Shown here: positions 1 through 64,000 of the stretch, one piece after another
Layout of the letters: every line of letters begins with the position of its first letter
Position numbering within the stretch: the stretch's first letter is position 1
Source: Escherichia coli
Lineage (GTDB): Bacteria; Pseudomonadota; Gammaproteobacteria; Enterobacterales; Enterobacteriaceae
NCBI RefSeq assembly: GCF_024502345.1
Contig: NZ_JALDNN010000001.1
Direction: 5' to 3' (one strand)
DNA length: 64,000 nt
Notes under the pieces: generated by a model
Database searches by the model: none
The model's input: the letters and a program-made list of their open reading frames with translations, nothing else
What the model was told of the DNA's origin: nothing
Translations under genes and position numbers: made by a program

Positions 1-919
1 TTTGCGCTGGAAGCAGTGAGAACGCGCTACCTGTGCCCATATCCAGACCAACCACTTTACCGGTGTATTTCACATCATCGCCGTAAATATCGGTGGTGAT
101 AGTGACCGGCTGACCGATACGCATATTGGCAATCTGCGTCTCTTTAAAGTTGGCATCCACCCACATATTGATGGCTGGAACGACCGCCATCAGCGGCGTC
201 GTTGGGCTAATTTGCGCCCCAGGCTGTACCGCGCGGCGGGAGACATAACCGGTCATCGGACTGACAATACGAGTACGCTCCAGCGCCAGCCAGGCGTTAC
301 GTACTTCGGTGGCAGCCTGTTGCACGGCAGGCTGATCTTCCAGTTTAGTCCCCAGAATCATCGCCTGATTGGCATTGTATTGTTGAATCGCGACGTCCAG
401 TTGCGCCTGGGCACTGGTAACGGCGTCGCGGGCGTGTTGCAGCTCTTCGCGACCAATCAGGTTGGCATTGCCCAGCGGCACACGGCGGTTGTAGTCGCTT
501 TGTGCTTTCGCGAGGGCGATTTTTTGCACCTCAATATTCGCCTGCAACTGTTTGCTGTTAATCATCAGCTGGTGGGTTTGGCGAACGCTGGAAGCCAGTG
601 CAGTTTTGGCTTTTTCAAACGCCTGGCGAGCATCTGTCGGGTCGAGAGTGACCAGCACGTCGCCTTCTTTTACAAAATCGGTGTTATCGGCCCAGACTTT
701 CGTCACGCTGCCAGACACCTGAGACATAATTTGAATTTGATTCCCTGCCACGTATGCGTCATCGGTTTCTTCGAAGTGACGCAGTACCAAAAACCAATAA
801 ATCCCTATCGCTACGGCAATAATTATAAAGAGCAAGGTGAGAAGGAGGAGCAGACGCTTACGTTTGCCGCTCTTCTTTACCGGTTGCTGCGGGGTTTGAG
901 TCTCCGCATTTGCGCTCAT
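1..919 (-). CDS. emrA: Multidrug efflux periplasmic adaptor EmrA, N-terminal part; gene continues beyond window start
   Basis: Reverse-strand ATG at 917-919 translates MSANAETQTPQQPVKKSGKR...; no stop before the window edge. Not in ORF track because it is partial. Confidence 0.85.
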   Translation of the reverse strand, partial: MSANAETQTPQQPVKKSGKRKRLLLLLTLLFIIIAVAIGIYWFLVLRHFEETDDAYVAGNQIQIMSQVSGSVTKVWADNTDFVKEGDVLVTLDPTDARQAFEKAKTALASSVRQTHQLMINSKQLQANIEVQKIALAKAQSDYNRRVPLGNANLIGREELQHARDAVTSAQAQLDVAIQQYNANQAMILGTKLEDQPAVQQAATEVRNAWLALERTRIVSPMTGYVSRRAVQPGAQISPTTPLMAVVPAINMWVDANFKETQIANMRIGQPVTITTDIYGDDVKYTGKVVGLDMGTGSAFSLLPAQ

Positions 920-1045
920 ATTGTTCTCCACGATCTTCTTAACTCATCGGCTGAGCCGACCTGCTTGCCAAAAAGGCCAGCATGTTGCGATGCTGGCCAG
1001 TCATTTTTTCTTTTATAAATCTGGATTTTTGAGCGAGATGACGCG

Positions 1046-1576
1046 TTAGCTCATCGCTTCGAGAACCACACCGTCTTGTTCCATCTGGTCGAGACGGGAG
1101 AGCAATTTGCGGGTGATTTGCTCGAGCTGATCTTTTTCTGTTGTGCTGAGCGCGGACCAGAGTTGATGCAGGCAGTTATGCTGCGGTGGTAAAACCTCGC
1201 GCAAAAACTCGTGACCTTTTTCCGTTAATTGCAGATGCAGGCAGCGGCGATCGTTATCGCTTTCACGACGTTCGATCCAACCGCGTTTTTCCAGTTCATC
1301 GGCAATACGCGTCGCGTTGGTACGGGATGATCCAAGAGCACAACTTAATTCAGAAGGCTGAATACTGTGGTTTTCCTGAGACTCCAGCGTAATCAACGCC
1401 ATAAACAACGTCTCGTTAATCCCCTGAGCCTTCAGCATTTTATTGCGGTTCTCCAGCAGCTTGCTTTGCATGTGCATGCAAAGACGAGTCAGAAGGATCT
1501 CCTGATAAGGAAAATCTTCGTGGCGGCTGGCGCGAAATTTTAGCATTTGTTCAATGGGCGTAAACGAACTATCCAT
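1046..1576 (-). CDS. mprA: MarR-family repressor of emrAB (MprA/EmrR)
   Basis: 176 aa [35 protein letters not shown]..., recognised as MprA; sits directly upstream of emrA. Confidence 0.95.
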
Positions 1577-1666
1577 TTGGGTATGACCTCATTAATTTCA
1601 GCCGATATAGTAACGACAGTGACAAATAAAGTAAATGTATTGTTTTAGAAAAATGATTCTTGTGGG

Positions 1667-2002
1667 TTATATAATCGCCATCACTTTCCAGGCGAGCCCA
1701 TAGGCCAGCGCACTAAGCAGTGTTGGGATGATAATGCTGCGTGTTTTATAGAAACTGGCACCCAGTACCGCGAAGCCGACCAGCGTGGGCACGAAACGGC
1801 GTGTATCGTGCATCACTTCTGGTGCGGTAGAGACAACCAGCAGAGCGCATATCGAGGCGATGCCAATGGTGTCGAGCAAAATACCTACCGCGCCACGTTT
1901 GGTTGGGCGGGCATTACCCACACGCAGGCGCAGCGGCAAATAGCGGAAGCAATAATTCGCCGCGCCAACCAGTAACCCAAGCAGCAGAACCTCATAGCTC
2001 AT
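1667..2002 (-). CDS. ygaH: Branched-chain amino acid exporter small subunit (AzlD-like)
   Basis: 111 aa hydrophobic ORF; overlaps ygaZ stop; conserved ygaZH position. Confidence 0.9.
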
Positions 2003-2729
2003 CGGGCGCTCCTTGCCAGAATGCCTGGATTAACGCAGTGAGGCAGCCACAGACAATGCCTGCCAGAATGGCGACGGGAATAGAAAATAGCGTTACGCCT
2101 GCAAGGGCACCAACTAACGCTGCGGTAACGCAAAGAGATTGTTTGCGCTGGAAAGAGGCGAGCAGGAAACTCATAAAGAGTGCCGGAAGCATAAAACCTA
2201 ATGCTGCTTCAACGGCGGGATAACCTTGCAGCAAGCCGCTGCCGGAGAATGCCCCTATTACCGTACCAAATACCCACGATGACCATGAACTGAAGGCAAT
2301 GCCGATCATCCAGTTCTCGCTCCAGCGGCGATTATTGCGTACCAGTTTTGCGGTGGCGGCGGCAAAAACCTCATCCGTCAGGCCAAACGCCCATAGCGCG
2401 GTTTTCGATTTTTGCAGACGCTGAATAATACGGCTACGCAGTGACGGGCCATACAAAACATGGCGAACATCCATTGCCATGACGGTCAGTGCAGCAACCC
2501 ACAAACTACTCCCTGCTGCCAGCATCGCGGTAATGACGAACTGGCTCGCGCCTGCATAAATGATGCAGGAGAAAAAAACGCTTTCGAGAGGAGAGAATCC
2601 CAGACGGGTCGCATTCAGACCGAACGCAAAGGCCACCGGAATATAACTAATAACAATCGGTAAACTGTCTTTGCATCCTTCCATGAAGGTCGCCGAACCA
2701 GGAGCAGGCTGTGGAGTAGGGCTTTCCAT
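1992..2729 (-). CDS. ygaZ: Branched-chain amino acid exporter large subunit (AzlC-like)
   Basis: 245 aa membrane ORF overlapping ygaH by 11 bp. Confidence 0.9.
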
Positions 2730-2852
2730 AGAGTGTACGCTTAACGATTGTTAATATTATAAATAGACTGAATGAATATCTTAACCTTATCAGACTGATG
2801 GGCTTCTTAACACCCTTATAAGTGTAAAGCCACGAAAACGGTTGCTGATTGC

Positions 2853-4037
2853 TTAATTTGCGGCTTCCTGACGATGAAAACCTCGCCACCAGACCAGTAA
2901 GTTAACCAGGGCAATCGTCGCGCCAGCCAGACAAACGCCAGCCCAACCGCCATGTTGCCAGGCTGAGGCTGAAATTAGCGAACCGGCGGCACCGCCAATA
3001 AAGTAGCTGGTCATGTAACCTGCGGTCAGGCGATTACGCGCATCAGGATGTATTCGATAAATTACCGTCTGGTTAGTGATATGCACGCCCTGTACGGTGA
3101 GGTCCAGCACCAGAATGCCGATAATCAACGCCAGTACGGAAGTGTGACCAAACCAGATTGCCAGCCATGAAAGTAACAGCAGAAGCAGACCGAATGTTGT
3201 GGTGTGGTGCGATTTGCCCTTGTCGGCAAAACCGCCCGCCGGACGAGCGCCCAACGCTCCGGCAGCTCCCGCAAGTCCAAACAGACCAATTACGCCATCG
3301 CTGTAGTTAAAAGGTGGAGCGGCAAGCAAAAAGGCCATCGAGGTCCAGAGAATGCTGAAGTTGGCAAAAGTCAGGCAGCCCAGCAATGCGCGGGTGCGCA
3401 GGATCTTATCGTTGATAAACATGCTGAAAACGGAACCCAACAACTGTGGGTAGTTGAGGTGGGTTTCTGATTTCATTTGTGGCAGACCACGCCATAATGC
3501 TAGCGCCATCAGAGCCATTAACACCGAGGCAACCCAAAAGACGGTGCGCCAGCCGCCGAGGTTTGCCAGTAACCCGGCAACGGTTCGTGCCAGCAATATC
3601 CCCAACAGCAGACCGCTCATAATGGTGCCAACCACTTTGCCGCATTTATCCGGTGAAGCCAGCGTCGCTGCCAGCGGAACCAGAATTTGTGCCACGACTG
3701 AGAATAAACCGGTTAATGCCGTACCGAGGATCATCATCGCCAGTGACTGACTGCTGGCAGTGATTAACATACCGCCCGCTGCCAGTAAGGTCATCGAGAC
3801 AATCAGGCGGCGGCGTTCAAACATATCACCGAGGGGAACAAGAAACAGTAGACCTGCGGCATAGCCCAACTGCGCGGCGGTAACAATAAAGCCCGCCGAA
3901 CTGGCGGAGAGGGAAAAGTTACGCGCAATAGTGTCGAGCAGCGGTTGGGCGTAATAGTTGCTGGCGACCGCCAGACCGGTGGCGATCGACATCAGCACGA
4001 TCAGCGCCGGGCTAAGCTCATGAGTGGGTTTAGTCAT
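2853..4037 (-). CDS. ygaY: MFS transporter, apparently intact
   Basis: 394 aa ORF with multiple hydrophobic segments; position between proX and ygaZ matches ygaY. Confidence 0.8.
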   Translation of the reverse strand: MTKPTHELSPALIVLMSIATGLAVASNYYAQPLLDTIARNFSLSASSAGFIVTAAQLGYAAGLLFLVPLGDMFERRRLIVSMTLLAAGGMLITASSQSLAMMILGTALTGLFSVVAQILVPLAATLASPDKCGKVVGTIMSGLLLGILLARTVAGLLANLGGWRTVFWVASVLMALMALALWRGLPQMKSETHLNYPQLLGSVFSMFINDKILRTRALLGCLTFANFSILWTSMAFLLAAPPFNYSDGVIGLFGLAGAAGALGARPAGGFADKGKSHHTTTFGLLLLLLSWLAIWFGHTSVLALIIGILVLDLTVQGVHITNQTVIYRIHPDARNRLTAGYMTSYFIGGAAGSLISASAWQHGGWAGVCLAGATIALVNLLVWWRGFHRQEAAN

Positions 4038-4227
4038 TATTTTTGTTTATCAGGTGATGATTAAGCTGGAAATCAATAATAGCGGATGTTTATGAATGGG
4101 GGCGAAAGATAGCTTGTTGAAATGTGCGGTGTGGTTTGTAGGCATGATAAGACGCGCCAGCGTCGCATCAGGCATTGTGTACAGAGCGGCGGATGCGGCG
4201 AAAACGCCTTATCCGCCCGAATAAAAA

Positions 4228-5220
4228 TTACTTATGCGCTGCCAGCGCCTCATTCACCCAGCCATCGAACTGCTGCTGGTGGGCTTTGATCCAGCCATCA
4301 ACGTGGCCCTGAATATCGCCTTCTGAGGCTTTGCCGTCATGCATAATGGCGTTCTGGGCGTTAATATCTGCCACTGGCAACTGCATAATGGCAAACAGTT
4401 TCGCTGCTGCCGGGTTTTTCTCGGCCCAGGCTTTATTGGCAACGATATGCATGGTGCTGACCGGGAAGCCGTAATTCGCGCCATTCGGCAGTTTGGTATC
4501 GGCATTTTTATCGCCCGGCAGTGCAGAGAACGGCACCTGCAACCAGACCACATCTTTCCCTGGCTTCAGCTCATTACTCACCCAGTACGGCGTCCAGGTG
4601 TAGTAAAACACCGGTTTGCCCTCTTTGTAGCGACTGATGGTGTCAGCCATCATCGCTGCGTAGTTCCCCTGATTATGCGTCACGGTGTTGGTCAGTTCAT
4701 ACGCAGCAAGCTGGTGGTTGATCGCACCTTCGCAGCCCCAGCCTGGGTTACAACCGGTTAAATCCGCTTTGCCATCACCGTTGGTATCGAACAGTTTGGC
4801 GATCTTCGGATCTTTCAGTTGTGCGATGTTGGTGATTTTGTACTGGTCGGCGGTTTTCTTATCGATCAGGTAACCCTGTGCCGCGCCGTTAACAAATACT
4901 CCTTCACGATAAAATTTCTTATCGCCACCGGCAGCTTCGTACATGTTGTCATGCAGTGGCGTCCAGTTCACGGCGGTGAAGGTTGCATCGCCGGAAGCAA
5001 GCGAGGTGTAGCCAACGTTGTAATCTACTTCGCTGGGTTTGTTGACGGTATAGCCTAATTTCTCCAGCGCACGGCTGACCAGCAGCGTCTGGAAGGTTTC
5101 TTCGGTGATGGTGCTTTGAACTGGATTAACAGTAATGCCTTTGCCCGGCAGATCGGCAGCAAAAGTTTGTGTAGAGATAAGCGTGGCAAACGCTGTCGCA
5201 AAAAGTACGCTATGTCGCAT
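4228..5220 (-). CDS. proX: Glycine betaine/proline ABC transporter periplasmic binding protein
   Basis: Track ORF 4228-5268; internal Met (residue 17, [21 protein letters not shown] signal peptide) gives the 330 aa ProX length. Confidence 0.93.
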
Positions 5221-5276
5221 TGTTATTCCTTTTTTTGGCAGGGTGATATGCCCGGCGTCACCGGGCAAGTGCAGAG

Positions 5277-6341
5277 TTACTTAATGAATGGGCGGGTCAG
5301 CAGACCGACAGGGCCAGTGGTGTACCAGCGACGGTTGCCGCGACTGCGTGAGTCGCGCCCAACGGCCTGCGTCAGGCGATCGAGGATAATGGCGAGGATC
5401 ACAATCCCGACGCCGCCAACGGTGGCAAGCCCCATATCCAGACGACCGATACCGCGAAGTACCATCTGACCCAGCCCGCCGACGGCAATCATCGAGGCGA
5501 TGACCACCATAGAAAGGGCCAGCATCAGCGTCTGGTTAACGCCCGCCATAATGGTCGGCATCGCCAGCGGTAACTGAACTTTGAACAGCATCTGGCGCGG
5601 GCTGGCACCGAATGAGCGCGAGGCTTCAATCAGATCCGCCGGAACCTGGTTAATCCCCAGAATGGTCAGACGGATAATCGGCGGCAGAGCAAAGATGATC
5701 GTCACCACCACGCCCGGCACGTTACCGATACCAAATAGCATGACGATTGGCACCAGATAAACAAACGCTGGAGTGGTCTGCATGGCATCAAGCAGTGGAC
5801 GAATAATTTTCGCCGCTCGCGGACTTCTCGCCAGCCAGATCCCCAACGGCAAACCGATGACGATACAGAACAGCAGGGCGGTTAACACCAGCGCCAGAGT
5901 CACCATTGCCTGCGACCAGGCACCGATTGCGCCGATGGCAATCAGCGAAACCAGCGTCGCCACACCCATTCCGACCCCGGAAATCTGCCAGGCGATGAGA
6001 GCGAAAACGATAATCGCCACCGGTGCGGGCATACCCAGCAGCAATTGCTGGAAACCGTTGAGGATATAATCAACCGGAACGCGCACGCCCTGGAAGACGG
6101 GACGGAAATGGGTAACGACCCAGTCGATCCCTTCAGTGACCCAACTGTCGAGCGGGATCAGCGTTTTATGGAACGGATCGAGAATATTAAAATGCTCGAC
6201 GTTTGGCGCAGGCGTACTGGTCAGCCAGTCAGCATCACCGCCGTCAGTCGGTGCAGTCGTCGGTGTACCCCAGGCGTCTGCGGATTGCGCGGCACTGTCC
6301 GCCGCTGGCGTGGTATCCCACGGATTATTTTGATCAGCCAT
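5277..6341 (-). CDS. proW: Glycine betaine/proline ABC transporter permease
   Basis: 354 aa membrane ORF; proVWX operon order. Confidence 0.95.
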
Positions 6342-7536
6342 TATTTACCCCCTCACGATCTAAAGCGCGCAGCAGCATTCCTTTCGAAATGATGCCGACA
6401 TACTGTTGGTCCTCGTCGACCACGGGCACTGCACAGGGTGCCTGTCCGACATGAGAGAGCAACTCGCTAAGAGGCGTTTGTGCATCGACTGCTAACGGCG
6501 CATCAATCAGCGCCGCATCAAGACCTTGCTGCTGCGTTAACGCGGTTTTAAGCGAATCGATGGAGACTGCGCCGACAAACTTATTACCGCGTTCGATAAC
6601 GTAGCCATATTCACGATCTTCATCCTGCAATAATTTCAGTGCCGAACGTGGGCCGAAGCCAGGAGTTTTACGAATTAAGCCGTTCGGTGTACGACGGGCA
6701 ATATCTTTCGCACTGAATACCTGACTAATATCGACGCCACGGAAGAAGGTACGGACATAATCATTCGCCGGATTATTGAGAATTTCATCCGGTGTGCCGA
6801 CTTGTACCACTTCACCATTTTGCATAATGGCAATTCGGTCGCCAATACGCATGGCTTCATCGAGATCGTGGGAAATAAAGACAATGGTGCGCTGATGTTT
6901 CGCCTGTAATTTTACCAGTTCATCCTGCATCTCGGTGCGAATTAATGGATCGAGCGCCGAGAAGGCTTCGTCCATTAATAATATATCCGGATTAATCGCT
7001 AACGCGCGGGCTAATCCCACACGTTGACGCATCCCGCCAGAGAGTTCATCCGGGTAGCTGTGGGCATAATTTTCCAGCCCGACCTGACGCAGTGCATCAA
7101 GGGCTTTTTCCCGGCGTTCTTCGGCATTAATTCCGGCCAATTCCATACCGAACGCAGTATTGTCCAGCACGGTCATATGCGGCATTAAGGCAAAGGACTG
7201 GAAGACCATCGCAATCTTTTTTCTGCGCACCTCACGGAGTTCGGCGTCGGATATTTTGGCAATATCCACACCATCAATCAGCACTTGCCCGCGGGTGGGT
7301 TCAATCAGGCGATTGAGAAGGCGTACCATTGTGGATTTACCCGAACCGGATAATCCCATGATGACAAATATCTCGCCTTCTTCAATGGCCAGACTGGCGT
7401 CTTTTACGCCAAGCGATAGCCCAGTTTTTTCCAGAATTTGTTCTTTTGAAAGTCCTTGTTCGATATATTTGAAAGCTCGCTGTGGATGCTCACCAAATAT
7501 TTTATAAAGATTTTTAATTTCTAATTTAATTGCCAT
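6334..7536 (-). CDS. proV: Glycine betaine/proline ABC transporter ATPase
   Basis: 400 aa; Walker [13 protein letters not shown] signature LSGGMRQR, C-terminal CBS region. Confidence 0.95.
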
Positions 7537-7760
7537 GCAATAGAAAGATTCCTGTTATTTGTTTATGTCGATACATTACCCAATGGAAATAGTCACTTTT
7601 TTCTACCCTAACATACTGAGAATCTGAGGCAACCCCTGAGGGCAAATGTGGCATGAATATTGATGTGAGCAAATCGCCGGAATTTCCCATGATATAAGGG
7701 CTGAGAGCAAATCGAGAAAAGTTGATATTTTTTGTCAAAGATAGCGAAAAAACGCCTGAA
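7537..7760 (-). promoter_or_regulatory. proU (proVWX) promoter region, AT-rich, osmoregulated
   Basis: AT-rich intergenic DNA immediately upstream of proV; assignment from established knowledge of proU, promoter elements not mapped by me. Confidence 0.5.
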
Positions 7761-7891
7761 TATTGTGGTTTCAGGCGAATAATGCAACAGAGTATCAGTG
7801 TAGATCACCACAAAATATTTGCGTGATAAAAAGCTATTTGGCGGGAATTATTTCCCTGTCGCGGGTAGTGATATTTTTGAAAATAACACCC

Positions 7892-8860
<969 letters not shown>

Positions 8861-9281
8861 TTAAAGTGCACAGGAGACGCAGCCTTCAATTTCAGTGCCT
8901 TACAGCGCCATCTGACGCAGGCGAATGTAATAGAGCGTTTTGATACCTTTGCGCCAGGCGTAAATCTGCGCTTTGTTGATATCGCGAGTGGTGGCGGTAT
9001 CGGGGAAAAACAGCGTCAGCGACAAACCCTGATCGACATGGCGAGTCGCTTCCGCGTAGGTGTCGATGATCTTTTCTGCGCCGATTTCGTAAGCATCCTG
9101 ATACAGCGCCAGATTTTCGTTAGTCATAAACGGGGCAGGGTAGTAAACGCGTCCTGTTTTGCCCTCTTTGCGTATCTCTACTTTCGCCACAATCGGATGA
9201 ATACTCGACGTAGCATGTGATGTAGCCCCCTGAAACACCGGACAGTAGCTGTATCTCCAGATAAGAGATAGGCTTGAATAT

Positions 9282-9677
9282 ATGTCTAACACTAACGCCA
9301 ATTTTGAGATGACCGGGATCCTGTTAGGGCAAGAAGTCCGTAAACGTAAAACTCCTCAGGAGAAGATCGCCATTATCCAGCAGACGATGGAGCCGGGTAT
9401 GAATGTCTCCCATGTCGCCCGCCTGCATGGTATCCAGCCCAGCCTGCTGTTTAAGTGGAAGAAGCAATATCAGGAAGGCAGCCTCACCGCCGTTGCGGCT
9501 GGAGAGGAAGTCGTTCCTGCTTCTGAGCTTACTGCTGCTCTGAAGCAGGTCCGGGAGCTTCAGCGCCTTCTGGGCAAGAAAACGATGGAAGTTGAGATCC
9601 TGAAAGAAGCCGTGGAGTACGGTCAGTCGCGAAAATGGATAGCGCACGCGCCCTTGTTGCCAAAGGACGGGGAATAG
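9282..9677 (+). CDS. IS3-family transposase OrfA (HTH), InsC-like
   Basis: 131 aa; ...[43 protein letters not shown]... resembles IS2 InsC. Confidence 0.85.
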
Positions 9678-10516
9678 CCATGGTCAGCCGGACCATGGGC
9701 GTGTCGCGTGCGCAACTGTCACTGCGGATTAACCGTTCTGCCGACTGGCAGGACAGGCGCTGTAACCGGCGTAATGAAGAAGCAGACGCAGAAATACTGT
9801 CGGCTATCCTCAACATTATCAGCGATATGCCGAGTTATGGTTATCGACGCGTGTGGGGCATCCTGCGCAAGCAACGTCGCACAGAGGGACAGCCACCTGT
9901 GAATGCCAAACGGCTTTACAGGATAATGAGCGAGCATAACCTGTTGTTGTTGCATCACAAACCAGAGCGACCGAAGCGTGAACATAAGGGCAAGATAGCG
10001 GTGGCAGAAAGCGATATGCGCTGGTGTTCAGATGGCTTCGAGTTCGGCTGCGACAACGGCGAAAAACTGCGGGTAACGTTCGCGCTGGACTGCTGCGACC
10101 GTGAGGCCATAGACTGGGCAGCAAGCACGGGAGGCTATGACAGTTCGACCGTGCAGGATGTGATGCTGAGGTCGGTGGAAAAGCGCTTCGGCGACAGGTT
10201 GCCCGACACAGCGGTGCAGTGGCTGACGGATAACGGTTCAGCGTATACCGCGTATGAAACGCGGAGGTTCGCGAGAGAGCTGAATCTGGAGCCCTGCACA
10301 ACAGCGGTGAGCAGCCCGCAGAGTAATGGCATGGCCGAACGGTTCGTGAAAACGATGAAAGAAGACTATATCGCGTTCATGCCAAAACCGGATGTGAGAA
10401 CAGCACTGCGAAACCTTGCAGTAGCGTTCACGCATTACAATGAAAACCACCCGCACAGCGCGCTGGGATATCACTCCCCGAGGGAATACCGGCGGCAGCG
10501 GACATCGTTAACTTAA
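9635..10516 (+). CDS. IS3-family transposase OrfB (DDE integrase core), InsD-like; probably expressed as OrfAB by frameshift
   Basis: 293 aa; ...[30 protein letters not shown]...WLTDNGSAY... resembles IS2 InsD; overlaps orfA in a different frame. Confidence 0.85.
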
Positions 10517-12329
10517 GATACAAAAGCTGTTCGGAGATGGAGGGTCAAGATCATACTCGACGTAGCATGGTTGATATAAGAGATAGAACCGGTTGGCGGC
10601 ACCGCCTGAAGATTCTGGTTGTAAATGCCGTAGCGCATCACGTCGTCGCGCAGTTGCGCCCACATCTCACGGGTAGGTAACGTAATACCGCTGCGGGCAA
10701 ACAGTTCGCCAACTTTCGCCGTTTTCGGCTGCCAGTTACCTTGCAGATATTGGCTAAAATATTCACCACTGGCATAACGTGACTGTTTGAACCCGGCGAA
10801 GGTTTCACCGCGTTCGCGCGCCAGCAACATCGAGGTACGCAGTGCGTGCCAGGTGATGGCATAGAAATAGAGATTGGTGAAATCCAGTGCTTCCGGCGAA
10901 CCATAAGCGATGCCTTCTCGCGCCAGATAGCCGTGTAAATTCATCTGCCCCAGTCCGATGGCGTGTGAGGCGGCATTTCCGGCTTCGATGGACGGCACGC
11001 TGCGGATATGACTCATATCTGACACCGCCGTTAAACCGCGCACGGCAGTCTCTACCGTGCGGGCAAAATCGGGGGAATCCATGGTGTGCGCAATATTCAA
11101 CGAACCTAAATTGCAGGAAATATCATGGCCTGTACGGGCATAGTCGAGATTCTCGTCATACTCTGAGGCGCTGTTAACCTGCAAAATTTCTGAGCAGAGA
11201 TTACTCATATTTATGCGCCCGGCGATAGGGTTAGCACGGTTTACCGTGTCTTCATACATGATGTAGGGATAGCCGGACTCAAACTGGATTTCTGCCAGTC
11301 GCTGGAAGAAATCACGGGCGTTGAGGTATTTTTTGCGAATGCGTTCATCGGCAACCAGTTCGTCATAGTGTTGGCTGATGGCCACATCGGCAAACGGCTT
11401 GCCATAAACTCGCTCTACGTCATAAGGCGAAAACAGCGCCATCTGCGCATTCTCTTTTGCCAGATGGAAAGTGATATCCGGGATCACCACGCCCAGCGAC
11501 AGTGTTTTAATGCGGATTTTCTCGTCGGCATTTTCCCGTTTCGTATCGAGAAAACGCAGAATATCGGGATGATGGGCATGTAAATAGACTGCACCAGCCC
11601 CCTGACGAGCGCCGAGCTGGTTGGCATAGGAAAATGCGTCTTCCAGCATTTTCATCACCGGAATCACGCCAGAAGATTGATTTTCAATACGTTTAATTGG
11701 CGCGCCCGCTTCCCGCAGATTCGACAGCAAAAATGCCACGCCGCCGCCGCGTTTCGACAGTTGCAGTGCGGAATTTACCGCCCGGCCAATCGACTCCATA
11801 TTGTCTTCAATACGCAGCAAAAAACAGGAAACCAGTTCGCCGCGCTGCTGCTTACCACAGTTGAGGAATGTCGGTGTTGCAGGCTGAAAGCGTCCTGACA
11901 GCATCTCATCGGTCAGTTGCGTCGCCAGTGTTTCATCGCCTTGTGCCAGCGTTAGCGCCACCATCGTGACTCGATCGGCAAAATCTTCCAGATAACGCTT
12001 ACCGTCGAATGTCTTCAACGTATAGCTGGTGTAAAACTTCCATGCTCCGAGGAATGTCTGAAAACGAAAACCGCTGGCGTGTGCGTGGGCAAACAGCGTA
12101 ATGACAAAATCGCGAGAGTAGCGGTTGAGGACGTTTTCATCATAGTAACCTTCGTTGACCAGCCAGTTCAGGCGCTGCTGCTGGCTACTGAAGGTCACAC
12201 TGTTCGGACGCACATGTGTCGCCATAAAGGCGTCAACGGCCTGGCGATCTTTATCGAACTGAATGCGACCTGCGCTATCGTAAAGGTTAAGCATCGCATT
12301 CAGCGCGTGGTAATCCATCGTTTCCTGCG

Positions 12330-12740
12330 TCAGGCGTTCTGCGGTTGTCGTTGCCAAAATTCGGTTACTCCTTTACGAACGTTTTCGATATCGCTTTGCG
12401 TACCCATGAGTTCAAAGCGGTACAGCCACGGCACGCCGCATTTCCGGGCTATCACATCTCCGGCGCGGCCATACGCCTCACCAAAGTTGCGATTACCCGA
12501 AGCAATAACGCCGCGAAGCAACGCCCGGTTGTGCTCGTCGTTTAAAAAGCGAATTACCTGTCGTGGCACCGCGCCAGCCGTACCGCCGCCGCCGTAAGAG
12601 GGCACGATCAGGATGTAAGGCTCGTCTACCTGAATCCGTTCCCGCTCATTGAGCGGGATGCGCACCGCGGGCAGACCTAAACGTTCGATAAAACGCTGCG
12701 TGTTTTCGGAGCTGCTGGAGAAGTAGACGAGCTGGCTCAT
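12330..12740 (-). CDS. nrdI: Flavodoxin-like NrdI
   Basis: 136 aa [24 protein letters not shown]... Confidence 0.93.
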
Positions 12741-12982
12741 GCACTGGCCGCGTGTGGCGCTGGATGCAGACGGTTAATCATGTCCGGACGGAAACCAGAC
12801 CAGCTAAGATCGCCAGCAATCACTACCGGCAACTGACGAAAGCCCTGAGCACGCAACGCTTCTGCCGCTTCAGGAACGCGATCGACATTAATCATTTCAA
12901 AATCAAAGCCCCGGTTTTCCATCGCCCGTTTGGTGGCGTGGCACTGAACGCAATCGTTACGAGTGTAAATAGTAATGCGCAT
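12737..12982 (-). CDS. nrdH: Glutaredoxin-like NrdH
   Basis: 81 aa ORF with CVQC redox motif ([18 protein letters not shown]). Confidence 0.93.
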
Positions 12983-13083
12983 GATTCGTATTTCCGTTTA
13001 AAATGAAGATACGGCGCGATGATACGCGTCGGGTTGTCTCTCTGTTGATACAGAGATACTAGATGTAGTTGAAAAAAGATTCA

Positions 13084-13103
13084 ACCACACAATATATAGC
13101 AAA
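13084..13103 (-). promoter_or_regulatory. Putative NrdR box in nrdHIEF promoter
   Basis: CACACAATATATAGCAAATA ~100 bp upstream of nrdH resembles the NrdR-box palindrome (acaCwAtATaTwGtgt); inference. Confidence 0.4.
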
Positions 13104-13229
13104 TAGTGGTCGAAAGTACCCTGGGTATGAGCGTGACGGGGTAGGGGGATTTTTGTGATTCACCAGGCAAAAAGAAACCCCGAAGACAGGCTTCGGGGTC
13201 AAAGACGCGTATTTATTATCATTTTTGCA

Positions 13230-13559
13230 CTACGATTTGCGCATGCTTAACAGTGCGCCGATAAAAATACCTACCGCAGCTGCTGTACCCACGCTACACC
13301 AGGGTCTTTCACGAACAAAAGAATCCGCGCAGCCAACGGCATCGCGTGCGGCTTGCTGGACGCGAGTACGACCATGCATTCGCGCCCTGGTTTCTTTCAG
13401 CAATGCCTGAGCTTTACTGCGTGCGGCTTCAGCTTCCCCTTTGGCGTCGCTGCCCCAGGACTTCAATACAGATTCGAGGCTGTCAGCTAATTGATTGACA
13501 TCATTCTGGATATCCTGCACGCCATCATCAACGTCGTTGCGGTTCGGTCGGTTAAACAT
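13230..13559 (-). CDS. ygaM: ElaB/YqjD-family membrane-anchored stress protein
   Basis: Track ORF 113 aa; start at MFNRPNRNDV gives 109 aa; C-terminal transmembrane helix. Confidence 0.85.
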   Translation of the reverse strand: MFNRPNRNDVDDGVQDIQNDVNQLADSLESVLKSWGSDAKGEAEAARSKAQALLKETRARMHGRTRVQQAARDAVGCADSFVRERPWCSVGTAAAVGIFIGALLSMRKS

Positions 13560-13710
13560 ATGATCCCCCATTAGAATTCGATGTAATTTTCAGTGTAGAC
13601 CATAATTTTCTTAACTGAGGTTCATCGCGGCTTTATGGACTTTTCTGAAAGCGTTGTGAATGCGCAATCAGGTAAGGTAGGCCCGCGGTTGATAATAACG
13701 AGGATCAAAT

Positions 13711-14055
13711 ATGTATTTACGACCAGACGAGGTGGCGCGCGTACTTGAAAAAGTCGGTTTTACTGTCGATGTGGTAACCCAGAAAGCGTATGGTTACCGC
13801 CGTGGGGAAAATTATGTCTATGTTAATCGCGAAGCGCGAATGGGACGTACCGCTCTGGTAATTCATCCAACATTAAAAGAACGCAGTTCGACACTGGCTG
13901 AACCCGCTTCCGATATTAAAACTTGCGATCATTACCAGCAATTTCCGCTCTATTTAGCAGGCGAGCGACACGAGCATTACGGTATCCCGCATGGCTTTAG
14001 TTCGCGTGTTGCGCTTGAACGTTATTTGAATGGTTTATTTGGCGAAGCCAGTTAA
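13711..14055 (+). CDS. ygaC: DUF2002 family protein
   Basis: 114 aa [24 protein letters not shown]... Confidence 0.9.
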
Positions 14056-14091
14056 AGACGCGACTGGCGATGCCAGTCGCGAAAAGAAGAG

Positions 14092-14541
14092 TCAGGCTTT
14101 TACCTGCTGGTAACGGCTGACTTTAAACAGTCGGCGGCAATAATCGAGGAAGTAGCCATAAACCGCCCCCATCAACATCGAAACAACGATGTTTGAACTG
14201 ACCGCCGCCATAATCTGATGCCAGTCTGCGCCCACCACTAACAAGATCGCCACATACACCGGTGACTGGAACGTCACATAAGCCAGGATATCCGCCAGAT
14301 TTTTTATCCAGCCCGACGGGCTAACTTTGCGTGCCGCGCGCATAAACAGATCACGGTACATACCGTATGGCCATGCAATTAAGATGTTCACCGGAATCGC
14401 TACCAATCTGGAATAAAAAGACTGTTCGAAGCTCATTCCGGAGAGGAAAACTTCAATACACATGTTCACGACAGAACAGTAAACAACCATCGCGAACGTA
14501 TCTGCAACTGCATGACGCAAGCGTGACTGCGGTGAGAACAT
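14092..14541 (-). CDS. alaE: L-alanine exporter
   Basis: 149 aa membrane [24 protein letters not shown]... Confidence 0.92.
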
Positions 14542-15208
14542 GCTAATGCTCCTTAATAAAAGCGTAATGGGATGTTAATGGAGATGAAAACAGTGGATCT
14601 CATTGCCATCTGCATTTTCGCATAGCGTATATCGCTGGCTATGACTAATCAATTAGTGAAAAATTTTTATTTAGTCAGTTTTTGTAGATAAAATATTCCG
14701 TAACGGCTCGTTTTTTGTACATTGTGGATTTTTACATGCCGATATGATTTATTTTCAATTAAATCAATTAGATATGACCTTTCCTTTAATTTCACTAATG
14801 AAAGTTTGGGGGTGAGGTAACGCTATAAGCGTAGAGAATTCGGTGTATGTCGTGACCGTGTCATTTACAGTATTTTTTATGCCAGAAAATGTACATTAAC
14901 AGCAGAAAGCACCAGTGAGGGGTGTTTTCTTTTATTCTGTTATATTGCATTTTTATTCACTTCGGTTTTGTCAGGCTTGCGGAATTAGCGAGCAGAGAGC
15001 GCCGTTCTGTTCACCAATAATCTAAATTACTCATCAAAATGGCTAATATATAATCTTGAAATTATTCTGAGAGTTTCAGAAAATAACAGCTGAAATAATC
15101 TCGCGCAGGACTGTAAATAGATTAAATTTTGTGGAAATATAATAAGTGATCGCTTACACTACGCGACGAAATACTTTTTTGTTTTGGCGTTAAAAGGTTT
15201 TCTTTATT

Positions 15209-15613
15209 ATGTCCGTAATGTTACAAAGTTTAAATAACATTCGCACTCTCCGTGCGATGGCTCGCGAATTCTCCATTGACGTTCTTGAAGAAATGCTCGA
15301 AAAATTCAGGGTTGTCACTAAAGAAAGACGTGAAGAAGAAGAACAGCAGCAGCGTGAACTGGCTGAGCGTCAGGAAAAAATTAGCACTTGGCTGGAGCTG
15401 ATGAAGGCTGACGGAATTAACCCGGAAGAGTTATTAGGTAATAGCTCTGCTGCTGCACCACGCGCTGGTAAAAAACGCCAGCCGCGTCCGGCGAAATATA
15501 AATTCACCGATGTTAACGGTGAAACTAAAACCTGGACCGGTCAGGGCCGTACACCGAAGCCAATTGCTCAGGCGCTGGCAGAAGGTAAATCTCTCGACGA
15601 TTTCCTGATCTAA
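15209..15613 (+). CDS. stpA: H-NS paralog, DNA-binding protein StpA
   Basis: 134 aa [36 protein letters not shown]..., recognised as StpA; preceded by a ~670-bp AT-rich leader. Confidence 0.96.
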
Positions 15614-15659
15614 TTACGGAGGCCGGATGTCGCTGCTAGGGCGCGTCCGGCGTCGCTTC

Positions 15660-16184
15660 TCAAGCTCGTTGGTTCCACGGCATCTTATCTAACAACCTTG
15701 CCATTCCACAAAAACCGCTGATTCCTGCAAACAGTAACCCGGCACCAACAAAGCCACTTAATAAGAAGAAACCGCTATTTACGGTATAACCCAGTACAAC
15801 GCCGATTAATATTAAACCACCCGCAGCGATCTGCACCTGGCGCATTAACGGCAAGGGTTGAGATTTATTTACCGCTACTGGCAATCCAGCTCTTTTCCAG
15901 CCATCAATCCCATCTTCGAGTAAAAATATTTCTGCGGGGGCGGCAATCGCTGCTAATTTATCGGCGTTATTACTGGTGCGTTTACCTGCCTGGCAGTGGA
16001 ATATAATTTGCTCGCGACGTAATTTAGGTGGAAGACCTGACTGTTCCAGCACGGATAATGGAGCCAGATCTGCTTCAGGAATATGTTCACGAAGATATTC
16101 ATCAGCGTCACGAATATCGATTAACTTTGCGCCGCGTGCGATTAATTCTTGTGCATCATGCGGCGAAATGGTTGTCAAAGCCAT
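15660..16184 (-). CDS. ygaP: Rhodanese-domain inner membrane protein
   Basis: 174 aa; rhodanese active-site Cys region plus C-terminal transmembrane segments. Confidence 0.9.
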
Positions 16185-16193
16185 AGTGACTCC

Positions 16194-16493
16194 TTACGGA
16201 CAATAGACATTTTTCAGGGTGGCGATAATGGCATTTACCGCCTCATTTTTAATGGAATATAGAATGCGTTGGGCATCCCGTTGGCTGTCGATAAGCCCTT
16301 CGTCCCGCATACGAGCGAGATGCTGTGATGTCGCAGAGGCACTCAGTCCGGTAATGCGCGTCAGCTCTCCCGCCCTAGTGCCGGGGGAACCGCTAAGCAT
16401 GCACAGAATCAGCAATCGTTTAGGATGGCTCATTGCTTTCAATAAGGCCACTGCCTGTTCGGCACTGGCCTGTAATTGCGCGAGTTCAGTCAT
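16194..16493 (-). CDS. ygaV: ArsR-family transcriptional repressor
   Basis: 99 aa ORF with ArsR-type HTH; upstream of ygaP. Confidence 0.9.
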   Translation of the reverse strand: MTELAQLQASAEQAVALLKAMSHPKRLLILCMLSGSPGTRAGELTRITGLSASATSQHLARMRDEGLIDSQRDAQRILYSIKNEAVNAIIATLKNVYCP

Positions 16494-16675
16494 ATTTATT
16501 TAAGTATTTTCTAAATTAAGTAAACTCTAAACTAAAAATGCAACATATACCAGCCTCAGCAGCGTAAATGAGAGTAAAAGCGTAAGCTGAAACTGGCAGG
16601 CTCCGCTAAAATTACTACGCTTAAGAGATAAAATCTCTTTTTAAACAATGAGTAATTTTCTTATAGGGAGTACAT

Positions 16676-16834
16676 ATGGGTTTCTGGAGAATCGTCATCA
16701 CCATCATTCTGCCGCCGCTCGGCGTGCTGCTCGGTAAAGGGTTCGGTTGGGCGTTCATTATTAATATTCTGCTGACACTGCTTGGGTATATCCCCGGTTT
16801 GATTCACGCGTTCTGGGTGCAAACCCGCGATTAA
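16676..16834 (+). CDS. yqaE: Small membrane protein, Pmp3/YqaE family (52 aa)
   Basis: ATG at 16676 after GGGAG RBS; translates MGFWRIVITIILPPLGVLLGKGFGWAFIINILLTLLGYIPGLIHAFWVQTRD. Below the ORF-track size cutoff. Confidence 0.85.
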   Translation: MGFWRIVITIILPPLGVLLGKGFGWAFIINILLTLLGYIPGLIHAFWVQTRD

Positions 16835-16917
16835 ACCTGTGCTCACCCCCGCGGCGTTAACGCGCCGCGTTCCTCTGCTACACTTTCTGAGTGTTTCCGT
16901 TAACGAATGAGGTAGCT

Positions 16918-17367
16918 ATGGGTCTGTTCAATTTTGTGAAAGATGCCGGAGAAAAACTCTGGGACGCGGTTACAGGTCAGCACGATAAAGACGATCAGGC
17001 GAAGAAGGTGCAGGAGCATCTGAGCAAAACCGGTATACCTGATGCCGATAAAGTGAACATTCAAATTGCCGACGGCAAAGCGACGGTCACTGGTGACGGC
17101 CTGAGTCAGGAGGCGAAGGAGAAAATCCTTGTTGCGGTGGGGAATATTTCCGGTATTGCCAGTGTTGATGATCAGGTGAAAACGGCGACACCAGCCACTG
17201 CCAGCCAGTTTTATACCGTTAAGTCTGGCGACACTCTGAGTGCCATTTCCAAACAGGTCTACGGTAACGCTAATCTGTACAATAAAATCTTCGAAGCGAA
17301 TAAACCGATGCTAAAAAGCCCGGATAAAATTTATCCGGGGCAAGTGTTGCGTATTCCGGAAGAGTAG
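16918..17367 (+). CDS. kbp: BON/LysM-domain potassium-binding protein Kbp (YgaU)
   Basis: Track ORF 16891-17367; start at [15 protein letters not shown] gives 149 aa; C-terminal LysM-like [18 protein letters not shown]. Confidence 0.9.
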
Positions 17368-18030
17368 TTAATTGCCAGCCATCGCCTGCTGGATAATGGG
17401 AATTGGCGTCAGTAAATGCTGGCGCATTAACTCACTGGCGCGCGCGGTATCTCGCGCCAGTACCGCCGCAGTCAGGGTCTGGTGCTGATCGTGTTTATCC
17501 TCCAGCATTTCCACCGAAAGCACCGTTCGCCGCAGCCAGATAAATCGATAGCGCGCCGCCAGATCAAACAACCGTTCACGCATTTGCAGCAAATAGTGAG
17601 AACCACAGCCCGCCACAATTGCTGTATGAAACGCCTGATGACGCAGATCCCACTCATCAAGCATTTTCTCGCTGGCGTCACAGGCTTCCAGCTTACTGAG
17701 CAGATGCGCTTTTGCGAGAACGTCTGCCTCCCATTCATCGCCACCGCGGGCAATCGCCAGACTGACCAGCATCGCTTCCATATTGGCGCGGGCGTCGAAA
17801 ATATCGAGCAGCTCCTGCTCTGACATAGACGCCACCCGATACCCTTTTTGATTCACCACCGTGACCAGCCGTTCCGCCACCAGTTGAGAAAGTGCTTCCC
17901 GCAACGGCCCAACGCCAAGTGCATAACGCGATGTCAGCAAACTCATCCGTAATTTTTCATCCGGTTGAAAATTACCGCGAATAATATCGTTCTTCAGCCA
18001 GCGATAGCCATCCAGAGACGTAATGGTCAT
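17368..18030 (-). CDS. csiR: GntR-family regulator CsiR (GabC)
   Basis: Track ORF 226 aa; start at MTITSLDGYRWL gives 220 aa. Confidence 0.9.
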   Translation of the reverse strand: MTITSLDGYRWLKNDIIRGNFQPDEKLRMSLLTSRYALGVGPLREALSQLVAERLVTVVNQKGYRVASMSEQELLDIFDARANMEAMLVSLAIARGGDEWEADVLAKAHLLSKLEACDASEKMLDEWDLRHQAFHTAIVAGCGSHYLLQMRERLFDLAARYRFIWLRRTVLSVEMLEDKHDQHQTLTAAVLARDTARASELMRQHLLTPIPIIQQAMAGN

Positions 18031-18050
18031 GGTGTGACTCCTGATCATTA

Positions 18051-19451
18051 TCAGCGCGTATTATGAACGGGTGTTTTTTGCCACAATACCAGCTTTTTCC
18101 AGCGAGCCATAATTGGCACGGTACAGATAATCCCTATCGCTAATAAGCCGGTGGAGATCACTTCTAACTGTTGCGCCGGACGGAATAGCATCACTACCAA
18201 CACAAAGGTAATAAAGCCGATGACCAGCCAGGTGAGCCAAGGATAAAGCCACATTCGCAAGCGAATTTCGCTTCCTTCTGCTCGCAGAATTTTGCGCATC
18301 CGCAACTGTGAAACGGCGATGACTAAATAAACCAGCAGGGCGATAGCGCCGGAGCTGTCGATCAGAAATTTAAATACCTTCGCAGGCGCGTAATAGTTCA
18401 CCACCACCGTTAAGAATGCCGCGCCGGTGGAGAGTAACACCGCCACGTACGGGGTTTTACTGCGGTTGATTTTACCCATTACCGCAGGCGCATCTCCGCG
18501 ACGGCTTAAGGAGTAGAGCATCCTGGAAGCGGTATACAGAGCCGAGTTCAGGCAACTGGTTACGGAAAGTAATATCACGCAGTCCATGATCAATTTCGCA
18601 TGGGGAATATTGAGCAATTCCAGTACCGAGCGATAAGAACCGACGGCTTTTAGTCCGGGCATATTCCACGGAATTAATGCCACGACGACAAAAATAGAAC
18701 ATAAATAGAAGATAGAAATACGCCAGATAACCGAGTTGGTGGCGCGGACAATATGTTTTTCCGGCGTGTCGGATTCCGCGGCGGCAATGGTGACAATTTC
18801 TGCGCCCATAAACGAGAACATGGTGATCAACATCGCGCTTAATACCGCACCGAAGCCGTTGGGCATAAAGCCGCCGCTATCCCACAATCTTGAGATCCCG
18901 CTCACGTCGGCATACGGGTAAAAACCGCTAATTGCGACTGCACCAAGGAAAATAAAGGCCAGGATAGCGATGACTTTGCACAGCGCCAGCCAGAACTCAA
19001 ATTCGCCGTAGTTTTTAACGCTTAATAAATTACTGCCAGTTAAGGCAAGGGTAATGACGAGGGAAAATAACCAGATGGGAATGCCTGGAACCCACGAGTG
19101 CAGGATCATGGCGGCGATGTTGGCTTCCAGCGGGATAACCAGTACCCAAAACCACCAGTACAACCAGCCGATGGTATAACCCGCCCAACGACCAATAGCT
19201 TTATCGGCATAGGTGGAAAACGAACCGGTATCGGGCGTGGCAACCGCCATTTCCGCCAACATCCGCATAATCATAACCACCAGTAGCCCGGCGAACAGAT
19301 AGGCCAGTAATACCGCCGGGCCCGCTTCGGCGATGGCGACGCTGGAACCGACAAACAGACTTGCGCCGATAACACCGGCAATAGACAACATGGTGACGTG
19401 GCGTGATTTCAGCCCGCCGCCTAACTCATGTGGTTGCGATGATTGCCCCAT
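18051..19451 (-). CDS. gabP: GABA permease (APC family)
   Basis: Track ORF 487 aa; internal start MGQSSQPHELGGGLKSRHVTMLSIAG gives 466 aa. Confidence 0.93.
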   Translation of the reverse strand: MGQSSQPHELGGGLKSRHVTMLSIAGVIGASLFVGSSVAIAEAGPAVLLAYLFAGLLVVMIMRMLAEMAVATPDTGSFSTYADKAIGRWAGYTIGWLYWWFWVLVIPLEANIAAMILHSWVPGIPIWLFSLVITLALTGSNLLSVKNYGEFEFWLALCKVIAILAFIFLGAVAISGFYPYADVSGISRLWDSGGFMPNGFGAVLSAMLITMFSFMGAEIVTIAAAESDTPEKHIVRATNSVIWRISIFYLCSIFVVVALIPWNMPGLKAVGSYRSVLELLNIPHAKLIMDCVILLSVTSCLNSALYTASRMLYSLSRRGDAPAVMGKINRSKTPYVAVLLSTGAAFLTVVVNYYAPAKVFKFLIDSSGAIALLVYLVIAVSQLRMRKILRAEGSEIRLRMWLYPWLTWLVIGFITFVLVVMLFRPAQQLEVISTGLLAIGIICTVPIMARWKKLVLWQKTPVHNTR

Positions 19452-19540
19452 CCTGAATCCTCTCGAAAGTGTGTCACTTGGGAGAGCGCCCCGACATTTC
19501 CCGCGTCGGGTCACGCGTTTAATTGTTATTGATTCTTTTT

Positions 19541-19950
19541 GCCGGAGAGCGGCTCCGCCTTATCCGGCCGACATAGATTTATTCCTGTTCACGTACAGAT
19601 TGTCGGATGCGGCGTAAACGCCTTATCCGACCTGGATCCCCGTAGGCCGGACAAGACGCGCAGCGTCGCCTCCGGCATGGGTGCGCCGATTGTCGGATGC
19701 GGCGCAAACGCCTTATCCGACCTACATTTCCGTAGGCCGGACAAGACGCGTAAGCGTCGCCTCCGGCATGGTGCGCCGAATGTCGGATGCGGCGTTAACG
19801 CCTTATCCAACCTACACTCTCGTAGGCCGGACAAGACGCGCAGCGTCGCCTCCGGCATGGTGCGCCGATTGTCGGATGCGGCGTTAACGCCTTATCCGAC
19901 CTACACTCTCGTAGGCCGGACAAGACGCGCAGCGTCGCCTCCGGCATGGG
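19541..19950. repeat. REP/BIME array, ~4.5 tandem units of ~90 bp
   Basis: Units TGTCGGATGCGGCG.AAACGCCTTATCCGACCT...CGTAGGCCGGACAAGACGCG.AGCGTCGCCTCCGGCATGG recur at 19601, 19691, 19781, 19870; palindromic REP consensus; gabP-gabT intergenic. Confidence 0.85.
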
Positions 19951-19957
19951 GGCGGTG

Positions 19958-21238
19958 CTACTGCTTCGCCTCAGCAAAACACTGGCCGATGATCTCCAGA
20001 CCCTGACGGATCTGAGCGTCTTCAATGGTGAGCGGTACAAGGATGCGCAGCACGTTGTAATACGGGCCGCAGGAGAGAAGAATCAGGCCCTTATCGCGGG
20101 CGCGCGCCACGATCTCGGCGGTGAGTTTTGCGTCCGGTTTGCTGTGATCGCCATCTTCAAACAGCTCGATGGCGATCATCGCCCCCAGACCGCGTACGTC
20201 GCCGATCTCCGTGTGTTTTTCGGCGATCGCCAGCAATCCGTCTTTCAGCTTCTGCCCCAGATCGTTGGCTTTCTGCAGCAGATTTTCCTGCTCGAACACC
20301 TTCAACACTTCCAGCGCCGCCACGCAGGCAATCGGATTACCGGCATAGGTGCCGCCCAGCCCGCCTGGAGCGACGGCATCCATCACTTCCGCGCGCCCGG
20401 TGACGCCCGCCAGCGGGAAACCGCCTGCGATCGATTTCGCAAACGTGGTGAGATCCGGCGCCACGCCCATTTGCTCCATCGCAAACAGCGTGCCGGTACG
20501 CCCTGCGCCGCTCTGCACTTCATCGGCAATCAGCATGATCCCGTGCTCGTCACACAGCGTGCGTAAACGCTGCATAAAAGCAGGCGTCGCGGCGTAGAAA
20601 CCGCCTTCGCCCTGAACCGGCTCAATCACGATGGCGGCGATATCTTCCGGCGCAGCGTCATTTTTAAAAATTCGGTGAATGCTAGCGATAGCGTCATCTT
20701 CACTGATGCCGTGCAGCGGGCAAGGATAAAGCGCGCGATAAACGTGCCCAGGCATCAGCCCCATGCCCGCAGAGTACGGATTCACCTTGCCGGTCAGCGC
20801 CAGCGTGTAATGCGTGCGCCCGTGGTACGCGCCGCTAAAGGCGATAGTTCCGCTACGTTTGGTGGCGGCGCGGGCGATTTTCACCGCGTTTTCCACCGCT
20901 TCGGAACCGGTCGTAACCAGCAGCGTTTTCTTGGCGAAATCGCCTGGCACCTTCTGATTCATAATCTCGCACAGCTCCAGATACGGCTCGTAGGCCAGCA
21001 CCTGGAAGCAGGTGTGCGACAGTTTTTTCAACTGCGCTTCCACTGCCGCAACCACTTTCGGATGCAGGTGCCCGGTATTGAGCACCGCAATGCCGCCCGC
21101 GAAATCAAGATACTCACGGCCTTCAACGTCCCACACCCGGCAGTTTTCCGCGCGATCAGCGAAAATGGGGTGAATTTGCCCAACGCCACGAGGAATTGCC
21201 TGACTGCGGCGCTGCATTAACTCTTTATTGCTGCTCAT
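19958..21238 (-). CDS. gabT: 4-aminobutyrate aminotransferase
   Basis: 426 aa ORF MSSNKELMQRRSQAIPRGVGQIHPIFADRAEN... Confidence 0.96.
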   Translation of the reverse strand: MSSNKELMQRRSQAIPRGVGQIHPIFADRAENCRVWDVEGREYLDFAGGIAVLNTGHLHPKVVAAVEAQLKKLSHTCFQVLAYEPYLELCEIMNQKVPGDFAKKTLLVTTGSEAVENAVKIARAATKRSGTIAFSGAYHGRTHYTLALTGKVNPYSAGMGLMPGHVYRALYPCPLHGISEDDAIASIHRIFKNDAAPEDIAAIVIEPVQGEGGFYAATPAFMQRLRTLCDEHGIMLIADEVQSGAGRTGTLFAMEQMGVAPDLTTFAKSIAGGFPLAGVTGRAEVMDAVAPGGLGGTYAGNPIACVAALEVLKVFEQENLLQKANDLGQKLKDGLLAIAEKHTEIGDVRGLGAMIAIELFEDGDHSKPDAKLTAEIVARARDKGLILLSCGPYYNVLRILVPLTIEDAQIRQGLEIIGQCFAEAKQ

Positions 21239-21251
21239 TCGCGTTCTCCAG

Positions 21252-22700
21252 TTAAAGACCGATGCACATATATTTGATTTCTAAGTAATCTTCGATGCCA
21301 TACTTCGAACCTTCACGACCCAGACCCGAGGCTTTAATGCCGCCGAACGGGGCCACTTCATTGGAAATAATCCCGGTATTGATGCCGACGATGCCGTACT
21401 CCAGCGCCTCGCCCACGCGGAAGACGCGACTTAAATCACGGGCATAGAAATAGGCGGCAAGGCCAAACTCGGTGTCATTGGCTTGCGCGATCACATCGGC
21501 TTCATCTTTAAAACGGAACAGCGGGGCGAGGGGGCCGAAGGTCTCTTCTTTCGACACTTTGGCGTTGGCCGGCACGTCCACCAGAATGGTGGGCTGGAAG
21601 AAGTTACCGCCGCGTTCGTGTGCTTTACCACCGCAAACCACGCGTGCGCCTTTCTCCAGCGCATCGGCAATATGCTCTTCTACTTTTGCTACTGCTTTTT
21701 CATCAATCAGCGGCCCGATAGTGACGCCTTTCTCCAGCCCGTCACCGATGTGCAGTTTGCTCACCGCCTGCTGCAATTTTTCGGCAAAGCGGTCATACAC
21801 GCCGTCCTGCACGTATAAACGGTTGGCGCAGACGCAGGTTTGCCCGGCGTTGCGGAATTTCGAGGCCAGTGCGCCTTCCACGGCTTTATCGAGATCGGCA
21901 TCGTCAAAGACGATAAACGGCGCGTTGCCGCCCAGCTCCAGCGACACTTTTTTGATGTCTTTCGCGCACTGTTCCATTAACTGGCGGCCAATTCCGGTCG
22001 AACCGGTAAACGACAGCTTGCGCACCAGCGGATTGCTGGTCAGTTCGTTACCCACCGCGCCCGCCGAACCGGTGACCACGTTAAATACACCAGCCGGAAT
22101 GCCCGCGCGGATCGCCAGTTCTGCCAGCGCCAGCGCAGAGAACGGCGTCTGACTGGCGGGCTTCAGCACCATCGTGCAGCCTGCCGCCAGCGCCGGACCG
22201 GCTTTGCGGGTAATCATCGCCGCCGGGAAGTTCCACGGCGTGATAGCCGCGGTGACGCCAATCGGCTGCTTGATAACAATCAGGCGTTTATCGGCCTGAT
22301 GACCGGGAATGGTGTCGCCATAAATACGTTTGCCTTCTTCGGCAAACCACTCAATAAAGGAGGCGGCGTAGCTGATTTCGCCTTTCGCTTCTGCCAGTGG
22401 TTTGCCCTGTTCGAGGGTCATCAGGCGCGCTAAATCGTCCTGATGCTCCATCATCAAATTGAACCAGTTGCGCAGAATGTTGGCGCGTTCTTTGGCGGTG
22501 AGCGCACGCCAGGCGGGCAGGGCGCGGTTGGCGGCGTCGATAGCAGCGCGGGTTTCATCAGCGCCCATTTTGGGTACGCTACCCAGCTTGTCGCCGTTCG
22601 CCGGATTGGTGACGTCGATGACCTCGCCATTGTTGGCGTCCAGCCATTCCCCGTTAATCAACGCCTGCTGGCGGAATAAGTTACTGTCGTTAAGTTTCAT
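21252..22700 (-). CDS. gabD: Succinate-semialdehyde dehydrogenase (NADP+)
   Basis: 482 aa aldehyde dehydrogenase family ORF. Confidence 0.96.
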   Translation of the reverse strand: MKLNDSNLFRQQALINGEWLDANNGEVIDVTNPANGDKLGSVPKMGADETRAAIDAANRALPAWRALTAKERANILRNWFNLMMEHQDDLARLMTLEQGKPLAEAKGEISYAASFIEWFAEEGKRIYGDTIPGHQADKRLIVIKQPIGVTAAITPWNFPAAMITRKAGPALAAGCTMVLKPASQTPFSALALAELAIRAGIPAGVFNVVTGSAGAVGNELTSNPLVRKLSFTGSTGIGRQLMEQCAKDIKKVSLELGGNAPFIVFDDADLDKAVEGALASKFRNAGQTCVCANRLYVQDGVYDRFAEKLQQAVSKLHIGDGLEKGVTIGPLIDEKAVAKVEEHIADALEKGARVVCGGKAHERGGNFFQPTILVDVPANAKVSKEETFGPLAPLFRFKDEADVIAQANDTEFGLAAYFYARDLSRVFRVGEALEYGIVGINTGIISNEVAPFGGIKASGLGREGSKYGIEDYLEIKYMCIGL

Positions 22701-22722
22701 CGCTACATCCTGTTTTCAAAGG

Positions 22723-23991
22723 TTATTGATTAAATGCGGCGTGTAAGGCATCCACACTACGTGCCGCTCGCAGCGTGCGTCCGGGGTTACTCTGGCTTGC
22801 CAACAGCGTTTGTACCTTGCTGACAATATGCGCACCAATAGGAATTGCTGATGTCGCTGCCGGGGAGGGCGCATTGCAGGTGTGGATCGTGCGCGGGGTG
22901 GTGACAAACAGAAAATCGTCAATCAGCTTGCCGTCCGGCGATACCGCCTGCGCCCGCACACCGGCGGGCCAGGGCTGGAGATCGCTTAACGAAAGCCGGG
23001 GACAATACTTTTGCACCAGCCGCAGATAGCCGCTTTTGCACAGCGAGTTTTTCATCTCGCCCAGTCCTGAGCGTAGATGGTTTTGCAGCACCCGGCGAAT
23101 CCCCGACGAGCCCAAAATCTCCAGCGTGTCGCTAAATGAGAAGTCGCGCTTGCGATAGCCTTCGCGTTTGAACGCCAGCACTGCGTTTGGCCCAACGGTG
23201 ACGCTACCGTCGATCATGCGGGTGAGATGAACGCCTAAAAACGGCATTGCCGGGTCGGGGATGGGGTAAATCAGGTGGTTAACAATCTGGTTATGCTCCG
23301 GCGCCAGGCGGAAATACTCGCCACGGAACGGGCAGATAATAAAGCCCGGTTCGAGGCCGAGCATTTTCACCAGCCGGTCAGCCATCAGCCCGGAACAGCT
23401 AATCAGCGTTGACGCTTCGTATTCGCCACCCTGATGGGTACGTATCACCACGCCGTTTTTATGCTCACTAAGGCCGCTGACTTCGGCGTTATAGATAATC
23501 TCGCCGCCTCTGGCCTGGAAGATTTTTGCCATCGCCGCCGTGACTTCGCGGTAGCTGACAATGCCGCTGGACGGCACAAAAATACCGCCAAGCCCGGTGA
23601 TATTCGGTTCGCGCTCGCGCAGTTCATCGGCGTTTAACCACTCGCGCTCGATACCGTTCGCGGCCGTGCGTTCCCATAAGGCGCGCATCCGTTCCATTTC
23701 GAGTTCAGACGTGGCGACCAGCATCTTGCCGCAGTTGTCGTAGCGAATGCCGTTTTGATCGCAAAAGGCTTTGGTGGCGCGGTTTCCCGCCAGGCAAAAC
23801 TGCGCCTTCAGACTGCCGGGCGTGTAATAAACCCCGGCATGGATCACGCCGCTGTTGTGGCCCGTCTGGTGACAGGCCGGGCCGGACTCTTTTTCCAGCA
23901 ACGCAATGCGGGCATCCGGGTAGACATCAATCAGTTGCATGGCGGTCGACATGCCGATGATGCCACCGCCAATAATCACAAAATCATACAT
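22723..23991 (-). CDS. lhgO: L-2-hydroxyglutarate dehydrogenase/oxidase (YgaF)
   Basis: 422 aa FAD-binding ORF; N-terminal MYDFVIIGGGIIGMSTA Rossmann motif. Confidence 0.93.
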   Translation of the reverse strand: MYDFVIIGGGIIGMSTAMQLIDVYPDARIALLEKESGPACHQTGHNSGVIHAGVYYTPGSLKAQFCLAGNRATKAFCDQNGIRYDNCGKMLVATSELEMERMRALWERTAANGIEREWLNADELREREPNITGLGGIFVPSSGIVSYREVTAAMAKIFQARGGEIIYNAEVSGLSEHKNGVVIRTHQGGEYEASTLISCSGLMADRLVKMLGLEPGFIICPFRGEYFRLAPEHNQIVNHLIYPIPDPAMPFLGVHLTRMIDGSVTVGPNAVLAFKREGYRKRDFSFSDTLEILGSSGIRRVLQNHLRSGLGEMKNSLCKSGYLRLVQKYCPRLSLSDLQPWPAGVRAQAVSPDGKLIDDFLFVTTPRTIHTCNAPSPAATSAIPIGAHIVSKVQTLLASQSNPGRTLRAARSVDALHAAFNQ

Positions 23992-24009
23992 CCGCTCAAT
24001 TCCTTTGCG

Positions 24010-25101
<1,092 letters not shown>

Positions 25102-25323
25102 CTATTGTGATCAAAAACAACAAATTAGTAACATTTAACGTAGGGTATTAAGGCAAAGTGAGACAGGAAATGAATAACTAAAGCAACAGGTTAGGGGGGA
25201 ATTACCATCAGAGAACAGATTATCTGGTCGATAAAAAACGGTAAATGGCTTCACTGCAAAATGACCGTCAGTAAACTAAACATATTATCTGCCCCGTTTT
25301 AGCGGGGCAGATATAACATTAAA

Positions 25324-27012
25324 TTACAAATAGAGATAGTTCAGCGGTTCTCCTGTTTTCCCTAAAAGAAGAGCGCTACGCCCAGGAATATTGATATTTA
25401 GAGTTCCGCCTCTAAGCATAAATGCTTTACCAGGGGGGATAATTTTTCGGGTATTATTAATAATAATGTTAACGCTATTACTCCCCATGTTTTTATATTT
25501 TCCAGGTTGCAATTTGTTAGGCCAGGCACCTTCAACTTCTTCGTTTCCTTTATTTATTATAACTAGTCCATCATGAGGAGAGTGATTAATGTTCACCGAA
25601 TCCCCACGACTAAAGGCCAGAACGTTTTTAGTTGCAAATACACCCTCAAATGCGCTCCATATTCCTGCTTTATCTATATATAATGCGTGGAATTCATTGT
25701 AGAGCTGCTGATAGGTAGAGCAACCTTTATTAAGCCACGCCTCACCGCCGACACGCGTCGACCCATCATAATTTTTAATTTCAGTCGTTGATTTTAATAC
25801 TTGGCCATCCCAGTAAACTAAAGGCCTGCTGAACGGGAGAGCGGCCATATATGCCATTGCTAATTGTTCATCTTGTTGATGGTTAAATAGAAAGTCATTG
25901 AAAAGATTGCCATTGTTAGGAAAAACGTGGTTAATGTTAATCAATATCCGTCTTTTTGATGGGATGCTTGAGATTGTTGAACCCGGTTTTGATGCAAGGG
26001 TTTGGAGATCGCCACCAAATGAAAAAGCTTTTATCGTCTTCATGAGCAATGAAAAATCAATGGCGCTTAAATCATCTCTTTCATAAAGCAGCGATGACAT
26101 TTGTTGTTCATCCAACTGACAAGTTACCAGATATTCCATGTAATTCATAACGGCTTTTTCATGATATTTTGGGTTAAATAAGTTAGTATTGTGTAATCGC
26201 TCATTATAATTTTTAAGCGGTGGGGTTATTGATCTTTCTATTTGTTCATGTTTTGAGTGTTTTGCCGCATCATAACGTAAACCTCGTACGCCATATTTTC
26301 GCATTTCACGAACGTATTGATTTTGCAGCATAATAACCTGGTCACTTTTGGGGGTTGTTTTAGGCATTCCATTTAAACGCTTTTCTTTTAATGCATGGAG
26401 GTTTTCCCATTCATCCTTAGAAATATTATCTTTACTTGCTTCGAAGTCTTTTGCAGTGAGATGTATATCTTCTGGATGGATTTGTTTACGTTCTTTTGTT
26501 ACTGGATCTATAGTAAATGGAATCAAAACCTGACCTTGCCAATAGCCAGGGATACCACCTTCTATATCTTTACTGATCTTCGCTCGTATATCAGCAGAGG
26601 GATAATCCAGGTCATTTTTACCACTACCCCCGATTCCCATAAAGTTAAAGGTATAATCAGGAATGATATCGATACCAAATTTTTTAGCATCTTTAACCAA
26701 TGCGATAAAATCCTGCAAATCTCCCATTGGATTATGGATGGTACAAAGATCTTCGGGTTGATAAGCGTGAAACCAGTAACCTTTTTCTTCTTCGGGAGTT
26801 TCTGGTCCGTCGGCGCGGAAAGTTGTCACTGGAGGGATTTGTATATACCCATAATGGCAACGTGCAAACTCAGACATATTTTCCCTGATTTGCTGGTAGG
26901 TGGCATTAAAAGCATGAAGAATCGCTTCGCCAGGTTTTTTGGGGGTGATGATTTCACATTGTGATTTCTGAACAGCAGTAAGGGATTTACGCTCAAGTGT
27001 TTGCCGTAGATG
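25324..27012 (-). pseudogene. ygaQ: YgaQ-like glycoside-hydrolase-family protein, N-terminally truncated by IS3
   Basis: 517 aa ORF (25324-26877) with no upstream partner; coding region abuts IS3 left end at 27013. Confidence 0.7.
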
Positions 27013-27068
27013 TGATCTTACCCAGCAATAGTGGACACGCGGCTAAGTGAGTAAACTCTCAGTCAGAG

Positions 27069-27377
27069 GTGACTCACATGACAAAAACAGTATCAACCAG
27101 TAAAAAACCCCGTAAACAGCATTCGCCTGAATTTCGCAGTGAAGCCCTGAAGCTTGCTGAACGCATCGGTGTTACTGCCGCAGCCCGTGAACTCAGCCTG
27201 TATGAATCACAGCTCTACAACTGGCGCAGTAAACAGCAAAATCAGCAGACGTCTTCTGAACGTGAACTGGAGATGTCTACCGAGATTGCACGTCTCAAAC
27301 GCCAGCTGGCAGAACGGGATGAAGAGCTGGCTATCCTCCAAAAGGCCGCGACATACTTCGCGAAGCGCCTGAAATGA
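27069..27377 (+). CDS. insE: IS3 transposase OrfA (InsE)
   Basis: ...[53 protein letters not shown]...; probable true start at the second Met. Confidence 0.9.
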
Positions 27378-28240
27378 AGTATGTCTTTATTGAAAAACAT
27401 CAGGCTGAGTTCAGCATCAAAGCAATGTGCCGCGTGCTCCGGGTGGCCCGCAGCGGCTGGTATACGTGGTGTCAGCGGCGGACAAGGATAAGCACGCGTC
27501 AGCAGTTCCGCCAACACTGCGACAGCGTTGTCCTCGCGGCTTTTACCCGGTCAAAACAGCGTTACGGTGCCCCACGCCTGACGGATGAACTGCGTGCTCA
27601 GGGTTACCCCTTTAACGTAAAAACCGTGGCGGCAAGCCTGCGCCGTCAGGGACTGAGGGCAAAGGCCTCCCGGAAGTTCAGCCCGGTCAGCTACCGCGCA
27701 CACGGCCTGCCTGTGTCAGAAAATCTGTTGGAGCAGGATTTTTACGCCAGTGGCCCGAACCAGAAGTGGGCAGGAGACATCACGTACTTACGTACAGATG
27801 AAGGCTGGCTGTATCTGGCAGTGGTCATTGACCTGTGGTCACGTGCCGTTATTGGCTGGTCAATGTCGCCACGCATGACGGCGCAACTGGCCTGCGATGC
27901 CCTGCAGATGGCGCTGTGGCGGCGTAAGAGGCCCCGGAACGTTATCGTTCACACGGACCGTGGAGGCCAGTACTGTTCAGCAGATTATCAGGCGCAACTG
28001 AAGCGGCATAATCTGCGTGGAAGTATGAGCGCAAAAGGTTGCTGCTACGATAATGCCTGCGTGGAAAGCTTCTTTCATTCGCTGAAAGTGGAATGTATCC
28101 ATGGAGAACACTTTATCAGCCGGGAAATAATGCGGGCAACGGTGTTTAATTATATCGAATGTGATTACAATCGGTGGCGGCGGCACAGTTGGTGTGGCGG
28201 CCTCAGTCCGGAACAATTTGAAAACCAGAACCTCGCTTAG
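27374..28240 (+). CDS. insF: IS3 transposase OrfB (InsF), DDE
   Basis: 288 aa [35 protein letters not shown]... Confidence 0.9.
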
Positions 28241-28324
28241 GCCTGTGTCCATATTACGTGGGTAGGATCATAATGCTTTGGTTGCTGGCGTATCTGACAG
28301 CTTCTTCGGCGTGAAGGTCGTTGT

Positions 28325-29381
28325 GGCTTTGTTGAATAAATCAGATTTCGGGTAAGTCTCCCCCGTAGCGGGTTGTGTTTTCAGGCAATACGCACGCTTT
28401 CAGGCATACCTGCTTTCGTCATTTTGTTCAGCGCTCGTACCAGGGCCATAGCCTCTGCAACCTGACCATCGTAGTCACGCAGTGTCAGTGAACCCCCGAA
28501 CAGCTGTTTTACCCGGTACATCGCCGTTTCCGCTATCGAGCGACGGTTGTAATCTGTTGTCCATTTCCACCGCGCATTACTCCCGGTCATTCGCTGATTA
28601 GCCACTGCACGGTTACGGTCTGCATATTCACCGGGCCAGTAACCCGCACCTTTTCGGGGAGGGATAAGCGCGCTGATTTTCTTACGCCGCAGTTCATCGT
28701 GACATAGCCGGGTATCGTAAGCGCCATCGGCGGCGGCTGACCTGATTTTCCGGTGGGTTTGCCGGATTAACCCGGGGAAGGCCTCTGAGTCCGTAACGTT
28801 GTTCAGCGACAGGTCAGCGCAGATGATTTCATGTGTTTTACTGTCAACGGCGAGATGCAGCTTACGCCAGATACGGCGGCGTTCCTGGCCATGCTTTTTG
28901 ACTTTCCACTCGCCTTCACCGAAGACCTTCAGCCCGGTGGAATCAATTACCAGGTGTGCGATTTCACCCCGGGTGGGCGTTTTGAAACTGACATTAACCG
29001 ACTTTGCCCGCCTGCTGACACAGCTGTAATCCGGGCAGCGTAGCGGAACGTTCATCAGAGAAAAAATGGAATCAATAAAGCCCTGCGCAGCGCGCAGGGT
29101 CAGCCTGAATACGCGTTTAATGACCAGCACAGTCGTGATGGCAAGGTCAGAATAGCGCTGAGGTCTGCCTCGTGAAGAAGGTGTTGCTGACTCATACCAG
29201 GCCTGAATAGCTTCATCATCCAGCCAGAAAGTTATGGAGCCACGGTTGATGAGGGCTTTATTGTAGGTGGGCCAGTTGGTGATTTTGAACTTTTGCTTTG
29301 CCACGGAACGGTCTGCGTTGTCGGGAAGATACGTGATCTGATCCTTCAACTCAGCAAAAGTTCGATTTATTCAACAAAGCC
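28325..29381 (-). mobile_element. IS903-family element, complete (1057 bp)
   Basis: 18-bp terminal inverted repeats GGCTTTGTTGAATAAATC at both ends; flanking 9-mers differ (GGTCGTTGT vs TGTCCCCAT). Confidence 0.93.
28381..29349 (-). CDS. IS903-family DDE transposase
   Basis: 322 aa track ORF; YREK-type signature (YNRRSIAETAMYRVKQ); true start may be an internal GTG. Confidence 0.9.
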   Translation of the reverse strand: MKDQITYLPDNADRSVAKQKFKITNWPTYNKALINRGSITFWLDDEAIQAWYESATPSSRGRPQRYSDLAITTVLVIKRVFRLTLRAAQGFIDSIFSLMNVPLRCPDYSCVSRRAKSVNVSFKTPTRGEIAHLVIDSTGLKVFGEGEWKVKKHGQERRRIWRKLHLAVDSKTHEIICADLSLNNVTDSEAFPGLIRQTHRKIRSAAADGAYDTRLCHDELRRKKISALIPPRKGAGYWPGEYADRNRAVANQRMTGSNARWKWTTDYNRRSIAETAMYRVKQLFGGSLTLRDYDGQVAEAMALVRALNKMTKAGMPESVRIA

Positions 29382-29480
29382 TGTCCCCATTTGTAAATGG
29401 CTATGCTTAGTCCACATAGGTTAATGGTGTGATTATTAATTCTTTAACTAAATCAAGATAGTTAATGCATCATGGGAGAG

Positions 29481-29900
29481 TTATGCGGCAATAACTTTGC
29501 ATTTTTGAGACGAAACATAGTCACTCCACCATTGCATGAGAACCACCCGTTCAGTGAGATACTCTGCACGATTGTAGGCTGCAATTATTTCATCTTTCTT
29601 CGAGTGGGCAAGGGCGGCTTCTAAGACATCAGTCCTAAACTTGCCAGACTCCTCAGCAGCCGTTCTAGCAATGGATCGCATACCGTGAGCTACAAGCTCA
29701 CCTCCGAAACCCATACGGATTATGGCCGCATTAGCTGTTTGTTCATGCATGTGATTGAGTGGAGCTTTGATACTGGGGAACACCCACTCTCTATGCCCGC
29801 TGATGACTTTCATTAAATCCAAAACTCGCAAAGCTTCTTTGCTCAGTGGAACTTTGTGAGGCTTCTTCATTTTCATAAACTCCGCCGGGATGTTCCACAT
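29481..29900 (-). pseudogene. Tyrosine integrase, 3' fragment (C-terminal ~139 aa)
   Basis: Aligns with the C-terminus of the intact integrase at 45621-46862 (...HGMRSIARTAA...ALAHSKKDEIIAAYNRAEYLTERVVLMQWWSDYV); no upstream integrase-coding sequence; AT-rich. Confidence 0.75.
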
Positions 29901-30062
29901 GCCAGTTTCAATATCAATAGCCGCCTTTCGACGGTGTAGTGGGGAGAGTATTGCTTACAAACGTAATGAAATTGTTTGAGTAGCTAGGCTACTGCATAGG
30001 ATTATTTTGTTCTGTTAATATATCCGTTAATATAGATAGATTGATCCAATTGAGTTTAAGGA

Positions 30063-31772
30063 ATGAGTATGTTTCAGATATCAGCTGGAGTGTTCTTTGA
30101 TTTAGATAAAATAGAAAAACACGATGGCGCATTTGTTTTTTATTCAAATGTTGATGTGTCTTTCTCGGTGGAAAACACCTCCCCTCTTTTTAAAGCAAAT
30201 AAAATAAGTCATGATGGTATAAACTGTTATGTGGTAAACTATACTCTCCTGACCGAAAAACCAGAACGAATTGAAGCTGGAGTCGTAGTTAGGGCTGGTG
30301 ATGAGGATTATAGGCAACAATTTATTTTATTATGGGAATTCTATTTTGATTGTGTGGCTAGAGTAGAAAAAGAATCGGTTAAAAAAATATGTGCATTATC
30401 AAATTTTAATAAACATCACTCAAAAATTGCGCTTGAAGTTGCCCCATATTTAGTGGAGATTAACCGAAGAGTTTCATTTGATGATGTCTCTGGGTTTTCT
30501 GCTTTTATTAAAGATGTAGTGAATCTAAATAGATCTGCCTTTAAATCTTTAATGGCAGCGTTAAAAATAATTAGTGATTCAAAAGAATCATTGTCAACCA
30601 ACTTTGACCTGACTTATTCCATGTTAGTCTATGCCTTGGAGTCTTTGTCTCAAAGAAATGATAACTATAAGTCTGATTGGGATGACTACGATCAAAAAAC
30701 CAGAGGTGAATTAGAGTCTGTATTTGAGCATATGCCTGGTGAGGATGTTTGTAAAATTAAATCAATACTTATTGAAGGCAAACAATTCAGATTACAAAAA
30801 AGGTTCAAAGATTTTATACTGAAAAATCTTGAAGAAAATTATTTCAATGAAACAGAGAGATATCCAATCCGCTATAGCTTCCTTAGTAGAGCTTTAGATA
30901 ATTTATACAAAATCAGGTCTTCTTTTGTCCATGAGCTTAAGCCACTTGATGCAATGATCTCGAAAGCCTACAATCCTGTTGGTGATTGTCTGGTTCTTTT
31001 TGGCGAACCTCACTTCAGTTACTCTGGATTGCTTCGACTTCTTCGCCATGTGATAATAAATTTTTGCCGTAAAAACTACAGTCAAAAAAGAGAGTATGTT
31101 AATTGGGTGATGGAAACATCGGGTGTAATGGTTGCAGAGATATCTGCACAATATTGGCTCTGGAATGCAGACGGATTTACAGCTAAAAGTATAGCGAAGT
31201 GGTTTAGTGAATACCTAAATATGTTAAATTTAGGCGAAGTCACTGATTTGCAGTCTATCATGGACAAAATTGAGATAATCTATGACCAATCCAAAAAAGA
31301 ATATAAAAATGGGTTGTTGTATTTTTATTTCTTATATAACTTAATGCATAATGGAAATAAGGGTGAATGGCTTGAGTTTGCGAACAAGCGAAGTTCTATA
31401 CTTGTTTGTGATATATATTGGTATTCATGCTCTCCATATTTATATAAATCATTTACTAATGTTTCAAATGGTATTGCTGATATAAAAACATTGAGAAACT
31501 TTTTGTCTTGTTTTAACGAATATGATAAAAATAAATTTAAGCCAAATCGTTTAAATCTCCCTGCAATGACCGAAGTAATTATGTTGGCTTGCGCAGCAAA
31601 TTCATTCTTCAGAATTGGAATGTATCAAGACTATGTTTTAATGGGCAATAGAGCGATGAGAGAAATTGCTTCAGTAAAAGATGTATTTTATTATATAAAA
31701 GAACGATTAAGTAATTCACAACTTATTGAATTGGACGAGTGCTTGAGATTGTATAGAAAAAAAGGGGGCTAA
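30063..31772 (+). CDS. Hypothetical protein, 569 aa, AT-rich, no family recognised
   Basis: Single long ORF with strong AT bias; GAGT-containing RBS-like sequence before the ATG; bracketed by integrase 3' remnants and inverted IS903 copies. Confidence 0.75.
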   Translation: MSMFQISAGVFFDLDKIEKHDGAFVFYSNVDVSFSVENTSPLFKANKISHDGINCYVVNYTLLTEKPERIEAGVVVRAGDEDYRQQFILLWEFYFDCVARVEKESVKKICALSNFNKHHSKIALEVAPYLVEINRRVSFDDVSGFSAFIKDVVNLNRSAFKSLMAALKIISDSKESLSTNFDLTYSMLVYALESLSQRNDNYKSDWDDYDQKTRGELESVFEHMPGEDVCKIKSILIEGKQFRLQKRFKDFILKNLEENYFNETERYPIRYSFLSRALDNLYKIRSSFVHELKPLDAMISKAYNPVGDCLVLFGEPHFSYSGLLRLLRHVIINFCRKNYSQKREYVNWVMETSGVMVAEISAQYWLWNADGFTAKSIAKWFSEYLNMLNLGEVTDLQSIMDKIEIIYDQSKKEYKNGLLYFYFLYNLMHNGNKGEWLEFANKRSSILVCDIYWYSCSPYLYKSFTNVSNGIADIKTLRNFLSCFNEYDKNKFKPNRLNLPAMTEVIMLACAANSFFRIGMYQDYVLMGNRAMREIASVKDVFYYIKERLSNSQLIELDECLRLYRKKGG

Positions 31773-31932
31773 CCCCTTTTATTTTTAACGTATTCTCCCC
31801 ACCAATCCATCAATTCAATTCGCTGCACGAGATAAGTAGAACGATTGTATGCTTTTCTAACTTCATTTTTATCACTGTGGGCTAAGGCAGACTCGATAAC
31901 ATCAGGATTTAATCCAGCTTCATTCATGGCTG
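31769..31932 (-). pseudogene. Tyrosine integrase, 3' remnant (~50 codons), truncated by IS903
   Basis: Reverse strand translates ...AMNEAGLNPDVIESALAHSDKNEVRKAYNRSTYLVQRIELMDWWGEYVKNKRG*; abuts IS903 end at 31933. Confidence 0.55.
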
Positions 31933-32673
31933 GGCTTTGTTGAATAAATCGAACTTTTGCTGAGTTGAAGGATCAGATCACGTATCTTCCCGACAACGCA
32001 GACCGTTCCGTGGCAAAGCAAAAGTTCAAAATCACCAACTGGCCCACCTACAATAAAGCCCTCATCAACCGTGGCTCCATAACTTTCTGGCTGGATGATG
32101 AAGCTATTCAGGCCTGGTATGAGTCAGCAACACCTTCTTCACGAGGCAGACCTCAGCGCTATTCTGACCTTGCCATCACGACTGTGCTGGTCATTAAACG
32201 CGTATTCAGGCTGACCCTGCGCGCTGCGCAGGGCTTTATTGATTCCATTTTTTCTCTGATGAACGTTCCGCTACGCTGCCCGGATTACAGCTGTGTCAGC
32301 AGGCGGGCAAAGTCGGTTAATGTCAGTTTCAAAACGCCCACCCGGGGTGAAATCGCACACCTGGTAATTGATTCCACCGGGCTGAAGGTCTTCGGTGAAG
32401 GCGAGTGGAAAGTCAAAAAGCATGGCCAGGAACGCCGCCGTATCTGGCGTAAGCTGCATCTCGCCGTTGACAGTAAAACACATGAAATCATCTGCGCTGA
32501 CCTGTCGCTGAACAACGTTACGGACTCAGAGGCCTTCCCCGGGTTAATCCGGCAAACCCACCGGAAAATCAGGTCAGCCGCCGCCGATGGCGCTTACGAT
32601 ACCCGGCTATGTCACGATGAACTGCGGCGTAAGAAAATCAGCGCGCTTATCCCTCCCCGAAAAGGTGCGGGTT
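31933..32673 (+). mobile_element. IS903-family element, truncated second copy (~741 bp), inverted relative to copy 1
   Basis: Starts with GGCTTTGTTGAATAAATCGAACTTTTGCTGAG; identical to copy 1 up to ...AAAGGTGCGGGTT, then diverges into the yfjP-like fragment. Confidence 0.9.
31965..32673 (+). pseudogene. IS903-family transposase, C-terminally truncated
   Basis: First ~236 codons identical to the copy-1 transposase; track ORF continues in unrelated out-of-frame sequence. Confidence 0.8.
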
Positions 32674-33094
32674 GCATCACACCGTTCCAGAACTGCTCGT
32701 CCACCGACAGCGCACGGTCATCAGCTTTGATGACCCACAGCACCAGGTCAAGCTCTGGCAGCATACGCCGGTACAGGGCGCGGTATTCATGGTCCCGTTG
32801 TCCGTTCTCTCCCACGCCCGGTAAATCAACAATCACCAGACTGTGACGACCACTGCGCAGCCGGAAGCGCAGTATGTCGCGGGTGCAGGCGTTCACATCA
32901 CTGACGGCGGAGACTTCCCCCCGAAAGAGTTCGTTACAGAGCGACGACTTACCGGCACCACTCTTGCCCATGATGCCAATCACCGGCTCGTAGTGGGTCA
33001 GATTCTGAATACGTTCAAGAATAAGCTGGCGAAGCGTATCGGGAAGCGACGCCAGCGGTTTTTCCAGGGCCTGAAGGCCATCAGTTTTATTCAT
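32674..33094 (-). pseudogene. yfjP: YfjP/YkfA/YeeP-family GTPase, N-terminal fragment
   Basis: MNKTDGLQALEKPLASLPDTLRQLILERIQNLTHYEPVIGIMGKSGAGKSSLCNELF... (P-loop GKSGAGKS); cut short at the IS903 junction. Confidence 0.75.
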
Positions 33095-33726
33095 ACAGGG
33101 TTCTCAGCGTGAAAAACAAAAATCCCCGCGCTCCGGTCAGGGAGGCGGGGGATTCACGGAGATAATATCTATCTGAATTTATTTAGAATATAAGCAGGCT
33201 CATGTAACTGTAGCAGTGTCAACTTTACATCACAGCTCATGTTGGCTGGTGGTATTTTGCCAATAGTAGACATTTACGCCTAGGTTTAGATATCGAAATT
33301 AGTACACCAATATAGATACAGCAAAGAGGGAACTGATTTGTCTGCGCGAGACTAGAACCGTTGCCCCCTGTGGTTCGATGGATTGCAGGAAAATCATTTC
33401 CGGTGCTGAAGAGAGCCTCCGATACAACCTGAGAATATTTTAAGAACATCAAAATGAATGACGTAATTTACTCAAAGGCGATTGCCTAATATGTCATGAT
33501 ATTAGTAGCATTTAATTGCGTGAAAGTTTGTATATTCTTTTGAATTTATCTCAAAGCTAAAACCTCGTCAAAAATACACAAAAGGGTTTTGAGAAACAAG
33601 AGCCTGATGCTGAATCTGCTACAGAGCTGGGTTCTGTTCTGTTAAACTTGCGGTTAAAAATTTCCAAGAAAACCTAGGATATGACATGAGTTCACTGCAC
33701 ACCAGTAGTAGCAGCAGGGCGGTCAC

Positions 33727-36540
33727 ATGCCAATGGAGAGCTGTACGCAAATGAACGCCGTAGAAATTGAACAAGCCATCACGGATCTTGCAGAGCAACC
33801 CTTTGATCCTATAGAGTTTCCTTATGCTTTTCTTGAAGCCTTTGGTAACAAGGAAACGACTGTCAAACGCTTGCGCGCCGGTGCATCAAACAAATCCGAC
33901 TTGGGCGGTGTTCTCCAGAGCAATAATATTCACATTCTGACCTGCGAAGCAGGGACTGTGACTCAGATGTTGGCCGCGCTCAAGGCTAGCCCTGCGACAA
34001 CTAAAGCCAAGGCGAAGTTCATCCTGGCTACAGATGGCAAAGATTTCGAAGCTGAAGACCTCGTTAGCGGTCAGACTGTCGCTTGCGCCTTTAAAGACTT
34101 CCCAGATCACTTCGGCTTTTTCTTGCCATTAGCAGGCATTAGCACAGTTCGTCAGATTTGTGAGAACTCCTTTGACATTCGGGCCACTAGCCGGCTGAAT
34201 CGTCTGTATGTCGAGTTGTTGAAAGATAACCCTACCTGGGGGACGGCGGAGCGACGTCATGACATGAACAAATTCATGACTCGGCTGATCTTTTGTTTTT
34301 TCGCTGAGGATACTGACATTTTCGTGGGTAAGGGACGCTTTACTGAAACCGTTGCGCAGATGAGTACAAGAGATTCGTCGAATACGCATGAAGTTATCGC
34401 TACCTTGTTTCGTGCCATGAACACCAGTAACAAAGATAGAGCCGCCGCTGGCATCCCGCGCTGGGCCAATGAGTTTCCTTATGTCAACGGACGCTTGTTC
34501 TCTGGGAGTAATGATGTACCACTGTTCAGTAAGATTGCACGGTCTTATTTGCTCCATGTGGGTAGCCTTGACTGGACCAAGATTAATCCGGATATCTTTG
34601 GCTCGATGATTCAGGCAATTGCCGAAGACGAAGAACGCGGAGAGCTGGGGATGCATTACACCAGCGTACCCAACATCTTAAAAGTTTTGAATCCACTATT
34701 TCTGGACGACCTGCGCGCAAAGCTGGATGAGGCGGGTGACAATCCGCGTATGTTGCTTAACCTGCGTAAGCGCATTTCCCACATCCGTGTGTTCGACCCA
34801 GCGTGCGGTTCTGGTAACTTTTTGGTTATCGCGTACAAGGAAATGCGTGCCATTGAGGCCGAAATCAACAAGCGGCGTAATGAGCCAGATCGCGCCTCGG
34901 ATATCCCACTTACCAACTTTCGCGGGATTGAACTAAGAGATTTCCCGGCAGAGATCGCCCGCCTTGCGCTTGTTATCGCTGAGTACCAATGTGATGTACT
35001 GTACCGTGGGCTGCGGTTGGCCTTGGCTGAGCTTCTTCCGTTACGCAACGAAAATTGGATTACCTGTGGCAATGCACTACGGCTCGACTGGTTAAGAATT
35101 TGCCCGCCGACAGGAACAGGTGTGAAATTACATGGCGATGACTTGTTTGGATCTCCGCTTGATCAGGCAGAGATCGACTTTGAGAATGAAGGCGGAGAGA
35201 CATACATTTGCGGTAACCCACCATACCTTGGTTCAAAGTGGCAGACGGATGAACATAAAGCTGATCTTGGCACAATCTTTTCTGGTCGCGTGAAAAATTG
35301 GAAATCGCTCGATTATGTTGCTGGCTGGTTCCTGAAAGCCGCTGACTATGGTAGCCAGACAAGTTCCCAGGCTGCTTTTGTTGCCACTAATTCAATCAGC
35401 CAAGGGCAGCAAGTGTCGATTCTGTGGCCGGAAATATTCAAGGCAGGACAAGAGATTAGTTTCGCTTACACGAGCTTTAAGTGGTCGAACCTCGCTACTC
35501 ACAACGCCGGGGTCACAGTTGTTATCATCGGAATTTCTAACTGTGTAGGAAAGTCGCGACGCCTCTTTTCGGCTGGAGGAGACAATGGTGCGACGACGTG
35601 TCGTGAGGTGGAGCGCATCAACGCCTATTTGATCGCTGGCCCTAACATCATTGTGGAGGGGGACAGTTGTCCAGCCGACAGTCTTGCAACGATGCAGTTC
35701 GGTAACCACCCGTACTATGGTGCATCACTGATCTTTTCGAGATCTGAAGCACAGCAGATGATGTCTGTCGATCCGCGTACGGCGCGTTTTATTCGCCCAC
35801 TATATGGCTCCCAAGAGTTCATTTCCGCTGTGCCACGAGCCTGTCTATGGATTAACGACGATGAGGCTGACGAAGCGGGGACGATTCCTCTGATAGCTGA
35901 GCGTATGAGCGCCGTAGCAAGTGCTAGACGTGCAAAAAAACAAGACAAGGCAGCCCAGAAACTGGCTAAGACTCCATATCGCTTTCGCGACCAGCAGACA
36001 TCTACGAATCATATTCTTGTGGTTCCTCGAGTCAGTTCAGAGAACCGTCCTTGCTTGCCGGTTGGATTACTTGACTCTGACTCTATCGTTCAAGATCAAG
36101 CATTCGCCCTTTACGACGCTCCTCTCTGGAACCTCGCCATCATAGCGAGTCGCCTGCATCTAGTTTGGATCGCCACGGTTTGTGGAAAGTTAGAGACACG
36201 CTACCGCTATTCAAACACCCTCGGCTGGAATACTTTCCCGCTCCCAACACTCACTGAGAAAAATAAGGCAGACCTCACGCGCTGTGCAGAGGATATTCTT
36301 CTGACTAGGGAGCATCACTTCCCTGCAACCATTGCAGACCTTTATGACCCCGAGAAGATGCCAGACGACCTGCGTATTGTGCACGAGCGTAATGACGAAG
36401 TGCTTGAGCGTATTTACATTGGGCGCCGCTTTAAGAATGACACAGAGCGGCTTGAGAAGCTGTTTGACCTTTATACTAAGATGGCCGCTTCAACTGCATC
36501 GGGCAAAAGCAATAAACGTAAAGTGGGAACCAATGCATGA
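33727..36540 (+). CDS. MmeI/PglX-like gamma-class N6-adenine DNA methyltransferase, 937 aa; no recognisable N-terminal PD-ExK motif
   Basis: Motif X-like HYTS, motif I VFDPACGSGNFLV, motif IV ICGNPPYLG; other blocks (RLIFCFFAEDTDIF, FPYVNGRLF, AFVATNSISQGQQVSILWP, LETRYRYSNTLGWNTFP) resemble the MmeI/PglX family from memory. Start could be Met-9 (33751). Confidence 0.85.
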   Translation: MPMESCTQMNAVEIEQAITDLAEQPFDPIEFPYAFLEAFGNKETTVKRLRAGASNKSDLGGVLQSNNIHILTCEAGTVTQMLAALKASPATTKAKAKFILATDGKDFEAEDLVSGQTVACAFKDFPDHFGFFLPLAGISTVRQICENSFDIRATSRLNRLYVELLKDNPTWGTAERRHDMNKFMTRLIFCFFAEDTDIFVGKGRFTETVAQMSTRDSSNTHEVIATLFRAMNTSNKDRAAAGIPRWANEFPYVNGRLFSGSNDVPLFSKIARSYLLHVGSLDWTKINPDIFGSMIQAIAEDEERGELGMHYTSVPNILKVLNPLFLDDLRAKLDEAGDNPRMLLNLRKRISHIRVFDPACGSGNFLVIAYKEMRAIEAEINKRRNEPDRASDIPLTNFRGIELRDFPAEIARLALVIAEYQCDVLYRGLRLALAELLPLRNENWITCGNALRLDWLRICPPTGTGVKLHGDDLFGSPLDQAEIDFENEGGETYICGNPPYLGSKWQTDEHKADLGTIFSGRVKNWKSLDYVAGWFLKAADYGSQTSSQAAFVATNSISQGQQVSILWPEIFKAGQEISFAYTSFKWSNLATHNAGVTVVIIGISNCVGKSRRLFSAGGDNGATTCREVERINAYLIAGPNIIVEGDSCPADSLATMQFGNHPYYGASLIFSRSEAQQMMSVDPRTARFIRPLYGSQEFISAVPRACLWINDDEADEAGTIPLIAERMSAVASARRAKKQDKAAQKLAKTPYRFRDQQTSTNHILVVPRVSSENRPCLPVGLLDSDSIVQDQAFALYDAPLWNLAIIASRLHLVWIATVCGKLETRYRYSNTLGWNTFPLPTLTEKNKADLTRCAEDILLTREHHFPATIADLYDPEKMPDDLRIVHERNDEVLERIYIGRRFKNDTERLEKLFDLYTKMAASTASGKSNKRKVGTNA

Positions 36541-38582
36541 GCAACAAGATTAGATCTGTACCGTCAGTTTCTGTTACCTACTCACGCAACGGAGCATCGA
36601 CCAAGGCTAATTCTCTTGGGATGCGTCCTATGCAAGAAAGGGCTTATGAGAAGCGCGGAGAACAATATCTTCTCATAAAGTCGCCGCCCGCCTCTGGCAA
36701 GAGTCGTGCGCTGATGTTCGTCGCACTCGATAAACTCGCAAACCAGGGGATCAAACAGGCAATCATTGTCGTGCCGGAAAAATCTATCGGCGCGAGCTTC
36801 AACGATGAACCGCTATCGCAGTTTGGATTCTGGGCTGATTGGCATGTTGAACCTAAGTGGAATCTGTGCAACGCCCCCGGTAACGACAACGGCGGCAAGG
36901 TAAAATCTTTCGGCTCTTTTCTTGAAAGTAGCGACAAGGTGCTTGTTTGTACACACGCAACCTTTCGCTTCGCGGTCGATGCCTACGGTGTAGAGGCGTT
37001 TGACGATCGCCTGATCGCCGTCGATGAATTTCACCATGTGTCCGCTAACCCGGATAACAAGCTTGGTCAGCATCTGGGACAGTTCATTGAGCGTGACAAG
37101 ACGCACATCGTGGCCATGACCGGCTCCTACTTCCGGGGAGATGCGGAAGCCGTTTTGGCTCCTCAGGATGAGTCTAGGTTCGATACCGTCACCTACACCT
37201 ACTACGAACAACTCAACGGTTACGAATACCTCAAACAGCTTGATATCGGATACTTCTTTTATAGTGGATCATACATTGATGACATCCTCAATGTCCTCGA
37301 TCCTGACAAGAAAACGATTATCCATATTCCCAACGTCAATTCGCGCGAGAGTACGAAGGATAAAATTAAGGAGGTGGAGCACATTCTGAGCGAGCTTGGC
37401 GATTGGCAAGGTGCGGATCCTACGACTGGTTTTCAGCTAGTCAAGCGCCCCGATGGCCATGTGTTGCGTATTGCTGACCTGGTGGACCCAGCCAGTCAAG
37501 GCAAGATTCAGGAAAGCCTCCGAGCTCCAGAAATGAAGACAGACCGTGACTATGTAGACATCATTATTGCACTTGGTATGGCGAAGGAAGGTTTCGACTG
37601 GATCTGGTGCGAACATGCGCTGACTGTTGGCTACCGTGCCAGCCTGACTGAGATCGTGCAGATTATCGGTCGCGCTACTCGCGACGCGCCGGGTAAAACC
37701 CGCGCGAGATTTACTAACTTGATCGCCGAGCCCGACGCTGTAGAGGGCGCAGTAACTGAGGCAGTCAACGATACCTTGAAAGCTATCGCGGCGAGCCTGT
37801 TGATGGAACAGGTACTGGCTCCGCGCTTCGAGTTCAAGCCCAAGAATCCTGAAATCGGTCCGACTCCAGGCTTTGATTATGGTGATGGAGGATATGACCC
37901 GGATAGCTGCAATTTTGGTGTTAATGAGCAGACAGGGACGTATCAAATCGAGATTAAGGGACTTGCCGAGCCTAGGAGCAAAGAGGCGGCACGTATCTGC
38001 CAGGAAGATTTAAACGAAGTGATCGCGGCCTTTGTGCAGGATAAGCCCGCCATCGAACGAGGCCTGTTCGATGAAGAGCTGATCCCTGAAGAGTTAACAC
38101 AGGTTCGTATGGGTAAGATCATCAAAGAAAAGTATCCTGAACTTGATGCTGAAGATCAGGAGGCTGTACGTCAGCATGCTATCGCCGCCCTTAACCTCAC
38201 GCAGCAGGCCAAGCGTCTTGCTACCGGTGAAAACGATGGGACGCTCAATACTGCTCTTATTGACGGAGTGCGTCGCTTTGCAATGGATGTGCGCGATTTA
38301 GACATAGACCTTATCGACCGCATCAATCCCTTTGGTGAAGCCTACGCTATCCTTGCTAAGACGATGAGTGAAGACAGTTTGAAGCAGGTCGCGGCGGCCA
38401 TCTCGGCCAAGCGTACTTCGATCACGCCTGAAGATGCCAAGGTGATCGCCAAGCGTGCCGCTGAATTCAAACGTGAACGTGGGCGCCTCCCATCGTTAAC
38501 TTCGCTGGATGCTTGGGAAAAACACCTTGCTGAAGGTGCAGCCGCGTTTATGCGTTTTAGGGCGGAGGGACGTTATGAGTAA
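36537..38582 (+). CDS. SF2 DExH-box helicase (ResIII-like), 681 aa, with ~270 aa C-terminal region of unknown function
   Basis: Motif I PPASGKS, motif II AVDEFHHV, motif III MTGS, motif VI QIIGRATRD; ATG overlaps the methyltransferase stop (ATGA). Confidence 0.85.
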   Translation: MSNKIRSVPSVSVTYSRNGASTKANSLGMRPMQERAYEKRGEQYLLIKSPPASGKSRALMFVALDKLANQGIKQAIIVVPEKSIGASFNDEPLSQFGFWADWHVEPKWNLCNAPGNDNGGKVKSFGSFLESSDKVLVCTHATFRFAVDAYGVEAFDDRLIAVDEFHHVSANPDNKLGQHLGQFIERDKTHIVAMTGSYFRGDAEAVLAPQDESRFDTVTYTYYEQLNGYEYLKQLDIGYFFYSGSYIDDILNVLDPDKKTIIHIPNVNSRESTKDKIKEVEHILSELGDWQGADPTTGFQLVKRPDGHVLRIADLVDPASQGKIQESLRAPEMKTDRDYVDIIIALGMAKEGFDWIWCEHALTVGYRASLTEIVQIIGRATRDAPGKTRARFTNLIAEPDAVEGAVTEAVNDTLKAIAASLLMEQVLAPRFEFKPKNPEIGPTPGFDYGDGGYDPDSCNFGVNEQTGTYQIEIKGLAEPRSKEAARICQEDLNEVIAAFVQDKPAIERGLFDEELIPEELTQVRMGKIIKEKYPELDAEDQEAVRQHAIAALNLTQQAKRLATGENDGTLNTALIDGVRRFAMDVRDLDIDLIDRINPFGEAYAILAKTMSEDSLKQVAAAISAKRTSITPEDAKVIAKRAAEFKRERGRLPSLTSLDAWEKHLAEGAAAFMRFRAEGRYE

Positions 38583-39753
38583 TTCTGATTTAGACGATTT
38601 GGCGGCAGAACTTGCTGAATTTGCACCACCGGAGAAGAAAAAAGGACGTCCAGCCAGCGAGGAACGCATCATCGCAGGTTTTGAGGAAATCCAGCGCTTC
38701 GCTGACCAACATGGACGTGCGCCGCAACACGGCGAAGAGCGTGAGATCTTTGAGCGCCTCTATGCAGTGCGGCTCGACCGGCTACGCAGTCTCCCAGACT
38801 GCCGTGCCTTGCTAGAGCCGCTGGATCATCAAGGCTTATTGGCTGGAGGGGGTGATGTAGCGGAGTCAGCGGACGAAATTATCGATATCGATAATTTGGC
38901 TGCCGAACTGACGGATGTTTCCAGCGAGGATGATATCACAGTCTTGCGTCATGTTCGTGCTAGCGCCGAAAAGCGTGCTGTACAAGGGATCGCGGATCGC
39001 AAGCCGTGCGAGGATTTTGATACATTCAAACCGCTATTTGAACAGGTGCGCAGTGATCTAAGTTCAGGGTTAAGAGTGACCCGACCTTTTGGACAGTATG
39101 CAACGATTGAAGTGGGCCATTGGTTCATCCTGGATGGTCAAACGGCTTATGTGGCTGAGGAAGGTGAAGAGTTCGATTCTCCACAGGGGAAGAAAGATGC
39201 TCGGCTGCGTGTCATTTATTCGAATGGTACAGAAAGTAACCTGCTTCGGCTGTCATTAGTTCGTGCTTTGTATAAAGACGAAACAGCACGTCGAATTACC
39301 GATCCAGACATGGGGCCTTTATTCAGCGATGCTCTAGAAGAGAGCGATCTAGAAAGTGGCACCATTTATGTATTGCGTTCGCTATCAGATAACCCTTATG
39401 TGGCCGAACATCGTGATGTTATTCACAAGATTGGTGTGACTGGCGGCAAGGTCGAGACTCGTATTGCTAATGCTGAACACGATTCCACCTATCTGTTGGC
39501 GAAGGTAGAGGTGGTCGCTTCATACAAACTCGCAGGTATCAACCGCACCCGGATGGAAAACCTGTTTCACAGGTTGTTTGCACCCGCAAGGCTTAACATT
39601 ACCATTAACGACCGTTTCGGCCATCCAGTACAGCCCGAGGAATGGTTTCTCGTTCCGTTATTCGTTATCGATGAGGCTGTTGCACGTATTAAGGATGGTA
39701 GCATCATTGGGTATGTTTATGACCCCATGTCTGCGAAACTGGTGAAGGCATAG
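38575..39753 (+). CDS. GIY-YIG-like / T5orf172-like domain protein, ~392 aa (tentative domain call)
   Basis: GGAGG RBS then ATG at 38575 overlapping helicase stop (ATGAGTAA); C-terminal region GTIYVLRS...YVAEHRDVIHKIGVTGGKVETRIAN resembles GIY...YIG-R; acidic N-terminus. Confidence 0.65.
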   Translation: MSNSDLDDLAAELAEFAPPEKKKGRPASEERIIAGFEEIQRFADQHGRAPQHGEEREIFERLYAVRLDRLRSLPDCRALLEPLDHQGLLAGGGDVAESADEIIDIDNLAAELTDVSSEDDITVLRHVRASAEKRAVQGIADRKPCEDFDTFKPLFEQVRSDLSSGLRVTRPFGQYATIEVGHWFILDGQTAYVAEEGEEFDSPQGKKDARLRVIYSNGTESNLLRLSLVRALYKDETARRITDPDMGPLFSDALEESDLESGTIYVLRSLSDNPYVAEHRDVIHKIGVTGGKVETRIANAEHDSTYLLAKVEVVASYKLAGINRTRMENLFHRLFAPARLNITINDRFGHPVQPEEWFLVPLFVIDEAVARIKDGSIIGYVYDPMSAKLVKA

Positions 39754-39868
39754 TGAAGTGACACACTGAATTTGGCCACCTGTTCTGAGGTGAGTATATC
39801 ACCTCAGAACAGCACAGGAATAAAAGATACTGATTTGAATGTACCTATACTTTGCGATGTGAGGATCA

Positions 39869-40660
39869 ATGAATAGTAACCTGACCAAGATATGTTACCG
39901 TGGTGAGACTGGTGAAAGTGATCTAAGAACGTTGATACTTGGTGAGATTCTATATATCTCACTACGAGATGTTTTAATCACGCTGAATAAAGAAAATAGA
40001 GAAATCAACGCTGATTACACAGTAAAATCGATGGCTGGAATAATCAGGGCGCAATTACAGGCTCTTGACCCTGATGAGTATATTACTACAGATGCTGAAA
40101 ATGGTGTTTTTGAAGGTCAGAAAGAGATCTTCGTCACCCAGCCAGGTTTGTATCGAGTCATGTCAAGTGACCGAAGCGCTGCCGGTAAGCGCTTTCAAAA
40201 ATGGTTATTTCATGAAGTCATACCATCATTGACTAAGCATGGTGTATACCCGCCTCCGCCAGAAGCGAAAGGTTCAGCCCTTGCACAAATGGCTGAGATA
40301 CTTGCTCAAAATTCGCGAGCACTTGCTGACGCAATCCATAAACACGAAAAACTGGCCGAAGATGTCTCACAGGTTAAAGGTAAAGTTGCCAACGTTGAAA
40401 GCCGTCTGGAACTGTTAGAATCAGGTCCTTCCACTGTAACTGAAGATATGCATACTCTTGATAGCCGTCTCGCTTATTTGGACATGAGCATGGAAGAAAA
40501 GCATACCACCGAGACATTAGCCTGGTGCGAGAATATTTCTGTTCAAAATAACAGGAAGGTGATTCGCAAGGACTGTAGGGAGAATTCGCTCTTTACAACG
40601 CAGACTATCGACGAAGCAATCGCTATCATGACTGAAAGTGGAAAAATCACACCAAATTGA
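39869..40660 (+). CDS. Bro-N domain protein (phage antirepressor-like), 263 aa
   Basis: ...GLYRVMSSDRSAAGKRFQKWLFHEVIPSLTKHG matches the Bro-N/Ant hallmark (F..W...EV.PSI); coiled-coil-like C-terminal half. Confidence 0.7.
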   Translation: MNSNLTKICYRGETGESDLRTLILGEILYISLRDVLITLNKENREINADYTVKSMAGIIRAQLQALDPDEYITTDAENGVFEGQKEIFVTQPGLYRVMSSDRSAAGKRFQKWLFHEVIPSLTKHGVYPPPPEAKGSALAQMAEILAQNSRALADAIHKHEKLAEDVSQVKGKVANVESRLELLESGPSTVTEDMHTLDSRLAYLDMSMEEKHTTETLAWCENISVQNNRKVIRKDCRENSLFTTQTIDEAIAIMTESGKITPN

Positions 40661-40748
40661 AGATCCTGGGGTTCAGATTATCTGCTGGCTATCTTATTGA
40701 GCTCTGACGTAAAATAGGCCTTCCCACAAAGAGAAGGCCATTGCCGAC

Positions 40749-41375
40749 TTACAGATCGATTTGGCTACAGCCGAAGTTACGGTCTCCTTCACCAAACACT
40801 TTGCTTTCGACTTTGGTGAGGTAATCCAGTCGGGTTAACAGCGCTTGGTAGTTATGCTGGAAGTCAGCATTATTGGTATCCAGCACGTACTTACAGTTGT
40901 CAGGAAAATGGACCAGACCAGGGTGATCATCCAGTTTCAGTCCCAGGGCGCTGTACCACGCTCCCGTAATCATCCCTCTCAGGTTATCGTGCTGATCGTA
41001 ATCCCCGAGGTGGTAGTAAGCGTCTTTGTTGAACAACAGGCAAATGTGGTAGTGGCATTTACCTGACTCAGAATACTCTTTCGCCCATATAATAAATAAA
41101 GGGCAACGGTAGATGCGTTTACCTTCACGCTCCTTACGGGTACGGTCAGCCTCCAGTTTAGCTCTGAGGGAATCACGCATTCGGGATATCACCCCTGGTT
41201 CAAGATTAGGGAAACAGCAGATATTGTCTCCGTTATCGACTATCTTCGGATAATGCAGATCGACACGTACCGCCGTTAACCTGGGGTAACGGTTAGTCAA
41301 ATAACATAATAATTTTTTAATCTTGATCTGATATTCGAGGATATGTACTCCATGAGTACCTTGATATGTTTTCAT
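40749..41375 (-). CDS. YagK/YfjJ-family protein (inovirus Gp2-like)
   Basis: 208 aa ORF with Cys/His-rich stretch (CHYHICLLFNKDAYYH); family assignment from memory of CP4-57/CP4-6 yfjJ/yagK. Confidence 0.6.
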   Translation of the reverse strand: MKTYQGTHGVHILEYQIKIKKLLCYLTNRYPRLTAVRVDLHYPKIVDNGDNICCFPNLEPGVISRMRDSLRAKLEADRTRKEREGKRIYRCPLFIIWAKEYSESGKCHYHICLLFNKDAYYHLGDYDQHDNLRGMITGAWYSALGLKLDDHPGLVHFPDNCKYVLDTNNADFQHNYQALLTRLDYLTKVESKVFGEGDRNFGCSQIDL

Positions 41376-41646
41376 AATATATATCTGTATTTGGTCCTAC
41401 GGTCTATAGCAGACCGTACAGGGATGCCATACAGGCAGGGCTATTCCTGGTCACTGTTGTCGGTATATACTGGTATCAGATCTTAGTACGGATATACTGA
41501 TCTGATTACTACTCTTACTGGTGAATACAGGTAGTAAGAGTACACAATGCCATTATATAATACCTATCCAACATCTAAATTTGAGACGAAGGTAGCCCCA
41601 GCCTGTGATGGCTGTTAAAAAGTTACTCTGCAATTAGCTTCTGGAA

Positions 41647-42216
41647 TTAACCGATGATTCCGTTATTCCAGTGCCGCTTCACAGTCGATAAACTGATACT
41701 CAATTTCTTTGCAATCTCAGCCTGAGTAAATCCACCTTTCTTAAGTATTGTGATATCACGTCGGTATTTGCTTCCCTCCTTTCGTCCTAATTTCTTCTTA
41801 ACATGTCGATATCGGCTTTTAGTTGATTTCAGATTGTGAATGTCAATCGTATCCTGACGAGCAATCAAAAAAGACAAGCAACTTTCAGCAGAAGGCTCTA
41901 TCCTTGAAGCTGGATGGTAGCTGTAGATAAAAATTTCTTTTTGAAGGCAAAAAAATAAAATATTCTGTAAGTCCTCCACAGTTCTGCCAAGACAGCTTAG
42001 ATCTGGAATGACAAGCGTGTCCTGCCGGTTCATTTCATGATGAATCAATTGTCTGAGTAAACGTTGCTCTGAAACAACCTCTTTAATATCTACCTGCTCG
42101 ATCACAACATGTTCAGGTAGAATATTAAATTTTTGGCATATCTCAGCAAGTGAGTGATGATCTGTAATGCTTTCTTGCTGTTCGCTACTGCATATGGTGT
42201 AAAAAAATGAACGCAT
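41647..42216 (-). CDS. Serine recombinase-like protein (resolvase/invertase fold), possibly catalytically altered
   Basis: From internal Met: MRSFFYTICSSEQQ (cf. YARVSTxxQ), LVIPDLSCLGRTVEDL (cf. DRLGR), C-terminal HTH GFTQAEIAKKLSISLSTVKRH. Track ORF extends to 42345. Confidence 0.6.
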   Translation of the reverse strand: MRSFFYTICSSEQQESITDHHSLAEICQKFNILPEHVVIEQVDIKEVVSEQRLLRQLIHHEMNRQDTLVIPDLSCLGRTVEDLQNILFFCLQKEIFIYSYHPASRIEPSAESCLSFLIARQDTIDIHNLKSTKSRYRHVKKKLGRKEGSKYRRDITILKKGGFTQAEIAKKLSISLSTVKRHWNNGIIG

Positions 42217-42371
42217 CTGATGCACTCCGGTGTCATAAATTATTCTTTGATACCTGAACAATGTCATTTTGTATAAAAAATAACCAAAAATAGAGCGTGA
42301 TTGCCAGCGATACTTTGAGTGGTAAAGTAGTATTTTACCTCTCATAATTGTTTGTCCTTCTTTGTTACCTC

Positions 42372-43085
42372 TTAGGTTCTGCTCTCCTGTGAGTATGGGT
42401 TTATAATGATGTCATCCGGTGCATTAACACGGTTGGAAACATTTGTTTTACGGATCACTGGCAGCATAACCACCATCTCATTGACATGGTAAATATCAAT
42501 CCAACAAACAACCGGATAAGGCATAACAATCCCCTTTCTTCTAAGAACTTCATTTATCCCGAATATAATTAATTGGGATGTTGACAAGAGTAGAGTCTGC
42601 CCGACATCAAAGTAATAATCCTCAAAGGTTGTTCTATGAATAAGAATAATGTTTGAATATCCCAAGACACTTTGATGCTTTACATTAAAATGTCGTTGAT
42701 TGTAAATGTAAATGGCTTTTTCCATATCGTAATTTTCCCTCAGCGAGGATAGCCTTTCACGTATAACTGTTTTTTCATCTTTCCCCATGAATTCATCATT
42801 AGCGTTCAGTTTAAAGTAATCTGTAATTGGGATTTTTAATGGACTCATGATGTTCGTTTTCCAGATTAACGAACAGTATTCTTCCAGAGTCACTTCTTTT
42901 TCACCTCGATTTCGAATAATTCTTTCATTTATAGTGAATCTTAGTAGATCGTTTTTTAGCTCCTTTATTAGCCATTGATAGCGAAGACATTGCTCGAATA
43001 TATGTACCGTCAACGCCACAGAGTCTGATATGACTGAGGAAAGAGATTTATTATTCATCCTGGCATAATGCTCAAGAGTTTCCAT
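42372..43085 (-). CDS. Hypothetical protein, 237 aa, AT-rich
   Basis: Long ORF with no recognised motifs; between resolvase-like gene and alpA. Confidence 0.55.
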   Translation of the reverse strand: METLEHYARMNNKSLSSVISDSVALTVHIFEQCLRYQWLIKELKNDLLRFTINERIIRNRGEKEVTLEEYCSLIWKTNIMSPLKIPITDYFKLNANDEFMGKDEKTVIRERLSSLRENYDMEKAIYIYNQRHFNVKHQSVLGYSNIILIHRTTFEDYYFDVGQTLLLSTSQLIIFGINEVLRRKGIVMPYPVVCWIDIYHVNEMVVMLPVIRKTNVSNRVNAPDDIIINPYSQESRT

Positions 43086-43245
43086 CTCAGATTCATTTTT
43101 GTGCGTAAAAGTGTATTTTTTATTGGAAATGTTTTTTACTCCTTATAATTAACATTGCTATTAATTAATCCTGTTTGTAAAGGAGAAGTTTATTAATAAG
43201 TAAAAGTCCGCCTGCATCAAGACACGATGAAAATGTCTTCCTTTC

Positions 43246-43458
43246 TTACTCTATTGCCCGGGTTCGTTGTAAAATCCATTCGTCTATTTCAGCCTCTATC
43301 CAGCCGACAGATTGCAGCCCCAGACGACGTTGTTTCGGGAACGTTGGGTCATAGCGTGGCGATTTCGGATTGATCCAGTCATAGATTGTTGAACGTGACA
43401 AGCCCGTTTTGTCAATTACTGTAGAAAGACGAAGTATTTTAACATTAGATTTGTTCAT
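43246..43458 (-). CDS. alpA: AlpA-family prophage regulatory protein (excisionase-like HTH)
   Basis: 70 aa: MNKSNVKILRLSTVIDKTGLSRSTIYDWINPKSPRYDPTFPKQRRLGLQSVGWIEAEIDEWI, characteristic AlpA sequence. Confidence 0.85.
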   Translation of the reverse strand: MNKSNVKILRLSTVIDKTGLSRSTIYDWINPKSPRYDPTFPKQRRLGLQSVGWIEAEIDEWILQRTRAIE

Positions 43459-43649
43459 AGCTGATTACCTCAAATCGAAGTGCTCTGGATGATGTGAGAT
43501 TAGCTTTAAGGCAGCCAATCTAAAATGTATGTGCCAAAAAAACTTTTTTTTACGAACGGGAAATAAATATCCTATTGAAATTTAATGATTTTATTTTTTT
43601 TCTGTCGGGTCCATCAGAACGGTGTGAATTCAGTTACAGCCTTCCGGTC

Positions 43650-44570
43650 CGGTAATGGGCCAGTTATATGTTGAGTGGCTGCGCTTCGATGACTTCTGTT
43701 TCAGTGGGCTGGTCTATCTCCGACGTGCTGTGGCAGGTAGCGGTTCAGCAGTAGCCATTATTCGTTCTGCTCCGTCAGTACCGCACCCAGCAGCCGCAAG
43801 ATGCTCTCTTCATTGGGAAGATACCTACCACTGTCAACGCCAAGATTGTTGGCCGTTTCGTCCGCATCCCCTATTGGTCATTAATGTTGTCCGCTTTCCG
43901 CCGTTTCATCTCTTTGTTCAGGCGCTCCAGCGTGTTTGTGGAGTGGGTTTTTCACTTGGTGTGCTTTCGGGAGGCCGAAGGACGCCAGCACGTCTGCCTC
44001 TGCTTCGTCCATCACCCCGGTGACCGCCGGGTTGCTTTTCTCCCATTGACCGGCAACCTTGCACAGGTGGCATGGGCGCTTTTCTCGTCGGTCTGCACGA
44101 ACACCTGTTGCAGCGCCGCACGGACCACCGACTGGTTTGCACGGCTGACGCGGCTCAGCACGTTGCGCATGAAGTGGACCCGGCAGCGCTGCCAGCTGGC
44201 GGAGAACATCTGCCTATCGCCGCCTTCAGGCTCAGCAGGAAGGTCAGCCAGGATGCCGTTTATCCATGCTTCCTGGATAACCGCGTTGAGCGCCTTCTCA
44301 GACAATCTGTGGGCCTCCAGGAAGGGCGGGAAGTACGTCCCTTTAAGCAGCTTCGGAATACGCAGGTCCACAGCGTGCCGAGCTGGCGGGGACTGACGGT
44401 CACGATAGCCGTTGTGGTAGGTTTCGCGCTCATCGCTGCGCTAGTGGGCTCCGCGTTGATGTGCTGAGTGACATCTGCTTCCATAATGCAGTTGAGCATA
44501 AATTCGGTGAGTTCACGCAGAAAATCCTCGCCGCCGAGTAGCATCAGGGTGTTGCTGAATGTCATGCTGT
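43650..44570 (-). pseudogene. IS256-family (mutator-type) transposase, frameshifted remnant
   Basis: Reverse-strand ORF pieces ...LRELTEFMLNCIMEADVTQHINAEP..., ...RLSEKALNAVIQEAWINGI..., ...VHFMRNVLSRVSRANQS... resemble IS256-family blocks in different frames; GC-rich. Confidence 0.55.
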
Positions 44571-44784
44571 TGTCATTCCGAATTTACACCACGCCCTAAG
44601 ACTCTACCTTATTTTCTTTGCAAAGCAGGCTGCTTGTGCAAGTTGTACATGTAGTTAACAGGCAGTAAGTATGGCAAACCATTATTTCATGTCTTCACAT
44701 CTGGTTCTTCATTCAGTTAAGTAGTAAAAATGAAAGGGATGTCAGAGCAAGAACAGATGACGTTGTGTAACTGACCAATGAAGG

Positions 44785-45558
44785 ATGATATGGAATATGC
44801 TTGATATTTTTTGCTCGGAATTTGAAGAAAAAAGAAACAAATTAAAGACCTACCTTGAAAGCTCGGGATTTCTTTATAGGCATTCTATCATCAAAAAAAT
44901 GTCTCTTTTGGATGGTATGGATGAAAGCCAGAATTTTGAGTTGTTGCAGGCGAAACAATATAATCGTGATGATATACAATGCTGGGAGTATATTAGCTCT
45001 AAGTGGACCGTCGTTCCTATTATGATGGGTTCGCAAAGCCTTAAACACTTTTTTACATGGAATTTTAAGGCCGCTGGGATATTTCAGCGATATGGAAAGG
45101 ATATGTGGGATATCAACAAGATAATTGCAGTTAAATCTTTATTGTTTGCTAGTTCAGTCTTAGGTAGTTGCCTTGGGGTTGCAGGCTATGGCCCGTTGCT
45201 GCCTTCGGAGCTTGCATTAGACAAAAAGAAGCTAACTAAGAAAAAACAGTCAGCAAGAATGGGAGGGATATCTAAGGCTGAATTATATCTCCCGATAAAA
45301 GAAGAGACGATAAGATTGCTCCACCAAAATGTTCCTGTGGATGGTAGATGGAAAAATAAAACGGTTGCAGCAAAGGCAATAGAGGCAGATTTAGTCATCT
45401 TTGTACAAAATTTGAAATCTCAAAACCAAAATCTGGATCTTAATGAAGAAGATATTATTACAGTCGTCAAACGTTGGGAACGCAATGATGAAAGAGTAAA
45501 GGCTGCATTTGAGGGAACGGTGAAGCAAAAAATCTCTGGCAAGAAGGGCTCGGGTTAG
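44785..45558 (+). CDS. Hypothetical protein, 257 aa, AT-rich, integrase-proximal
   Basis: Long ORF with no recognised motifs; AAGGA RBS favours the second ATG (44797); convergent with integrase. Confidence 0.65.
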   Translation: MIWNMLDIFCSEFEEKRNKLKTYLESSGFLYRHSIIKKMSLLDGMDESQNFELLQAKQYNRDDIQCWEYISSKWTVVPIMMGSQSLKHFFTWNFKAAGIFQRYGKDMWDINKIIAVKSLLFASSVLGSCLGVAGYGPLLPSELALDKKKLTKKKQSARMGGISKAELYLPIKEETIRLLHQNVPVDGRWKNKTVAAKAIEADLVIFVQNLKSQNQNLDLNEEDIITVVKRWERNDERVKAAFEGTVKQKISGKKGSG

Positions 45559-45587
45559 AACTTCTCATTATTTTTTCCAAAAATAAG

Positions 45588-45612
45588 AACCGCGCCTTTG
45601 AAGGCGCGGATT
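45588..45612 (-). terminator. Probable intrinsic terminator downstream of the integrase gene
   Basis: Hairpin CCGCGCCTT-TGAA-AAGGCGCGG followed (reverse strand) by a T-rich run. Confidence 0.5.
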
Positions 45613-45620
45613 AAGTAGAA

Positions 45621-46862
45621 TCAAACAACAAGTTTTAATGCACCGGCACTAGATTCTACCATGCTTCCTTTATCTGCTCTTTTAACAAAATCAGCCCACC
45701 ATTGCATCATCGGCCTACGTTGCTCAAGATAATCACTGCGGTTATAAGCGCGACGTACCTCATTTTTGTCTACATGAGCAAGTGCGGCTTCAATGACATC
45801 AGGAGGAAATCCTTGCTCATTGAGGGCTGTACTGGCGATAGAACGCAAACCATGTGAAACCAGCACTCCCCCTAAACCGGCACGCTTGAGTGCAGCATTC
45901 ACGGTTTGACTGTTCATCGGCTGAGTGGGCTTAATGCGGCTTGGAAAAATAAAATCTCGGCCACCACTGAGCGGCTTCATCATTTCCAGAATAGCCAGAG
46001 CCCCATCAGATAATGGAACGGTATGGTCCCGGTTCATTTTCATTCGGGCTGCTGGAATTTTCCATTCGTTAGCATCAAAATCGATCTCATTCCACCGAGC
46101 TTCTGCGGCTTCTGCGGGGCGGGTGATGGTGAGAAGTTGCCACATGAACAGACACCGCGTAGACAGGCTGATACTGGCCGTACGCATAGTTTGCATCAAC
46201 TGAGGCAACTGATCCGGACGAATACTGGGCATGTTCTTTTTCTGAGGTTTCTCGAAGGCTTTGCCAATATTAACACTGGGAACTGCATCAATCAGGCCCG
46301 TGTTTTGGGCATAAATCATGACTTCATTGATCCGTTGGCAAAGACGGCGGACAGTTTCCAGTGCTCCTCGGGCCTGAACGGGTTGAACGGCTTGAACCAG
46401 TGTATGGGCTTTAATATCTGTAACGCTTACGTTGCCAATTGCGGGAAATATATCTCTTTCAAGCGAACGCCAGATATCATCAGCATAGTCCTCGGTTACA
46501 CTGGCTTTCTTCACATTCCACCAACGCTCGGCAACTAACAAGAAAGTGTTGGTTTTGGCCTCCTGAGAATTTCTTATCTGTTCTTTTTGGTATTCCTGAG
46601 GATCGATTCCTTTTGCCAGTAATACTTTGGATTCAGCTCTGAGCTTACGAGCATCGGAAAGCGAGACAGCAGGATAGGAACCGAAGCTCTGTTTAGTTCG
46701 CTGTTTTGTCAGAGGTCGGTAATAACGGAATTGCCAGAGCTTACTGCCACTGGATTTGATTAGCAGCGTCAGTCCGTCACCATCATACAACTGATAATCG
46801 GCATCTTTAGATTTGGCTGCTTTGATTTCCGTATCCGTTAACGGCTTGGTTTTTCTTGCCAC
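45621..46862 (-). CDS. intA: P4/CP4-57-type tyrosine integrase (IntA-like)
   Basis: 413 aa: MARKTKPLTDTEIKAAKSKDADYQLYDGDGLTLLIKSSGSKLWQFRYY...; C-terminal catalytic region HGLRSIASTA...AHVDKNEVRRAYNRSDY; adjacent to ssrA 3' end. Confidence 0.93.
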   Translation of the reverse strand: MARKTKPLTDTEIKAAKSKDADYQLYDGDGLTLLIKSSGSKLWQFRYYRPLTKQRTKQSFGSYPAVSLSDARKLRAESKVLLAKGIDPQEYQKEQIRNSQEAKTNTFLLVAERWWNVKKASVTEDYADDIWRSLERDIFPAIGNVSVTDIKAHTLVQAVQPVQARGALETVRRLCQRINEVMIYAQNTGLIDAVPSVNIGKAFEKPQKKNMPSIRPDQLPQLMQTMRTASISLSTRCLFMWQLLTITRPAEAAEARWNEIDFDANEWKIPAARMKMNRDHTVPLSDGALAILEMMKPLSGGRDFIFPSRIKPTQPMNSQTVNAALKRAGLGGVLVSHGLRSIASTALNEQGFPPDVIEAALAHVDKNEVRRAYNRSDYLEQRRPMMQWWADFVKRADKGSMVESSAGALKLVV

Positions 46863-47044
46863 GGTGGAGTCTCCATGCTTTTAGGCCCAACAAAGACCAT
46901 AGATCTTTTCGTTGGGCCTATCAATGGGCCTAAAACAATTAGCTTAGGTAGGATCAAATCAGATAGCGCTGGACATAAAAAAGCCCGTAAGTCGTTGTGA
47001 CTACGGGTTTTTTGGTTTTTCTTGGATTGCTTTGGAATAAAATT

Positions 47045-47407
47045 TGGTGGAGCTGGCGGGAGTTGAACCCGCGTCCGAAATTCCTACATCCTCGGTACTA
47101 CATGCTTAGTCAGTCTTTACATTCGCTTGCCAGCTGCGGACGGACACGCCACTAACAAACTAGCCTGATTAAGTTTTAACGCTTCAACCCCAGGCAGGGC
47201 TTCCACGCGATCTCTTTTGGGTTTGACCTCTCTTGATCCCCGTCCTAAGAGCGGAGGCTAGGGAGAGAGGGCTCTAAGCAGGTTATTAAGCTGCTAAAGC
47301 GTAGTTTTCGTCGTTTGCGACTATTTTTTGCGGCTTTTTACGAGGCCAACCGCCCCTCGGCATGCACCTTGGGTTTCGCAAATCCCGTCGAATCCAGAAT
47401 CAGCCCC
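47045..47407 (-). ncRNA. ssrA: tmRNA (SsrA), 363 nt
   Basis: Reverse complement begins GGGGCTGATTCTGGATTCGACGGG and ends GGTTCAACTCCCGCCAGCTCCACCA; terminator-like hairpin follows at ~46975-47015. Confidence 0.97.
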
Positions 47408-47621
47408 AATGTGTAAAGGTAAGTATACCAGATTTATGAGCGCCATGACCAGCCTCAATGGCGTTATCGTTAAAGATTTAGCACCCATGTAGCCTGATTT
47501 TTATTCGATTAAGCAATGGAATGGCAACATTTGTGTCGGATGTGATAACCAATAAGATGTTCATTCGCGCCGCCGGAGAGGGAGGCGCGGTGAGGAACTG
47601 GTCAATAATTGGAGTGCAGGT

Positions 47622-48104
47622 TTAACGGTGGGCGTTTTTCATGATACGCGCTTTATCCACCTGCCATTCGCGCTCTTTGATATCTGAACGTTTATCGTGC
47701 TGTTTCTTACCTTTGGCGACGCCGATTTTCACTTTGCACCAGGCATTTTTCCAGTACAGGGAGAGCGCCACTACGGTATAGCCTTCTCGATTGACGCGAC
47801 CGTACAATGAGTCCAGTTCGCGCTGGTTGAGAAGTAACTTGCGGGTACGGGTAGGGTCGCACACCACATGCGTGGAGGCCACGGCCATTGGCGTGATGTT
47901 AGCGCCAAACAGAAATGCCTCTCCGTCACGCAGAAGGACGTAGCTGTCGCTGATATTGGCTTTTCCTGCGCGCAGGGATTTAACCTCCCAGCCTTGCAGG
48001 GCAAGTCCCGCTTCGAACTCTTCTTCGATAAAGTATTCGTGACGGGCGCGCTTGTTAAGCGCGATGGTCGCTGAACCAGGTTTATGTGCTTTTTTCTTCG
48101 TCAT
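47622..48104 (-). CDS. smpB: SsrA-binding protein
   Basis: 160 aa [37 protein letters not shown]... Confidence 0.96.
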
Positions 48105-48235
48105 AAGCGTCGTGAATCATCGGTAATCTGAAATCGAAAACACCCCATATCAATCCTGCGGGGGACAAGGCTCTATCTTAGCATGAACCCGATGTTACCC
48201 AGCGCCGGGATAGCGTTTTTTTTACAGCAGGATAA

Positions 48236-48712
48236 ATGATATTATTTGTTGGATTTTTGTTGATGGAAATTGTTATGCCTCAGATTAGCCGGACCGCACT
48301 GGTACCCTACAGCGCGGAGCAAATGTATCAGTTAGTGAATGACGTTCAGTCTTATCCTCAGTTTTTGCCGGGTTGTACCGGAAGTCGGATTCTGGAGTCC
48401 ACTCCTGGGCAGATGACTGCGGCGGTAGATGTCTCTAAGGCTGGGATCAGCAAAACGTTTACTACCCGCAACCAGTTGACCAGTAACCAAAGTATTCTTA
48501 TGAATCTGGTGGATGGGCCGTTCAAGAAATTGATTGGTGGATGGAAGTTTACGCCGCTGAGCCAGGAGGCGTGTCGTATCGAGTTTCATCTCGACTTTGA
48601 GTTTACCAATAAGTTGATTGAACTCGCCTTTGGTCGCGTGTTTAAAGAGCTGGCGTCTAATATGGTCCAGGCTTTTACGGTTCGTGCGAAAGAGGTTTAC
48701 AGTGCCAGGTAA
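48236..48712 (+). CDS. ratA: Ribosome association toxin RatA (SRPBCC fold)
   Basis: 158 aa ORF; conserved position next to smpB. Confidence 0.9.
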
Positions 48713-48992
48713 AATTGCCGTTGAGGTGGCTTATGCGCTACCTGAGAAGCAGTACCTGCAGCGAGTGACGCTGCAGAAGGGCGCGACGGTTGAAGAAGCT
48801 ATTCGCGCCAGTGGCTTGCTGGAATTGCGTACCGATATCGATTTAACTAAAAACAAAGTCGGCATTTACAGCCGTCCGGCAAAACTAAGCGATAGTGTGC
48901 ATGATGGCGATCGGGTGGAGATTTATCGCCCTCTCATTGCCGATCCGAAAGAGCTTCGCAGGCAACGAGCAGAAAAATCAGCGAATAAATAA
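48702..48992 (+). CDS. ratB: RatB (YfjF), 96 aa, GTG start
   Basis: In-frame GTG at 48702 gives [20 protein letters not shown]...; track ORF extended upstream to an out-of-context ATG. Confidence 0.85.
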
Positions 48993-49053
48993 CAGACAGA
49001 AAAAAGGTGCTCATTGAGCACCTTTTTTAACGTCTTTGAGAGCAACTTTATTA

Positions 49054-49395
49054 TTAGTTACCACTCAGCGCAGGTTTGTTATCAATATTGGTCAACACAC
49101 CGCTACTGTTAAAGGTTAGCGTCAGCGTTTGCTGCGTTACACCTTCATGACCTGGTTGCTGGCGGAAGACATAGAACCAGGTATTCGTACCAAATGGATC
49201 GGACATCAGCGGTGTACCCAATGCGTACGCAACTTGTTGTTGCGTCATGCCAACACGTATTTTGGATACGTCGTTAGCGGTCAGATAGTTCCCCTGGTTG
49301 ATGTCAGGACGGTAAACCACTCGCTCCAGAGTGGAACAGCCTGCGGTCAACATCAATAGTACTGCTGCTGCAGCAGTCAGCGTTTTACAGCGCAT
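49054..49395 (-). CDS. bamE: Outer membrane lipoprotein BamE (SmpA)
   Basis: 113 aa; lipobox LTAGC. Confidence 0.95.
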
Positions 49396-49543
49396 AGTGA
49401 TTTGATTCCTTTTCGGGCCCGAGCAGTACGTGGCTCATCTGTAATATGCCGATGATAATAGACCTTTCATCACTTTAAAACCTTTTGCTTTCCAGTCTTA
49501 CGGCGTTTTGCTGTTTACTCTGACCGTGAAGCAGGGAAAAAGT

Positions 49544-51205
49544 TTACGCCGCAAGCAGTTCTTTCGCATTCGCCAGTGTGTTACGTGTGACTTCACTGCC
49601 ACCAAGCAGGCGCGCCAGCTCTTGTAACCGCGCTTTTTTATCCAGAGATTGCATATGCGTTTCTGTCATCGCACCATCGGTTTCTTTGCTGACAAAATAG
49701 TGTTGATGACCACATCCCGCGACTTGTGGCAGGTGGGTAACACACATCACCTGAGTTGATTCGCCGAGTTGACGCAGCAGTTTGCCGACAACTGCCGCTG
49801 TTGGACCGCTAATCCCTACATCCACTTCATCAAAAATCAGTGCCGGGGTTTCCATTTTACGCGCCGTGATGACCTGAATTGCCAATGCGATGCGGGACAA
49901 TTCACCACCGGATGCGACTTTGGCAATAGGCTGCATTGGCTGACCTGGGTTGGTGGTTACCCGAAACTCAATACGATCGGCGCCGTCAGCGCCCAGGTGA
50001 TGCTCGTCAAATTTGACATCAATCGTAAACTGCCCATGCGGCATTGAGAGCGCATGCATACTGTCGGTGATCAGCTGTGCAAGTTCTTCTGCATAATGCT
50101 GGCGTTGCTGGTGTAATGCGCGCGCCGTTTCCAGTGCCTGCTGATGATGTTTCGTTACCGCCAGCGCGAGCGTTTCTTGTGAGTCGGCCTGATCGTCCAG
50201 TTGCTGCTGTTCTTCCAGTAGCGACTGGTAATACTGTGGCAATGTCTCAGGGCTGACGTGATGTTTACGTGCCAGCGAAATCTGTTTTGAGATGCGCTGT
50301 TCAAGTTCAAACAGTCGGTTGGGATCGAGATCCAGACGATCGCAGTAGTGGCGCAGTTCGTCGCTGGCTTCAACAATCTGGATGGTAGCTTCTTCCAGCA
50401 TATCAAGTACGCCGGACAGTTTGCTGTCCATGCCAATCAATTCGCTAACCAGTTGTTTAGCCGTGTAAAGCTGACTTTGCAGGTTTGCGTCTTCACCGTC
50501 GGCCATTAATGCCAATGCATTCTGGCTGGTGGTCAGCAATTGACCGCTGTTCGCCAGACGTTTGTACTCTTCGTCGATTTGCTCAAACTCTCCGGGCTGC
50601 GGATTAAATTCGTTAAGTTCTTTTAATTGGTATTGCAGCAGTTCCGCACGGGCAGCGCGTTCCTGACTTAACTGTTGATGATGCGCGAGGTCACGGCAGC
50701 TTTGATGCCACAACTGATAACGTGCGGTCATTTCCTGGAGTAGAGAGGTTTCATTGGCATAGCCATCAAGCAGGAACTTTTGGTGCTCGGGTTTGGTGAG
50801 TAACTGATGAGCGTGCTGACCATGGATCTGAATCAGCAACTGACCCAGTTCGCGCAGTTGTGACAGAGGAACAGCTGTACCGTTGATGAAACCACGGGAG
50901 CGACCATCGCTGCTGATCACGCGACGAAGCAAACATTCATGCCCGTCTTCAAGCTGGTTTTCTTCCAGCCAGCGCAGAGCCGCTGGCGTATCTTTCAGAG
51001 AAAAACGGGCGCACAGGTCAGCGCGAGCAGCGCCGGTACGCACCATGTCGGCTTCAGCGCGACCACCGAGACAAAGACCGAGGGCATCTATTGCAATAGA
51101 TTTACCCGCGCCGGTCTCGCCAGTTATTACGGTCATGCCGCTATGAAAATCAATCTCAAGCTCACGAACGATAGCAAAGTTGCTGATGGTCAGTTGTGCC
51201 AACAT
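49544..51205 (-). CDS. recN: DNA repair protein RecN (SMC-like ATPase)
   Basis: 553 aa; Walker A GETGAGKS. Confidence 0.96.
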
Positions 51206-51213
51206 AGTCGTTT

Positions 51214-51273
51214 TCCTGTATGAAAAACCATTACTGTTATTGTGTACAGTATAAACTGGTTTTATATACAGTA
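51214..51273 (-). promoter_or_regulatory. Three LexA (SOS) boxes in recN promoter
   Basis: CTGT-N8-ACAG-type motifs: TCCTGTATGAAAAACCATTA, TACTGTTATTGTGTACAGTA, AACTGGTTTTATATACAGTA. Confidence 0.75.
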
Positions 51274-51290
51274 AAGAGGCTGGCGTAAAA

Positions 51291-52169
51291 TTAGAATAAT
51301 TTTTTTGACCAGCCGAGCTTGGTGCTTAATGTATTGAAATAACTGTAATCTTTCGGATGAATCAGATTCAGATGGTAATCACAGCGACGAATCAGGACAT
51401 CTTCACCTTCCTGAATCGGCAGTGCTATCTGGCTGTCGCAACTGATTTCCAGGTCGTTACGGCGATGCGAAAAACGCAGACGGATCGTGCTGCTGCTGTT
51501 TATGACCAGTGGTCGTGCTGACAACGTATGCGGGAACATGGGCACCAGGGTAATCGCATCCAGAGAGGGGGTCAGAATAGGACCGCCTGCAGAGAGGGAA
51601 TAGGCGGTGGAGCCTGTTGGCGTCGAAATAATTAGTCCATCAGATCGCTGAGAAAACGCAAAGATCTCGTCGATATACACTTCGAACTCAATCATATGCG
51701 CCACTTTGCCTGGATGAAGCACCACTTCATTTATCGCGGTGCTGATGCGTTTCTGGCAATCTTGCTGACAGACTTGCGCTTCCAGCAAAAAACGTTTCTC
51801 GCTGATGTAGTGGCCTTCCAGCACATCGGCTAACTGTTGCTGGGCGTTATCGGGGTCAAGGTCAGTCAGGAAACCCAGGTTGCCACGGTTGATTCCAATA
51901 ACTTTAATATCGTAACGGGCGAGTGTGCGTGCCGCGCCCAGCATATTACCGTCGCCACCAACGACTACCGCGAGATCAGCTAGTTGCCCAATCTCCGCGA
52001 GCGTGCCAGTTTTCACATTCTTCAGTTGCAGTTCGTGAGCGATTTGTTGCTCAACGATGACCTCGTAACCTTTTGTGCACAGCCAGCGGTAGAGCATTTC
52101 ATGTGTTGTCAGTGCAGTGGGGTGCCGTGGGTGTCCCACAATGCCAATACACTTGAAATGATTATTCAT
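51291..52169 (-). CDS. nadK: NAD kinase
   Basis: 292 aa; GGDGN motif. Confidence 0.95.
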
Positions 52170-52258
52170 TTTTCCGAGGTCCTTGTTGCGAAGATTGATG
52201 ACAATGTGAGTGCTTCCCTTGAAACCCTGAAACTGATCCCCATAATAAGCGAAGTTAG

Positions 52259-52885
<627 letters not shown>

Positions 52886-52939
52886 TTTCTGTTTTCGTAA
52901 TAATTCACGGCCCTGCATGCGAATGCAGGGCCGTTTTCG

Positions 52940-54202
52940 TTACTCCGCCACACTCTCGCGCAGCGGTTTCACAGGAAAAACTTTTACCTGCTTAATCATA
53001 TTGTCCTGTACGTCGAGAATATCGATATCGTACTCGCCAATACGCACGCGGGTGCCTGCGACAGGGATCTCTTCCAGTGCCTCAAGAATGACGCCATTAA
53101 CCGTGCGGGCATCATCTTCCGGTAGATGCCAGTTAAAGGCTTTGTTGATTTCCCGCACGTTGGCAGTGCCATCAATAATCACCGAACCGTCGTTTTGCGG
53201 CGTGACTTCTTCGGCAAGTGTTGGCGACATCGACGTAGTGAAATCGCCGACAATCTCTTCCAGAATATCTTCAACCGTCACTAGCCCCTGAATGTCTCCA
53301 TACTCGTTGACGACCAGGCCGACTTTCTTTTTGTTGCGCTGAAACTTCACCAACTGCGTGCTGAGCGGCGTACCTTCCGGCACAAAATAGATCTCGTCCG
53401 CGGCGCGCAGCATGGTTTCTTTGGTGAACTCTTTTTTCTCCGACATCAACCGCCAGGCTTCACGTACTCGCAGCATACTGATGGCGTCGTCCAGCGAATC
53501 ACGGTAGAGCACGATGCGCCCGTGAGGTGAGTGGGAGAGTTGGCGCAGAATAGATTTCCAGTCATCGTTGATATCAATACCGATAATTTCACTGCGCGGC
53601 ACCATGATGTCATCAACGGTCATTTTTTCCAGATCGAGCACCGACAGCAGCATATCCTGATTGCGACGGGAAATTTGTGAGCGTGATTCGTGCACGATAG
53701 TGCGCAACTCTTCTTTGCTCAAAGAGCCGCTAACCACGATATCGGTTTTGATACCCATCATGCGCATCAGCATACGGGTGATAGCATTCAGCAACCAGAC
53801 CAGCGGCATCATCAAAATTTGCAGCGGAGCCAGCAGAAAACTACTCGGATAAGCGACTTTTTCCGGGTACAGCGCGGCAATGGTTTTCGGCAATACCTCA
53901 GCAAATACCAGTACGACAAAAGTCAGCACACCAGTCGCAATTGCCACGCCTGCATCACCGTACAAACGCATCCCAACAATAGTGCCGAGCGCGGAGGCAA
54001 GAATATTGACCAGGTTATTGCCGATTAACACCAGGCTTATCAGGCGGTCTGGCTTACGCAGCAATTTTTCGACGCGTTTGGCCGAGCGATTATCCTGTTT
54101 CGCCATATGTCGAAGACGATAGCGGTTGAGGGTCATCATTCCGGTTTCGGACCCGGAAAAATAGGCTGAAATGACCACCATGATGATCAGAATAATGATC
54201 AA
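52940..54202 (-). CDS. yfjD: CNNM/CorB-family inner membrane protein (DUF21 + CBS + CorC_HlyC)
   Basis: 420 aa ORF with N-terminal hydrophobic segments. Confidence 0.9.
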   Translation of the reverse strand: MIIILIIMVVISAYFSGSETGMMTLNRYRLRHMAKQDNRSAKRVEKLLRKPDRLISLVLIGNNLVNILASALGTIVGMRLYGDAGVAIATGVLTFVVLVFAEVLPKTIAALYPEKVAYPSSFLLAPLQILMMPLVWLLNAITRMLMRMMGIKTDIVVSGSLSKEELRTIVHESRSQISRRNQDMLLSVLDLEKMTVDDIMVPRSEIIGIDINDDWKSILRQLSHSPHGRIVLYRDSLDDAISMLRVREAWRLMSEKKEFTKETMLRAADEIYFVPEGTPLSTQLVKFQRNKKKVGLVVNEYGDIQGLVTVEDILEEIVGDFTTSMSPTLAEEVTPQNDGSVIIDGTANVREINKAFNWHLPEDDARTVNGVILEALEEIPVAGTRVRIGEYDIDILDVQDNMIKQVKVFPVKPLRESVAE

Positions 54203-54246
54203 CGTAGTAGTAGAAATGTGTTCCAGGGGAAACTCCTTTTCTGGGT

Positions 54247-55038
54247 TTAGCTGATTAACTGCTGGACAATTCGGCTGCCGAAGTAGGCCAGTGTCAGAAT
54301 GACTGCACCCGCAACGTTAAACCAGACGACGCGGCGTCCACGCCATCCTTCATGATAATGTCCCCACAGCAGCACAATATAGACAAACCACGCCACGATA
54401 GAGAGCACAGCCTTGTCGATATTTTCCATGCTAAATAAGTTGTGCATGTAGAACAGGCCAGTGCAAAGCGTGAGCGTTAGCAGCACCACGCCAATCTGCG
54501 TGATGTGGAACATTTTACGCTCGATACTCATCAATGGCGGCATTTCCTGGTTAAACGCCAGTTTCTTGTTCTTCAGTTGGTAATCAATCCACGCCAGTTG
54601 CAGCGCGTACAGGGCGGCGATAATTAGCGTGGCATAGGAAAAGAGCGATAAGCCAATGTGCACCAGCATCCCAGGCGTAGCTTCCAGATGGGTGATGTAT
54701 TCATTGGGCATGAAGGTTGCCAGCGCCAGGTTGATAAGCGCAAAGGCATAGACAATGGGTAGCAGCAACCAGCCACGATTGCGAGAAGCCACAATGGTCA
54801 TTACCGTACAGATCATCAAACTGACCAATGAACCAACGTTCAGCAGGCTGAGGTTTTGTCCGCTATCACCGTCGGGCAGGATGCGGGCTTCCAGAGCGAT
54901 TGCGTGGCAGACCAGCGCAATGACCGCAGAAATAATAGCCATGCGCCGCCAGCCGCCGTTTTTTTGCAGCAGACCGGGAACAATCAGCGCAAGACTGACG
55001 GAGTAGGCGACAAGCGCGAGCAGAGCAAAAACGGGCAT
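54247..55038 (-). CDS. ypjD: Inner membrane protein, cytochrome c assembly-like family
   Basis: Track ORF 288 aa; internal start MPVFALLALVAYS gives 263 aa. Confidence 0.85.
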   Translation of the reverse strand: MPVFALLALVAYSVSLALIVPGLLQKNGGWRRMAIISAVIALVCHAIALEARILPDGDSGQNLSLLNVGSLVSLMICTVMTIVASRNRGWLLLPIVYAFALINLALATFMPNEYITHLEATPGMLVHIGLSLFSYATLIIAALYALQLAWIDYQLKNKKLAFNQEMPPLMSIERKMFHITQIGVVLLTLTLCTGLFYMHNLFSMENIDKAVLSIVAWFVYIVLLWGHYHEGWRGRRVVWFNVAGAVILTLAYFGSRIVQQLIS

Positions 55039-55204
55039 AGTAATGTCGACAGTTTGAGCAATAAGAAAGAGAAGCAGTATAGCGTCAGGTGAACGCTGCT
55101 CCAACCGTTGCATAACAACAAAGACGCCTTCATGTTATACTGCGGCAAAATACTGATGATGTGTCGCGATTGCGGCCAACCGTTTCCACCCCAGGCGAGA
55201 GACA

Positions 55205-56566
55205 ATGTTTGATAATTTAACCGATCGTTTGTCGCGCACGCTGCGCAATATCAGTGGCCGTGGACGCCTCACTGAAGACAACGTAAAAGATACGCTGCGC
55301 GAAGTGCGCATGGCGCTGCTGGAGGCGGACGTCGCTCTGCCGGTAGTGCGTGAGTTTATCAATCGCGTAAAAGAGAAAGCGGTTGGTCATGAAGTTAATA
55401 AGAGCCTGACGCCGGGGCAGGAGTTCGTCAAAATCGTCCGTAACGAACTGGTTGCGGCGATGGGCGAAGAGAACCAGACCCTGAACCTGGCTGCGCAACC
55501 GCCTGCGGTCGTACTGATGGCGGGCCTGCAAGGTGCTGGTAAAACAACCAGCGTTGGTAAACTCGGTAAGTTCCTGCGCGAGAAGCACAAGAAGAAAGTG
55601 CTGGTGGTTTCTGCCGACGTTTATCGCCCGGCGGCAATCAAACAGCTTGAGACGCTGGCAGAGCAGGTGGGCGTTGATTTCTTCCCTTCTGATGTTGGTC
55701 AGAAGCCGGTAGATATCGTTAACGCGGCGCTGAAAGAAGCCAAACTGAAATTCTACGACGTGCTGCTGGTGGATACCGCTGGTCGTCTGCACGTTGACGA
55801 AGCGATGATGGACGAGATCAAACAAGTCCATGCGTCGATTAACCCGGTTGAAACCCTGTTTGTGGTTGACGCCATGACCGGTCAGGATGCGGCCAATACG
55901 GCAAAAGCATTCAATGAAGCGTTACCGCTTACCGGCGTAGTGTTGACCAAAGTGGACGGCGATGCCCGCGGCGGTGCGGCGCTCTCTATTCGTCACATCA
56001 CTGGCAAACCGATCAAGTTCCTCGGTGTTGGCGAGAAAACTGAGGCGCTGGAGCCGTTCCATCCGGACCGCATTGCGTCGCGTATTCTCGGCATGGGCGA
56101 CGTACTGTCGCTGATCGAAGATATCGAAAGCAAAGTTGACCGCGCGCAGGCAGAGAAATTAGCCAGCAAGCTAAAAAAAGGCGACGGCTTCGATCTCAAC
56201 GACTTTCTTGAGCAGCTGCGCCAGATGAAAAATATGGGCGGCATGGCTAGCCTGATGGGCAAGCTGCCGGGCATGGGGCAGATCCCGGATAACGTCAAGT
56301 CGCAGATGGACGATAAAGTGCTGGTGCGTATGGAAGCCATCATCAACTCGATGACGATGAAAGAACGCGCTAAGCCAGAAATCATCAAAGGTTCGCGTAA
56401 ACGCCGTATTGCTGCCGGTTGCGGTATGCAGGTGCAGGACGTTAACCGTCTTCTGAAACAGTTCGACGACATGCAGCGCATGATGAAGAAAATGAAGAAG
56501 GGCGGAATGGCGAAGATGATGAGAAGCATGAAAGGGATGATGCCACCGGGATTTCCTGGTCGCTAA
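55205..56566 (+). CDS. ffh: Signal recognition particle protein Ffh
   Basis: 453 aa; GTPase motif GLQGAGKTT; Met-rich C-terminus. Confidence 0.97.
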   Translation: MFDNLTDRLSRTLRNISGRGRLTEDNVKDTLREVRMALLEADVALPVVREFINRVKEKAVGHEVNKSLTPGQEFVKIVRNELVAAMGEENQTLNLAAQPPAVVLMAGLQGAGKTTSVGKLGKFLREKHKKKVLVVSADVYRPAAIKQLETLAEQVGVDFFPSDVGQKPVDIVNAALKEAKLKFYDVLLVDTAGRLHVDEAMMDEIKQVHASINPVETLFVVDAMTGQDAANTAKAFNEALPLTGVVLTKVDGDARGGAALSIRHITGKPIKFLGVGEKTEALEPFHPDRIASRILGMGDVLSLIEDIESKVDRAQAEKLASKLKKGDGFDLNDFLEQLRQMKNMGGMASLMGKLPGMGQIPDNVKSQMDDKVLVRMEAIINSMTMKERAKPEIIKGSRKRRIAAGCGMQVQDVNRLLKQFDDMQRMMKKMKKGGMAKMMRSMKGMMPPGFPGR

Positions 56567-56624
56567 ATGACCTTATGCGACAGAGTTATTAACTGCTGAT
56601 TGCATTTTCTCCAGAAATCAGTAA

Positions 56625-56951
<327 letters not shown>

Positions 56952-56969
56952 TCTGTCACGGTGGTCATG

Positions 56970-57518
56970 ATGAGCAAACAACTCACCGCGCAAGCACCTG
57001 TTGATCCCATCGTTTTGGGAAAAATGGGTTCGTCTTACGGTATTCGTGGGTGGCTCAGAGTGTTTTCTTCCACCGAAGACGCCGAAAGCATTTTTGACTA
57101 TCAGCCCTGGTTTATCCAGAAGGCGGGTCAGTGGCAGCAAGTCCAGCTGGAAAGCTGGAAGCACCACAATCAGGACATGATCATCAAGCTGAAAGGCGTT
57201 GACGATCGTGATGCGGCGAACCTGCTGACGAATTGTGAAATTGTCGTGGATTCATCGCAGCTGCCTCAGCTTGAAGAGGGTGACTACTACTGGAAAGACC
57301 TGATGGGCTGCCAGGTAGTAACCACTGAAGGCTACGATCTCGGTAAAGTCGTCGATATGATGGAAACCGGATCTAATGACGTTCTCGTCATTAAGGCAAA
57401 CCTGAAAGATGCGTTTGGTATCAAGGAACGTCTCGTACCGTTCCTCGATGGGCAGGTTATCAAGAAAGTCGATCTCACTACTCGTTCAATCGAAGTAGAT
57501 TGGGATCCTGGTTTTTAA
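56970..57518 (+). CDS. rimM: 16S rRNA processing protein RimM
   Basis: Start at [20 protein letters not shown] gives 182 aa. Confidence 0.93.
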
Positions 57519-57548
57519 ACCACCGGATAAACGGTAAAAGACGGCGCT

Positions 57549-58316
57549 ATGTGGATTGGCATAATTAGCCTGTTTCCTGAAATGTTCCGCGCAATTACCG
57601 ATTACGGGGTAACTGGCCGGGCAGTTAAAAATGGCCTGCTGAGCATCCAGAGCTGGAGTCCTCGCGATTTCACGCATGACCGGCACCGTACCGTGGACGA
57701 TCGTCCTTACGGCGGCGGACCGGGGATGTTAATGATGGTGCAACCCTTGCGGGACGCCATTCATGCAGCAAAAGCCGCGGCGGGTGAAGGCGCAAAGGTG
57801 ATTTATCTTTCACCACAGGGACGCAAGCTTGATCAAGCGGGCGTCAGCGAACTGGCAACGAATCAAAAATTGATTCTGGTGTGCGGTCGCTACGAAGGTA
57901 TAGATGAGCGCGTGATCCAAACCGAAATTGACGAAGAATGGTCAATCGGCGATTACGTTCTCAGTGGTGGTGAGTTACCAGCAATGACGCTGATTGACTC
58001 CGTTTCCCGGTTTATTCCGGGAGTACTGGGACATGAAGCCTCGGCAACGGAAGATTCCTTTGCTGAAGGATTGCTGGATTGCCCGCACTATACGCGGCCT
58101 GAGGTGTTAGAAGGGATGGAAGTTCCGCCAGTGTTACTGTCGGGCAACCATGCCGAGATACGTCGCTGGCGTTTGAAACAGTCGCTGGGCCGTACCTGGC
58201 TTAGAAGACCTGAACTTCTGGAAAACCTGGCTCTGACTGAAGAGCAAGCAAGGTTGCTGGCGGAGTTCAAAACGGAACACGCACAACAGCAACATAAACA
58301 TGATGGGATGGCGTAA
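57549..58316 (+). CDS. trmD: tRNA (guanine37-N1)-methyltransferase
   Basis: 255 aa [32 protein letters not shown]... Confidence 0.96.
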
Positions 58317-58354
58317 GCCCCCGAGATATCAGTTTACCCAGGATAAGAGATTAA

Positions 58355-58705
<351 letters not shown>

Positions 58706-58734
58706 GATTTCGCTTAAGCGACATCCTGTTAAGA

Positions 58735-58764
58735 AGGGCTGGCCAATTGGCTGGCCCTTTTTTT
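58735..58764 (+). terminator. Rho-independent terminator after rplS
   Basis: Hairpin GGGCTGGCC-AATT-GGCTGGCCC followed by TTTTTTT. Confidence 0.7.
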
Positions 58765-58781
58765 ATCTGTTTGCTCGTGTT

Positions 58782-59264
58782 TTAAGGGGTAGTAATCACC
58801 ACTGCTACGCGGCGGTTCTCGGCGCGGCCCTGGGCGGTCTTGTTACTGGCTATGGGATATTTTTTTCCTAAACCCTGTGTGGTGAGATTGCTGCGTGGAA
58901 TTTGTCCACCCATAGCCCATGCATCGGCCACGACATTCGCCCGTTTCAATGATAAGCCTTCGTTGTAACTGTCTTCACCATAGTTATCGGTGTGTCCATC
59001 CATACGGGCATGTGTTAGCCCTGTCGAGGCCAATTTGGCTGCCATGGTTTGGATCTGTTGCTGGCTTTCCGGGAGCAATTTGTAGTCATTTTTTGCGAAC
59101 AGAATGGCATCTGATAAGCCCAGCGACCAGTCGCCGGCGGATTCAGTAAATCCATAAGATTGCATAGCGGCGACTTGCTCAGGAGTAAACTTTCCCTGAG
59201 GGGACTGGCAGCCAGTCAGTATTAGTGAGGTGAAAATCAGGGGTGCTACCAGGTGCTTTATCAT
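58782..59264 (-). CDS. yfiB: OmpA-family outer membrane lipoprotein YfiB
   Basis: 160 aa; lipobox LTGC; OmpA-like C-terminal domain. Confidence 0.93.
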   Translation of the reverse strand: MIKHLVAPLIFTSLILTGCQSPQGKFTPEQVAAMQSYGFTESAGDWSLGLSDAILFAKNDYKLLPESQQQIQTMAAKLASTGLTHARMDGHTDNYGEDSYNEGLSLKRANVVADAWAMGGQIPRSNLTTQGLGKKYPIASNKTAQGRAENRRVAVVITTP

Positions 59265-59279
59265 ATCGATATATCCTTG

Positions 59280-60506
59280 TTATCTCACCAGCTTTTCGGC
59301 ACGCTGGTGTTTGGCCTGATACATATTGTGATCGGCAAGCTCTTGTAATTTTTCCGCAGAGGCGTGCGCAATGGTCATCGCGTAACCAATGCTTAATGTC
59401 ATAGTGGTCAGATGGCCATTATGAAGATCAAACGGGCGATTAAAGATTTGTGTCAGTGCTGAGCATATCTGCTGCACTTCAGATTCCGACTGTACATCAT
59501 AGAGCACCATAGCGAATTCATCGCCGCCCAGGCGGTATGCTTTATGTCGCAGCCCGCCAAATTCAGCTAACCGTTTTGCGATTTCAATCAAGACTCTATC
59601 GCCCGTCGCATGACCCCAGGTATCATTGATATATTTGAAATTATCGCCATCAAGAAATAGTAACGCCGACGTTTTTCGGGCATCGGAATTGTTCATCAAC
59701 GTATTGATGCCGCTACGAAACGCTGCGCGGTTAGCCAGCCCGGTTAATGGGTCATGTAGCGCGGTACGCAGAAGCTGCGCATTTTTGGCCTGTAAACGAA
59801 GCTGCCACTCTTCCATTTCATCCAGCAGACTGTTGAAGTCGAGAGCGAAGCGGTGAAACTCAGCGATACGTTCTTCCGAAACTCGTCGGGAAAAATTGCG
59901 GTTGGAACGCACATCATGTACGACATTGGTGATATTTTTCAGTGCTTCCACCAGGCCATTGTGCAAATGGCGGGTGAGGGTAATTGCGATGCCTGATGCC
60001 AGCAGAATACAACCGGTCAGTACGGCGAGCGAAAACCAGATAAAATGGCTGATTGAACTGTCGCGAGCGGTTAAGCGTACTTCGCCAATGGTTTCACCAT
60101 TGTGACGAATCGGCTGAATGATGGGGGCGGGGAAGAGCCAGTGGCTTATGAAATTGCTGAAAGTATCGCCTGGATCCTTACGGGTGTAATGCCAGGACGC
60201 CAGAATATTTTGCTGCTTATCACGTACTTCTGCAGTTGAAAATTGCCCTTGCTGGCCCAGCGCTGCCAGTGTTTCAGTTGCTGCAGGGCCATCGGCAAAA
60301 ACGACAGCTGCTTCCAGACTGTAAGTCATTGTTGCTGCTGTCAGTGCCAGGTTTTTTTGCGCGTACTGTTTCAGGGTCAGCACCGAGGTCACGGAAAGCA
60401 GCAACCAGATCAGCATCATAGTGATAAATATGCTGGTCATACTGATGTTGCGTAATGCTCTTTTAAACGTGGGGCGCTTATTAAGAGAATTATCGTTATC
60501 CATCAT
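59280..60506 (-). CDS. dgcN: Diguanylate cyclase DgcN (YfiN), HAMP-GGDEF
   Basis: 408 aa; GGDEF motif (RLGGDEF). Confidence 0.93.
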
Positions 60507-61014
60507 TTTTCTTCCGTGCGAGCATTAAGACATCCGGGTTGACCTTTACACCGCTACGCGATAAGGCATCCAGGTTTACGGCAAATCTGACGTCATTATT
60601 GTGGATGATCAGACAAAAGGCGCTACCAATAATGCACTCGGTATTTTGTTCGGCAATTAATAATAACGCCTTTGACGGATATTGTTCGGTTAATTCCATC
60701 TGGAATGTCGGTGACTCGTTGCCAAAATAAAAACCATTGCAGCCTGAAATCATCGCCTCTTGTTGAGTGTGAATGATGACAGGCAGATAAGGCAAAGATG
60801 TCGCGGCATTCTCTTGTAGGGCGGTACTAAAACGTGAAGATGAAAAGATACATAACTTTGGTGGCCCTGATAGCGCAGGCCAGCGGGTGTAACTGACAAT
60901 ACCGGAAACCATCATACGCACGTTTTTCGCAACGTCAGAAGGCTCCTGAGCGAGTATTGGTGCTCCCGTCAGCAGGAGAATCAGCAGTAAGAACAGTCGG
61001 TGAGAAAAACGCAT
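60496..61014 (-). CDS. yfiR: Periplasmic repressor of DgcN, YfiR
   Basis: 172 aa with signal peptide; overlaps dgcN start. Confidence 0.93.
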
Positions 61015-61163
61015 TCAGGGATCCCCACCATCTTCGCTCGAAATGCATCGATATTTTTTCAGAATGCTCATTAAAATATCATTATTTCATGCGGTCGTCA
61101 TCATTGTGAGAAATAAAACATAATGAGTAAAATCTTATGTTTAATTTATTTGTGGGGTTTTAA

Positions 61164-61529
61164 TTAATTTAATCGTATTGCGCTGGCATTTTCATCAGCC
61201 CCTTTTTGCCATACTTCATGCAGTTGGCTGGCATTTTCAACATTGTTGCAGCTGGCAGGAAAGCTTTTACCGGAAAGTCCTCGGGCATAAGTAAAATCGG
61301 TCTGGCAAGTTTTCTTTTGTCCTTCGGCATATCCTTTAAGGTATAGACCGCGATCCGCCTGTGAATCGCTAAATGCATCGTCATCTTTTATGGCGCTGCC
61401 CGATATCGCATCTTCCATACCAACATCATACCAGTCGGTGCTGGTCAAGGTTGGCGCGTGAGTATAAGGATCAATCTGGCATCCGCTAACCAGTAAAGCC
61501 AACAAGGGGGCGATAAACTTTTTCATCAT
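61164..61529 (-). CDS. yfiL: Lipoprotein YfiL
   Basis: Start at MMKKFIAPLLALLVSGCQ (lipobox VSGC) within the 134 aa track ORF. Confidence 0.8.
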   Translation of the reverse strand: MMKKFIAPLLALLVSGCQIDPYTHAPTLTSTDWYDVGMEDAISGSAIKDDDAFSDSQADRGLYLKGYAEGQKKTCQTDFTYARGLSGKSFPASCNNVENASQLHEVWQKGADENASAIRLN

Positions 61530-61574
61530 TTCTTTCTCCTTTTTCAAAGCATAGCGGATTGTTTTCAAAGGTGG

Positions 61575-61644
61575 TGTAAATTTATCTATACAGAATCAAG
61601 GGTTGAAAGCGCGAATAAATTGCTTATGTAAAGAAAAATGTACG
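61575..61644 (+). promoter_or_regulatory. aroF promoter region with TyrR boxes
   Basis: TGTAAATTTATCTATACA and TGTAAAGAAAAATGTACG match the TyrR-box pattern TGTAAA-N6-TTTACA to differing degrees. Confidence 0.6.
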
Positions 61645-61738
61645 AAATATGGATTGAAAACTTTACTTTATGTGTTATCGTTACGTCATCCTCGCTGAGG
61701 ATCAACTATCGCAAACGAGCATAAACAGGATCGCCATC

Positions 61739-62809
61739 ATGCAAAAAGACGCGCTGAATAACGTACATATTACCGACGAACAGGTTTTAATGACTCCGGC
61801 ACAACTGAAGGCCGCTTTTCCATTAAGCCTGCAACAAGAAGCCCAGATTGCTGACTCGCGTAAAACCATTTCAGATATTATCGCCGGGCGCGATCCTCGT
61901 CTGCTGGTAGTATGTGGTCCTTGTTCCATTCATGATCCGGAAACTGCTCTGGAATATGCTCGTCGATTTAAAGCCCTTGCCGCAGAGGTCAGCGATAGCC
62001 TCTATCTGGTAATGCGCGTCTATTTTGAAAAACCCCGTACCACTGTCGGCTGGAAAGGGTTAATTAACGATCCCCATATGGATGGCTCTTTTGATGTAGA
62101 AGCCGGGCTGCAGATCGCGCGTAAATTGCTGCTTGAGCTGGTGAATATGGGACTGCCACTGGCGACGGAAGCGTTAGATCCGAATAGCCCGCAATACCTG
62201 GGCGATCTGTTTAGCTGGTCAGCAATTGGTGCTCGTACAACGGAATCGCAAACTCACCGTGAAATGGCCTCCGGGCTTTCCATGCCGGTTGGTTTTAAAA
62301 ACGGCACCGACGGCAGTCTGGCAACAGCAATTAACGCTATGCGCGCCGCCGCCCAGCCGCACCGTTTTGTTGGCATTAACCAGGCAGGGCAGGTTGCGTT
62401 GCTACAAACTCAGGGGAATCCGGACGGGCATGTCATCCTGCGCGGTGGTAAAGCGCCGAACTATAGCCCTGCGGATGTTGCGCAATGTGAAAAAGAGATG
62501 GAACAGGCGGGACTGCGCCCGTCTCTGATGGTAGATTGCAGCCACGGTAATTCCAATAAAGATTATCGCCGTCAGCCTGCGGTGGCAGAATCCGTGGTTG
62601 CTCAAATCAAAGATGGCAATCGCTCAATTATTGGTCTGATGATCGAAAGTAATATCCACGAGGGCAATCAGTCTTCCGAGCAACCGCGCAGTGAAATGAA
62701 ATACGGTGTATCCGTAACCGATGCCTGCATTAGCTGGGAAATGACCGATGCCTTGCTGCGTGAAATTCATCAGGATCTGAACGGGCAGCTGACGGCTCGC
62801 GTGGCTTAA
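61739..62809 (+). CDS. aroF: DAHP synthase, Tyr-sensitive
   Basis: Start at [15 protein letters not shown] gives 356 aa. Confidence 0.95.
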
Positions 62810-62819
62810 GAGGTTTATT

Positions 62820-63941
62820 ATGGTTGCTGAATTGACCGCATTACGCGATCAAATTGATGAAGTCGATAAAGCGCTGCTGAATTTATTAGCGAAGCGTCTG
62901 GAACTGGTTGCTGAAGTGGGCGAGGTGAAAAGCCGCTTTGGACTGCCTATTTATGTTCCGGAGCGAGAGGCATCTATGTTGGCCTCGCGTCGTGCAGAGG
63001 CGGAAGCTCTGGGTGTACCGCCAGATCTGATTGAGGATGTTTTGCGTCGGGTGATGCGTGAATCTTACTCCAGTGAAAACGACAAAGGATTTAAAACACT
63101 TTGTCCGTCACTGCGTCCGGTGGTTATCGTCGGCGGTGGCGGTCAGATGGGACGCCTGTTCGAGAAGATGCTGACACTATCGGGTTATCAGGTGCGGATT
63201 CTGGAGCAACATGACTGGGATCGAGCGGCTGATATTGTTGTCGATGCCGGAATGGTGATTGTTAGTGTGCCAATCCACGTTACTGAGCAAGTTATCGGCA
63301 AATTACCGCCTTTACCGAAAGATTGTATTCTGGTTGATCTGGCATCAGTGAAAAATGGACCGTTACAGGCCATGCTGGCGGCGCACGATGGCCCGGTACT
63401 GGGGTTGCACCCGATGTTCGGCCCGGACAGCGGTAGCCTGGCAAAGCAAGTTGTGGTCTGGTGTGATGGACGTAAGCCGGAAGCATACCAATGGTTTCTG
63501 GAGCAAATTCAGGTCTGGGGCGCTCGGTTGCATCGTATTAGCGCTGTCGAGCACGATCAGAATATGGCGTTTATTCAGGCTCTGCGCCACTTTGCTACTT
63601 TTGCTTACGGGCTGCACCTGGCAGAAGAAAATGTTCAGCTTGAGCAACTTCTGGCGCTCTCTTCGCCGATTTACCGCCTTGAGCTGGCGATGGTCGGGCG
63701 ACTGTTTGCTCAGGATCCGCAGCTTTATGCCGACATCATTATGTCGTCAGAGCGTAATCTGGCGTTAATCAAACGTTACTATAAGCGTTTCGGCGAGGCG
63801 ATTGAGTTGCTGGAGCAGGGCGATAAGCAGGCGTTTATTGACAGTTTCCGCAAGGTGGAGCACTGGTTCGGCGATTACGCACAGCGTTTTCAGAGTGAAA
63901 GCCGCGTGTTATTGCGTCAGGCGAATGACAATCGCCAGTAA
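62820..63941 (+). CDS. tyrA: Chorismate mutase / prephenate dehydrogenase (T-protein)
   Basis: 373 aa [33 protein letters not shown]... Confidence 0.96.
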
Positions 63942-63948
63942 TAATCCA

Positions 63949-63981
63949 GTGCCGGATGATTCACATCATCCGGCACCTTTT
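63949..63981. terminator. Rho-independent terminator after tyrA, probably bidirectional
   Basis: Perfect 12-bp stem GTGCCGGATGAT-TCAC-ATCATCCGGCAC followed by CTTTTCATC. Confidence 0.8.
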
Positions 63982-64000
63982 CATCAGGTTGGATCAACAG

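Follow-up and report, generated by a model that had tools for sequence, protein, structure and literature searches.

The ygaY reading frame in an Escherichia coli contig: a full-length allele carrying a private Arg132Cys substitution

The ygaY locus in the window

The window, i.e. the whole 64,000-nucleotide stretch of Escherichia coli DNA analysed here, carries ygaY between proX, the last gene of proVWX, and ygaZ, which encodes an L-valine exporter subunit (Table 1). A preliminary description of this DNA had reported a single 394-codon ORF between these two genes, and the ORF listing together with direct reading of the sequence bears this out: one unbroken minus-strand ORF was found, with zero internal stops and zero frameshifts. 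Seven non-K-12 E. coli genomes have this gene annotated as a 1185-bp ‘MFS transporter’ CDS, and the window copy could be aligned gap-free to all seven as well as to the copies of E. fergusonii and Citrobacter. Downstream, in the direction of transcription, ygaZ is followed by ygaH and emrR, and the gene order around ygaY agrees with the annotation of homologous loci. The proX ORF as listed (4228..5268, minus) is shortened by the true ATG to the extent given in Table 1. A chance ORF is not an issue for ygaY, since its product matches Pfam family MFS_1 with E = 7e-39 and has thousands of homologues.

Table 1. Positions, strands and characteristics of the features in the window
Feature	Position	Strand	Description
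ygaZ	1992..2729	minus	downstream neighbour; ORF and homologous-locus annotation
ygaY-ygaZ spacer	2730..2852		123 bp; 123/123 identical to K-12
Promoter-like site for ygaZ	2784..2756	minus	candidate in the ygaY-ygaZ spacer; consensus scan
ygaY CDS	2853..4037	minus	intact, 394 codons plus stop, ATG start; ORF listing
Codon 132 of ygaY	3642..3644 (changed base 3644)	minus	TGC (Cys) for CGC (Arg); private missense, first residue of predicted helix 5
Seven nt absent from K-12	3777..3783	minus	GGCAGCG on the gene strand; gene nt 255-261, codons 85-88; alignments
Motif-A-like segment	3807..3830	minus	G70-D-M-F-E-R-R-R77; predicted cytoplasmic loop between helices 2 and 3; translation and model
proX-ygaY spacer	4038..4227		190 bp; REP-like repeats; 180/191 identical to K-12
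proX	4228..5220	minus	upstream neighbour; true ATG, 330 aa; ORF and homologous-locus annotation
Genomic island	28000..47407		adjoins ssrA
Island ORF 1	33727..36540	plus	first of three consecutive ORFs
Island ORF 2	36537..38582	plus	second of three consecutive ORFs
Island ORF 3	38509..39753	plus	third of three consecutive ORFs
Integrase ORF	45621..46862		in the genomic island
ssrA	47045..47407	minus	tmRNA gene

A 1,551-bp query including the proX-ygaY spacer gave a median of 9 matching places per genome, and the REP-like repeat in the spacer is the simplest explanation of these multiple matches. In some strains the spacer is about 100 bp longer, as seen from two-piece matches spanning about 1651 bp and from one further homologous locus (L011). 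The spacer of strain FDAARGOS_943 contains an IS3 element (positions 3951-5113 of its locus, L002), which is missing from the window.

Intact and disrupted ygaY across genomes

The preliminary description had also stated that ygaY of E. coli K-12 is a disrupted pseudogene. This was correct: in MG1655 the gene is annotated as ‘MFS transporter, frameshifted’ with a length of 1178 bp, and in the alignment with the K-12 locus 7 bp at gene nt 255-261 (codons 85-88) are missing from K-12 and none from the window. A stop follows soon after this gap. The K-12 gene (NZ_CP012868, QQ24_RS08995) has the same neighbours as in the window, proX upstream and ygaZ downstream, and the two copies are about 95% identical at the nucleotide level and, apart from the indel, differ by 52 substitutions; however, the K-12 gene is 7 bp shorter and ends early, whereas the window keeps the full 394-codon frame. 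In the K-12-type pseudogene allele the deletion gives CTGGCGGCATGTTG, whereas the window has CTGGCAGCGGGCGGTATGTTA with all seven nucleotides present. A deletion of ygaY served Price et al. as a pseudogene control (bioRxiv 10.1101/072470), and a study of proVWX in Nature Communications speaks of the ‘crypticity of ygaY’ and of its in-frame stops (PMC10656529). Strain engineers have used ygaY as a neutral integration site (PMC11731478).

The integrity of the frame over about 5,400 genomes was judged from two measures, the presence of the K-12 junction, for which a 60-nt probe spanning the deletion point was used, and the length of the gene in a sample of 60 genomes. Of 5,416 complete E. coli genomes, 353 matched the junction probe exactly and the other 5,063 aligned with the extra 7 nt, so that about 93% of the complete genomes are without the K-12 deletion. 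When 60 carriers of the junction were sampled evenly, their strain names, source fields and genome sizes marked all 60 as K-12 laboratory strains, K-12 derivatives or K-12-like; MG1655, BW25113, C600, J53, JM109, TG1, MC4100 and EPI300 were among them, as were O16:H48 mouse-colonisation isolates. The gene-only query gave a corresponding picture in its own even sample, where ygaY was exactly 1185 bp long in 55 of 60 genomes, of the K-12-type length of 1178 bp in four and largely deleted in one.

Outside E. coli, orthologues of 394 aa are present in E. fergusonii and Citrobacter in the order proVWX-ygaY-ygaZH-emrR-emrA. The position of ygaY between proVWX and ygaZH-emrR-emrAB is shared by K-12, FDAARGOS_943, strain 112, E. 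fergusonii and Citrobacter, and the protein is 93-99% identical to its annotated orthologues. The dN/dS ratio (Nei-Gojobori) was 0.01-0.07 in every informative pair, with dS of about 1.2 in the Citrobacter pairs; ygaY is thus under strong purifying selection. Altogether, because the gene is undeleted in most genomes, has orthologues in the outgroups and shows low dN/dS, the intact frame is ancestral, prevalent and selectively maintained, with K-12 as the exception. The ygaY of the window is thus very probably an ordinary full-length E. coli allele with the ancestral frame, and the pseudogene specific to the K-12 lineage. As a gene state, the intact ygaY is already known and nothing unusual.

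Public collections also hold shortened YgaY products of 175-323 aa with 90-99% identity, and in the complete genome NZ_CM129877 only the last 158 bp of ygaY are left, adjoining ygaH. Further independent disruptions of ygaY probably exist, although some of the short products may be contig-edge fragments.

The origin of the K-12 lesion could be followed by comparing alleles at the deletion site. The window reads CTGGCAGCGGGCGGTATG at this site, without a tandem repeat, and this sequence is common to the window, E. fergusonii, ST131 and the O157:H7-like strain 112. The 7 nt and one SNP are all that separates the ygaY of E. coli C (strain C122) from that of K-12; the E. coli C allele reads CTG GCGGCAT GCGGCAT GTTG, a perfect 2x7 tandem repeat with Gly88Cys, of which K-12 has one unit. 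K-12 thus belongs to the Gly88Cys tandem-repeat haplotype, unlike the window. Among nine alleles compared, only that of E. coli C is converted to the K-12 sequence by a single 7-bp deletion. The 2x7 tandem allele was found exactly in 684 complete genomes of natural isolates with K-12-type flanks, and an intermediate allele, GCG GCA GGC GGC in strain CFSAN061771, is one G-to-T change away from it; Citrobacter is similar.

The simplest path, as read from these alleles, is that one 7-bp tandem unit was lost in K-12. The perfect repeat GCGGCAT-GCGGCAT would have arisen through Gly88Cys (GGC to TGC) in an allele common in nature, and the K-12 lineage would then have dropped one unit, most likely by replication slippage. 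The allele of the window would never have had the tandem repeat. We also considered that the E. coli C allele might be a frame-restoring revertant, in which a 7-bp deletion was followed by a duplication with K-12 as the intermediate, and rejected this history; it is unneeded because the intermediate allele is one G-to-T change away, so that one substitution and one slippage event are enough. The 2x7 repeat (codons 86-90 in strain C122, equivalent to window positions 3770-3783) is also present on other flanks (strain 1105), and it could slip again in strains other than K-12.

[quoted passage not shown] The AlphaFold model, built with 109 homologues, had a pLDDT of 94.5 and a pTM of 0.92, was helical over residues 10-393 and, together with structural superposition, gave the twelve helices in two six-helix bundles that characterize MFS proteins. 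The top Foldseek matches in the PDB were SotB (6kkk), MdfA and NorA with a TM of about 0.83, which reveals structural likeness to the DHA1 group of drug/proton antiporters. SotB (6kkk), MdfA (4zp0, 6euq) and NorA (8tth) have the same 12-helix fold as YgaY, with TM-scores of 0.80-0.86 over about 385 columns, although sequence identity is only 15-18%. When the PDB was searched by sequence, the N-terminal half of the sugar porter GlcP was the sole match, and a weak one; the structural relatives came from the fold search. YgaY is thus a secondary transporter of the MFS, with a fold that the model predicts to be DHA1-like.

Helices 2 and 3 of MFS proteins are joined by a loop with motif A, G-x-x-x-D-[RK]-x-G-R-[RK]. 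The loop of YgaY at this place (Table 1) resembles motif A in part: it has the Asp and both Arg residues of the pair, but Glu in place of the second Gly and another spacing after the first one; G70 and D71 are conserved in at least 90%. Motif C of antiporters, G-x-x-x-G-P-x-x-G-G, lies in helix 5. It is absent from YgaY, the translation of which reads C132-GKVVGTIMSGLLLGILLARTVAG in helix 5, with no G-P dipeptide within the helix limits taken from the model.

None of the NCBIfam equivalog models, those for SotB, Bcr/CflA, Cmx and EmrD among them, matched YgaY at cutoff; all 24 matches were far below, the best being the full-length match to PRK03545 (SotB-type) with 61.9 bits against a cutoff of 401. 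Therefore, no substrate can be assigned to YgaY. The neighbours of distant relatives (45-57% identity) gave no substrate clue either, as they differ every time: a chemoreceptor gene in one case, genes for an AraC-type regulator and an FMN-binding protein in another, and elsewhere aromatic amino-acid and MutY-type genes or flagellar genes. The literature consulted contained no transport experiment on YgaY. By analogy with the fold relatives, and because exporter genes (ygaZH, emrRAB) are neighbours, YgaY probably works as a rocker-switch transporter that is proton-coupled and exports its substrate; the missing motif C weakens the antiporter and exporter part of this assignment. YgaY is under strong purifying selection, judged from a dN/dS of about 0.03, yet without an assigned substrate, and this gap probably persists because K-12 has no working copy.

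The Arg132Cys substitution and other features of the window

The allele of the window is rare, and only two genomes were at least 99% identical to it over the gene. It is identical at 1184 of 1185 nt to the nearest allele, that of FDAARGOS_943, and the sole difference changes CGC to TGC and thereby Arg132 to Cys; the FDAARGOS_943 protein (WP_060616190.1) has the same length and context as that of the window, but carries Arg132 (CGC). A 60-mer around codon 132 had an exact match in 0 of 5,417 complete genomes, the best match having one mismatch, and the exact protein of the window (WP_256632729.1) is recorded from a single 4.74-Mb contig. All other alleles compared have CGC at this codon. Residue 132 was Arg in all 133 close homologues and in 97 of 125 distant ones, where the rest had Gln, Ser, Thr, Lys, Ala or others and Cys was found in none. 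In the AlphaFold model the residue opens helix 5 (132-161) on the cytoplasmic side, just after the loop 127-131.

Because of this private substitution at a conserved position, which may weaken the transporter, the intact frame is no proof of function. The preliminary description had proposed that the strain may retain the functional ancestral allele. Of this, the ancestral frame stands, the deletion site being that of E. fergusonii, ST131 and strain 112; ‘retained’ is less apt, since an intact gene is the species norm, and ‘functional’ does not follow from the frame, given Arg132Cys.

It is conceivable, though on balance unlikely, that the frame is intact and the protein impaired, i.e. that Cys132 removes a conserved positive charge from helix 5, cuts or abolishes transport and constitutes a missense loss-of-function variant. 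The complete absence of Cys132 from the other genomes and from all homologues would fit such impairment, as would the location at the cytoplasmic opening of helix 5 predicted by the model. The family profile puts the cost of Arg132Cys at 5.8 bits, more than that of every other natural polymorphism tabulated (-0.2 to 2.9 bits), and the dN/dS of YgaY implies that selection purges most missense changes. On the other hand, 22% of the distant homologues do without Arg and have Gln, Ser, Thr, Lys or Ala at 132, and in the family profile the position comes only 145th among 390 for information content.

A parallel may be drawn to GLUT1, where an inter-bundle salt-bridge network includes Arg153, at the cytoplasmic end of TM5, and R153C causes disease as a GLUT1-deficiency allele (PMC6353926). 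Like Arg132 of YgaY, Arg153 is part of an Arg-Gly pair at the cytoplasmic TM5 end in a P-x-x-(x)-R-G-x-x-G context. However, GLUT1 belongs to another MFS subfamily, the sugar porters, which have one more residue in this loop; the register thus comes from inference and not from an alignment, and the likeness is one of analogy only; the equivalence with R153 comes down to motif resemblance, and the phmmer alignment with GlcP puts the R-G pair one residue off.

The broader proposition, that Arg132Cys is a natural missense change by which a transporter under strong conservation in wild E. coli loses or changes its activity, is a doubtful one. If it were true, comparison of the Cys132 allele with its one-base revertant would offer a natural way into the function of YgaY. 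The significance of the locus is otherwise small, as an intact ygaY is normal in E. coli and its relatives and the K-12 copy is already recognised as a pseudogene.

That ygaY is intact yet effectively silent, with no promoter of its own, bound by H-NS and contributing little, seems improbable. A consensus scan of the 190-bp proX-ygaY spacer found no sigma-70 consensus promoter, which would agree with silence, but the scan was crude and this result is uninformative. In K-12 the ygaY transcript is low; osmotic shock raises it, chiefly through read-through from proVWX, and K-12 ygaY DNA is reported to anchor an H-NS bridge that reaches the downstream regulatory element of proVWX (PMC10656529; bioRxiv 10.64898/2026.02.10.705075); against silence, ygaY transcripts are detectable even in K-12 (PMC10656529), and dN/dS values of 0.01-0.07 from Escherichia to Citrobacter require that the protein is made and useful in nature. 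The role of K-12 ygaY DNA in the H-NS bridge is independent of the coding frame.

An error of sequencing or assembly, with the Arg132 allele of FDAARGOS_943 as the true one, is hardly to be expected: TGC departs by one base from the codon of the nearest relative and has a single assembly as its source, but C-to-T transitions at CG dinucleotides often arise as genuine mutations, a lone substitution outside a homopolymer is atypical of assembly errors, and the same protein is deposited in NCBI, though probably from the same assembly.

Elsewhere in the window, a genomic island with an integrase ORF adjoins the tmRNA gene ssrA (Table 1). Its three consecutive plus-strand ORFs are annotated as a class I SAM-dependent DNA methyltransferase, a DEAD/DEAH helicase and a GIY-YIG nuclease in the only similar complete genome and, judging from these annotations, look like a restriction or defence module. 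Window positions 30000-54000 were covered to at least 80% in only 1 of 5,426 genomes.

Follow-up and report, generated by a model that had tools for sequence, protein, structure and literature searches.

The nrdE locus

The window, a 64,000-nt stretch of Escherichia coli DNA (contig NZ_JALDNN010000001.1), carries the operon nrdH-nrdI-nrdE-nrdF, in which nrdE is split by a 1336-bp element of the IS3 family, IS2 group, lying at 9218-10553 between the two copies of a direct repeat (Table 1). NrdEF is the manganese-dependent class Ib ribonucleotide reductase, a backup used by E. coli under iron starvation and oxidative stress. The element is oriented opposite to nrdE and interrupts it after nt 1804, at codon 601 of 714. 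The 5' fragment of the gene runs into the element and stops after 13 foreign codons, which gives an ORF of 614 amino acids (10513-12357). A preliminary description of this DNA had reported an IS3-family element breaking nrdE between ...INHATSS and IHPIV... (the translated flanks read ...INHATSS and (HATSS)IHPIV...), and both the family and the insertion point were borne out by the profile searches (transpos_IS3 above its cut-off; IS2 TnpA and TnpB as the best subfamily models) and by alignment with intact nrdE, which placed the insertion after codon 601 with a duplication of 16 bp.

Once the element and one copy of the duplication are removed, nrdE is 2145 nt long and collinear with the annotated nrdE of FDAARGOS_943, with 27 substitutions. 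The sole disruptive difference among these is E702*, a change of GAA to TAA at 8900-8902 (C>A at 8902 on the plus strand). The preliminary description had taken 8900 as the end of nrdE, but the 714-codon reference is collinear to 8861 and the TAA at codon 702 is premature. An exact match to the 70-nt stretch around E702* was found in 0 of 5399 complete E. coli genomes, and the same nrdE::IS junction was absent from the complete E. coli RefSeq genomes. Judged from its sequence, nrdE is a pseudogene with two independent lesions (the insertion after codon 601 and the private E702*), and E702* alone would remove the C-terminal tail of NrdE. Because nrdE is interrupted by the element, the class Ib reductase NrdEF should be inactive. 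The nrdF gene is intact but lacks its partner; lying behind 1.35 kb of antisense insertion sequence, it is probably poorly transcribed.

Table 1. Features of the interrupted nrd operon, with positions in the window.
Feature	Position	Strand	Basis or remark
nrdF, 319 aa, intact, downstream of nrdE	7892..8851	-	ORF list
nrdE 3' fragment, ~last 119 codons including stop	8861..9217	-	carries E702*
Target-site duplication copy adjoining IRL	9202..9217	.	TACTCGACGTAGCATG; repeat search, other copies, empty site L214
ISEcl1 (IS3 family, IS2 group), complete copy, 1336 bp	9218..10553	+	100% identity over 1-1336 to many E. coli chromosomes/plasmids
Left terminal inverted repeat (IRL), start 5'-TGAT	9218..9245	+	pairwise alignment of ends; layout as IS2 ends
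orfA, 131 aa	9282..9677	+	NCBIfam 'IS2 repressor TnpA' 201 bits, under cut-off 229
orfB, 293 aa, DDE catalytic domain	9635..10516	+	transpos_IS3 199 bits; IS2 TnpB 416 bits
Right terminal inverted repeat (IRR), end ...GATCA-3'	10527..10553	+	A at 10553 in every copy whatever the flank
Target-site duplication copy adjoining IRR	10554..10569	.	TACTCGACGTAGCATG; repeat search, other copies, empty site L214
nrdE 5' fragment, codons 1-601	10554..12357	-	ORF list, empty-site comparison
nrdI, intact, upstream of nrdE	12330..12740	-	ORF list
nrdH, intact, upstream of nrdE	12737..12982	-	ORF list

Organisation and identity of the element

The element ends, TGATGTAGCCCCC...GGGTCAAGATCA, do not vary among the identical copies that lie in 12 other contexts. 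They form imperfect terminal inverted repeats of ~27-28 nt, with common blocks TGAT, CCC and CCG(G/A)ACAG in a pairwise alignment of the two ends, and have the 5'-TG...CA-3' termini of the IS3 family (TGATGTAG...AAGATCA). The two ORFs overlap as in other members of the family, orfB being in the -1 frame relative to orfA, and OrfB matches the DDE transposase model NF033516 transpos_IS3 at 199 bits (cut-off 160). The overlap contains CGA AAA TGG, with a presumed slippery A AAA at 9632-9635 (an A4 run only). Identical copies are annotated by PGAP as a single joined 'programmed frameshift' CDS, in which orfA starts at the ATG equivalent to 9309; an OrfAB fusion is presumed to be produced by programmed frameshifting at the A4 run. 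By sequence, the sole relative of solved structure is a retroviral integrase core (3kkr, E = 5e-4), and a sequence search of the PDB found no IS3-family transposase structure. The copy in nrdE is probably active.

The label "IS2-like" in the preliminary description was correct at the level of the IS2 group; the element is not IS2 itself, as OrfB is 61% identical to IS2 OrfB and the scores fall below the curated cut-offs for both IS2 TnpA (201 vs 229 bits) and IS2 TnpB (416 vs 597 bits). The exact OrfA and OrfB sit in protein clusters with members named 'IS3-like element ISEcl1 family transposase' and 'Transposase of ISCel1' (PGAP, UniRef). The element is therefore called ISEcl1 by the names that these sources give its proteins, rather than by the ISfinder reference sequence. 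ISEcl1 is presumably the ISfinder entry of the IS3 family, IS2 group, from Enterobacter cloacae (AF342826). A 490-nt fragment of pPATHpab fitted a paper's remark on a partial ISEhe3, and ISEhe3 was considered as a name. It was dropped, since ISEhe3 is placed in the IS51 group by ISfinder, pPATHpab carries one ISEcl1 (PMC10425158), and the exact proteins are named ISEcl1.

ISEcl1 is common on plasmids of Klebsiella, Enterobacter and E. coli. It was found in 1986 plasmid records, mostly from Klebsiella, and the exact orfA protein on at least 1000 contigs in public collections; no match to the element turned up in the phage collection. ISEcl1 flanks mcr-8, and in pairs it flanks blaIMI in Tn6306. 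A 98.4%-identical copy adjoins IS1X on Klebsiella IncFIB(K) plasmids and corresponds to the described 'IS1X1-ISEcl1' module (PMC7319535). The catalogued ISEcl1 would be the same element as the one described here, except that an ISfinder-derived table applies the direct-repeat length of the IS2 group, 5, to ISEcl1 (PMC10425158), which disagrees with the 15-16 bp found at its copies.

Target-site duplication in nrdE and at other insertions

A repeat search of the window gave the direct repeat ATACTCGACGTAGCATG at 9201-9217 and 10553-10569 (17 nt, 100% identical, 1352 nt apart). The 17-bp repeat of the preliminary description is thus a perfect match, but the true duplication is the 16 bp TACTCGACGTAGCATG, and the remaining base, the A at 10553, belongs to the element as its final base. 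This seventeenth matching base is a coincidence, as all other copies of the element end in ...GATCA regardless of flank. Furthermore, the uninterrupted nrdE of another E. coli (L214) has the 16-mer once, and the two flanks overlap there by exactly 16 nt. The chance of an exact match of 15 or 16 nt at fixed element boundaries is ~1e-9 to 2e-10.

IS3-family duplications are generally described as 3-5 bp, and the IS2 group is assigned 5 bp. Of the identical copies in 12 other contexts, 10 had 15- or 16-bp repeats. The same lengths were seen in relatives at 90-98% nucleotide identity (Yersinia, Pantoea, Enterobacter, Ca. Sodalis) and in metagenome copies. Pooled together, the 29 independent insertions of ISEcl1 and its 90-100% relatives whose flanks still match (E. 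coli, Yersinia, Pantoea, Enterobacter, a Sodalis endosymbiont and metagenomes) comprise 18 sites duplicated over 15 bp and 11 duplicated over 16 bp. None of these sites had a 14-bp or 17-bp duplication, and offset or mismatched duplications (e.g., with an extra base at IRL, as in IS2) were seen solely in decayed endosymbiont copies. Reconstructed empty sites in nrdE, ydeE and ydfJ/ydfI are 100% identical to uninterrupted E. coli sequence and hold the duplicated stretch once. The long duplication is a regular trait of this sub-lineage of the IS2 group and is confined to one clade. A published statement of a 15- or 16-bp duplication was not found for the IS3 family, ISEhe3, ISEc48, ISEcl1 or Tn6306 in the literature outside the ISfinder entries.

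The 29 duplicated sequences are mutually unrelated, which excludes repeats that belong to a longer mobile unit. Their base composition leans slightly towards A/T. Of the 178 k-mers tested, GTAA and TCTG show nominal enrichment, but none remains significant after correction. Sites with G at position 16 were duplicated over 16 bp in 5/5 cases, compared with 6/24 otherwise (Fisher p = 0.004, post hoc). In about half of all copies examined the flanks do not match, which is assumed to reflect recombination between element copies; one 15-mer is common to the left flank of one copy (L024) and the right flank of another (L039). An identical copy within ISEcp1 has a flank match of 5 nt only, which may be chance, a rearrangement or an occasional IS2-like 5-bp insertion by ISEcl1.

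Comparison with related elements

The lineage also includes ISEc48 (78% nucleotide and 76.5% OrfB identity), which PGAP names on plasmids of E. coli, among them the one in UMNK88. ISEc48 and ISEc48-like elements have a 15-bp duplication at 4/5 loci, one with a single mismatch. They resemble ISEcl1 in the clade-specific indels, in the residues flanking the active site and in the TG...ACA ends (right end AAGATCA in ISEcl1). Their terminal sequences differ (TGAGCTGGCCCCC / TGAACCGGCCCC ... AAGAACA / AAGGACA), and the duplications in this small sample were all 15 bp.

IS2 of E. coli is similar to ISEcl1 in length (~1.33 kb), in its overlapping orfA and orfB with orfB in the -1 frame, in the block structure of the inverted repeats (GCCCC ... 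CCAGACA) and in the right end CA-3'. However, the duplication made by IS2 and its close relatives is 5 bp (L073 and 13 other loci), compared with 15-16 bp in ISEcl1. Relatives at 60-68% OrfB identity, including IS2, had an exact 5-bp repeat at 14 of the 25 loci whose ends could be recognised, and a long duplication at none of the 25. Further differences lie in the left end (TGAT in ISEcl1, TAGA in IS2), the frameshift window (CGAAAATGG in ISEcl1, an A6-7 run in IS2), and OrfB, where ISEcl1 carries two extra residues (within RRNEEADAE) and a shorter linker ahead of the catalytic core. The residues beside the catalytic Glu also differ (AERF...KED in ISEcl1, AESF...KRD in IS2). The boundary of the trait falls between 68 and 76% OrfB identity, an interval without informative loci. 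Of the candidate intermediates for a switch from 5 to 15 bp, L216 (86% nucleotide identity) and L217 (79%) are truncated or rearranged, and L045 (Rahnella, 83% amino acid identity) lies on a contig without flanks.

Long duplications are made elsewhere by the IS4 family (9-13 bp), the IS481 family (up to ~15 bp), IS1634 (long and variable) and casposons (14-15 bp, by Cas1). These share a long stagger with ISEcl1, although they belong to other transposase families or to another enzyme class.

Proposed mechanism and alternative explanations

The preferred reading, to which we give a probability of about 90%, is that a complete ISEcl1 transposed into codon 601 of nrdE and that the 16-bp repeat is the normal target-site duplication of its lineage. 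In the ISEcl1 and ISEc48 lineage, two strand transfers would take place 15 or 16 bp apart on opposite strands of the target, and gap repair would duplicate the stretch between them; for IS2 and the other members of the group, the stagger would be 5 bp. We infer the stagger from the products, since no transposition was observed. As the difference in stagger, 10-11 bp, is about one turn of B-DNA, both active sites may still meet the target on one face of the helix, spaced by an additional turn. IS2 transposes by copy-out/paste-in through a circle whose ends abut across a spacer of 1-2 bp, and ISEcl1 presumably uses a similar circle. The staggered cutting, the route through a circle and the helical-turn geometry are proposed by analogy with IS2, IS911 and IS3. 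In the retrieved DNA, a circle junction was sought and only one metagenome contig (L099) abuts the ends, as IRR-G-IRL; it was rejected as evidence of a circle, its halves being different copies (96% and 99% identity). A wider claim, that the ISEcl1/ISEc48 sub-lineage moved its strand-transfer sites from 5 to 15-16 bp and so makes the longest regular duplication of the IS3 family, previously undescribed, is put forward tentatively, at rather less than even odds.

Something besides the geometry of the transposase active sites might set the spacing. Sequential one-ended transfers spaced by a multimer of OrfA/OrfAB, a host DNA-bending protein or a nick made in host repair could do so. The catalytic core of OrfB closely resembles its counterpart in the 5-bp relatives, with indels only in the linker before it, and the dependence of the choice between 15 and 16 bp on a local base (G at position 16) points to flexibility at the joint on the IRL side. 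However, the length varies as little (plus or minus 1) as it does in classical duplications determined by the transpososome. It is also the same in Enterobacteriaceae, Yersinia, Erwiniaceae and an insect endosymbiont, and this constancy across very different hosts disfavours a host-specific factor. Control of the spacing by something other than active-site geometry is accordingly considered improbable.

The preliminary description had instead proposed a one-off, atypical transposition event or misplaced element ends hiding a duplication of 3-5 bp. Such a reading would agree with the usual length in the IS3 family and with the value of 5 tabulated for the IS2 group (PMC10425158), and one base of the 17-nt repeat does come from the element. 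Comparison with the 12 identical copies nevertheless showed termini that are constant in unrelated contexts and share that single A with the repeat, so that a short duplication does not emerge from ends set inside the repeat. The 16-mer is single in the empty site, and 28 further independent insertions have a duplication of 15-16 bp (15 or 16 bp in 29/29 insertions with matching flanks). An aberrant event or mis-set ends are therefore very hard to credit. Finally, repeats that pre-existed as short tandem or dispersed repeats to which the element homed, or that later recombination produced without a staggered cut, would suit the site selectivity of some IS3-family elements in the literature and the many copies with recombined flanks, but three empty sites that match uninterrupted E. 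coli sequence 100% without a break and have a single 15- or 16-mer each, and 29 unrelated duplicated sequences without a k-mer that survives multiple-testing correction, leave this explanation with next to no credibility.

Significance

As an insertion, nrdE::ISEcl1 is ordinary. It would deprive this strain of the manganese-dependent reductase on which E. coli draws when iron is scarce and under oxidative stress. As a trait of the lineage, the 15-16-bp duplication is of moderate interest. Software tools and curators that expect IS3-family repeats of 3-5 bp will mis-set the ends of ISEcl1, or miss its duplications and composite transposons.

Duplication length is taken to be constant within a transposase family and diagnostic of it. 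If the proposed shift is true, a few differences would set this length, namely the two extra residues, the shortened linker ahead of the core and the exchange of charges at E+1 and E+8 beside the catalytic Glu, and the switch in length would have evolved within a lineage that is still 61-68% identical to its 5-bp relatives. Close natural relatives with staggers of 5 bp and 15-16 bp offer a direct handle on what spaces the two strand transfers.

Insertion and nonsense lesions in nrdE

In the window, an insertion sequence (IS) splits nrdE, part of the minus-strand nrdHIEF operon, after nt 1804 (codon 601 of 714) and is antisense to nrdE. The 5′ fragment of nrdE reads 13 codons of IS before reaching a stop. 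The true 3′ end of the gene is at 8861; the coordinates of the preliminary description imply an end at 8900, but positions 8900-8902 are a premature stop. This is a nonsense mutation at codon 702 on the minus strand (GAA>TAA, E702*; C>A at 8902 on the plus strand), which deletes the final 13 residues of NrdE, among them its C-terminal cysteine pair. The E702* base was found in 0 of 5399 complete E. coli genomes by exact match to a 70-nt stretch, and the insertion is shared with no complete E. coli genome in RefSeq. With two independent private lesions, nrdE is therefore a decaying pseudogene, and NrdF, whose gene is intact, is left without its NrdE partner.

Among complete genomes, E. coli FDAARGOS_943 is the closest (99.7% identity over 25 kb), and its nrdE is uninterrupted. 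It lacks the IS found in the window and carries an IS3 copy between an MFS transporter gene and proX (4150-5312 of the comparison locus, L214) that is absent at about 4000-5300 of the window; these two near-identical backgrounds differ mainly in IS content.

Coordinates of annotated features in the window
Feature	Coordinates	Strand	Remark
nrdH	12737-12982	-	
nrdI	12330-12740	-	
nrdF	7892-8851	-	intact
IS element splitting nrdE	9218-10553		1336 bp
orfA	9282-9677	+	
orfB	9635-10516	+	-1 frame, overlaps orfA
IS3-family orfB, island	27374-28240		
IS5-family copy, island	28381-29349		
569-aa ORF, island	30063-31772		faint ApeA-like match only
IS5-family copy, island	31965-32846		truncated
Type IIG restriction-methyltransferase-like gene, island	33727-36540		PADLOC 943 bits
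P4-type integrase	45621-46862	-	adjoins ssrA
ssrA	47045-47407	-	

Other features of the window

The tmRNA gene appears to be the site of a genomic island, at about 25000-47400. Two of its ORFs, which follow the type IIG-like gene (36537-38582 and 38509-39753), had no match in NCBIfam or PADLOC. Rfam naRNA4 (RF02564) gave four matches, at 4141-4218 and 19645-19901. Three form a tandem series between gabP and gabT, spaced about 90 nt apart; the matches are repeats of the REP/BIME type, which are usual in E. coli intergenic regions.

Identity of the element

By source names, the element is ISEcl1: its exact OrfA and OrfB belong to public protein clusters in which the members that carry a name are called 'IS3-like element ISEcl1 family transposase' and 'Transposase of ISCel1'. 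ISfinder classes ISEcl1 in the IS2 group of the IS3 family, and an ISfinder-derived table gives its direct repeat as 5, the value for the group (PMC10425158). A 98.4%-identical copy adjoins IS1X on Klebsiella IncFIB(K) plasmids and corresponds to the published 'IS1X1-ISEcl1' module (PMC7319535). In addition, ISEcl1 flanks mcr-8 (PMC8969419) and, together with blaIMI, makes up Tn6306 (PMC7855592).

Termini and target duplication at nrdE

A repeat search of the window recovered the perfect 17-bp direct repeat previously noted around the element, ATACTCGACGTAGCATG, at 9201-9217 and 10553-10569 (17/17 identical). The element is 100% identical from end to end to copies on many E. coli chromosomes and plasmids, of which 12 were taken with their flanks for comparison of the termini. 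All 12 start with TGATGTAGCCCCC and end with GGGTCAAGATCA, and their flanks are mutually unrelated; therefore the A at 10553 belongs to the terminal CA of the IS. The target duplication is thus 16 bp (9202-9217 and 10554-10569), and the match at the 17th base is coincidental. Set on the nrdE of FDAARGOS_943, the two flanks share an overlap of exactly TACTCGACGTAGCATG, a sequence that occurs there once. The alternative that the true termini lie inside the repeat, leaving a short duplication, was checked against the 12 copies and this empty site, and the termini fall outside.

Duplication length among ISEcl1 copies

Perfect 15- or 16-bp direct repeats flank 10 of the 12 identical copies; one of the remaining two has no repeat, and the other, which lies within ISEcp1, matches over just 5 bases. 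Related loci were also sought by a protein-guided scan of one genome per species; among the best 80, relatives at 90-98% nucleotide identity had the same termini. Where flanks were intact, the duplication was 16 bp in Yersinia artesiana and Enterobacter asburiae and 15 bp in Pantoea stewartii; several copies in Ca. Sodalis endolongispinus had 15-16 bp. Scanning metagenomes for the left end contributed 13 more full copies that had 15- or 16-bp duplications, of which one was a duplicate of locus L011. Pooled and de-duplicated, these amount to 29 independent insertions, with 15 bp in 18 and 16 bp in 11; none of the 29 showed 14 bp, 17 bp or offset repeats. For two further chromosomal insertions, at ydeE and ydfJ/ydfI, removal of the IS and one repeat copy left 285 nt each that matched other E. 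coli genomes at 100% in a single piece, and these repeats are therefore true duplications of a single-copy target. ISEcl1 makes the long duplication as a rule. Disruption of nrdE by an IS2-group element stands as first described, but the suggestion of an atypical event or a misplaced end does not, as 15-16 bp is regular for this element.

No convincing target consensus emerged among the duplicated sites examined. The base at position 16 seems to govern the choice of length: the duplication was 16 bp in 5/5 sites with G and in 6/24 with another base (p = 0.004, post hoc). Non-matching flanks are common among copies on plasmids and in the Ca. Sodalis endosymbiont, and such copies look like products of inter-copy recombination.

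Other arrangements of ISEcl1

Ca. Sodalis endolongispinus (NZ_JAFJYC010000001.1; loci L018-L056 and L072), a mealybug endosymbiont, has undergone a massive expansion of an ISEcl1-like element (about 91% nucleotide identity), supplying about 40 of the top 80 loci in the species-wide scan. Many of its copies are degraded or have exchanged flanks. The same 15-mer in the left flank of one copy (L024) and the right flank of another (L039) indicates IS-mediated rearrangement.

In E. coli TC24 (NZ_CP171637.1; L223, 357-1520), an IS110-family element of ~1.16 kb interrupts ISEcl1, with a 2-nt overlap, at IS position 255/256. In several unrelated records of E. coli and Klebsiella (matches H20, H22, H24 and H63), ISEcl1 is in two pieces that span the same 2502 bp, and an IS110-family transposase is annotated; the insertion point was fixed in TC24 only. 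ISEcl1 may be a site-specific target of an IS110-type element, or the two may form a composite spreading as a unit.

Metagenome contig OJTV01001662.1 (L099, 957-2152) holds two ISEcl1 head to tail with one G between them (…GATCA G TGATG…), the upstream copy 5′-truncated and 96% identical, the downstream copy 99% identical. Either an insertion beside the end of another copy or an assembly join accounts for this arrangement, which is not a simple circle junction. On two further metagenome contigs (L124 and L192), a left flank ending in GAAGTGGATTTGCC abuts an ISEcl1-like left end and is similar to the outermost 10 nt of a right end of IS2 type (TGGATTTGCC..), which suggests that these copies inserted in the terminal repeat of another IS2-group element.

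Restriction to one clade

The ISEc48 group of E. coli (a PGAP name in some records), 78% identical to ISEcl1, likewise has 15-bp duplications in 4/5 loci, one with a single mismatch. In contrast, relatives at 60-68% OrfB identity, including IS2 itself in K. pneumoniae and elements in Aeromonas, Lonsdalea, Serratia, Buttiauxella, Symbiopectobacterium, Burkholderia and Pseudomonas, all have IS2-type ends (TAGAYTGG...AAATCCA). Of their 25 loci, 14 show an exact 5-bp duplication and none a long one. The 15-16-bp duplication is a trait of one clade.

Compared with the 5-bp relatives, OrfB of this clade has a 2-residue insertion (..RRNEEADAE..) and a linker directly ahead of the catalytic core that is one residue shorter, and the residues flanking the catalytic Glu are SSP...AERF...KED rather than RSP...AESF...KRD. 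The ISEcl1 proteins pass the curated IS3-family model and are IS2-like, yet fall under the IS2 cut-offs. A sequence search of the PDB returned no IS3-family transposase structure, the sole match being a retroviral integrase core (E = 5e-4).

In the orfA/orfB overlap (9626-9640), the window has only CGAAAATGG, an A4 run, whereas an A6-A7 run (GCAAAAAAG/ATGG) is found in IS2 and in most relatives with a 5-bp duplication. The A4 form also occurs in a Pseudomonas relative (L092) with a 5-bp duplication, and therefore does not track duplication length.

Proposed mechanism

By analogy with IS2, IS911 and IS3, ISEcl1 would be copied into a circle whose ends abut, and OrfAB would integrate this circle by joining the two 3′-OH ends to opposite target strands. 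The gap between the two joints, once repaired, would become the duplication, spanning 15-16 nt for ISEcl1 rather than 5. Because the extra 10-11 bp correspond to about one turn of B-DNA, the simplest reading is that both active sites would attack the same helix face, one turn further apart. A weaker explanation is that extra bound subunits or a host factor act as a spacing ruler; duplication length is constant in very different hosts, which argues against a host factor.

Significance

As an IS insertion, nrdE::ISEcl1 is ordinary. The noteworthy point is that ISEcl1 and ISEc48-type elements regularly duplicate 15-16 bp while their closest relatives duplicate 5 bp, for which no report was found; none of the papers searched or read stated the duplication length of ISEcl1. 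The trait may be recorded at database level, and it is outside the general description of the IS3 family. ISEcl1 and ISEc48, set against their 5-bp relatives, are a tractable system for what sets duplication length.

Follow-up and report, generated by a model that had tools for sequence, protein, structure and literature searches.

The window analyzed here is a 64-kb stretch of Escherichia coli DNA; the 506 bp that separate gabT from gabP in it are taken up by a tandem repeat array. The upstream cistron, gabT (4-aminobutyrate transaminase; 19958-21238, minus strand), and the downstream cistron, gabP (GABA permease; 18051-19451, minus strand), were assigned by equivalog-level NCBIfam matches (NF005985, 910 bits, and NF007566, 1062 bits, respectively) as well as by RefSeq annotation. 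The annotated ATG of gabP lies at 19451; the mechanical ORF runs to 19514, and the NF007566 match covers its residues 22-487. NCBIfam equivalogs were also found for CsiR (17368-18048), GabD (21252-22700), LhgO (22723-23991), and GlaH/CsiD (24010-25092), all on the minus strand, so that every flanking ORF (csiR, gabP, gabT, gabD, lhgO, and glaH) is read in the same direction. The genes csiD-lhgO-gabDTP form a five-gene operon that is induced in stationary phase, and gabDTP is also induced by nitrogen starvation (PMC6265302). The array sits within this csiD(glaH)-lhgO-gabD-gabT-gabP operon, in the gap between the fourth and fifth cistrons. A 701-nt stretch around it is 100% identical to the chromosomes of FDAARGOS_943 and FDAARGOS_944, and the identical RefSeq record carries no annotation in the gabT-gabP spacer. 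The array is of a known kind, and public genomes with annotation already include this very allele.

Between the array and gabP lies the gabP leader (19452-19539), which contains a small hairpin, CCCGAC GCGGGAAAT GTCGGG, that is kept in all alleles, including the REP-free one described below. The promoter/terminator scan also placed a terminator-like site in this leader (19502-19517), outside the array and on the plus strand, i.e. antisense to the operon. An intrinsic terminator or an internal promoter as the identity of the array was unsupported, this antisense site being the sole terminator-like one and no sigma-70-like site being detected.

The whole REP/BIME cluster spans 19540-19946 and comprises nine palindromic units (PUs), as delimited by a consensus scan, by the sequence itself, and by repeat families. 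TRF delimited a tandem core of four ~90-bp BIME-2 units at 19598-19949 (period 90, 3.9 copies, 92% matches, score 588), the sole tandem repeat in the window with a score of at least 60. The repeat search returned four 89-nt copies at spacings of 90, 90, and 89 nt, with palindromic arms within the units; unit lengths are 89, 89, 91, and ~90 nt. A tandem array of ~90-bp repeats in the gabP-gabT intergenic region, built of paired REP palindromes, had been proposed in the original prediction, and each part of this description was borne out: the array by the sequence, TRF, and the consensus scan; the locus by the NCBIfam matches and the RefSeq annotation; and the pairing by the inverted Y and Z2 types obtained from the consensus scan, Rfam, and alignment. 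Its count of about 4.5 units holds as the number of palindromes divided by two (nine halves), but not as a number of repeats, for there are four full units (3.9 by TRF) plus a degenerate solo palindrome, Y'.

On the operon's sense (minus) strand each unit reads Z2 - S linker - Y - l linker, and the PUs follow one another as Z2-Y-Z2-Y-Z2-Y-Z2-Y. The tetranucleotide GTAG is found on the minus strand for Y and on the plus strand for Z2; neighboring palindromes are therefore mutually inverted. The S linker (head-to-head, between CTAC and GTAG) measures 6 nt and the l linker (tail-to-tail) 12-13 nt. From gabT to gabP, the sense strand consists of the gabT TAG (19958-19960), 11 nt of lead, the four Z2/Y repeats, 28 nt of unique spacer, Y', 88 nt of leader, and the gabP ATG.

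The first hairpin on the mRNA is Z2-1 (19911-19946, plus strand; GTAG on the plus strand; hairpin −20.3 kcal/mol), which starts 11-12 nt past the gabT stop codon. It is followed by Y-1 (19870-19904, minus strand; GTAG on the minus strand; −18.8 kcal/mol), Z2-2 (19822-19857, plus strand), and Y-2 (19781-19815, minus strand), in which one stem change gives a G-U pair on the sense RNA (−16.7 kcal/mol sense, −13.2 kcal/mol antisense). Next come Z2-3 (19732-19768, plus strand), a loop variant of 37 nt, Y-3 (19691-19725, minus strand), and Z2-4 (19642-19677, plus strand); these three PUs and Z2-2 were each recognized by consensus scan, core pattern, and fold. The last PU of the tandem core, Y-4 (19601-19635, minus strand), carries the 5' tetranucleotide CCAG instead of GTAG, like the single unit of K-12. 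Unit dissection then gives the 28-nt non-repeat spacer (19573-19600) and Y' (19540-19572, minus strand; scan score 19 of 35; −16.3 kcal/mol). Y' has GTCG for GTAG and an altered loop, stands 88 nt upstream of the gabP ATG out of register with the units, and was found in K-12 and in every REP-bearing allele examined.

For the PU scan, the window was searched by masked local alignment with the Y and Z2 cores of the Rfam naRNA4 consensus; this consensus and K-12 REP325 also served as references for typing the PUs. The scan returned eleven units, nine in the array and two at 4138-4218. The two PU core patterns matched the window five times each, against 0.00 matches expected from 100 dinucleotide-preserving shuffles. 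The two at 4138-4218 form another BIME of one unit, in which Z2 is paired with an inverted Y (naRNA4 match of 73.5 bits at 4141-4218, minus strand). Its neighbors are proX (4228-5268, NCBIfam equivalog) on one side and, on the other, a 394-aa ORF (2853-4037), for which no NCBIfam match was obtained at 1e-20.

Individual palindromes of the array fold at −16 to −21.5 kcal/mol, and the 431-nt sense RNA as a whole at −235 kcal/mol (z = −10 relative to shuffles). The minimum-energy fold of the sense RNA also pairs Z2 with Y across the S linker, a REPIN-like alternative to the local hairpins. In an alignment of the gab units with the window's other BIME and the REP325 units, 97.2% of stem cells pair in the two-hairpin structure, against 29-48% when the partners are slid. 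At two stem positions both partners vary, one in Y (U-A/C-G/G-C) and one in Z2 (G-C/U-A). With six distinct sequences in the alignment such two-sided changes are weak evidence of covariation, yet they confirm the palindromes. An internal G.G mismatch is present in every copy of Z2, and the sense strand of the array is slightly G-rich (134 G, 120 C).

The feature is almost certainly a BIME-2, i.e. a member of the tandem-array class of enterobacterial REP elements, judging from its sequence features. A REP or PU is an imperfect palindrome of 30-40 nt that can form a stem-loop, and the nine units measure 33-37 nt and fold accordingly. The conserved GTAG 5' to the palindrome foot (PMC3333891) is present in seven of the nine units, the exceptions being Y-4 (CCAG) and Y' (GTCG). 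The array is extragenic, lying entirely between the gabT stop and gabP start codons, and it has dispersed relatives, the 701-nt query matching at 4 places per E. coli genome in the median and at 12 at most. BIME-2 elements are defined as z2 and y in inverse orientation, repeated in multiple tandem copies with short linkers; their copy number varies between strains, and copies at the same locus are well conserved (PMC3333891). Here, Y and Z2 alternate in inverted orientation (by alignment to the naRNA4 consensus and REP325), four tandem units are joined by linkers of 6 nt and 12-13 nt, and 1-4 units are found across genomes, with those of the present array 83.5-97.8% identical to each other. 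The array thus conforms to every point of the BIME-2 definition that sequence can address, and a failure of its palindromes to fit the genome-wide Y and Z2 families is excluded by the Rfam result and the REP325 comparison. BIME-1 was ruled out by the tandem copies, by the short linkers (6 and 12-13 nt), and by the spacer, in which no IHF consensus (WATCAANNNNTTR) was found; the window's only two matches to it lie at 48.5-48.6 kb.

Rfam returned three matches to RF02564 (naRNA4) above the gathering score of 59.5 bits, all covering model positions 1-77 on the minus strand, which is the sense strand of the operon: 19825-19901 (71.8 bits; Y - l - Z2), 19735-19812 (71.6 bits), and 19645-19722 (67.4 bits). 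On the plus strand of the array the model reached 51-56 bits only. In the Rfam consensus of naRNA4, a linker joins a Y hairpin to a Z2 hairpin, and RF02564 in effect detects any Y-l-Z2 BIME-2 unit; a match tells the sequence class and not the function. For other Rfam families, only sub-threshold matches at chance level were seen in the array (eukaryotic miRNA and HCV models). Elsewhere in the window, Rfam located the tmRNA gene ssrA (47045-47407, minus strand; 295.8 bits), for which ARAGORN gave the tag peptide ANDENYALAA. Prophages and islands commonly integrate at this gene in E. coli.

To place the array among its alleles, 5,426 complete E. coli genomes were searched, of which 5,425 match the flanks. 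Unit counts were inferred from the match span in the 60 best-ranked places (ranked by coverage × identity) and are approximate. Among these 60, four units were counted in seven genomes (span 701-704), three units in 22 (span 610-613), and two units in five (span 520-526), and none had more than four; two or more units thus occur in about 34 of the 5,426 genomes. About three quarters of genomes, as judged from an evenly spaced sample of the ranking, show the K-12 state of one unit plus Y' in a 237-bp spacer. The comparison of unit count with other strains, which the original prediction had named as its check, accordingly spans 0 to 4 units and places the present strain at the rare upper end. 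The element is common and known to be polymorphic, and the window carries one of its rare long variants.

The zero class consists of 1,210 of the 5,426 genomes (~22%), in which the gabT-gabP spacer is a different one, 310 bp long and without REP. It contains a ~106-bp G+C-rich palindrome (GGGGAGAGGGTTAGGGTGAGGGG ... CCCTCACCCCGGCCCTCTCCC), e.g. in E. coli 2015C-3101 at 463-568 of the extracted sequence. In 5,230 genomes a ~40-nt half of this palindrome is present, at 1-6 places in each, and the palindrome therefore belongs to another dispersed family of small repeats. It had no match in Rfam; it may resemble boxC.

In a further allele, seen in Ecol_316 (353-615 of the extracted sequence) and at least 19 other genomes, the spacer measures 263 bp and holds Z2-Y-Z2 followed by a palindrome that is a hybrid of Y and Y'. 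The 5' half of the Ecol_316-type hybrid corresponds to Y-4 and its 3' half to Y', and the 28-nt spacer is deleted; the allele appears to be a recombinant between two REPs in which that spacer was lost. The spacer between gabT and gabP therefore has at least four structural states in E. coli, namely REP-free, one unit, hybrid 1.5-unit, and 2-4 units. Arrays of the same length, including those with four units, differ between strains in the order of their unit variants; the arrays have therefore undergone repeated reshuffling. Constant features were found at the gabT end: in seven of the seven REP-bearing alleles examined, the 10-nt lead before ATGCCGGAGG has the same length and the first REP hairpin stands 11-12 nt past the gabT stop.

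As to the origin of the present allele, a single K-12-type unit would have grown to four as whole units were duplicated and reshuffled. Near-identical units would have recombined unequally or slipped against one another, possibly with strand exchange by TnpAREP/RAYT. Pairwise unit identities range from 83.5 to 97.8%; the two gabT-proximal units form the closest pair (97.8%), and this highest mutual identity suggests that they represent the most recent duplication.

We consider it highly probable, taking the explanation as a whole, that the feature is a BIME-2 expanded to four units that serves as a local stabilizer of gabT mRNA and as an attenuator of read-through into gabP. Its functional part by itself, i.e. 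the local stabilization of gabT mRNA and the attenuation of gabP transcription, has in our judgment about an even chance of being correct. Element class, position within the operon, orientation, hairpin potential, and copy-number dynamics are direct observations. The array would be co-transcribed with the operon, and it has the same orientation as REP325 has relative to yjdM/yjdN. Each palindrome would then form a stable G+C-rich hairpin on the mRNA, and the likeliest effect would be local and post-initiation. By blocking 3'-to-5' exonucleases, the hairpins may protect the upstream gabT message; by attenuating read-through into gabP, partly via Rho, they may raise the gabT:gabP ratio. A larger number of units would probably strengthen the effect, four acting more strongly than one.

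This functional reading is drawn from REP325, because the gab array shares its architecture and orientation. The transcripts of REP325 form a ladder of species with hairpin ends, and inhibition of Rho by bicyclomycin raised read-through from 23% to 39%, with the full array only (bioRxiv 10.64898/2026.03.23.713779). According to the same study, REP effects depend on context, and terminal REPs do not uniformly lengthen half-lives. Two properties of the gab array itself count against an attenuator role. Its slightly G-rich sense strand does not favor Rho loading, and a U-tract terminator is absent from that strand, on which no intrinsic-terminator-like site (hairpin plus U-run) was found.

The four-unit state is clearly dispensable, since ~22% of genomes are without REP and ~75% have a single unit, and it may be neutral. 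Neutral or selfish repeat DNA is accordingly a serious, if not the favored, possibility: the units would be REP/REPIN-like non-autonomous remnants amplified by TnpAREP/RAYT or by unequal recombination, and the four-unit state would be functionless. Such an origin is compatible with BIME-2 identity and competes with the functional part only. It agrees with a copy number of 0 to 4 with rare expanded alleles (two or more units in ~34 of 5,426 genomes), with the different small repeat that replaces the BIME in ~22% of genomes, and with the reshuffled unit order between strains; moreover, TnpAREP cleaves and recombines BIMEs in vitro and can assemble multiple REPs (PMC3333891). Less easily reconciled with it are the two-sided changes by which stem pairing is maintained, the REP 11-12 nt past the stop codon in every REP-bearing allele examined, and the measurable local effects that the comparable array REP325 has on its neighbors.

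That constant distance to the gabT stop codon bears on a translational role as well, which we regard as possible but doubtful. Here, the first Z2 hairpin would down-regulate translation of gabT: the terminating ribosome would collide with it and stall, with subsequent cleavage of the mRNA and rescue by tmRNA. Liang et al. (2015; summarized in PMC12306157) reported stalling of terminating ribosomes at REPs less than 16 nt past a stop codon. In the window, Z2-1 begins 11 nt past the gabT TAG, with the first paired base 12 nt past it, which falls inside the reported stalling range, and the lead length is constant in all seven of the REP-bearing alleles examined. Since this mechanism needs the first palindrome alone, it leaves the four-unit expansion unexplained; nor does it exclude a stabilizer and attenuator, with which it could coexist.

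A role at the DNA level seems unlikely. The array would serve as a gyrase site or as a topological insulator that relieves transcription-induced supercoiling within the operon, and it does satisfy the sequence definition of BIME-2. Such arrays are reported to be bound and cut by DNA gyrase and bound by Pol I, and insulation is among the roles given for REP/BIME elements (PMC3333891). Against this, the impact of REPs in vivo was found to be predominantly a tuning of local transcription, although control of supercoiling was not excluded (bioRxiv 10.64898/2026.03.23.713779).

We give still less credit to the notion that BIME-2 unit number is a heritable, recurrently changing control on the ratio of the GABA/5-aminovalerate permease to the catabolic enzymes of the sigma-S-induced csiD-gabDTP operon, which strikes us as very improbable. 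If it were true, the rare 2-4-unit and the ~22% REP-free alleles would be selected regulatory variants instead of neutral length polymorphism.

Similarly improbable, if anything slightly more so, is that the array is the source of a small RNA like naRNA4, which would bind HU and, by bridging cruciform DNA, help to condense the nucleoid. Condensation of DNA by naRNA4 together with HU was reported by Qian et al. (2015), as was transcription of many REPs (PMC4550694), and three units of the gab array exceed the RF02564 gathering score on the sense strand of the operon. However, a more recent study (bioRxiv 10.64898/2026.03.23.713779), which shares the author S. Adhya with the former, found no stable complex of HU, naRNA4, and cruciform DNA, no nucleoid change upon deletion or overexpression of REP325, and no REP-REP contacts in Hi-C data. 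RF02564 also matches at 4141-4218 with 73.5 bits, and the match accordingly denotes a sequence class only.

Finally, neither a CRISPR array nor a protein-coding gene with internal repeats has more than a negligible probability. The likeness is superficial (palindromic repeats at even spacing, open frames reaching 155 aa, and a 90-nt period divisible by three) and is contradicted by units that repeat as a whole, alternating orientation, broken frames, and the lack of a type I-E repeat, Pfam domain, or RefSeq CDS. As for CRISPR, the whole 90-bp unit including its linkers repeats at 92% identity, which leaves no unique spacers, and the E. coli type I-E repeat was not found in the window. Six mechanical ORFs of at least 40 aa overlap the array; against Pfam they gave sub-threshold matches only (13.6 and 16.3 bits, with cut-offs of 25 and 27), none appears as a CDS in the identical RefSeq record, and unit lengths of 88-91 nt in this and other strains disrupt reading frames between units and between strains. 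The original prediction had treated these ORFs as spurious and the repeats as an ordinary enterobacterial feature not to be mistaken for CRISPR; both judgments stand.

Recognition of the array prevents false calls, of genes from the six mechanical ORFs and of a CRISPR array, and its identity explains the three naRNA4 matches as matches to a sequence class. The natural allelic series of 0 to 4 units offers a second, physiologically understood operon for testing the recently proposed model of REP arrays as terminator plus stabilizer. Beyond correct annotation, the array has little importance.

Among known systems, CRISPR arrays resemble the gab array in their short, partly palindromic, regularly spaced repeats in non-coding DNA, but they consist of direct repeats with unique spacers, whereas in the gab array successive repeats are inverted and the segments between them recur as well. 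BIME-1 (Y plus Z1; also called RIB/RIP) likewise consists of paired inverted REP palindromes in extragenic DNA. However, it is found in single copy, and its L linker, long and conserved, frequently carries an IHF site (PMC3333891), while the gab array is tandem and of Z2 type.

A closer counterpart is REP325, the source of naRNA1-6 (Rfam RF02564 naRNA4). naRNA4 was defined on this BIME-2 array, which lies between yjdM and yjdN of K-12 and contains six Y-l-Z2 repeats (PMC4550694). Both arrays show sense-strand Z2 - S - Y - l repeats in the same orientation to co-directional flanking genes, and the Y-l-Z2 junctions of the gab array match the REP325-based Rfam model over all 77 positions with 67-72 bits. 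They differ in size (units of 100 bp and 12 hairpins in REP325; units of ~90 bp, 8 core hairpins, and one solo unit in the gab array) and in the S spacing between stems (23 nt in REP325 vs. 12 nt). The palindromes differ as well: Y is GGTCGG...CCGACA in the gab array but GGCCGG...CCGGCA in REP325, and Z2 is GCCGGAGG...TTGTCCGGC in the gab array but GCCTGATG...TTATCAGGC in REP325, with the G.G mismatch in all Z2 of the gab array. The PUs of the gab array are locus-specific variants.

The nearest relative is the gabT-gabP REP of K-12, with the same locus and flanks, which consists of one unit plus Y' in a 237-bp spacer. K-12 shares the gabP-proximal unit (Z2, GGGGATCC linker, and CCAG-Y), the 28-nt spacer, and Y', with point substitutions in the spacer and in Y'. 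Relative to K-12, the window has three extra units on the gabT side, in a spacer of 506 bp instead of 237 bp; the added Y units carry GTAG, and the S linkers of the added units read GAGAGT and GGAAAT. What is unusual about the present allele is that it carries four units where most strains carry one.

Follow-up and report, generated by a model that had tools for sequence, protein, structure and literature searches.

The 3′ end of the tmRNA gene (ssrA) of Escherichia coli assembly GCF_024502345.1 (contig NZ_JALDNN010000001.1) adjoins a block of foreign DNA, and the locus raises the question of whether this block is one island or the remains of several. A sequence-only reading of the 64-kb stretch analyzed here (the window) had described positions 25324-47044 as a single mosaic island with a CP4-57-like backbone and replaced cargo, a description that is contradicted by our alignments. 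The foreign DNA by ssrA was found to occupy positions 27013-47044 (~20 kb), bounded by ygaQ, and to contain remnants of three ssrA-targeting elements (A, B, and C), all in one orientation and interrupted by an IS3 and two IS903B copies. On either side of this array, the chromosome was in the expected order and orientation. A 7-kb block at 19975-27013 was collinear with gabT-glaH-ygaQ of E. coli K-12 (96.4% identity) and was also collinear with strains ATCC 8739 and FT130. By collinearity with K-12, positions 25324-27012 (minus strand) are not part of the island but a chromosomal flank consisting of a 5′-truncated, alpha-amylase-like ygaQ pseudogene, the 5′ end of which is 563 bp short of the K-12 gene. 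The left boundary previously set at 25324 had thus taken in ~1.7 kb of chromosomal DNA.

The ssrA gene (47045-47407, minus strand) was identified by ARAGORN and by Rfam model RF00023 (295.8 bits), and the ssrA-smpB region was 99.6% identical to its K-12 counterpart. Integration targets the 3′ end of ssrA at 47045, which serves as attL of the array. The island side of attL, as read from the sequence, is a spacer between ssrA and the nearest integrase gene (46863-47044) that is collinear with the ssrA islands of E. coli 2013C-4282 and KCJ3K291. The earlier reading had proposed that a direct repeat of the ssrA 3′ end be used to define the attachment sites. A fuzzy match search for such a displaced fragment (attR) found no second copy within the 64-kb window, while the positive controls, namely psaA of K-12 and the attR fragments that the related 2013C-4282 and KCJ3K291 islands carry, were all recovered. 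The ileY gene was also absent from the window, having been deleted. With attR missing and ileY deleted, integrase-driven excision is not expected and, for an island without attR, PCR for excised circles would be expected to be negative.

Element A (32670-47044) is a CP4-type island truncated inside a GTPase gene; it lies closest to ssrA and is the best preserved of the three. Its intact IntA-type (P4-family) tyrosine integrase (413 aa; 45621-46862, minus strand) starts 182 bp from the ssrA 3′ end, matches NCBIfam PRK09692 over residues 1-412 (900.6 bits), and has amino acid identities of 92.2% to K-12 IntA, 98.8% to the integrase of 2013C-4282, and 60% to that of the P4-like satellite in ATCC 8739. 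The slot between integrase and alpA holds a 257-aa hypothetical protein (44785-45558, plus strand) in which no Pfam family was found; it is a distant homologue of K-12 YfjH (29% amino acid identity over 201 residues) and matches PHROG 19089, a family of unknown function. A decayed IS256-family transposase remnant (43655-44565) consists of short overlapping ORFs on both strands. Within it, positions 43899-44229 were 86% identical to part of an IS256-family transposase pseudogene in 2013C-4282, and the equivalent region of KCJ3K291 carries a transposase annotated as frameshifted and incomplete. The AlpA-like helix-turn-helix regulator/excisionase (70 aa; 43246-43458, minus strand) was 70.6% identical to K-12 AlpA at the amino acid level and matched excisionase and transcriptional-regulator families of PHROG.

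Positions 40712-43127 matched the yagK-yagL-yagM genes of K-12 CP4-6 with 93.3% nucleotide identity. The yagM orthologue (42372-43085, minus strand; 82.7% amino acid identity to residues 48-284 of K-12 YagM) is without its first 47 codons and is likely a pseudogene; the homology to CP4-6 stops at 43127, and the counterparts of this gene in 2013C-4282 and KCJ3K291 are marked incomplete. The yagL orthologue (232 aa; 41647-42345, minus strand; 97.0% amino acid identity) has a resolvase-like catalytic domain and a helix-turn-helix, with weak profile matches to serine-recombinase and sigma-region-4 models. The yagK orthologue (208 aa; 40749-41375, minus strand) belongs to the YagK/YfjJ or "inovirus Gp2" family (PHROG 25019, full length) and was 92.8% identical to K-12 YagK but 43.8% identical to YfjJ at the amino acid level. 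Hence, the yfjJ-like gene noticed earlier is indeed of the YfjJ family, but it is an orthologue of CP4-6 yagK and not a CP4-57 gene; likewise, the resolvase-like gene is present but is the CP4-6 yagL orthologue. The resemblance to CP4-6 is restricted to this 2.4-kb module; CP4-6 itself occupies thrW and has IntF as its integrase (local identity of only 23%). At the distal end of what survives of element A, the N-terminal 142 codons of a YfjP/YkfA-family GTPase gene (32670-33094, minus strand) are cut by IS903B. The fragment was 99.3% identical to residues 1-142 of a 291-aa GTPase in 2013C-4282 and 65% identical to YfjP at the amino acid level, and nucleotide homology to related islands begins at 32670.

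The cargo of element A includes an operon of three overlapping genes (33751-39753). The first encodes a 929-aa MmeI-family N6-adenine DNA methyltransferase with a fused target-recognition domain (33751-36540, plus strand), in which Pfam domains MmeI_N, MmeI_hel, MmeI_Mtase, MmeI_TRD, and MmeI_C were found and which matched PADLOC REase_MTase_IIG PDLC03598 (E = 3.9e-284). Its DPACGSG and NPPY motifs are kept. A phmmer alignment with MmeI (5HR4) started only at residue 96, leaving the N-terminal 95 residues unaligned, and a MAFFT alignment placed D70 of MmeI opposite Q and K82 opposite G. Judged by these motifs, the protein is a methyltransferase of the DnmA/YeeA type, without the PD-ExK nuclease triad. 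Its recognition domain was 28-50% identical to that of a UMNF18 homologue, the rest being 98-100% identical. The second gene, the ATG of which overlaps the methyltransferase stop codon (ATGA), encodes a YeeB-like superfamily-2 DEAD/DExH helicase (681 aa; 36537-38582, plus strand) with Pfam DEAD and ResIII matches at residues 28-196 and with GKS, DEFH, TGS, and QIIGRATR motifs seen in the sequence. The third gene overlaps the helicase stop by 8 bp, with a GGAGGG Shine-Dalgarno sequence upstream, and encodes a YeeC-like T5orf172/GIY-YIG-superfamily protein (392 aa; 38575-39753, plus strand). The C-terminus of this protein matched Pfam T5orf172 (E = 1.3e-10) and MUG113 (E = 8e-13); the protein was 98% identical in amino acid sequence to one annotated by PGAP as "GIY-YIG nuclease family protein" in 2013C-4282 and is the putative nuclease of the operon. 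A solo IS911-like terminal remnant (39754-39818; 83% identity to the end of K-12 IS911A) forms an IS scar between the operon and a gene for a 263-aa Bro-N domain protein (39869-40660, plus strand; PF02498, model positions 3-96 of 96, E = 2.6e-6), which matched anti-repressor families of PHROG. Position 39818 is also the exact point at which homology to KCJ3K291 stops; there, that strain carries an IS-rich insert of 20 kb.

By domains and gene order, the predicted operon is a translationally coupled, restriction-like system of the known DnmA/YeeA-YeeB-YeeC type, described as a "second group" of the MmeI family (Morgan et al., 2009, PMC2731913; Fernandez et al., 2023, PMC9973331). Such clusters share an MmeI-like methyltransferase that has a recognition domain, is without D-ExK, and is divergent in its first ~100 residues, followed by a DEAD-type helicase and then a GIY-YIG/T5orf172 protein. 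Unlike the Bacillus subtilis cluster, the operon described here is an E. coli version and lies in the cargo slot of a CP4-type island. The methyltransferase, with its fused recognition domain, would mark host DNA; since its own nuclease motif has been lost, we propose that unmodified DNA is cut by the helicase and T5orf172/GIY-YIG protein that it recruits. A defence activity of the operon in this strain is putative, and that of its type is contested: the dnmA-yeeB-yeeC cluster of B. subtilis gave no phage protection (Fernandez et al., 2023, PMC9973331), whereas mutants of a homologue in Vibrio crassostreae turned phage-sensitive (PMC9973331).

Comparison with other islands showed that element A is largely a known and already annotated element. 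The PGAP-annotated ssrA islands of KCJ3K291 (NZ_CP054407; 99.4-100%) and 2013C-4282 (NZ_CP027579; 96-98%) are the same element, with identities to KCJ3K291 of 99.9% over 32670-39818 and 99.4% over 40712-47077. All three share the integrase, the YfjH-like gene, alpA, yagMLK, the operon, and the GTPase, but KCJ3K291 and 2013C-4282 keep a distal half (WYL, Ivy, DUF932, antirestriction, RadC, CbtA/YeeU, and DUF4942) and an attR fragment by ypjA, and their IS insertions differ from those of element A. In KCJ3K291, Bro-N is absent and a prophage separates the island from ssrA. K-12 CP4-57 uses the same attachment gene, has an orthologous integrase (92% amino acid identity) and AlpA (71%), and follows the same order of integrase, alpA, YfjJ-family gene, defence cargo, and GTPase; however, it retains attR (psaA), which element A has lost, and it can excise in K-12 on AlpA induction (PMC10107115). 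The backbone is therefore CP4-57-like in gene order, but a good nucleotide match was seen only for intA (86%), with alpA, yfjJ, and yfjP being weak (67-77%). Several other proposals of the sequence-only reading were borne out, namely the intact P4-type integrase beside ssrA, the presence of alpA, the yfjP-like remnant, the methyltransferase-helicase operon and Bro-N gene, and the replacement of cargo: the slot that holds abpAB and rnlAB in K-12 holds Bro-N and the methyltransferase-helicase-nuclease operon here.

The remaining foreign DNA (27013-32673) consists of the IS copies and pieces of two other ssrA elements. Element B (29916-31932, plus strand) is a P4-like satellite remnant of ~2 kb with 99.75% identity to ATCC 8739 (NC_010468), where the segment sits between psu and int of a satellite at ssrA. 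It carries the intact hotspot gene ORF569 (569 aa; 30063-31772, plus strand), the protein of which is 99.6% identical to that of ATCC 8739 and has an R283-x4-H288 pair that was invariant across 29 homologues, together with 164 bp from the 3′ end of the satellite's int gene (31769-31932, minus strand). ORF569 and the integrase 3′ end correspond to the psu-int interval, a defence hotspot of P4-like satellites (Rousset et al., 2022, PMC9122126), but psu, delta, primase, and all other satellite parts have been lost. Element C is represented by the 3′ end of a third ssrA-specific integrase gene (29382-29919, minus strand; ORF 29481-29900, residues 271-409), which matched NCBIfam PRK09692 positions 267-395 and had 100% amino acid and 99.8% nucleotide identity to the ssrA-adjacent integrase of E. 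coli FT130. A complete, 1057-bp IS903B (28325-29381, minus strand; terminal inverted repeats; IS5-family transposase, 357 bits) stands in place of the element C cargo. No target-site duplication was found at this copy: its flanks, GGTCGTTGT and TGTCCCCAT, differ and map to positions 18074 and 21636 of FT130, which leaves 3.6 kb missing. Beyond it lies an FT130-type leftover of element C of ~55 bp (28271-28324; 100% identity to FT130 L005 18020-18074, downstream of the island's ParB genes) and then a 1258-bp IS3 (27013-28270, plus strand; NCBIfam IS3 transposase), the left limit of the foreign DNA, which was 99.6% identical to an IS3 located between ileY and the island in FT130. No 3-bp target duplication was found at the IS3 (flanks ATG and TAA). 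The IS3 and the 55-bp piece follow the FT130 order int-cargo-IS3-ileY-ygaQ, minus deletions. A partial, 741-bp IS903B (31933-32673, plus strand; NCBIfam IS5-family transposase, named IS903B by PGAP elsewhere) is inverted relative to the full copy, forming a 741-nt inverted repeat with 100% complementarity; the inner end of this partial copy runs directly into the GTPase gene.

Taken together, positions 27013-47044 most probably represent the decayed remnant of a tandem array, formed by three elements that integrated successively at the ssrA 3′ end. The array contains three integrase genes or fragments, each matching an integrase directly beside ssrA in another genome, and every piece is oriented relative to ssrA as in its counterpart in K-12, ATCC 8739, or FT130. 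In addition, full-length element A with both att fragments is present in KCJ3K291 and 2013C-4282. Each element would have integrated by means of its own P4-family tyrosine integrase, the newest next to ssrA, since the lambdoid prophage between ssrA and the island of KCJ3K291 indicates that newer elements insert there. IS903B and IS3 insertions, followed by deletions, may then have eroded the array, removing the distal half of element A (WYL, DUF932, antirestriction, RadC, and CbtA/YeeU toxin-antitoxin genes), most of elements B and C, every internal and terminal att fragment, ileY, and the ygaQ 5′ end. Against this history, no internal att fragment survives in the array, so that tandem integration is deduced from gene identity and orientation, and the internal truncation of one IS903B is not explained by a simple IS-mediated adjacent deletion. 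A comparison with 5,426 complete E. coli genomes found neither the B-C junction (29916-29919) nor the IS903B-GTPase junction nor the arrangement as a whole, and therefore gave no second, independent example as confirmation. The deletion junctions alone appear to be private to this strain.

Other histories were weighed against the same evidence. That a CP4-57 backbone reaching from the integrase to ~25324 exchanged its cargo by recombination and is still a discrete, potentially mobile island is very improbable: the integrase, alpA, YfjJ-family gene, and YfjP-family GTPase are in CP4-57 order and the cargo between the last two is unlike that of K-12, but K-12 collinearity returns at 27013, the range includes two more integrase fragments, which derive from other ssrA elements, the GTPase is cut after codon 142 with the distal half known from KCJ3K291 and 2013C-4282 gone, attR is missing, and the yagKLM module is of CP4-6 type. 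An assembly artefact, in which contigs were misjoined through repeated IS3 or IS903B copies in part of the arrangement, seems equally hard to credit. Although all but one of the five unusual junctions adjoin IS copies, which are multi-copy in E. coli genomes, and no complete genome shares the arrangement, the 29916-29919 junction involves no repeat, the flanking chromosome is in order, and the pieces beside each IS are exactly what a local FT130-like ancestor would be expected to yield. Somewhat less improbable, though still unlikely, is that no tandem array ever existed here and that 28325-32673 is an IS903B-bracketed composite transposon, which gained P4-like and FT130-type fragments elsewhere and inserted into the GTPase gene of a solitary element A. 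The 2.55-kb segment between inverted IS903B copies, 100% identical over 741 bp, fits such a unit, but one copy is truncated and target duplications are absent. The 55-bp piece and the IS3, which lie outside the bracket, are also FT130-type and stand by ygaQ in FT130 chromosomal order, and all fragments are oriented as in situ integration at ssrA predicts. Moreover, the bracketed unit was found nowhere else, and its parts were found on chromosomes only, never on plasmids.

The tmRNA gene is the integration target most enriched in the Islander database, which also recognizes tandem arrays (PMC4383910), and the tmRNA locus is hotspot #9 for defence genes in E. coli, occupied across strains by prophages, P4-like satellites, integrative mobilizable elements (IMEs), and transposons (Hochhauser et al., 2023, PMC10121019). 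The view of ssrA as a variable defence locus thus agrees with the different occupants seen between genomes but is already published and is not new here. The locus described here is an ordinary example of this known integration hotspot, with a restriction-like defence operon of known type. Since the surviving integrase and AlpA are without an attR partner, the tandem array would be fixed in the chromosome, with ssrA locked in its intact form.

The foreign DNA beside ssrA occupies positions 27013-47044 and consists of pieces of three elements: a CP4-type island (element A; 32670-47044), a piece of a P4-like satellite (element B; 29916-31932) and the remnant of a third ssrA integrase (element C). 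The sequence-only reading of this stretch as one island with a CP4-57 backbone, running from 25324 to 47044, was therefore wrong, and its left boundary lay within the chromosome. The region 19975-27013 was found to be collinear with gabT-gabD-lhgD-glaH-ygaQ of K-12 (96.4% identity), and also with ATCC 8739 and FT130, which identifies the ORF at 25324-26877 as ygaQ, an alpha-amylase-like pseudogene of the chromosome; this flank reaches to 27013, where ygaQ is interrupted by IS3. In K-12, ATCC 8739 and FT130, ileY sits between ygaQ and the ssrA islands; no tRNA gene was found in the window. Here, the IS3-adjacent deletion at 27013 removed both ileY (tRNA-Ile) and 563 bp from the 5′ end of ygaQ, and decoding of AUA in this strain would rely on any other copy of the ileY tRNA.

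The chromosomal DNA on either side showed several further features. The gabT-ygaQ block (19975-27013) was only 96.3-96.9% identical to K-12, ATCC 8739 and FT130, whereas the flanks at 12231-19685 and 47045-64000 were 98.3-99.2% identical to FT130 and ATCC 8739; the lower identity of the block points to a segment beside the hotspot that has recombined or is more divergent. Three tandem copies of the REP-type element naRNA4 (Rfam RF02564) lie between gabP and gabT (19645-19901, minus strand), a site with a single copy in FT130, and one further copy was located at 4141-4218 (minus strand). On the other side, a small break in collinearity with strain 2013C-4282 was observed between grpE and yfjD (52872-52939); a DUF6630 gene sits there in 2013C-4282 and is missing from the window.

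The integrase-proximal end of element A is well preserved. The ssrA (tmRNA) gene, identified by both ARAGORN and Rfam, is intact at 47045-47407 (minus strand), and the integrase gene (45621-46862, minus strand; 413 aa) starts 182 bp from its 3′ end. The integrase matches NCBIfam PRK09692 over its full length (900 bits), with 92.2% amino acid identity to K-12 IntA. Reading leftwards from ssrA, the integrase is followed by a 257-aa distant homolog of YfjH without a match to any Pfam family, the remnant of an IS256-family transposase, alpA (71% amino acid identity to AlpA), a yagM-yagL-yagK block in which yagM lacks 47 codons, a Bro-N gene (Pfam PF02498), a 65-bp IS911-like scar, a three-gene operon and a YfjP-family GTPase gene of which only the first 142 codons remain, the gene being cut at codon 142 by IS903B. 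The IS256-family remains appear at 43655-44565 as overlapping short ORFs on both strands, and a longer, frameshifted copy is present at the same place in 2013C-4282. The IS911-like end remnant lies at 39754-39818, between the operon and the Bro-N gene; the collinearity of this region with strain KCJ3K291 stops exactly at its edge, where a 20-kb IS-rich insert replaces Bro-N in that genome.

Profile searches and protein identity confirmed the genes that had been named from the sequence, i.e., the integrase, the AlpA-like, YagK/YfjJ-family, resolvase-like and Bro-N genes, the methyltransferase-helicase operon and the N-terminus of the YfjP-family GTPase. Their assignment to a CP4-57 backbone did not hold up. 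CP4-57 shares with element A its integration at ssrA by an IntA ortholog, and intA aligned well by blastn (86% nucleotide identity), but alpA, yfjJ and yfjP aligned weakly (67-77%), and within the yfjH-to-ypjF content of CP4-57, abpAB, rnlAB and yfjQ to ypjF were unmatched in the window by blastn. The yagKLM module resembles that of K-12 CP4-6 (93.3% nucleotide identity), not CP4-57. Taken by gene order, integrase, alpA, yagK and the GTPase N-terminus correspond to the integrase-proximal part of the CP4-type architecture, with its cargo slot. The distal module of that architecture (DUF932, antirestriction, RadC, CbtA/CbeA toxin-antitoxin and DUF4942) is present in KCJ3K291, 2013C-4282 and UMNF18 but absent from the window.

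Elements B and C lie between IS copies to the left of element A. Element B is 99.75% identical to the psu-int interval of a P4-like satellite at ssrA in ATCC 8739 and comprises one intact gene for a 569-aa protein (ORF569) plus the final 164 bp of the satellite's integrase gene. When the P4-like core (psu, delta, sid, alpha primase and int) was sought, only the hotspot gene and these 164 bp of int matched ATCC 8739; element B is thus a satellite remnant and not a satellite. Element C (29382-29919) encodes the 3′ end of the third integrase (residues 271-409), with 100% amino acid identity to the integrase adjoining ssrA in FT130. Further matches to the FT130 locus, in FT130 chromosomal order, are a 55-bp piece (28271-28324) and the IS3 (27013-28270). 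Relative to FT130, deletions have removed the recombinase and the two ParB genes that form its cargo, along with DNA on both sides of IS3.

The IS copies at these junctions bear on how the pieces came together. A partial IS903B between elements B and A (31933-32673, 741 bp) repeats, exactly and in inverted orientation, part of the full-length IS903B at 28325-29381, an arrangement that could be read as a composite IS903B transposon that brought in the fragments, or as a misassembly through the IS copies. All of the foreign pieces, on the other hand, have the same orientation relative to ssrA as in the reference genomes, and no target-site duplications were found at IS3 or IS903B, which is the expected outcome of IS-associated deletions. 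We consider both alternatives less likely than a tandem array at ssrA that was subsequently reduced by such deletions. Tandem occupancy has a live example in KCJ3K291, in which a lambdoid prophage, the newer element, adjoins ssrA and separates it from the island. This arrangement supports an order of arrival in which element C would have integrated first, followed by B and then by A. In the KCJ3K291 prophage, a Dam-like methylase and an AAA ATPase adjoin the integrase (1225088-1227800 in NZ_CP054407), and these may be a moron-type defense pair.

By the Islander description of tDNA islands (PMC4383910), the locus has an intact tmRNA gene at one end and a tyrosine integrase inside; the displaced tDNA fragment, attR, was not found, as no second ssrA 3′ end occurs anywhere in the 64-kb window. 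A search with the 26-mer of the ssrA 3′ end, allowing up to 3 mismatches, returned a single occurrence, ssrA itself. A second search was performed position by position with an 18-mer, allowing up to 3 errors including indels, and its controls worked: the K-12 psaA as well as the attR adjoining ypjA in 2013C-4282 and KCJ3K291 were all recovered. The direct repeat of the ssrA 3′ end that had been proposed as a check on the island ends was therefore not found, and the array keeps attL only. In K-12, overexpression of AlpA leads to IntA-dependent excision of CP4-57 and inactivation of tmRNA (PMC10107115). With attR missing, site-specific excision, and hence the tmRNA inactivation switch of K-12, would be impossible at this locus.

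None of 5,426 complete E. coli genomes covered at least 80% of the whole range by megablast, in which IS matches dominated, and relatives were therefore sought by piecewise searches. Element A was found at 99.4-100% identity in KCJ3K291 and at 96-98% identity in 2013C-4282. Unlike the copy studied here, that of KCJ3K291 keeps both att fragments and the full distal half (WYL, Ivy, DUF932, antirestriction, RadC, CbtA/YeeU and DUF4942). The integrase-proximal 7.2 kb was covered to at least 80% in 6 genomes, and the operon had matches in 98, with coverage of at least 80% in 87 of them. The 200-bp queries spanning the junctions at 29916-29919 and 32673/32674 were common to no genome among the 5,426, and the exact 36-mer of the B/C junction had no match in GTDB representative genomes. 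Element A is no new element; a set of deletion junctions appears to be all that is private to this sequence.

The cargo operon of element A (33751-39753) encodes an MmeI-family methyltransferase, a helicase and a T5orf172/GIY-YIG protein. The methyltransferase (929 aa) has all five Pfam MmeI domains, is matched from end to end by the PADLOC Type IIG model (E = 3.9e-284) and aligns to the MmeI structure 5HR4 (E = 4.4e-138), the phmmer alignment starting at query residue 96, which corresponds to MmeI residue 108. Motifs DPACGSG and NPPY are intact, while the D-x9-ExK nuclease triad (D70/E80/K82) is absent: in a MAFFT alignment against the PDB-checked MmeI N-terminus, D70 is replaced by Q and K82 by G, with E80 retained, the exact residue equivalence being uncertain at 25% identity. 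The helicase gene lies directly downstream with a 4-bp overlap, and its product contains Pfam DEAD and ResIII domains and motifs I, II (DEFH), III and VI; the third gene overlaps it by 8 bp and encodes Pfam T5orf172 and MUG113 domains (GIY-YIG superfamily). In PADLOC, the helicase had only weak PbeA matches and the T5orf172 protein had none. Assignment of the methyltransferase to BREX, DISARM or MADS was rejected: its matches to PglX, DrmMI and mad2 were partial and much weaker than that to MmeI/Type IIG, which spans the full length, and partner genes are absent.

A second group of MmeI proteins, without the endonuclease motif and with first 100 residues unlike those of MmeI, was described by Morgan et al. 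(2009; PMC2731913) as accompanied in every case by a neighboring DEAD helicase and GIY-YIG protein, e.g., YeeA-YeeB-YeeC of B. subtilis. The operon is of this DnmA/YeeA-YeeB-YeeC type, the helicase and T5orf172 protein being likened to YeeB and YeeC by domain content and order. Fernandez et al. (2023; PMC9973331) found the gene order of the cluster to be conserved and observed no phage protection in B. subtilis, and they cite phage sensitization of Vibrio crassostreae mutants. Going by this literature, the methyltransferase would read and mark its site, and the helicase and T5orf172 protein would cut unmodified DNA. The recognition domain (approximately residues 600-800; 35500-36150) is 28-50% identical to that of the UMNF18 homolog, compared with 98-100% in the rest of the protein, implying a different recognition sequence. 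Restriction systems under selection typically swap specificity in this way.

ORF569 (30063-31772, plus strand) is intact and GC-poor (0.33), and its product is 99.6% identical to that of the psu-int hotspot gene of the ATCC 8739 satellite. In P4, this hotspot is a reservoir of defense systems, including uncharacterized HEPN proteins (Rousset et al., 2022; PMC9122126). Homologs were found in Enterobacteriaceae and Vibrionaceae, all annotated as hypothetical. Residues R283, S284 and H288, within an R-x4-H motif (of the R-x4-6-H type), were invariant in 29 homologs of 18-87% identity, and PADLOC gave a weak match to ApeA. No match was obtained in Pfam, NCBIfam, PHROGs or the PDB sequence search, and a confident AlphaFold model (pLDDT 84) had no informative PDB neighbor. 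The gene may plausibly have a HEPN-type abortive-infection function. It is possible, albeit somewhat doubtful, that both the operon and ORF569 survived intact through selection as working defense, ORF569 being an uncharacterized single-gene HEPN-type abortive-infection system that was domesticated once the satellite was deleted and the operon an active restriction system that depends on its helicase and has MmeI-like recognition.

The view of ssrA as a variable defense locus proved right but had already been published: the tmRNA locus is defense hotspot #9 of E. coli, with prophages, P4-like satellites, integrative mobilizable elements and also transposons as occupants (PMC10121019), and among island targets the tmRNA gene shows the strongest enrichment, tandem arrays being recognized as well (PMC4383910). 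The six genomes that we compared had six different occupants at the site. Sensible, though not novel, candidates for phage-defense assays are ORF569 and the YeeABC-type operon, and the importance of the locus beyond this strain is small. For annotation, the presence of an integrase beside a tRNA or tmRNA gene is no proof of a single island, and island DNA should not be taken to include ygaQ. Taken as a whole, the locus illustrates clearly how elements build up layer by layer at the tmRNA hotspot and are afterwards eroded by IS activity, leaving behind an intact-looking integrase that would be unable to excise its island.

Follow-up and report, generated by a model that had tools for sequence, protein, structure and literature searches.

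The complete IS3 element at positions 27013..28270 of the window (the whole 64,000-nucleotide stretch of Escherichia coli DNA that was analysed) is very probably the scar of a deletion and not a simple insertion; that is, it represents an IS3-bounded deletion junction whose right side is anchored. In fact, one intact IS is present, it has no target duplication, both joints lie exactly at its termini, and the intervening DNA is absent from the 64-kb window.

IS3, its two flanks and the missing DNA

The element (1258 bp, plus strand) starts at 27013 with TGATCTTACCC and ends at 28270 with GGGTAGGATCA. It has TGATC...GATCA termini and is equal to K-12 IS3C at 1256 of 1258 bases, with two substitutions at positions 200 and 1214. 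The terminal inverted repeats are imperfect, 28 of the 40 outer positions being in agreement, and have 5'-TG...CA-3' ends. The first open reading frame, orfA (27078..27377, plus strand, 99 aa), is identical to K-12 InsE, and orfB (27374..28240, plus strand, 288 aa), which overlaps orfA by 4 nt in the -1 frame, shows one amino-acid change with respect to K-12 InsF; both are open, and the element is complete at 1258 bp, as the initial annotation had stated. The orfB product gave 339 bits with the NCBIfam model transpos_IS3 (cutoff 160, E = 3e-101), and the same element is labelled in other RefSeq genomes as 'IS3-like element IS3 family transposase, programmed frameshift'. Length, termini, the two ORFs and near-identity to known copies all point to membership of the IS3 family, and frameshifting is predicted from the RefSeq annotation.

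A simple IS3 insertion produces a 3-bp (occasionally 4-bp) target duplication, and its flanks are contiguous in uninterrupted genomes. The window copy showed neither feature: no duplication was observed, and its flanks are 2.2 to 12.9 kb apart in reference genomes. The flanking triplets, ATG (27010..27012) and TAA (28271..28273), are unequal, as already noticed from the sequence, and re-inspection at both 3 and 4 bp gave no duplication, the 4-bp flanks being GATG and TAAT. Perfect 3-bp duplications were found in three positive controls, namely K-12 IS3B in yaiT (GAT), K-12 IS3E in gatR (GTC) and the IS3 of EC195 that lies inside IS2 (GCT). Since simple IS3 insertions retain a perfect 3-bp duplication, its absence at the window IS3 is informative.

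The left end of IS3 abuts ygaQ, a gene of the alpha-amylase family, at nucleotide 1689 of 2253. What is left of ygaQ (25324..27012, minus strand; Pfam Alpha-amylase and Alpha-amylase_C) corresponds to the 3'-terminal 1689 bp of the gene, or 563 of 751 codons with the stop included, and is open from the stop at 25324 up to the IS3 end. Intact ygaQ is 2253 bp long beside glaH in TB06052 and FDAARGOS_943, as well as in K-12, and the remnant is collinear with it; therefore the first 564 bp are gone in the window, in agreement with the N-terminal truncation of ygaQ described initially. The ygaQ promoter is missing too. The gabD-lhgO-glaH-ygaQ order is 99.6 to 99.9% identical to that of E. coli FDAARGOS_943, where intact ygaQ is followed by ileY, ypjC/B and ypjA, and the left flank of IS3 is core chromosome. 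The 5' end of ygaQ was found nowhere within the 64-kb window, and the same is true of ileY and ypjA. In the window, ARAGORN detected ssrA alone (47045..47407) and no tRNA gene.

The right flank has a different origin. Uninterrupted ygaQ reads GTAGATG / TTCTGGATTG at the insertion site, and the window IS3 is followed by TAATGCTTTGG, which is unrelated to the intact site. This sequence belongs to the 54-bp spacer that had been reported between IS3 and IS903 (28271..28324, no strand given; IS903B begins at 28325). The 54 bp match TB06052 L001 9218..9272 at 100%, at a site 43 bp downstream of the distal parB gene, and are present at 100% identity in loci L001, L002, L006, L007 and L017. No match to them was obtained in the ygaQ-ileY region of FDAARGOS_943, the closest relative. 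The possibility, raised by the initial annotation, that the spacer is native ygaQ-adjacent DNA is thus contradicted by its 100% match to the parB side of an island.

The island from which the 54 bp come contains integrase, recombinase, ParB and ParB genes, to which type I R-M is added in fuller copies. Its integrase gene lies directly beside ssrA in LR-64-1, PSJ-12 and EC195. In EC195, which has a fuller copy, the island continues through hsdM-hsdS-hsdR, IS1, an ankyrin gene and IS2::IS3 to ygaQ, and the hsdM-to-parB stretch occurs in 293 genomes. No convincing distal repeat was found in fuller copies such as that of EC195. This ParB island is an ssrA-associated island different from the CP4-57-like element that adjoins ssrA in the window.

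The two flanks of the window IS3 are contiguous in no reference: the left one ends at L001 position 5013 and the right one starts at 9218. With respect to FT130 and TB06052, the window lacks 2.2 and 2.9 kb of non-IS3 DNA, respectively, and carries a single IS3 instead; with respect to EC195, it lacks L017 4933..17851, a total of 12.9 kb in which the IS elements present there are included. The deletion bounded by IS3 amounts to 2.2 to 12.9 kb, depending on the reference. What was lost at IS3 comprises the first 564 bp of ygaQ, ileY and distal island DNA, with type I R-M in the fuller versions.

The ileY gene, annotated as tRNA-Ile(CAU) in K-12, is also missing at the equivalent locus in LR-64-1, APEC_AN-25, TUM1887 and PigCaeca_2, and likewise in 357900, STEC383 and EC195. 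This copy has been repeatedly lost in natural isolates, and ileX, located elsewhere, presumably covers for it.

Other differences from FDAARGOS_943 were observed. This closest core relative (L003 24967..43013) is quite different on the ygaQ-to-ssrA side: it has kept ileY, ypjC/B and ypjA, and its heavy load of IS elements (IS1, IS600, ISSso6, IS66-family and IS2 copies) is Shigella-like. Beside proX, it carries an IS3 with a 4-bp duplication (GTTG) that is absent from the window. Conversely, a 1335-bp insertion within nrdE (window 9218..10552) is absent from FDAARGOS_943; it is about 75% identical to IS2 and is probably another IS3-family element.

A second deletion at IS903B and the patchwork up to ssrA

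The complete IS903B next to the spacer (28325..29381, minus strand, 1057 bp; transposase ORF 28381..29349) has the same sequence, GGCTTTGTTGAATAAATC, at both ends. It gave 357 bits with the NCBIfam model transpos_IS5_2 and is 99.7 to 99.9% identical to copies labelled 'IS903B family' in RefSeq. The length of 1057 bp, the inverted repeats and the single transposase ORF are those expected of the IS903 group of the IS5 family, to which the element can be assigned. IS903B has terminal inverted repeats of roughly 18 bp, and a 9-bp target duplication is expected of its simple insertion; the flanks of this copy are ggtcgttgt and tgtccccat, without such a duplication.

In TB06052, FT130, LR-64-1, STEC383 and EC195, the 54 bp are followed by parB, parB and a recombinase gene, and then by the integrase gene. 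IS903B stands exactly in place of L001 9273..12833, a block of 3561 bp that contains parB, parB and the recombinase gene and has no match anywhere in the window. Past IS903B, the window resumes at 29382 with an intergenic stretch, followed by the final 439 bp of the integrase gene. IS903B therefore stands for a further deletion, of 3561 bp, that is independent of the first. The 54 bp are the sliver left between the IS3-bounded and the IS903B-bounded deletions, because IS903B replaces exactly the 3561 bp that follow them in the references. A 12-bp repeat, GACTCAATGTCC, flanks the parB-parB-recombinase block in TB06052 and was discarded as being of a length expected by chance. For IS903B, the textbook reading is an adjacent deletion that results from intramolecular replicative transposition, and most likely this copy would have made its own deletion in that way from its left-hand end, with the right-hand flank being kept. 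Adjacent deletions are common for IS903 (PMC11708052). The IS pile-up with a deletion that the initial annotation had recognised at this edge thus resolves, by comparison with annotated E. coli genomes, into at least two IS-bounded deletions.

A partial IS903B (31933..32673, plus strand; IS positions 317..1057; Pfam DDE_Tnp_1_5) lies 2.55 kb from the complete copy, to which it is 100% identical and with respect to which it is inverted. Its intact end interrupts a P4-type integrase gene, and the truncated one is joined to a GTPase gene via the 4-bp microhomology GGTT. The presence of this inverted copy implies a further rearrangement, which a single adjacent deletion does not explain. A duplicative inversion, or an inversion by recombination between the two IS903B copies, predicts the reverse complement of ggtcgttgt to the left of the partial copy. 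The 9 bp found there are tcatggctg, which is not that sequence, and an inversion between the two copies was therefore rejected. A composite transposon made of the two IS903B copies and the 2.55-kb segment was also considered; it is unlikely, because one end of the segment is island DNA that lies only 3.6 kb away in the references.

The region 27013..32673 consists, in order, of IS3, the 54 bp, the complete IS903B, a 538-bp integrase-gene end, 2.0 kb of P4-like DNA and the partial IS903B. The integrase-gene end (29382..29919, minus strand; Pfam Phage_integrase) derives from the ParB island and comprises 99 bp of intergenic DNA and the 3' 439 bp of the gene, whose 5' 791 bp are missing; it matches LR-64-1 L006 10767..11304 at 100%, where the 1230-bp integrase gene adjoins ssrA. 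The P4-like satellite fragment (29916..31932, plus strand) carries a cargo gene for a 569-aa protein (30063..31772), together with 164 bp from the 3' end of the P4-type integrase gene, and is 99.8% identical to the segment between psu and int that lies beside ssrA in ATCC 8739. The cargo ORF had no Pfam or NCBIfam match, and a weak PADLOC match to Cas13-ApeA (E = 7e-6). The joint between the integrase gene and the P4-like fragment, at 29916..29919, has no IS end and shows the 4-bp microhomology AATA, which points to an illegitimate recombination. This junction was found in none of the 5426 complete E. coli genomes surveyed. Both of the joints that lack an IS terminus (n = 2) have a 4-bp microhomology, AATA in one case and GGTT in the other.

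The CP4-57-like island (32670..47407, minus strand; intA 45621..46862) ends at ssrA (47045..47407). It contains the truncated GTPase gene, a type IIG R-M-like methyltransferase, a helicase, a GIY-YIG nuclease, BRO-N, yagL/yagM and intA. The stretch 33727..39753, possibly a defence cluster, encodes a 937-aa type IIG restriction-methyltransferase-like protein (PADLOC E = 4e-284), after which come a DEAD/DEAH helicase of 681 aa and a GIY-YIG nuclease of 414 aa.

On the opposite side, the island is cut inside the GTPase gene at 32670, roughly 9 kb short of its end in strain 2013C-4282. When the window was searched for a second copy of the ssrA 3' end (attR) or for K-12 psaA, none was found, the sole match being ssrA itself at 47045. 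An intact island should be bounded by attL and attR, and no direct repeat of the ssrA 3' end is present at the distal boundary; K-12 retains a 14-bp psaA repeat of this 3' end. The loss of the original island boundary and attR, which had been proposed initially as probable, is borne out by these results. On the whole, the ygaQ-ssrA interval is a composite of fragments of three ssrA-associated elements.

For annotation purposes, ygaQ is here a 5'-truncated pseudogene and the local copy of ileY has been lost. What lies between ygaQ and ssrA is debris of three ssrA-associated elements rather than a single prophage whose ends can be defined, so that att-site prediction there is pointless.

Nested IS3 endpoints and the route to the deletion

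The arrangement of the window was found in none of the 5426 complete E. coli genomes, and the same result was obtained for the ygaQ-IS3 junction and for both IS903B junctions. The junction between IS3 and the 54 bp (GGGTAGGATCA / TAATGCTTTGGTTGC) gave, among these 5426 genomes, a 100%, single-piece match in LR-64-1 and APEC_AN-25. In these two strains, the left IS3 end abuts the glaH-ygaQ intergenic region, at a position equivalent to window 25239, and therefore the whole of ygaQ has been lost. LR-64-1 and APEC_AN-25 probably count as one lineage, because their locus structure and protein accessions are identical.

A single complete IS3 without a duplication was observed for 10 of the 11 copies examined at the ygaQ-ssrA locus. 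On the coordinates of TB06052 L001, at least eight left endpoints (3240, 4902, 5013 in the window, 5018 in TUM1887, 5149, 5636, 6293 and about 6454) and at least seven right endpoints (7552, 7713, about 8410, about 9081, 9167, 9218 and 13151) were identified. The right endpoint at about 9081 defines the EC71 class, with at least 11 genomes, and that at 9218 is shared by the window, LR-64-1 and APEC_AN-25. As expected of nested endpoints, the right junction is conserved in LR-64-1 and APEC_AN-25 while the left one varies. The locus is therefore a nested IS3-bounded series on both sides, and the window is one more member of this recurrent pattern.

The IS3 of TUM1887 (L008 6206..7463) is in the opposite orientation and ends 5 bp from the ygaQ junction of the window (GTAGATGTTCTG / IS3); at the other end it meets a truncated integrase gene. 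TUM1887 was considered as sharing the insertion site of the window. This was rejected, because its IS3 has the inverse orientation and ends 5 bp deeper within ygaQ; the two therefore have no junction in common.

From the two other genomes, in which the same right junction (IS3 followed by TAATGC) is combined with a different left junction, we infer that the right one is anchored and the older of the two. In a later step, the left IS3 terminus would have been joined to a target inside ygaQ. The route that we favour, tentatively, is a one-step transposase-mediated adjacent deletion; nearly as likely is a two-step route, in which a second IS3 in the same orientation would have inserted into ygaQ and homologous recombination would have followed. 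Either route requires the IS3 transposase for a ygaQ joint placed precisely at the IS terminus, and has as its product a single intact IS3 whose flanks are unrelated. To speak of an 'adjacent deletion' here goes beyond what is proven, since a second IS3 followed by IS3-IS3 homologous recombination gives the same product. That the TUM1887 IS3 ends only 5 bp from this site suggests a preference of IS3 for this part of ygaQ, which would agree with the one-step and the two-step routes alike.

Deletions beside IS3-family elements are known to be promoted by IEE, the IS-excision enhancer. The usual route of IS3-family elements is copy-out-paste-in, which by itself is no source of adjacent deletions, and this counts against the one-step reading. 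Nevertheless, IS150, an IS3-family element, accounted for 14 adjacent deletions among 83 events in the long-term evolution experiment (PMC11708052), and fused IS3 orfA-orfB gave more adjacent deletions (Sekine 1994, as cited in PMC11708052). The absence of target duplications has been ascribed either to IS-IS recombination or to adjacent deletion (PMC11708052). The rbs deletions beside IS150 are a further precedent, and were explained, like most IS-linked rearrangements of that experiment, by insertion of a second copy followed by homologous recombination (PMC4173774).

The most serious rival, credible if short of probable, is RecA-dependent homologous recombination between two long-standing direct IS3 copies, the first a simple insertion in ygaQ flanked by an ATG duplication, the second located at the island site and flanked by a TAA duplication; the intervening DNA would have been deleted and one hybrid IS3 left. 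In a variant of it, incoming DNA carrying IS3 and the 54 bp would have recombined with a resident ygaQ::IS3. The recombination of two copies predicts the product that was seen, namely one intact IS3 with perfect termini and flanks from different sites. IS3 is found at this locus elsewhere in both orientations (TUM1887, EC195), and the stretch of ygaQ in which the TUM1887 element ends may be a repeated IS3 target. In addition, of the large rearrangements recorded in the long-term evolution experiment, about 70% were due to IS-IS recombination (PMC4173774). On the other hand, two IS3 copies at these positions were present in none of the 5426 genomes, and each of the many endpoints would need a new insertion in the correct orientation. 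The comparison of IS3 copies was of little help as a chimera check, in that the copies differ from the window IS3 at 1-3 positions each, too few to show a chimera; the differing positions include 199/200, 894, 1007, 1132 and 1214. As for the parental states, an IS3 at the 54-bp site with a TAA duplication was not found in the 5426 complete E. coli genomes, nor was ygaQ::IS3 with an ATG duplication. With neither parental state found there, the sequence fits one step as well as two, and the order of events given above is tentative.

A broader form of the one-step reading, which we regard as doubtful, is that a resident IS3 at the ygaQ-ssrA hot spot is a recurrent one-step deletion generator, acting from both ends and in many lineages. 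If true, this would be in-the-wild evidence that a copy-out-paste-in element of the IS3 family routinely makes adjacent deletions, and that islands are eroded, and ileY repeatedly removed, by a resident IS3.

It is very improbable that the structure is an assembly artefact, in which two IS3 copies, and likewise the identical IS903B copies, were mis-joined through the repeat. The region does contain several repeats of at least 1 kb, and the ygaQ-IS3, integrase/P4-like and both IS903B joints are absent from the 5426 complete genomes. However, the IS3-54-bp junction is independently present in two other assemblies, a single IS3 without duplication and with other endpoints occurs at the same locus in at least nine other complete genomes, and the window is contiguous over four IS copies, suggesting a long-read or finished sequence. 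Less probably, the missing DNA may have been moved by translocation or inversion to a distant site beyond the 64-kb window. Finally, a simple IS3 insertion in ygaQ, with the 54 bp being native and the duplication having decayed by point mutation, has nothing in its favour beyond the completeness of IS3 and is refuted by the intact site (GTAGATG / TTCTGGATTG, as compared to TAATGCTTTGG at the right flank of the window IS3) and by the 54 bp, which are parB-near island DNA at 100% identity with no ygaQ-ileY match.

The element is an ordinary IS3, an IS without a duplication is already well known as the mark of a deletion, and this single instance adds no new principle. Mildly notable is the natural nested series of IS3 deletions at the ygaQ-ssrA hot spot, with the repeated loss of ileY. 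The series could be mined for how IS3-family elements cause deletions.

Comparison with known systems

K-12 IS3A to IS3E have the same 1258 bp, termini and imperfect repeats as the window IS3. Like the window copy, K-12 IS3A, IS3C and IS3D have no target duplication, and IS3A and IS3D, as the window copy, adjoin gene remnants. The K-12 copies differ in location and in both flanks; no IS3 is present at ygaQ in K-12, which has kept ileY and a full-length (pseudogene) ygaQ.

The deletions caused by IS150 in the long-term evolution experiment resemble the present series in having a fixed junction on one side and variable endpoints on the other, in the single IS without a duplication that remains, and in their recurrence in independent lineages (PMC4173774; PMC11708052). 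Unlike them, the series of the window occurs in natural isolates, on both sides of the IS, and involves IS3 itself; moreover, what was lost here is island DNA, a tRNA gene and part of ygaQ, and not a catabolic operon.

The complete IS903B shares with known IS903 adjacent deletions one original and one new flank, the lack of a 9-bp duplication and a contiguous missing block, here of 3561 bp. It differs from them in the second, inverted and partial IS903B located 2.55 kb off, and in that the mechanism is here read from the sequence.

As in K-12 CP4-57, an intA-type integrase gene lies beside ssrA, and the cargo is on the ygaQ side of ssrA. The window differs from K-12 CP4-57 in that it contains no repeat of the ssrA 3' end, whether psaA-like or longer, lacks ypjA as well as the distal TA/antirestriction module, and has a composite interval.

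Follow-up and report, generated by a model that had tools for sequence, protein, structure and literature searches.

Two copies of IS903 lie in inverted orientation around a gene of 569 codons in the 64-kb stretch of Escherichia coli DNA that we analyzed (hereafter the window). These copies are the scars of separate insertions and deletions within mobile islands that are stacked at ssrA and decaying, and there is no transposon carrying the 569-codon gene. The region very probably represents the eroded ssrA-targeting elements of one chromosome, namely a CP4-57-like island next to ssrA, a P4-like satellite, and an island of the type found in E. coli C. Comparison with related sequences indicates that the 2551-bp passenger between the copies is native and was not imported.

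An inverted IS903 pair that lacks one outer end

The complete copy (28325-29381, minus strand) is of the IS903B type. It is 1057 bp long with perfect terminal repeats of 18 bp, as the first-pass annotation had described, and encodes an intact transposase. Its 33-nt terminal regions are at 28325-28357 and 29349-29381. The intact transposase ORF (28381-29349, minus strand) matches NF033579 (IS5-family transposase, 357 bits) and is identical at 321 of 322 amino acids to a transposase named "IS903B family" by PGAP; the element as a whole has 99.3% nucleotide identity to an annotated IS903B. By its length, terminal repeats, single DDE transposase ORF, and near-identity to IS903B, the element belongs to the IS903 group (IS5 family). 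It is probably still an active IS.

The second copy (31933-32673, plus strand, 741 bp counted from its inner end), correctly described before as inverted and truncated, is 100% identical to nucleotides 317-1057 of the complete IS903. The 316 bp that are gone held the outer inverted repeat and the C-terminus of the transposase. A repeat search returned 28641-29381 and 31933-32673 as inverted arms of 741 nt each, 100% complementary, with a spacer of 2551 nt. The 18-bp terminal repeat (GGCTTTGTTGAATAAATC) occurs exactly three times in the window, at 28325-28342 (plus), 29364-29381 (minus), and 31933-31950 (plus), for 0.13 occurrences expected from shuffles. No fourth repeat was found in the 64 kb, even when allowing three mismatches, and none at or near 32673; the window also has no further IS903 copies.

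The complete copy is flanked by GGTCGTTGT on the left and TGTCCCCAT on the right and has no 9-bp duplication, because of a 3.56-kb deletion at this place. The truncated copy has TCATGGCTG on its inner side and a nonexistent outer end; since that end is deleted, a duplication is not assessable there. The flanks thus agree with the earlier statement that neither copy has matching 9-bp target duplications.

A unit of the Tn903 type depends on two outer IS ends in inverted orientation. Here, two IS903 copies surround a passenger but the right outer terminal repeat is absent, so the unit 28325-32673 cannot transpose. The unit as a whole has no flanking 9-bp duplication either: its left flank is GGTCGTTGT and its right boundary is an internal fusion between the IS and a GTPase gene. 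Finally, the passenger is not foreign to the site, being contiguous with its native flanks in a related contig (L007). The proposal of a Tn903-like arrangement therefore holds for the geometry of the inverted pair but not for a composite transposon, since the outer end, the duplication, and the co-mobility all fail. What the region shares with Tn903 (V00359) is two inverted 1057-bp elements of the IS903 group around a short passenger, with one intact transposase gene. In contrast to Tn903, one IS lacks 316 bp with the right outer end, no 9-bp duplication is present, the passenger is local DNA native to the site, and the unit has never been seen elsewhere and cannot work as a transposon.

One might still suppose that a genuine Tn903-like composite transposon captured the 569-codon gene elsewhere, inserted here, and was later damaged at its right end, given the identical inverted copies around a passenger of low GC content (0.34) and a geometry as in Tn903 (PMC12670165). 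We regard this as extremely improbable. It is already contradicted by L007, in which native DNA runs on from either side of the passenger without IS903. The passenger also consists of two pieces of neighboring ssrA elements that keep their native orientation, the left IS903 stands for the loss of 3.56 kb of native DNA instead of a simple insertion, and no duplication surrounds the unit. The comparison with related genomes that had been suggested as a check gave no discrete transposon: the IS903-flanked unit was found in 0 of 5,426 complete E. coli genomes, and the inner 2551-bp segment in 0 of 72,556 plasmids.

Remains of three elements at ssrA

All three elements attach at the gene ssrA (tmRNA; 47045-47407, minus strand), of whose 3' end the window retains a single copy. 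The flanks are collinear with the gab/amylase and smpB regions of E. coli, and the window lacks the side with tRNA-Ile and ypjA that relatives have. These matches indicate an E. coli-type ssrA locus, in which positions 27013-47044 are what is left of three ssrA-targeting elements, with their native order and orientation unchanged.

The remainder of the CP4-57-like island (33095-47044, minus strand) is collinear with a related sequence (L004) at 97-98% identity. Its genes encode an MmeI-like methyltransferase, a helicase, a GIY-YIG nuclease, BRO-N, YagK/YfjJ-like, YagL, YagM, and AlpA proteins, and the integrase IntA (45621-46862, minus strand). With the CP4-57 prophage and other E. coli ssrA islands it shares the ssrA 3' attachment site, an intA-type integrase, and a yfjP-like GTPase; in relatives, it also has the distal antirestriction/RadC/CbtA-type module. 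Compared with CP4-57 of K-12, the MmeI-like methyltransferase, helicase, and GIY-YIG cassette stand in place of abpAB/rnlAB, and the distal half is deleted here. In L027, L030, and TB06052, tandem arrays at ssrA combine a proximal CP4-57-like island with a distal one of the IntC type. Ten contexts of the DUF4942 gene included tandem arrays of other composition, and none was the exact CP4-57-like/P4-like/C-type ancestor.

At the left edge of the rearranged region, a chromosomal gene of the alpha-amylase family (25324-27012, minus strand) has lost its 5' end. Positions 26901-27013 match 18633-18745 of L005, which carries an E. coli C-type island, within the amylase CDS (17056-19308). An IS3 lies on the deletion junction (27013-28270, plus strand; 1258 bp, 99.8% identical to the IS3 of L005), and its flanks, ATG and TAA, show no 3-bp duplication. 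The following 54 bp (28271-28324) remain from the distal part of an ssrA island of the E. coli C type, immediately downstream of the parB genes, and match L002 4385-4439, L005 22949-23003, L006 5705-5759, and L007 31-85. The junction between IS3 and the 54 bp is also found at the end of L007.

The bracketed segment is native DNA

The segment between the IS903 copies carries integrase fragments and the 569-aa ORF, as previously reported, and its 2551 bp agree with the 2.55 kb given then. Its left part (29382-29919, minus strand) comprises 99 bp of downstream DNA and the 3' 439 bp (last 140-149 codons) of a C-type integrase gene; it is 99.8% identical to L002 8001-8538, and tblastn covers IntC residues 261-409. 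Its right part (29916-31932, plus strand; GC content 0.337) is the remnant of a P4-like satellite, made up of 147 bp of upstream DNA, the hotspot gene for 569 aa, and 164 bp from the 3' end of the P4-like integrase gene (fragment at 31769-31927, minus strand). It is 99.75% identical to 8001-10017 of the ATCC 8739 sequence (L001), where the order is psu, ORF, int, ssrA. Both integrase fragments (29481-29900 and 31769-31927, minus strand) match the NF007246 integrase. The hotspot gene and 164 bp of int are all that the window has of the satellite: for the core (psu, delta/ogr, primase alpha, int), nothing from L001 1-8000 was found in it.

The two parts meet at a junction, J2, where a three-way alignment identified a 4-bp microhomology (AATA, 29916-29919) between the interior of the C-type integrase gene and the P4-like psu-ORF intergenic region. 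J2 is off any IS terminus and has the signature expected of a microhomology-mediated illegitimate deletion. It is also present in L006 and L007, and it is older than the IS903 events.

The whole segment is in native order and orientation relative to ssrA, with all integrase remnants on the intA strand. This bears on the idea that one intramolecular replicative transposition of the precursor of the truncated copy produced the inverted pair by duplicative inversion. IS903 is capable of replicative transposition (PMC11708052), and the copies are indeed inverted, identical, and without matching duplications. However, such an event would flip the DNA between the copies, whereas the 2551 bp are oriented as in L006, L007, ATCC 8739, and E. 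coli C and the integrase remnants are all still on the intA strand. It would also leave the 3.56-kb loss and the internal truncation unexplained. We thus rejected duplicative inversion, which is highly improbable for a segment collinear with its relatives.

A 3.56-kb deletion at the complete IS903

The complete IS903 occupies the exact place of 3.56 kb, with two parB genes and a serine recombinase gene, that are kept in relatives. Its flanks map to separated collinear points (5759 and 9320 in L006; 4439 and 8001 in L002), which bound the deletion at L006 5760-9319 and L002 4440-8000. Likewise, 3.56 kb separate the counterparts of 28271-28324 and 29382-29919 in the island of E. coli C type (L002, L005). 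The genes of this interval are absent from the whole 64-kb window. With an intact IS at the junction and flanks that are apart in relatives, the complete IS903 appears to be the product of an IS-associated deletion; adjacent deletion and recombination between two direct IS903 copies are indistinguishable from the sequence. Its junctions were seen only in this window, the right one was absent from JGI metagenomes, and the 43-aa ORF spanning the right one is not on record.

IS903 forms adjacent deletions and cointegrates, IS elements at deletion junctions have no duplications, and two-step adjacent deletion is the established route for IS903 (PMC11708052, PMC12670165). IS903 adjacent deletions and IS-Del share with our case the intact IS at a deletion junction and the lack of target duplication (Bernardi & Bernardi 1991, cited in PMC12670165; PMC11708052). 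Here the end product alone is seen, and adjacent deletion, two-copy recombination, or capture into a break could each have led to it. The last route, IS-Del, has been put forward for E. coli C and an IS5 element of the IS903 subgroup (PMC11708052). It would replace the two-step route by the capture of a new IS903 into a chromosome break during the 3.56-kb deletion, without target cutting by the transposase. The published pattern is identical (an intact IS central to the deletion, no duplication), and we found no intermediate among relatives with the complete IS903 and the full 3.56 kb. Yet the final sequence would be the same as for adjacent deletion and does not discriminate, and the two-step route is already established for IS903; we therefore consider IS-Del improbable.

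The truncated IS903 and its fusion to a GTPase gene

The inner end of the truncated copy (junction J3, 31932/31933) is also found in L006 and L008-L011. A strong IS903 target consensus at J3 was rejected, as the site fits WTTYA-N9-TRAAW weakly. As for an intact precursor with its 9-bp duplication, the hypothetical Int(1-346)-IS903 chimeric protein was not on record, and the corresponding DNA junction was absent from JGI metagenomes.

At the other end (junction J4, 32673/32674), the copy is fused to a yfjP-like GTPase fragment, as had been noticed: the first 140 codons of the gene (32674-33094, minus strand), from the ssrA-proximal CP4-57-like island. The fragment has 65% amino-acid identity to YfjP of K-12. 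Its nucleotides are 100% identical to L003 8997-9527, from a gene that is complete there and encodes 291 aa; from 32670 onward, the window matches the KCJ3K291 GTPase. At least 8.5 kb, the distal half of the CP4-57-like island, are missing at J4. The junction recurs in other assemblies, with a chimeric 160-aa ORF across it in L014 and L015. A three-way alignment revealed a 4-bp microhomology (GGTT, 32670-32673) between the IS903 interior and the GTPase gene. J4 lies 316 bp inside IS903, away from any IS terminus, and is not a product of the IS903 transposase, because the latter acts only at IS termini. A cryptic IS903 end was rejected, the sequence at J4 being unlike the terminal repeat. J4 would rather be an ordinary illegitimate, microhomology-mediated deletion. 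An IS-mediated deletion after insertion had been proposed for the truncated copy. Deletion did follow insertion, but the IS-mediated one is the 3.56-kb loss at the complete copy.

An 88%-identical relative of IS903 occupies the homologous codon of an integrase in GPEC1405; that integrase is 65% identical, and the orientation of the insertion agrees. We raise, as an unlikely reading, that P4-family integrase genes have, close to their 3' end, a conserved codon (around residue 344) that is a recurrent insertion hotspot for the IS903 group. If so, satellites and islands would be repeatedly grounded, and later deletions would strip all but useful cargo; the cargo retained here would be the intact HEPN_Apea-like gene with its terminator, which survived several nearby breakpoints.

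Order of events

In L007, the inner 2551 bp are continuous with the DNA on both sides and IS903 is absent from both sites. The order is IS3 end, 54 bp, parB, parB, recombinase, int', ORF, intact 398-aa int, and ssrA-type att, the left side keeping the 3.56 kb (two parB, one recombinase) missing in the window. L007 thus seems to represent the state before IS903. L006 is 100% identical over 29382-32071, with the 3.56 kb intact and the right-hand IS903 without the left-hand one. It is possibly an intermediate state, although this contig, from a k=141 metagenome assembly, could be chimeric between two strains. The window shares the IS3/54-bp junction with L007 but not L006, and the J3 insertion with L006 but not L007. 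Because the junctions are split in this way, the order of events needs recombination or one recurrent insertion.

The sequences show an older deletion at J2, which took the core of the satellite together with the distal integrase gene's 5' part and left the satellite with its hotspot gene and its integrase alone. They also show an IS903 insertion into the satellite integrase gene at 31932/31933 (J3), a complete IS903 lying exactly where the 3.56 kb (parB, parB, recombinase) are missing, and the other copy cut 316 bp from its outer end and joined to the GTPase gene at J4. We infer that J2 came first, followed by J3 and then by J4 and J1, the site of the complete copy. The complete IS903 would have arrived by ordinary transposition, possibly from the precursor of the truncated copy, and would have lost its duplication by adjacent deletion or by recombination between two direct copies. 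J2 and J4 would be transposase-independent illegitimate recombination. The first-pass annotation had named two independent insertions without co-mobility of the segment as the reading opposed to its own, and this is essentially what we find, except for intact target duplications, which were not found.

The 569-aa ORF

The 569-aa ORF (30063-31772, plus strand) is intact, ends near a bidirectional terminator (31760-31780), and is an ApeA-like HEPN candidate defence gene of the P4 psu-int hotspot. It had been called an orphan, but it is catalogued: Rousset et al. 2022 (PMC9122126) list it in Tables S1A, S1B, and S2B under the label HEPN_Apea ("likely a RNase", 42 loci), and cloned it as pFR83 "HEPN-TPR". 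There, the near-identical gene of ATCC 8739 is among the "additional tested systems", outside the validated defence systems. The Rx4-6H motif has R285 and H290 invariant across 30 homologues, down to 18% identity, and there is a partial match to PADLOC Cas13-ApeA (E = 7e-6). Searches of Pfam, NCBIfam, PHROGs, and PDB sequences gave no match, and Foldseek of the model (pLDDT 84) against the PDB gave insignificant TPR-like matches alone. The gene is shared with the hotspot of the ATCC 8739 satellite (PMC9122126), but here psu, delta, primase, and most of int are gone and the gene is stranded, with no mobile satellite.

Implications

The bracketed 2.55 kb are not cargo, and the IS903 pair, having lost the outer repeat, is unable to move them. 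Since the inner end of each copy points at the segment, the pair is inside-out and the segment corresponds to its "donor backbone". Homologous recombination between the perfect inverted repeats of 741 bp could still invert the segment. The finding is ordinary and leaves the current understanding of IS903, composite transposons, and P4 hotspots unchanged. It illustrates that an inverted IS pair around a gene is insufficient for calling a composite transposon. It also gives a clean stepwise example of tandem ssrA islands eroding via IS-associated and microhomology deletions, and of a candidate defence gene, once carried by a satellite, that is now stranded in the chromosome.

An inverted IS903 pair at the ssrA locus

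The repeat search identified a complete IS903 of 1057 bp with terminal repeats (copy 1, 28325-29381) and a second, inverted copy at 31933-32673 (copy 2). The arms, 28641-29381 and 31933-32673, each span 741 nt with 100 % complementarity and are separated by 2551 nt. Three instances of the 18-bp end GGCTTTGTTGAATAAATC are present in the 64 kb of the window (28325, 29364 on the minus strand, and 31933), against 0.13 expected in shuffled sequence. No fourth end was found in the window, even allowing three mismatches, nor were there further IS903 copies beyond the pair. The transposase ORF of copy 1 is intact (322 codons, IS5 family, NF033579 score 357 bits) and shares 321 of 322 residues with a PGAP 'IS903B family' transposase; at the nucleotide level, the copy is 99.3 % identical to an annotated IS903B. 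Since its flanks are GGTCGTTGT and TGTCCCCAT, copy 1 has no 9-bp duplication. Copy 2 stops at 32673, where it directly abuts codons 1-140 of a GTPase gene whose product is 65 % identical to K-12 YfjP. Hence, what the first-pass annotation had observed is confirmed: a complete element with terminal repeats, an inverted 741-bp truncated copy about 2.55 kb away, no matching 9-bp target duplications, and a fusion of the truncated copy to a yfjP-like GTPase fragment. Its interpretation is supported only in part.

Left of 27013 the DNA is chromosomal and of E. coli type, with the gab operon, glaH and an alpha-amylase-family gene; thousands of genomes match it, the best at 98.2 %. Right of 32673 lies a CP4-57-like island, collinear with E. 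coli 2013C-4282 at about 97 %, whose last gene, intA (45621-46862), adjoins ssrA, the tmRNA gene (47045-47407, minus strand). The IS903 pair is therefore located at the distal end of the ssrA integration hotspot, and a single copy of the ssrA 3' end is left in the window. The island also carries, at 33727-39753, a widespread three-gene set (328 index blocks) resembling a defence cassette: an MmeI-like fused methyltransferase/restriction-type protein (937 aa), a DEAD/DEAH helicase (681 aa) and a T5orf172/GIY-YIG nuclease (392 aa).

Origin of the pieces and earlier states in relatives

Local BLAST against annotated relatives assigned every piece of the stretch that separates the amylase gene from the GTPase fragment. 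An IS3 (27013-28270, no 3-bp duplication) is followed by a 54-bp remnant (28271-28324) matching positions 4385-4439 of L002, the reference for the ssrA island of E. coli C, just downstream of its parB genes. This IS3 links a 5'-truncated alpha-amylase-family gene (from 25324) straight to the remnant; relatives have a side with tRNA-Ile, ypjA and ypjB/ypjC, which is deleted in the window. Beyond copy 1, 29382-29919 is the 3' part of a C-type integrase (L002 8001-8538, the last 439 bp of the gene and 99 bp downstream). The stretch 29916-31932 is a P4-like satellite remnant, 99.75 % identical to E. coli ATCC 8739, where the counterpart lies within a P4-like satellite that has integrated at ssrA; the gene order there is psu, hypothetical protein, int, ssrA. 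From 32670 onward, the GTPase gene part is 100 % identical to that of strain KCJ3K291. Every integrase remnant lies on the intA strand, and no piece is turned around relative to its counterpart in an intact element. Missing from the window are the P4 core and the parB/recombinase genes.

We retrieved relatives by exact-protein look-up of the bracketed 569-aa ORF (30063-31772) and aligned them to the window; two contigs were informative. L007 (Logan, ERR3153746) reads IS3 end, 54 bp, parB, parB, recombinase, int fragment, ORF, intact 398-aa P4-type int and start of an ssrA-type att. In this alignment it lacks IS903 at both sites and is 99.96 % identical to the inner 2551 bp. L006, an ENA metagenome contig, is 100 % identical to 29382-32071, including 139 bp of copy 2; it lacks copy 1 and retains 3.56 kb with parB, parB and recombinase. 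Two ThiF-family proteins and an ABC/UvrA-like ATPase of 722 aa are encoded in its first part (1-5169), which holds distal C-type island cargo and may be another defence-type module. Four shorter contigs, from 11 samples or more, also contain the int/IS903 junction (31932/31933), and a chimeric 160-aa ORF spanning the IS903/GTPase junction is present in two further assemblies. Neither junction was found in the 5,426 complete RefSeq E. coli genomes, the matches being confined to a few ENA and Logan assemblies, and the copy-1 junctions were found in no other assembly searched.

The IS3/54-bp junction of the window recurs in L007 and not in L006; for the IS903 insertion in int the reverse applies, L006 having it and L007 lacking it. 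Ordering the events exactly therefore calls for recombination or recurrent insertion, unless L006 is a chimera, as a metagenome contig could be. Recurrent insertion is not far-fetched: in E. coli GPEC1405 (L012 3880-5144), a P4-family integrase of 65 % identity is interrupted at the homologous codon, near residue 344, by an IS903-group element of 88 % overall identity in the same orientation. This codon could be a target hotspot of the IS903 group; the site in the window fits the published IS903 motif, WTTYA-N9-TRAAW, weakly.

The bracketed unit and its ORF

The IS903-bracketed unit is not a composite transposon. The Tn903-like reading proposed initially fails since the right outer repeat is missing from the window (18-bp end search), no direct duplication surrounds the whole unit, and the 'passenger' is native DNA that runs uninterrupted into both flanks in L007. 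Moreover, a check for the unit as a discrete transposon found it in 0 of 5,426 complete E. coli genomes; the inner segment was in none of 72,556 plasmids. The usable IS903 ends left are copy 1's own pair and the two inner ends. As both inner ends face the 2.55-kb segment, this segment would be donor backbone, not cargo. Homologous recombination between the 741-bp perfect inverted repeats could invert it.

The 569-aa ORF, previously labelled an orphan, finds no sequence match in Pfam, NCBIfam, PHROGs or PDB, and has a partial PADLOC match to Cas13-ApeA (E = 7e-6). Its homologues form about 70 clusters in Enterobacterales, Vibrio, Aeromonas and others, one of them named 'Apea-like HEPN domain-containing protein', and its Rx4H motif (R285, H290) is retained without change in 30 homologues. 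The AlphaFold model (pLDDT 84) gave no significant PDB fold match, just weak TPR-like ones. The protein is near-identical to ATCC 8739 WP_000486482, a listed locus of the psu-int defence hotspot of P4-like satellites (Rousset et al. 2022, PMC9122126). In that study the family is system 38, 'HEPN_Apea' (42 loci, 'likely a RNAse'), cloned as pFR83 'HEPN-TPR' and placed among the 'additional tested systems', not the validated ones. Given this listing and cloning, the ORF is not an orphan but an already known, catalogued candidate, a HEPN_Apea-like gene that occupies the psu-int defence hotspot of P4.

Junctions and erosion of the region

The junctions were resolved by three-way alignments. At copy 1, the complete IS903 replaces 3560 bp (L006 5760-9319). 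The element is an intact IS at a deletion junction, a pattern typical of an adjacent deletion or of two direct copies having recombined. Adjacent deletions and cointegrates are documented for IS903, and IS elements located at deletion junctions carry no duplications (PMC11708052; PMC12670165). Copy 2 was inserted in the P4-type int gene, after TCATGGCTG. One-step duplicative inversion is ruled out for the pair: it would have left the intervening segment inverted, which it is not.

At the other end of copy 2 (32670-32673), IS903 nucleotide 741 is joined via GGTT to the GTPase gene. Transposase chemistry is confined to IS termini and this join lies 316 bp inside the element, so it is best explained by microhomology-mediated illegitimate recombination. 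The IS-mediated deletion after insertion invoked earlier thus holds for the complete copy but not for the truncated one. About 8.5 kb that relatives carry beyond the GTPase gene, encoding WYL, DUF905, DUF932, antirestriction, RadC, CbtA/CbeA and DUF4942 proteins, is absent from the whole window. The same explanation best accounts for 29916-29919, where AATA joins the C-type integrase interior to the P4-like psu-ORF intergenic region; this join predates the IS903 events, since L006 and L007 already have it. Both non-IS junctions are 4-bp microhomologies, which suggests that the same illegitimate-recombination route was repeatedly active at the ssrA locus. The region is most probably a tandem set of ssrA elements eroded by deletions; broadly comparable tandem arrays at ssrA were found in TB06052, L027 and L030. 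The IS903 case is a known kind of genome decay.
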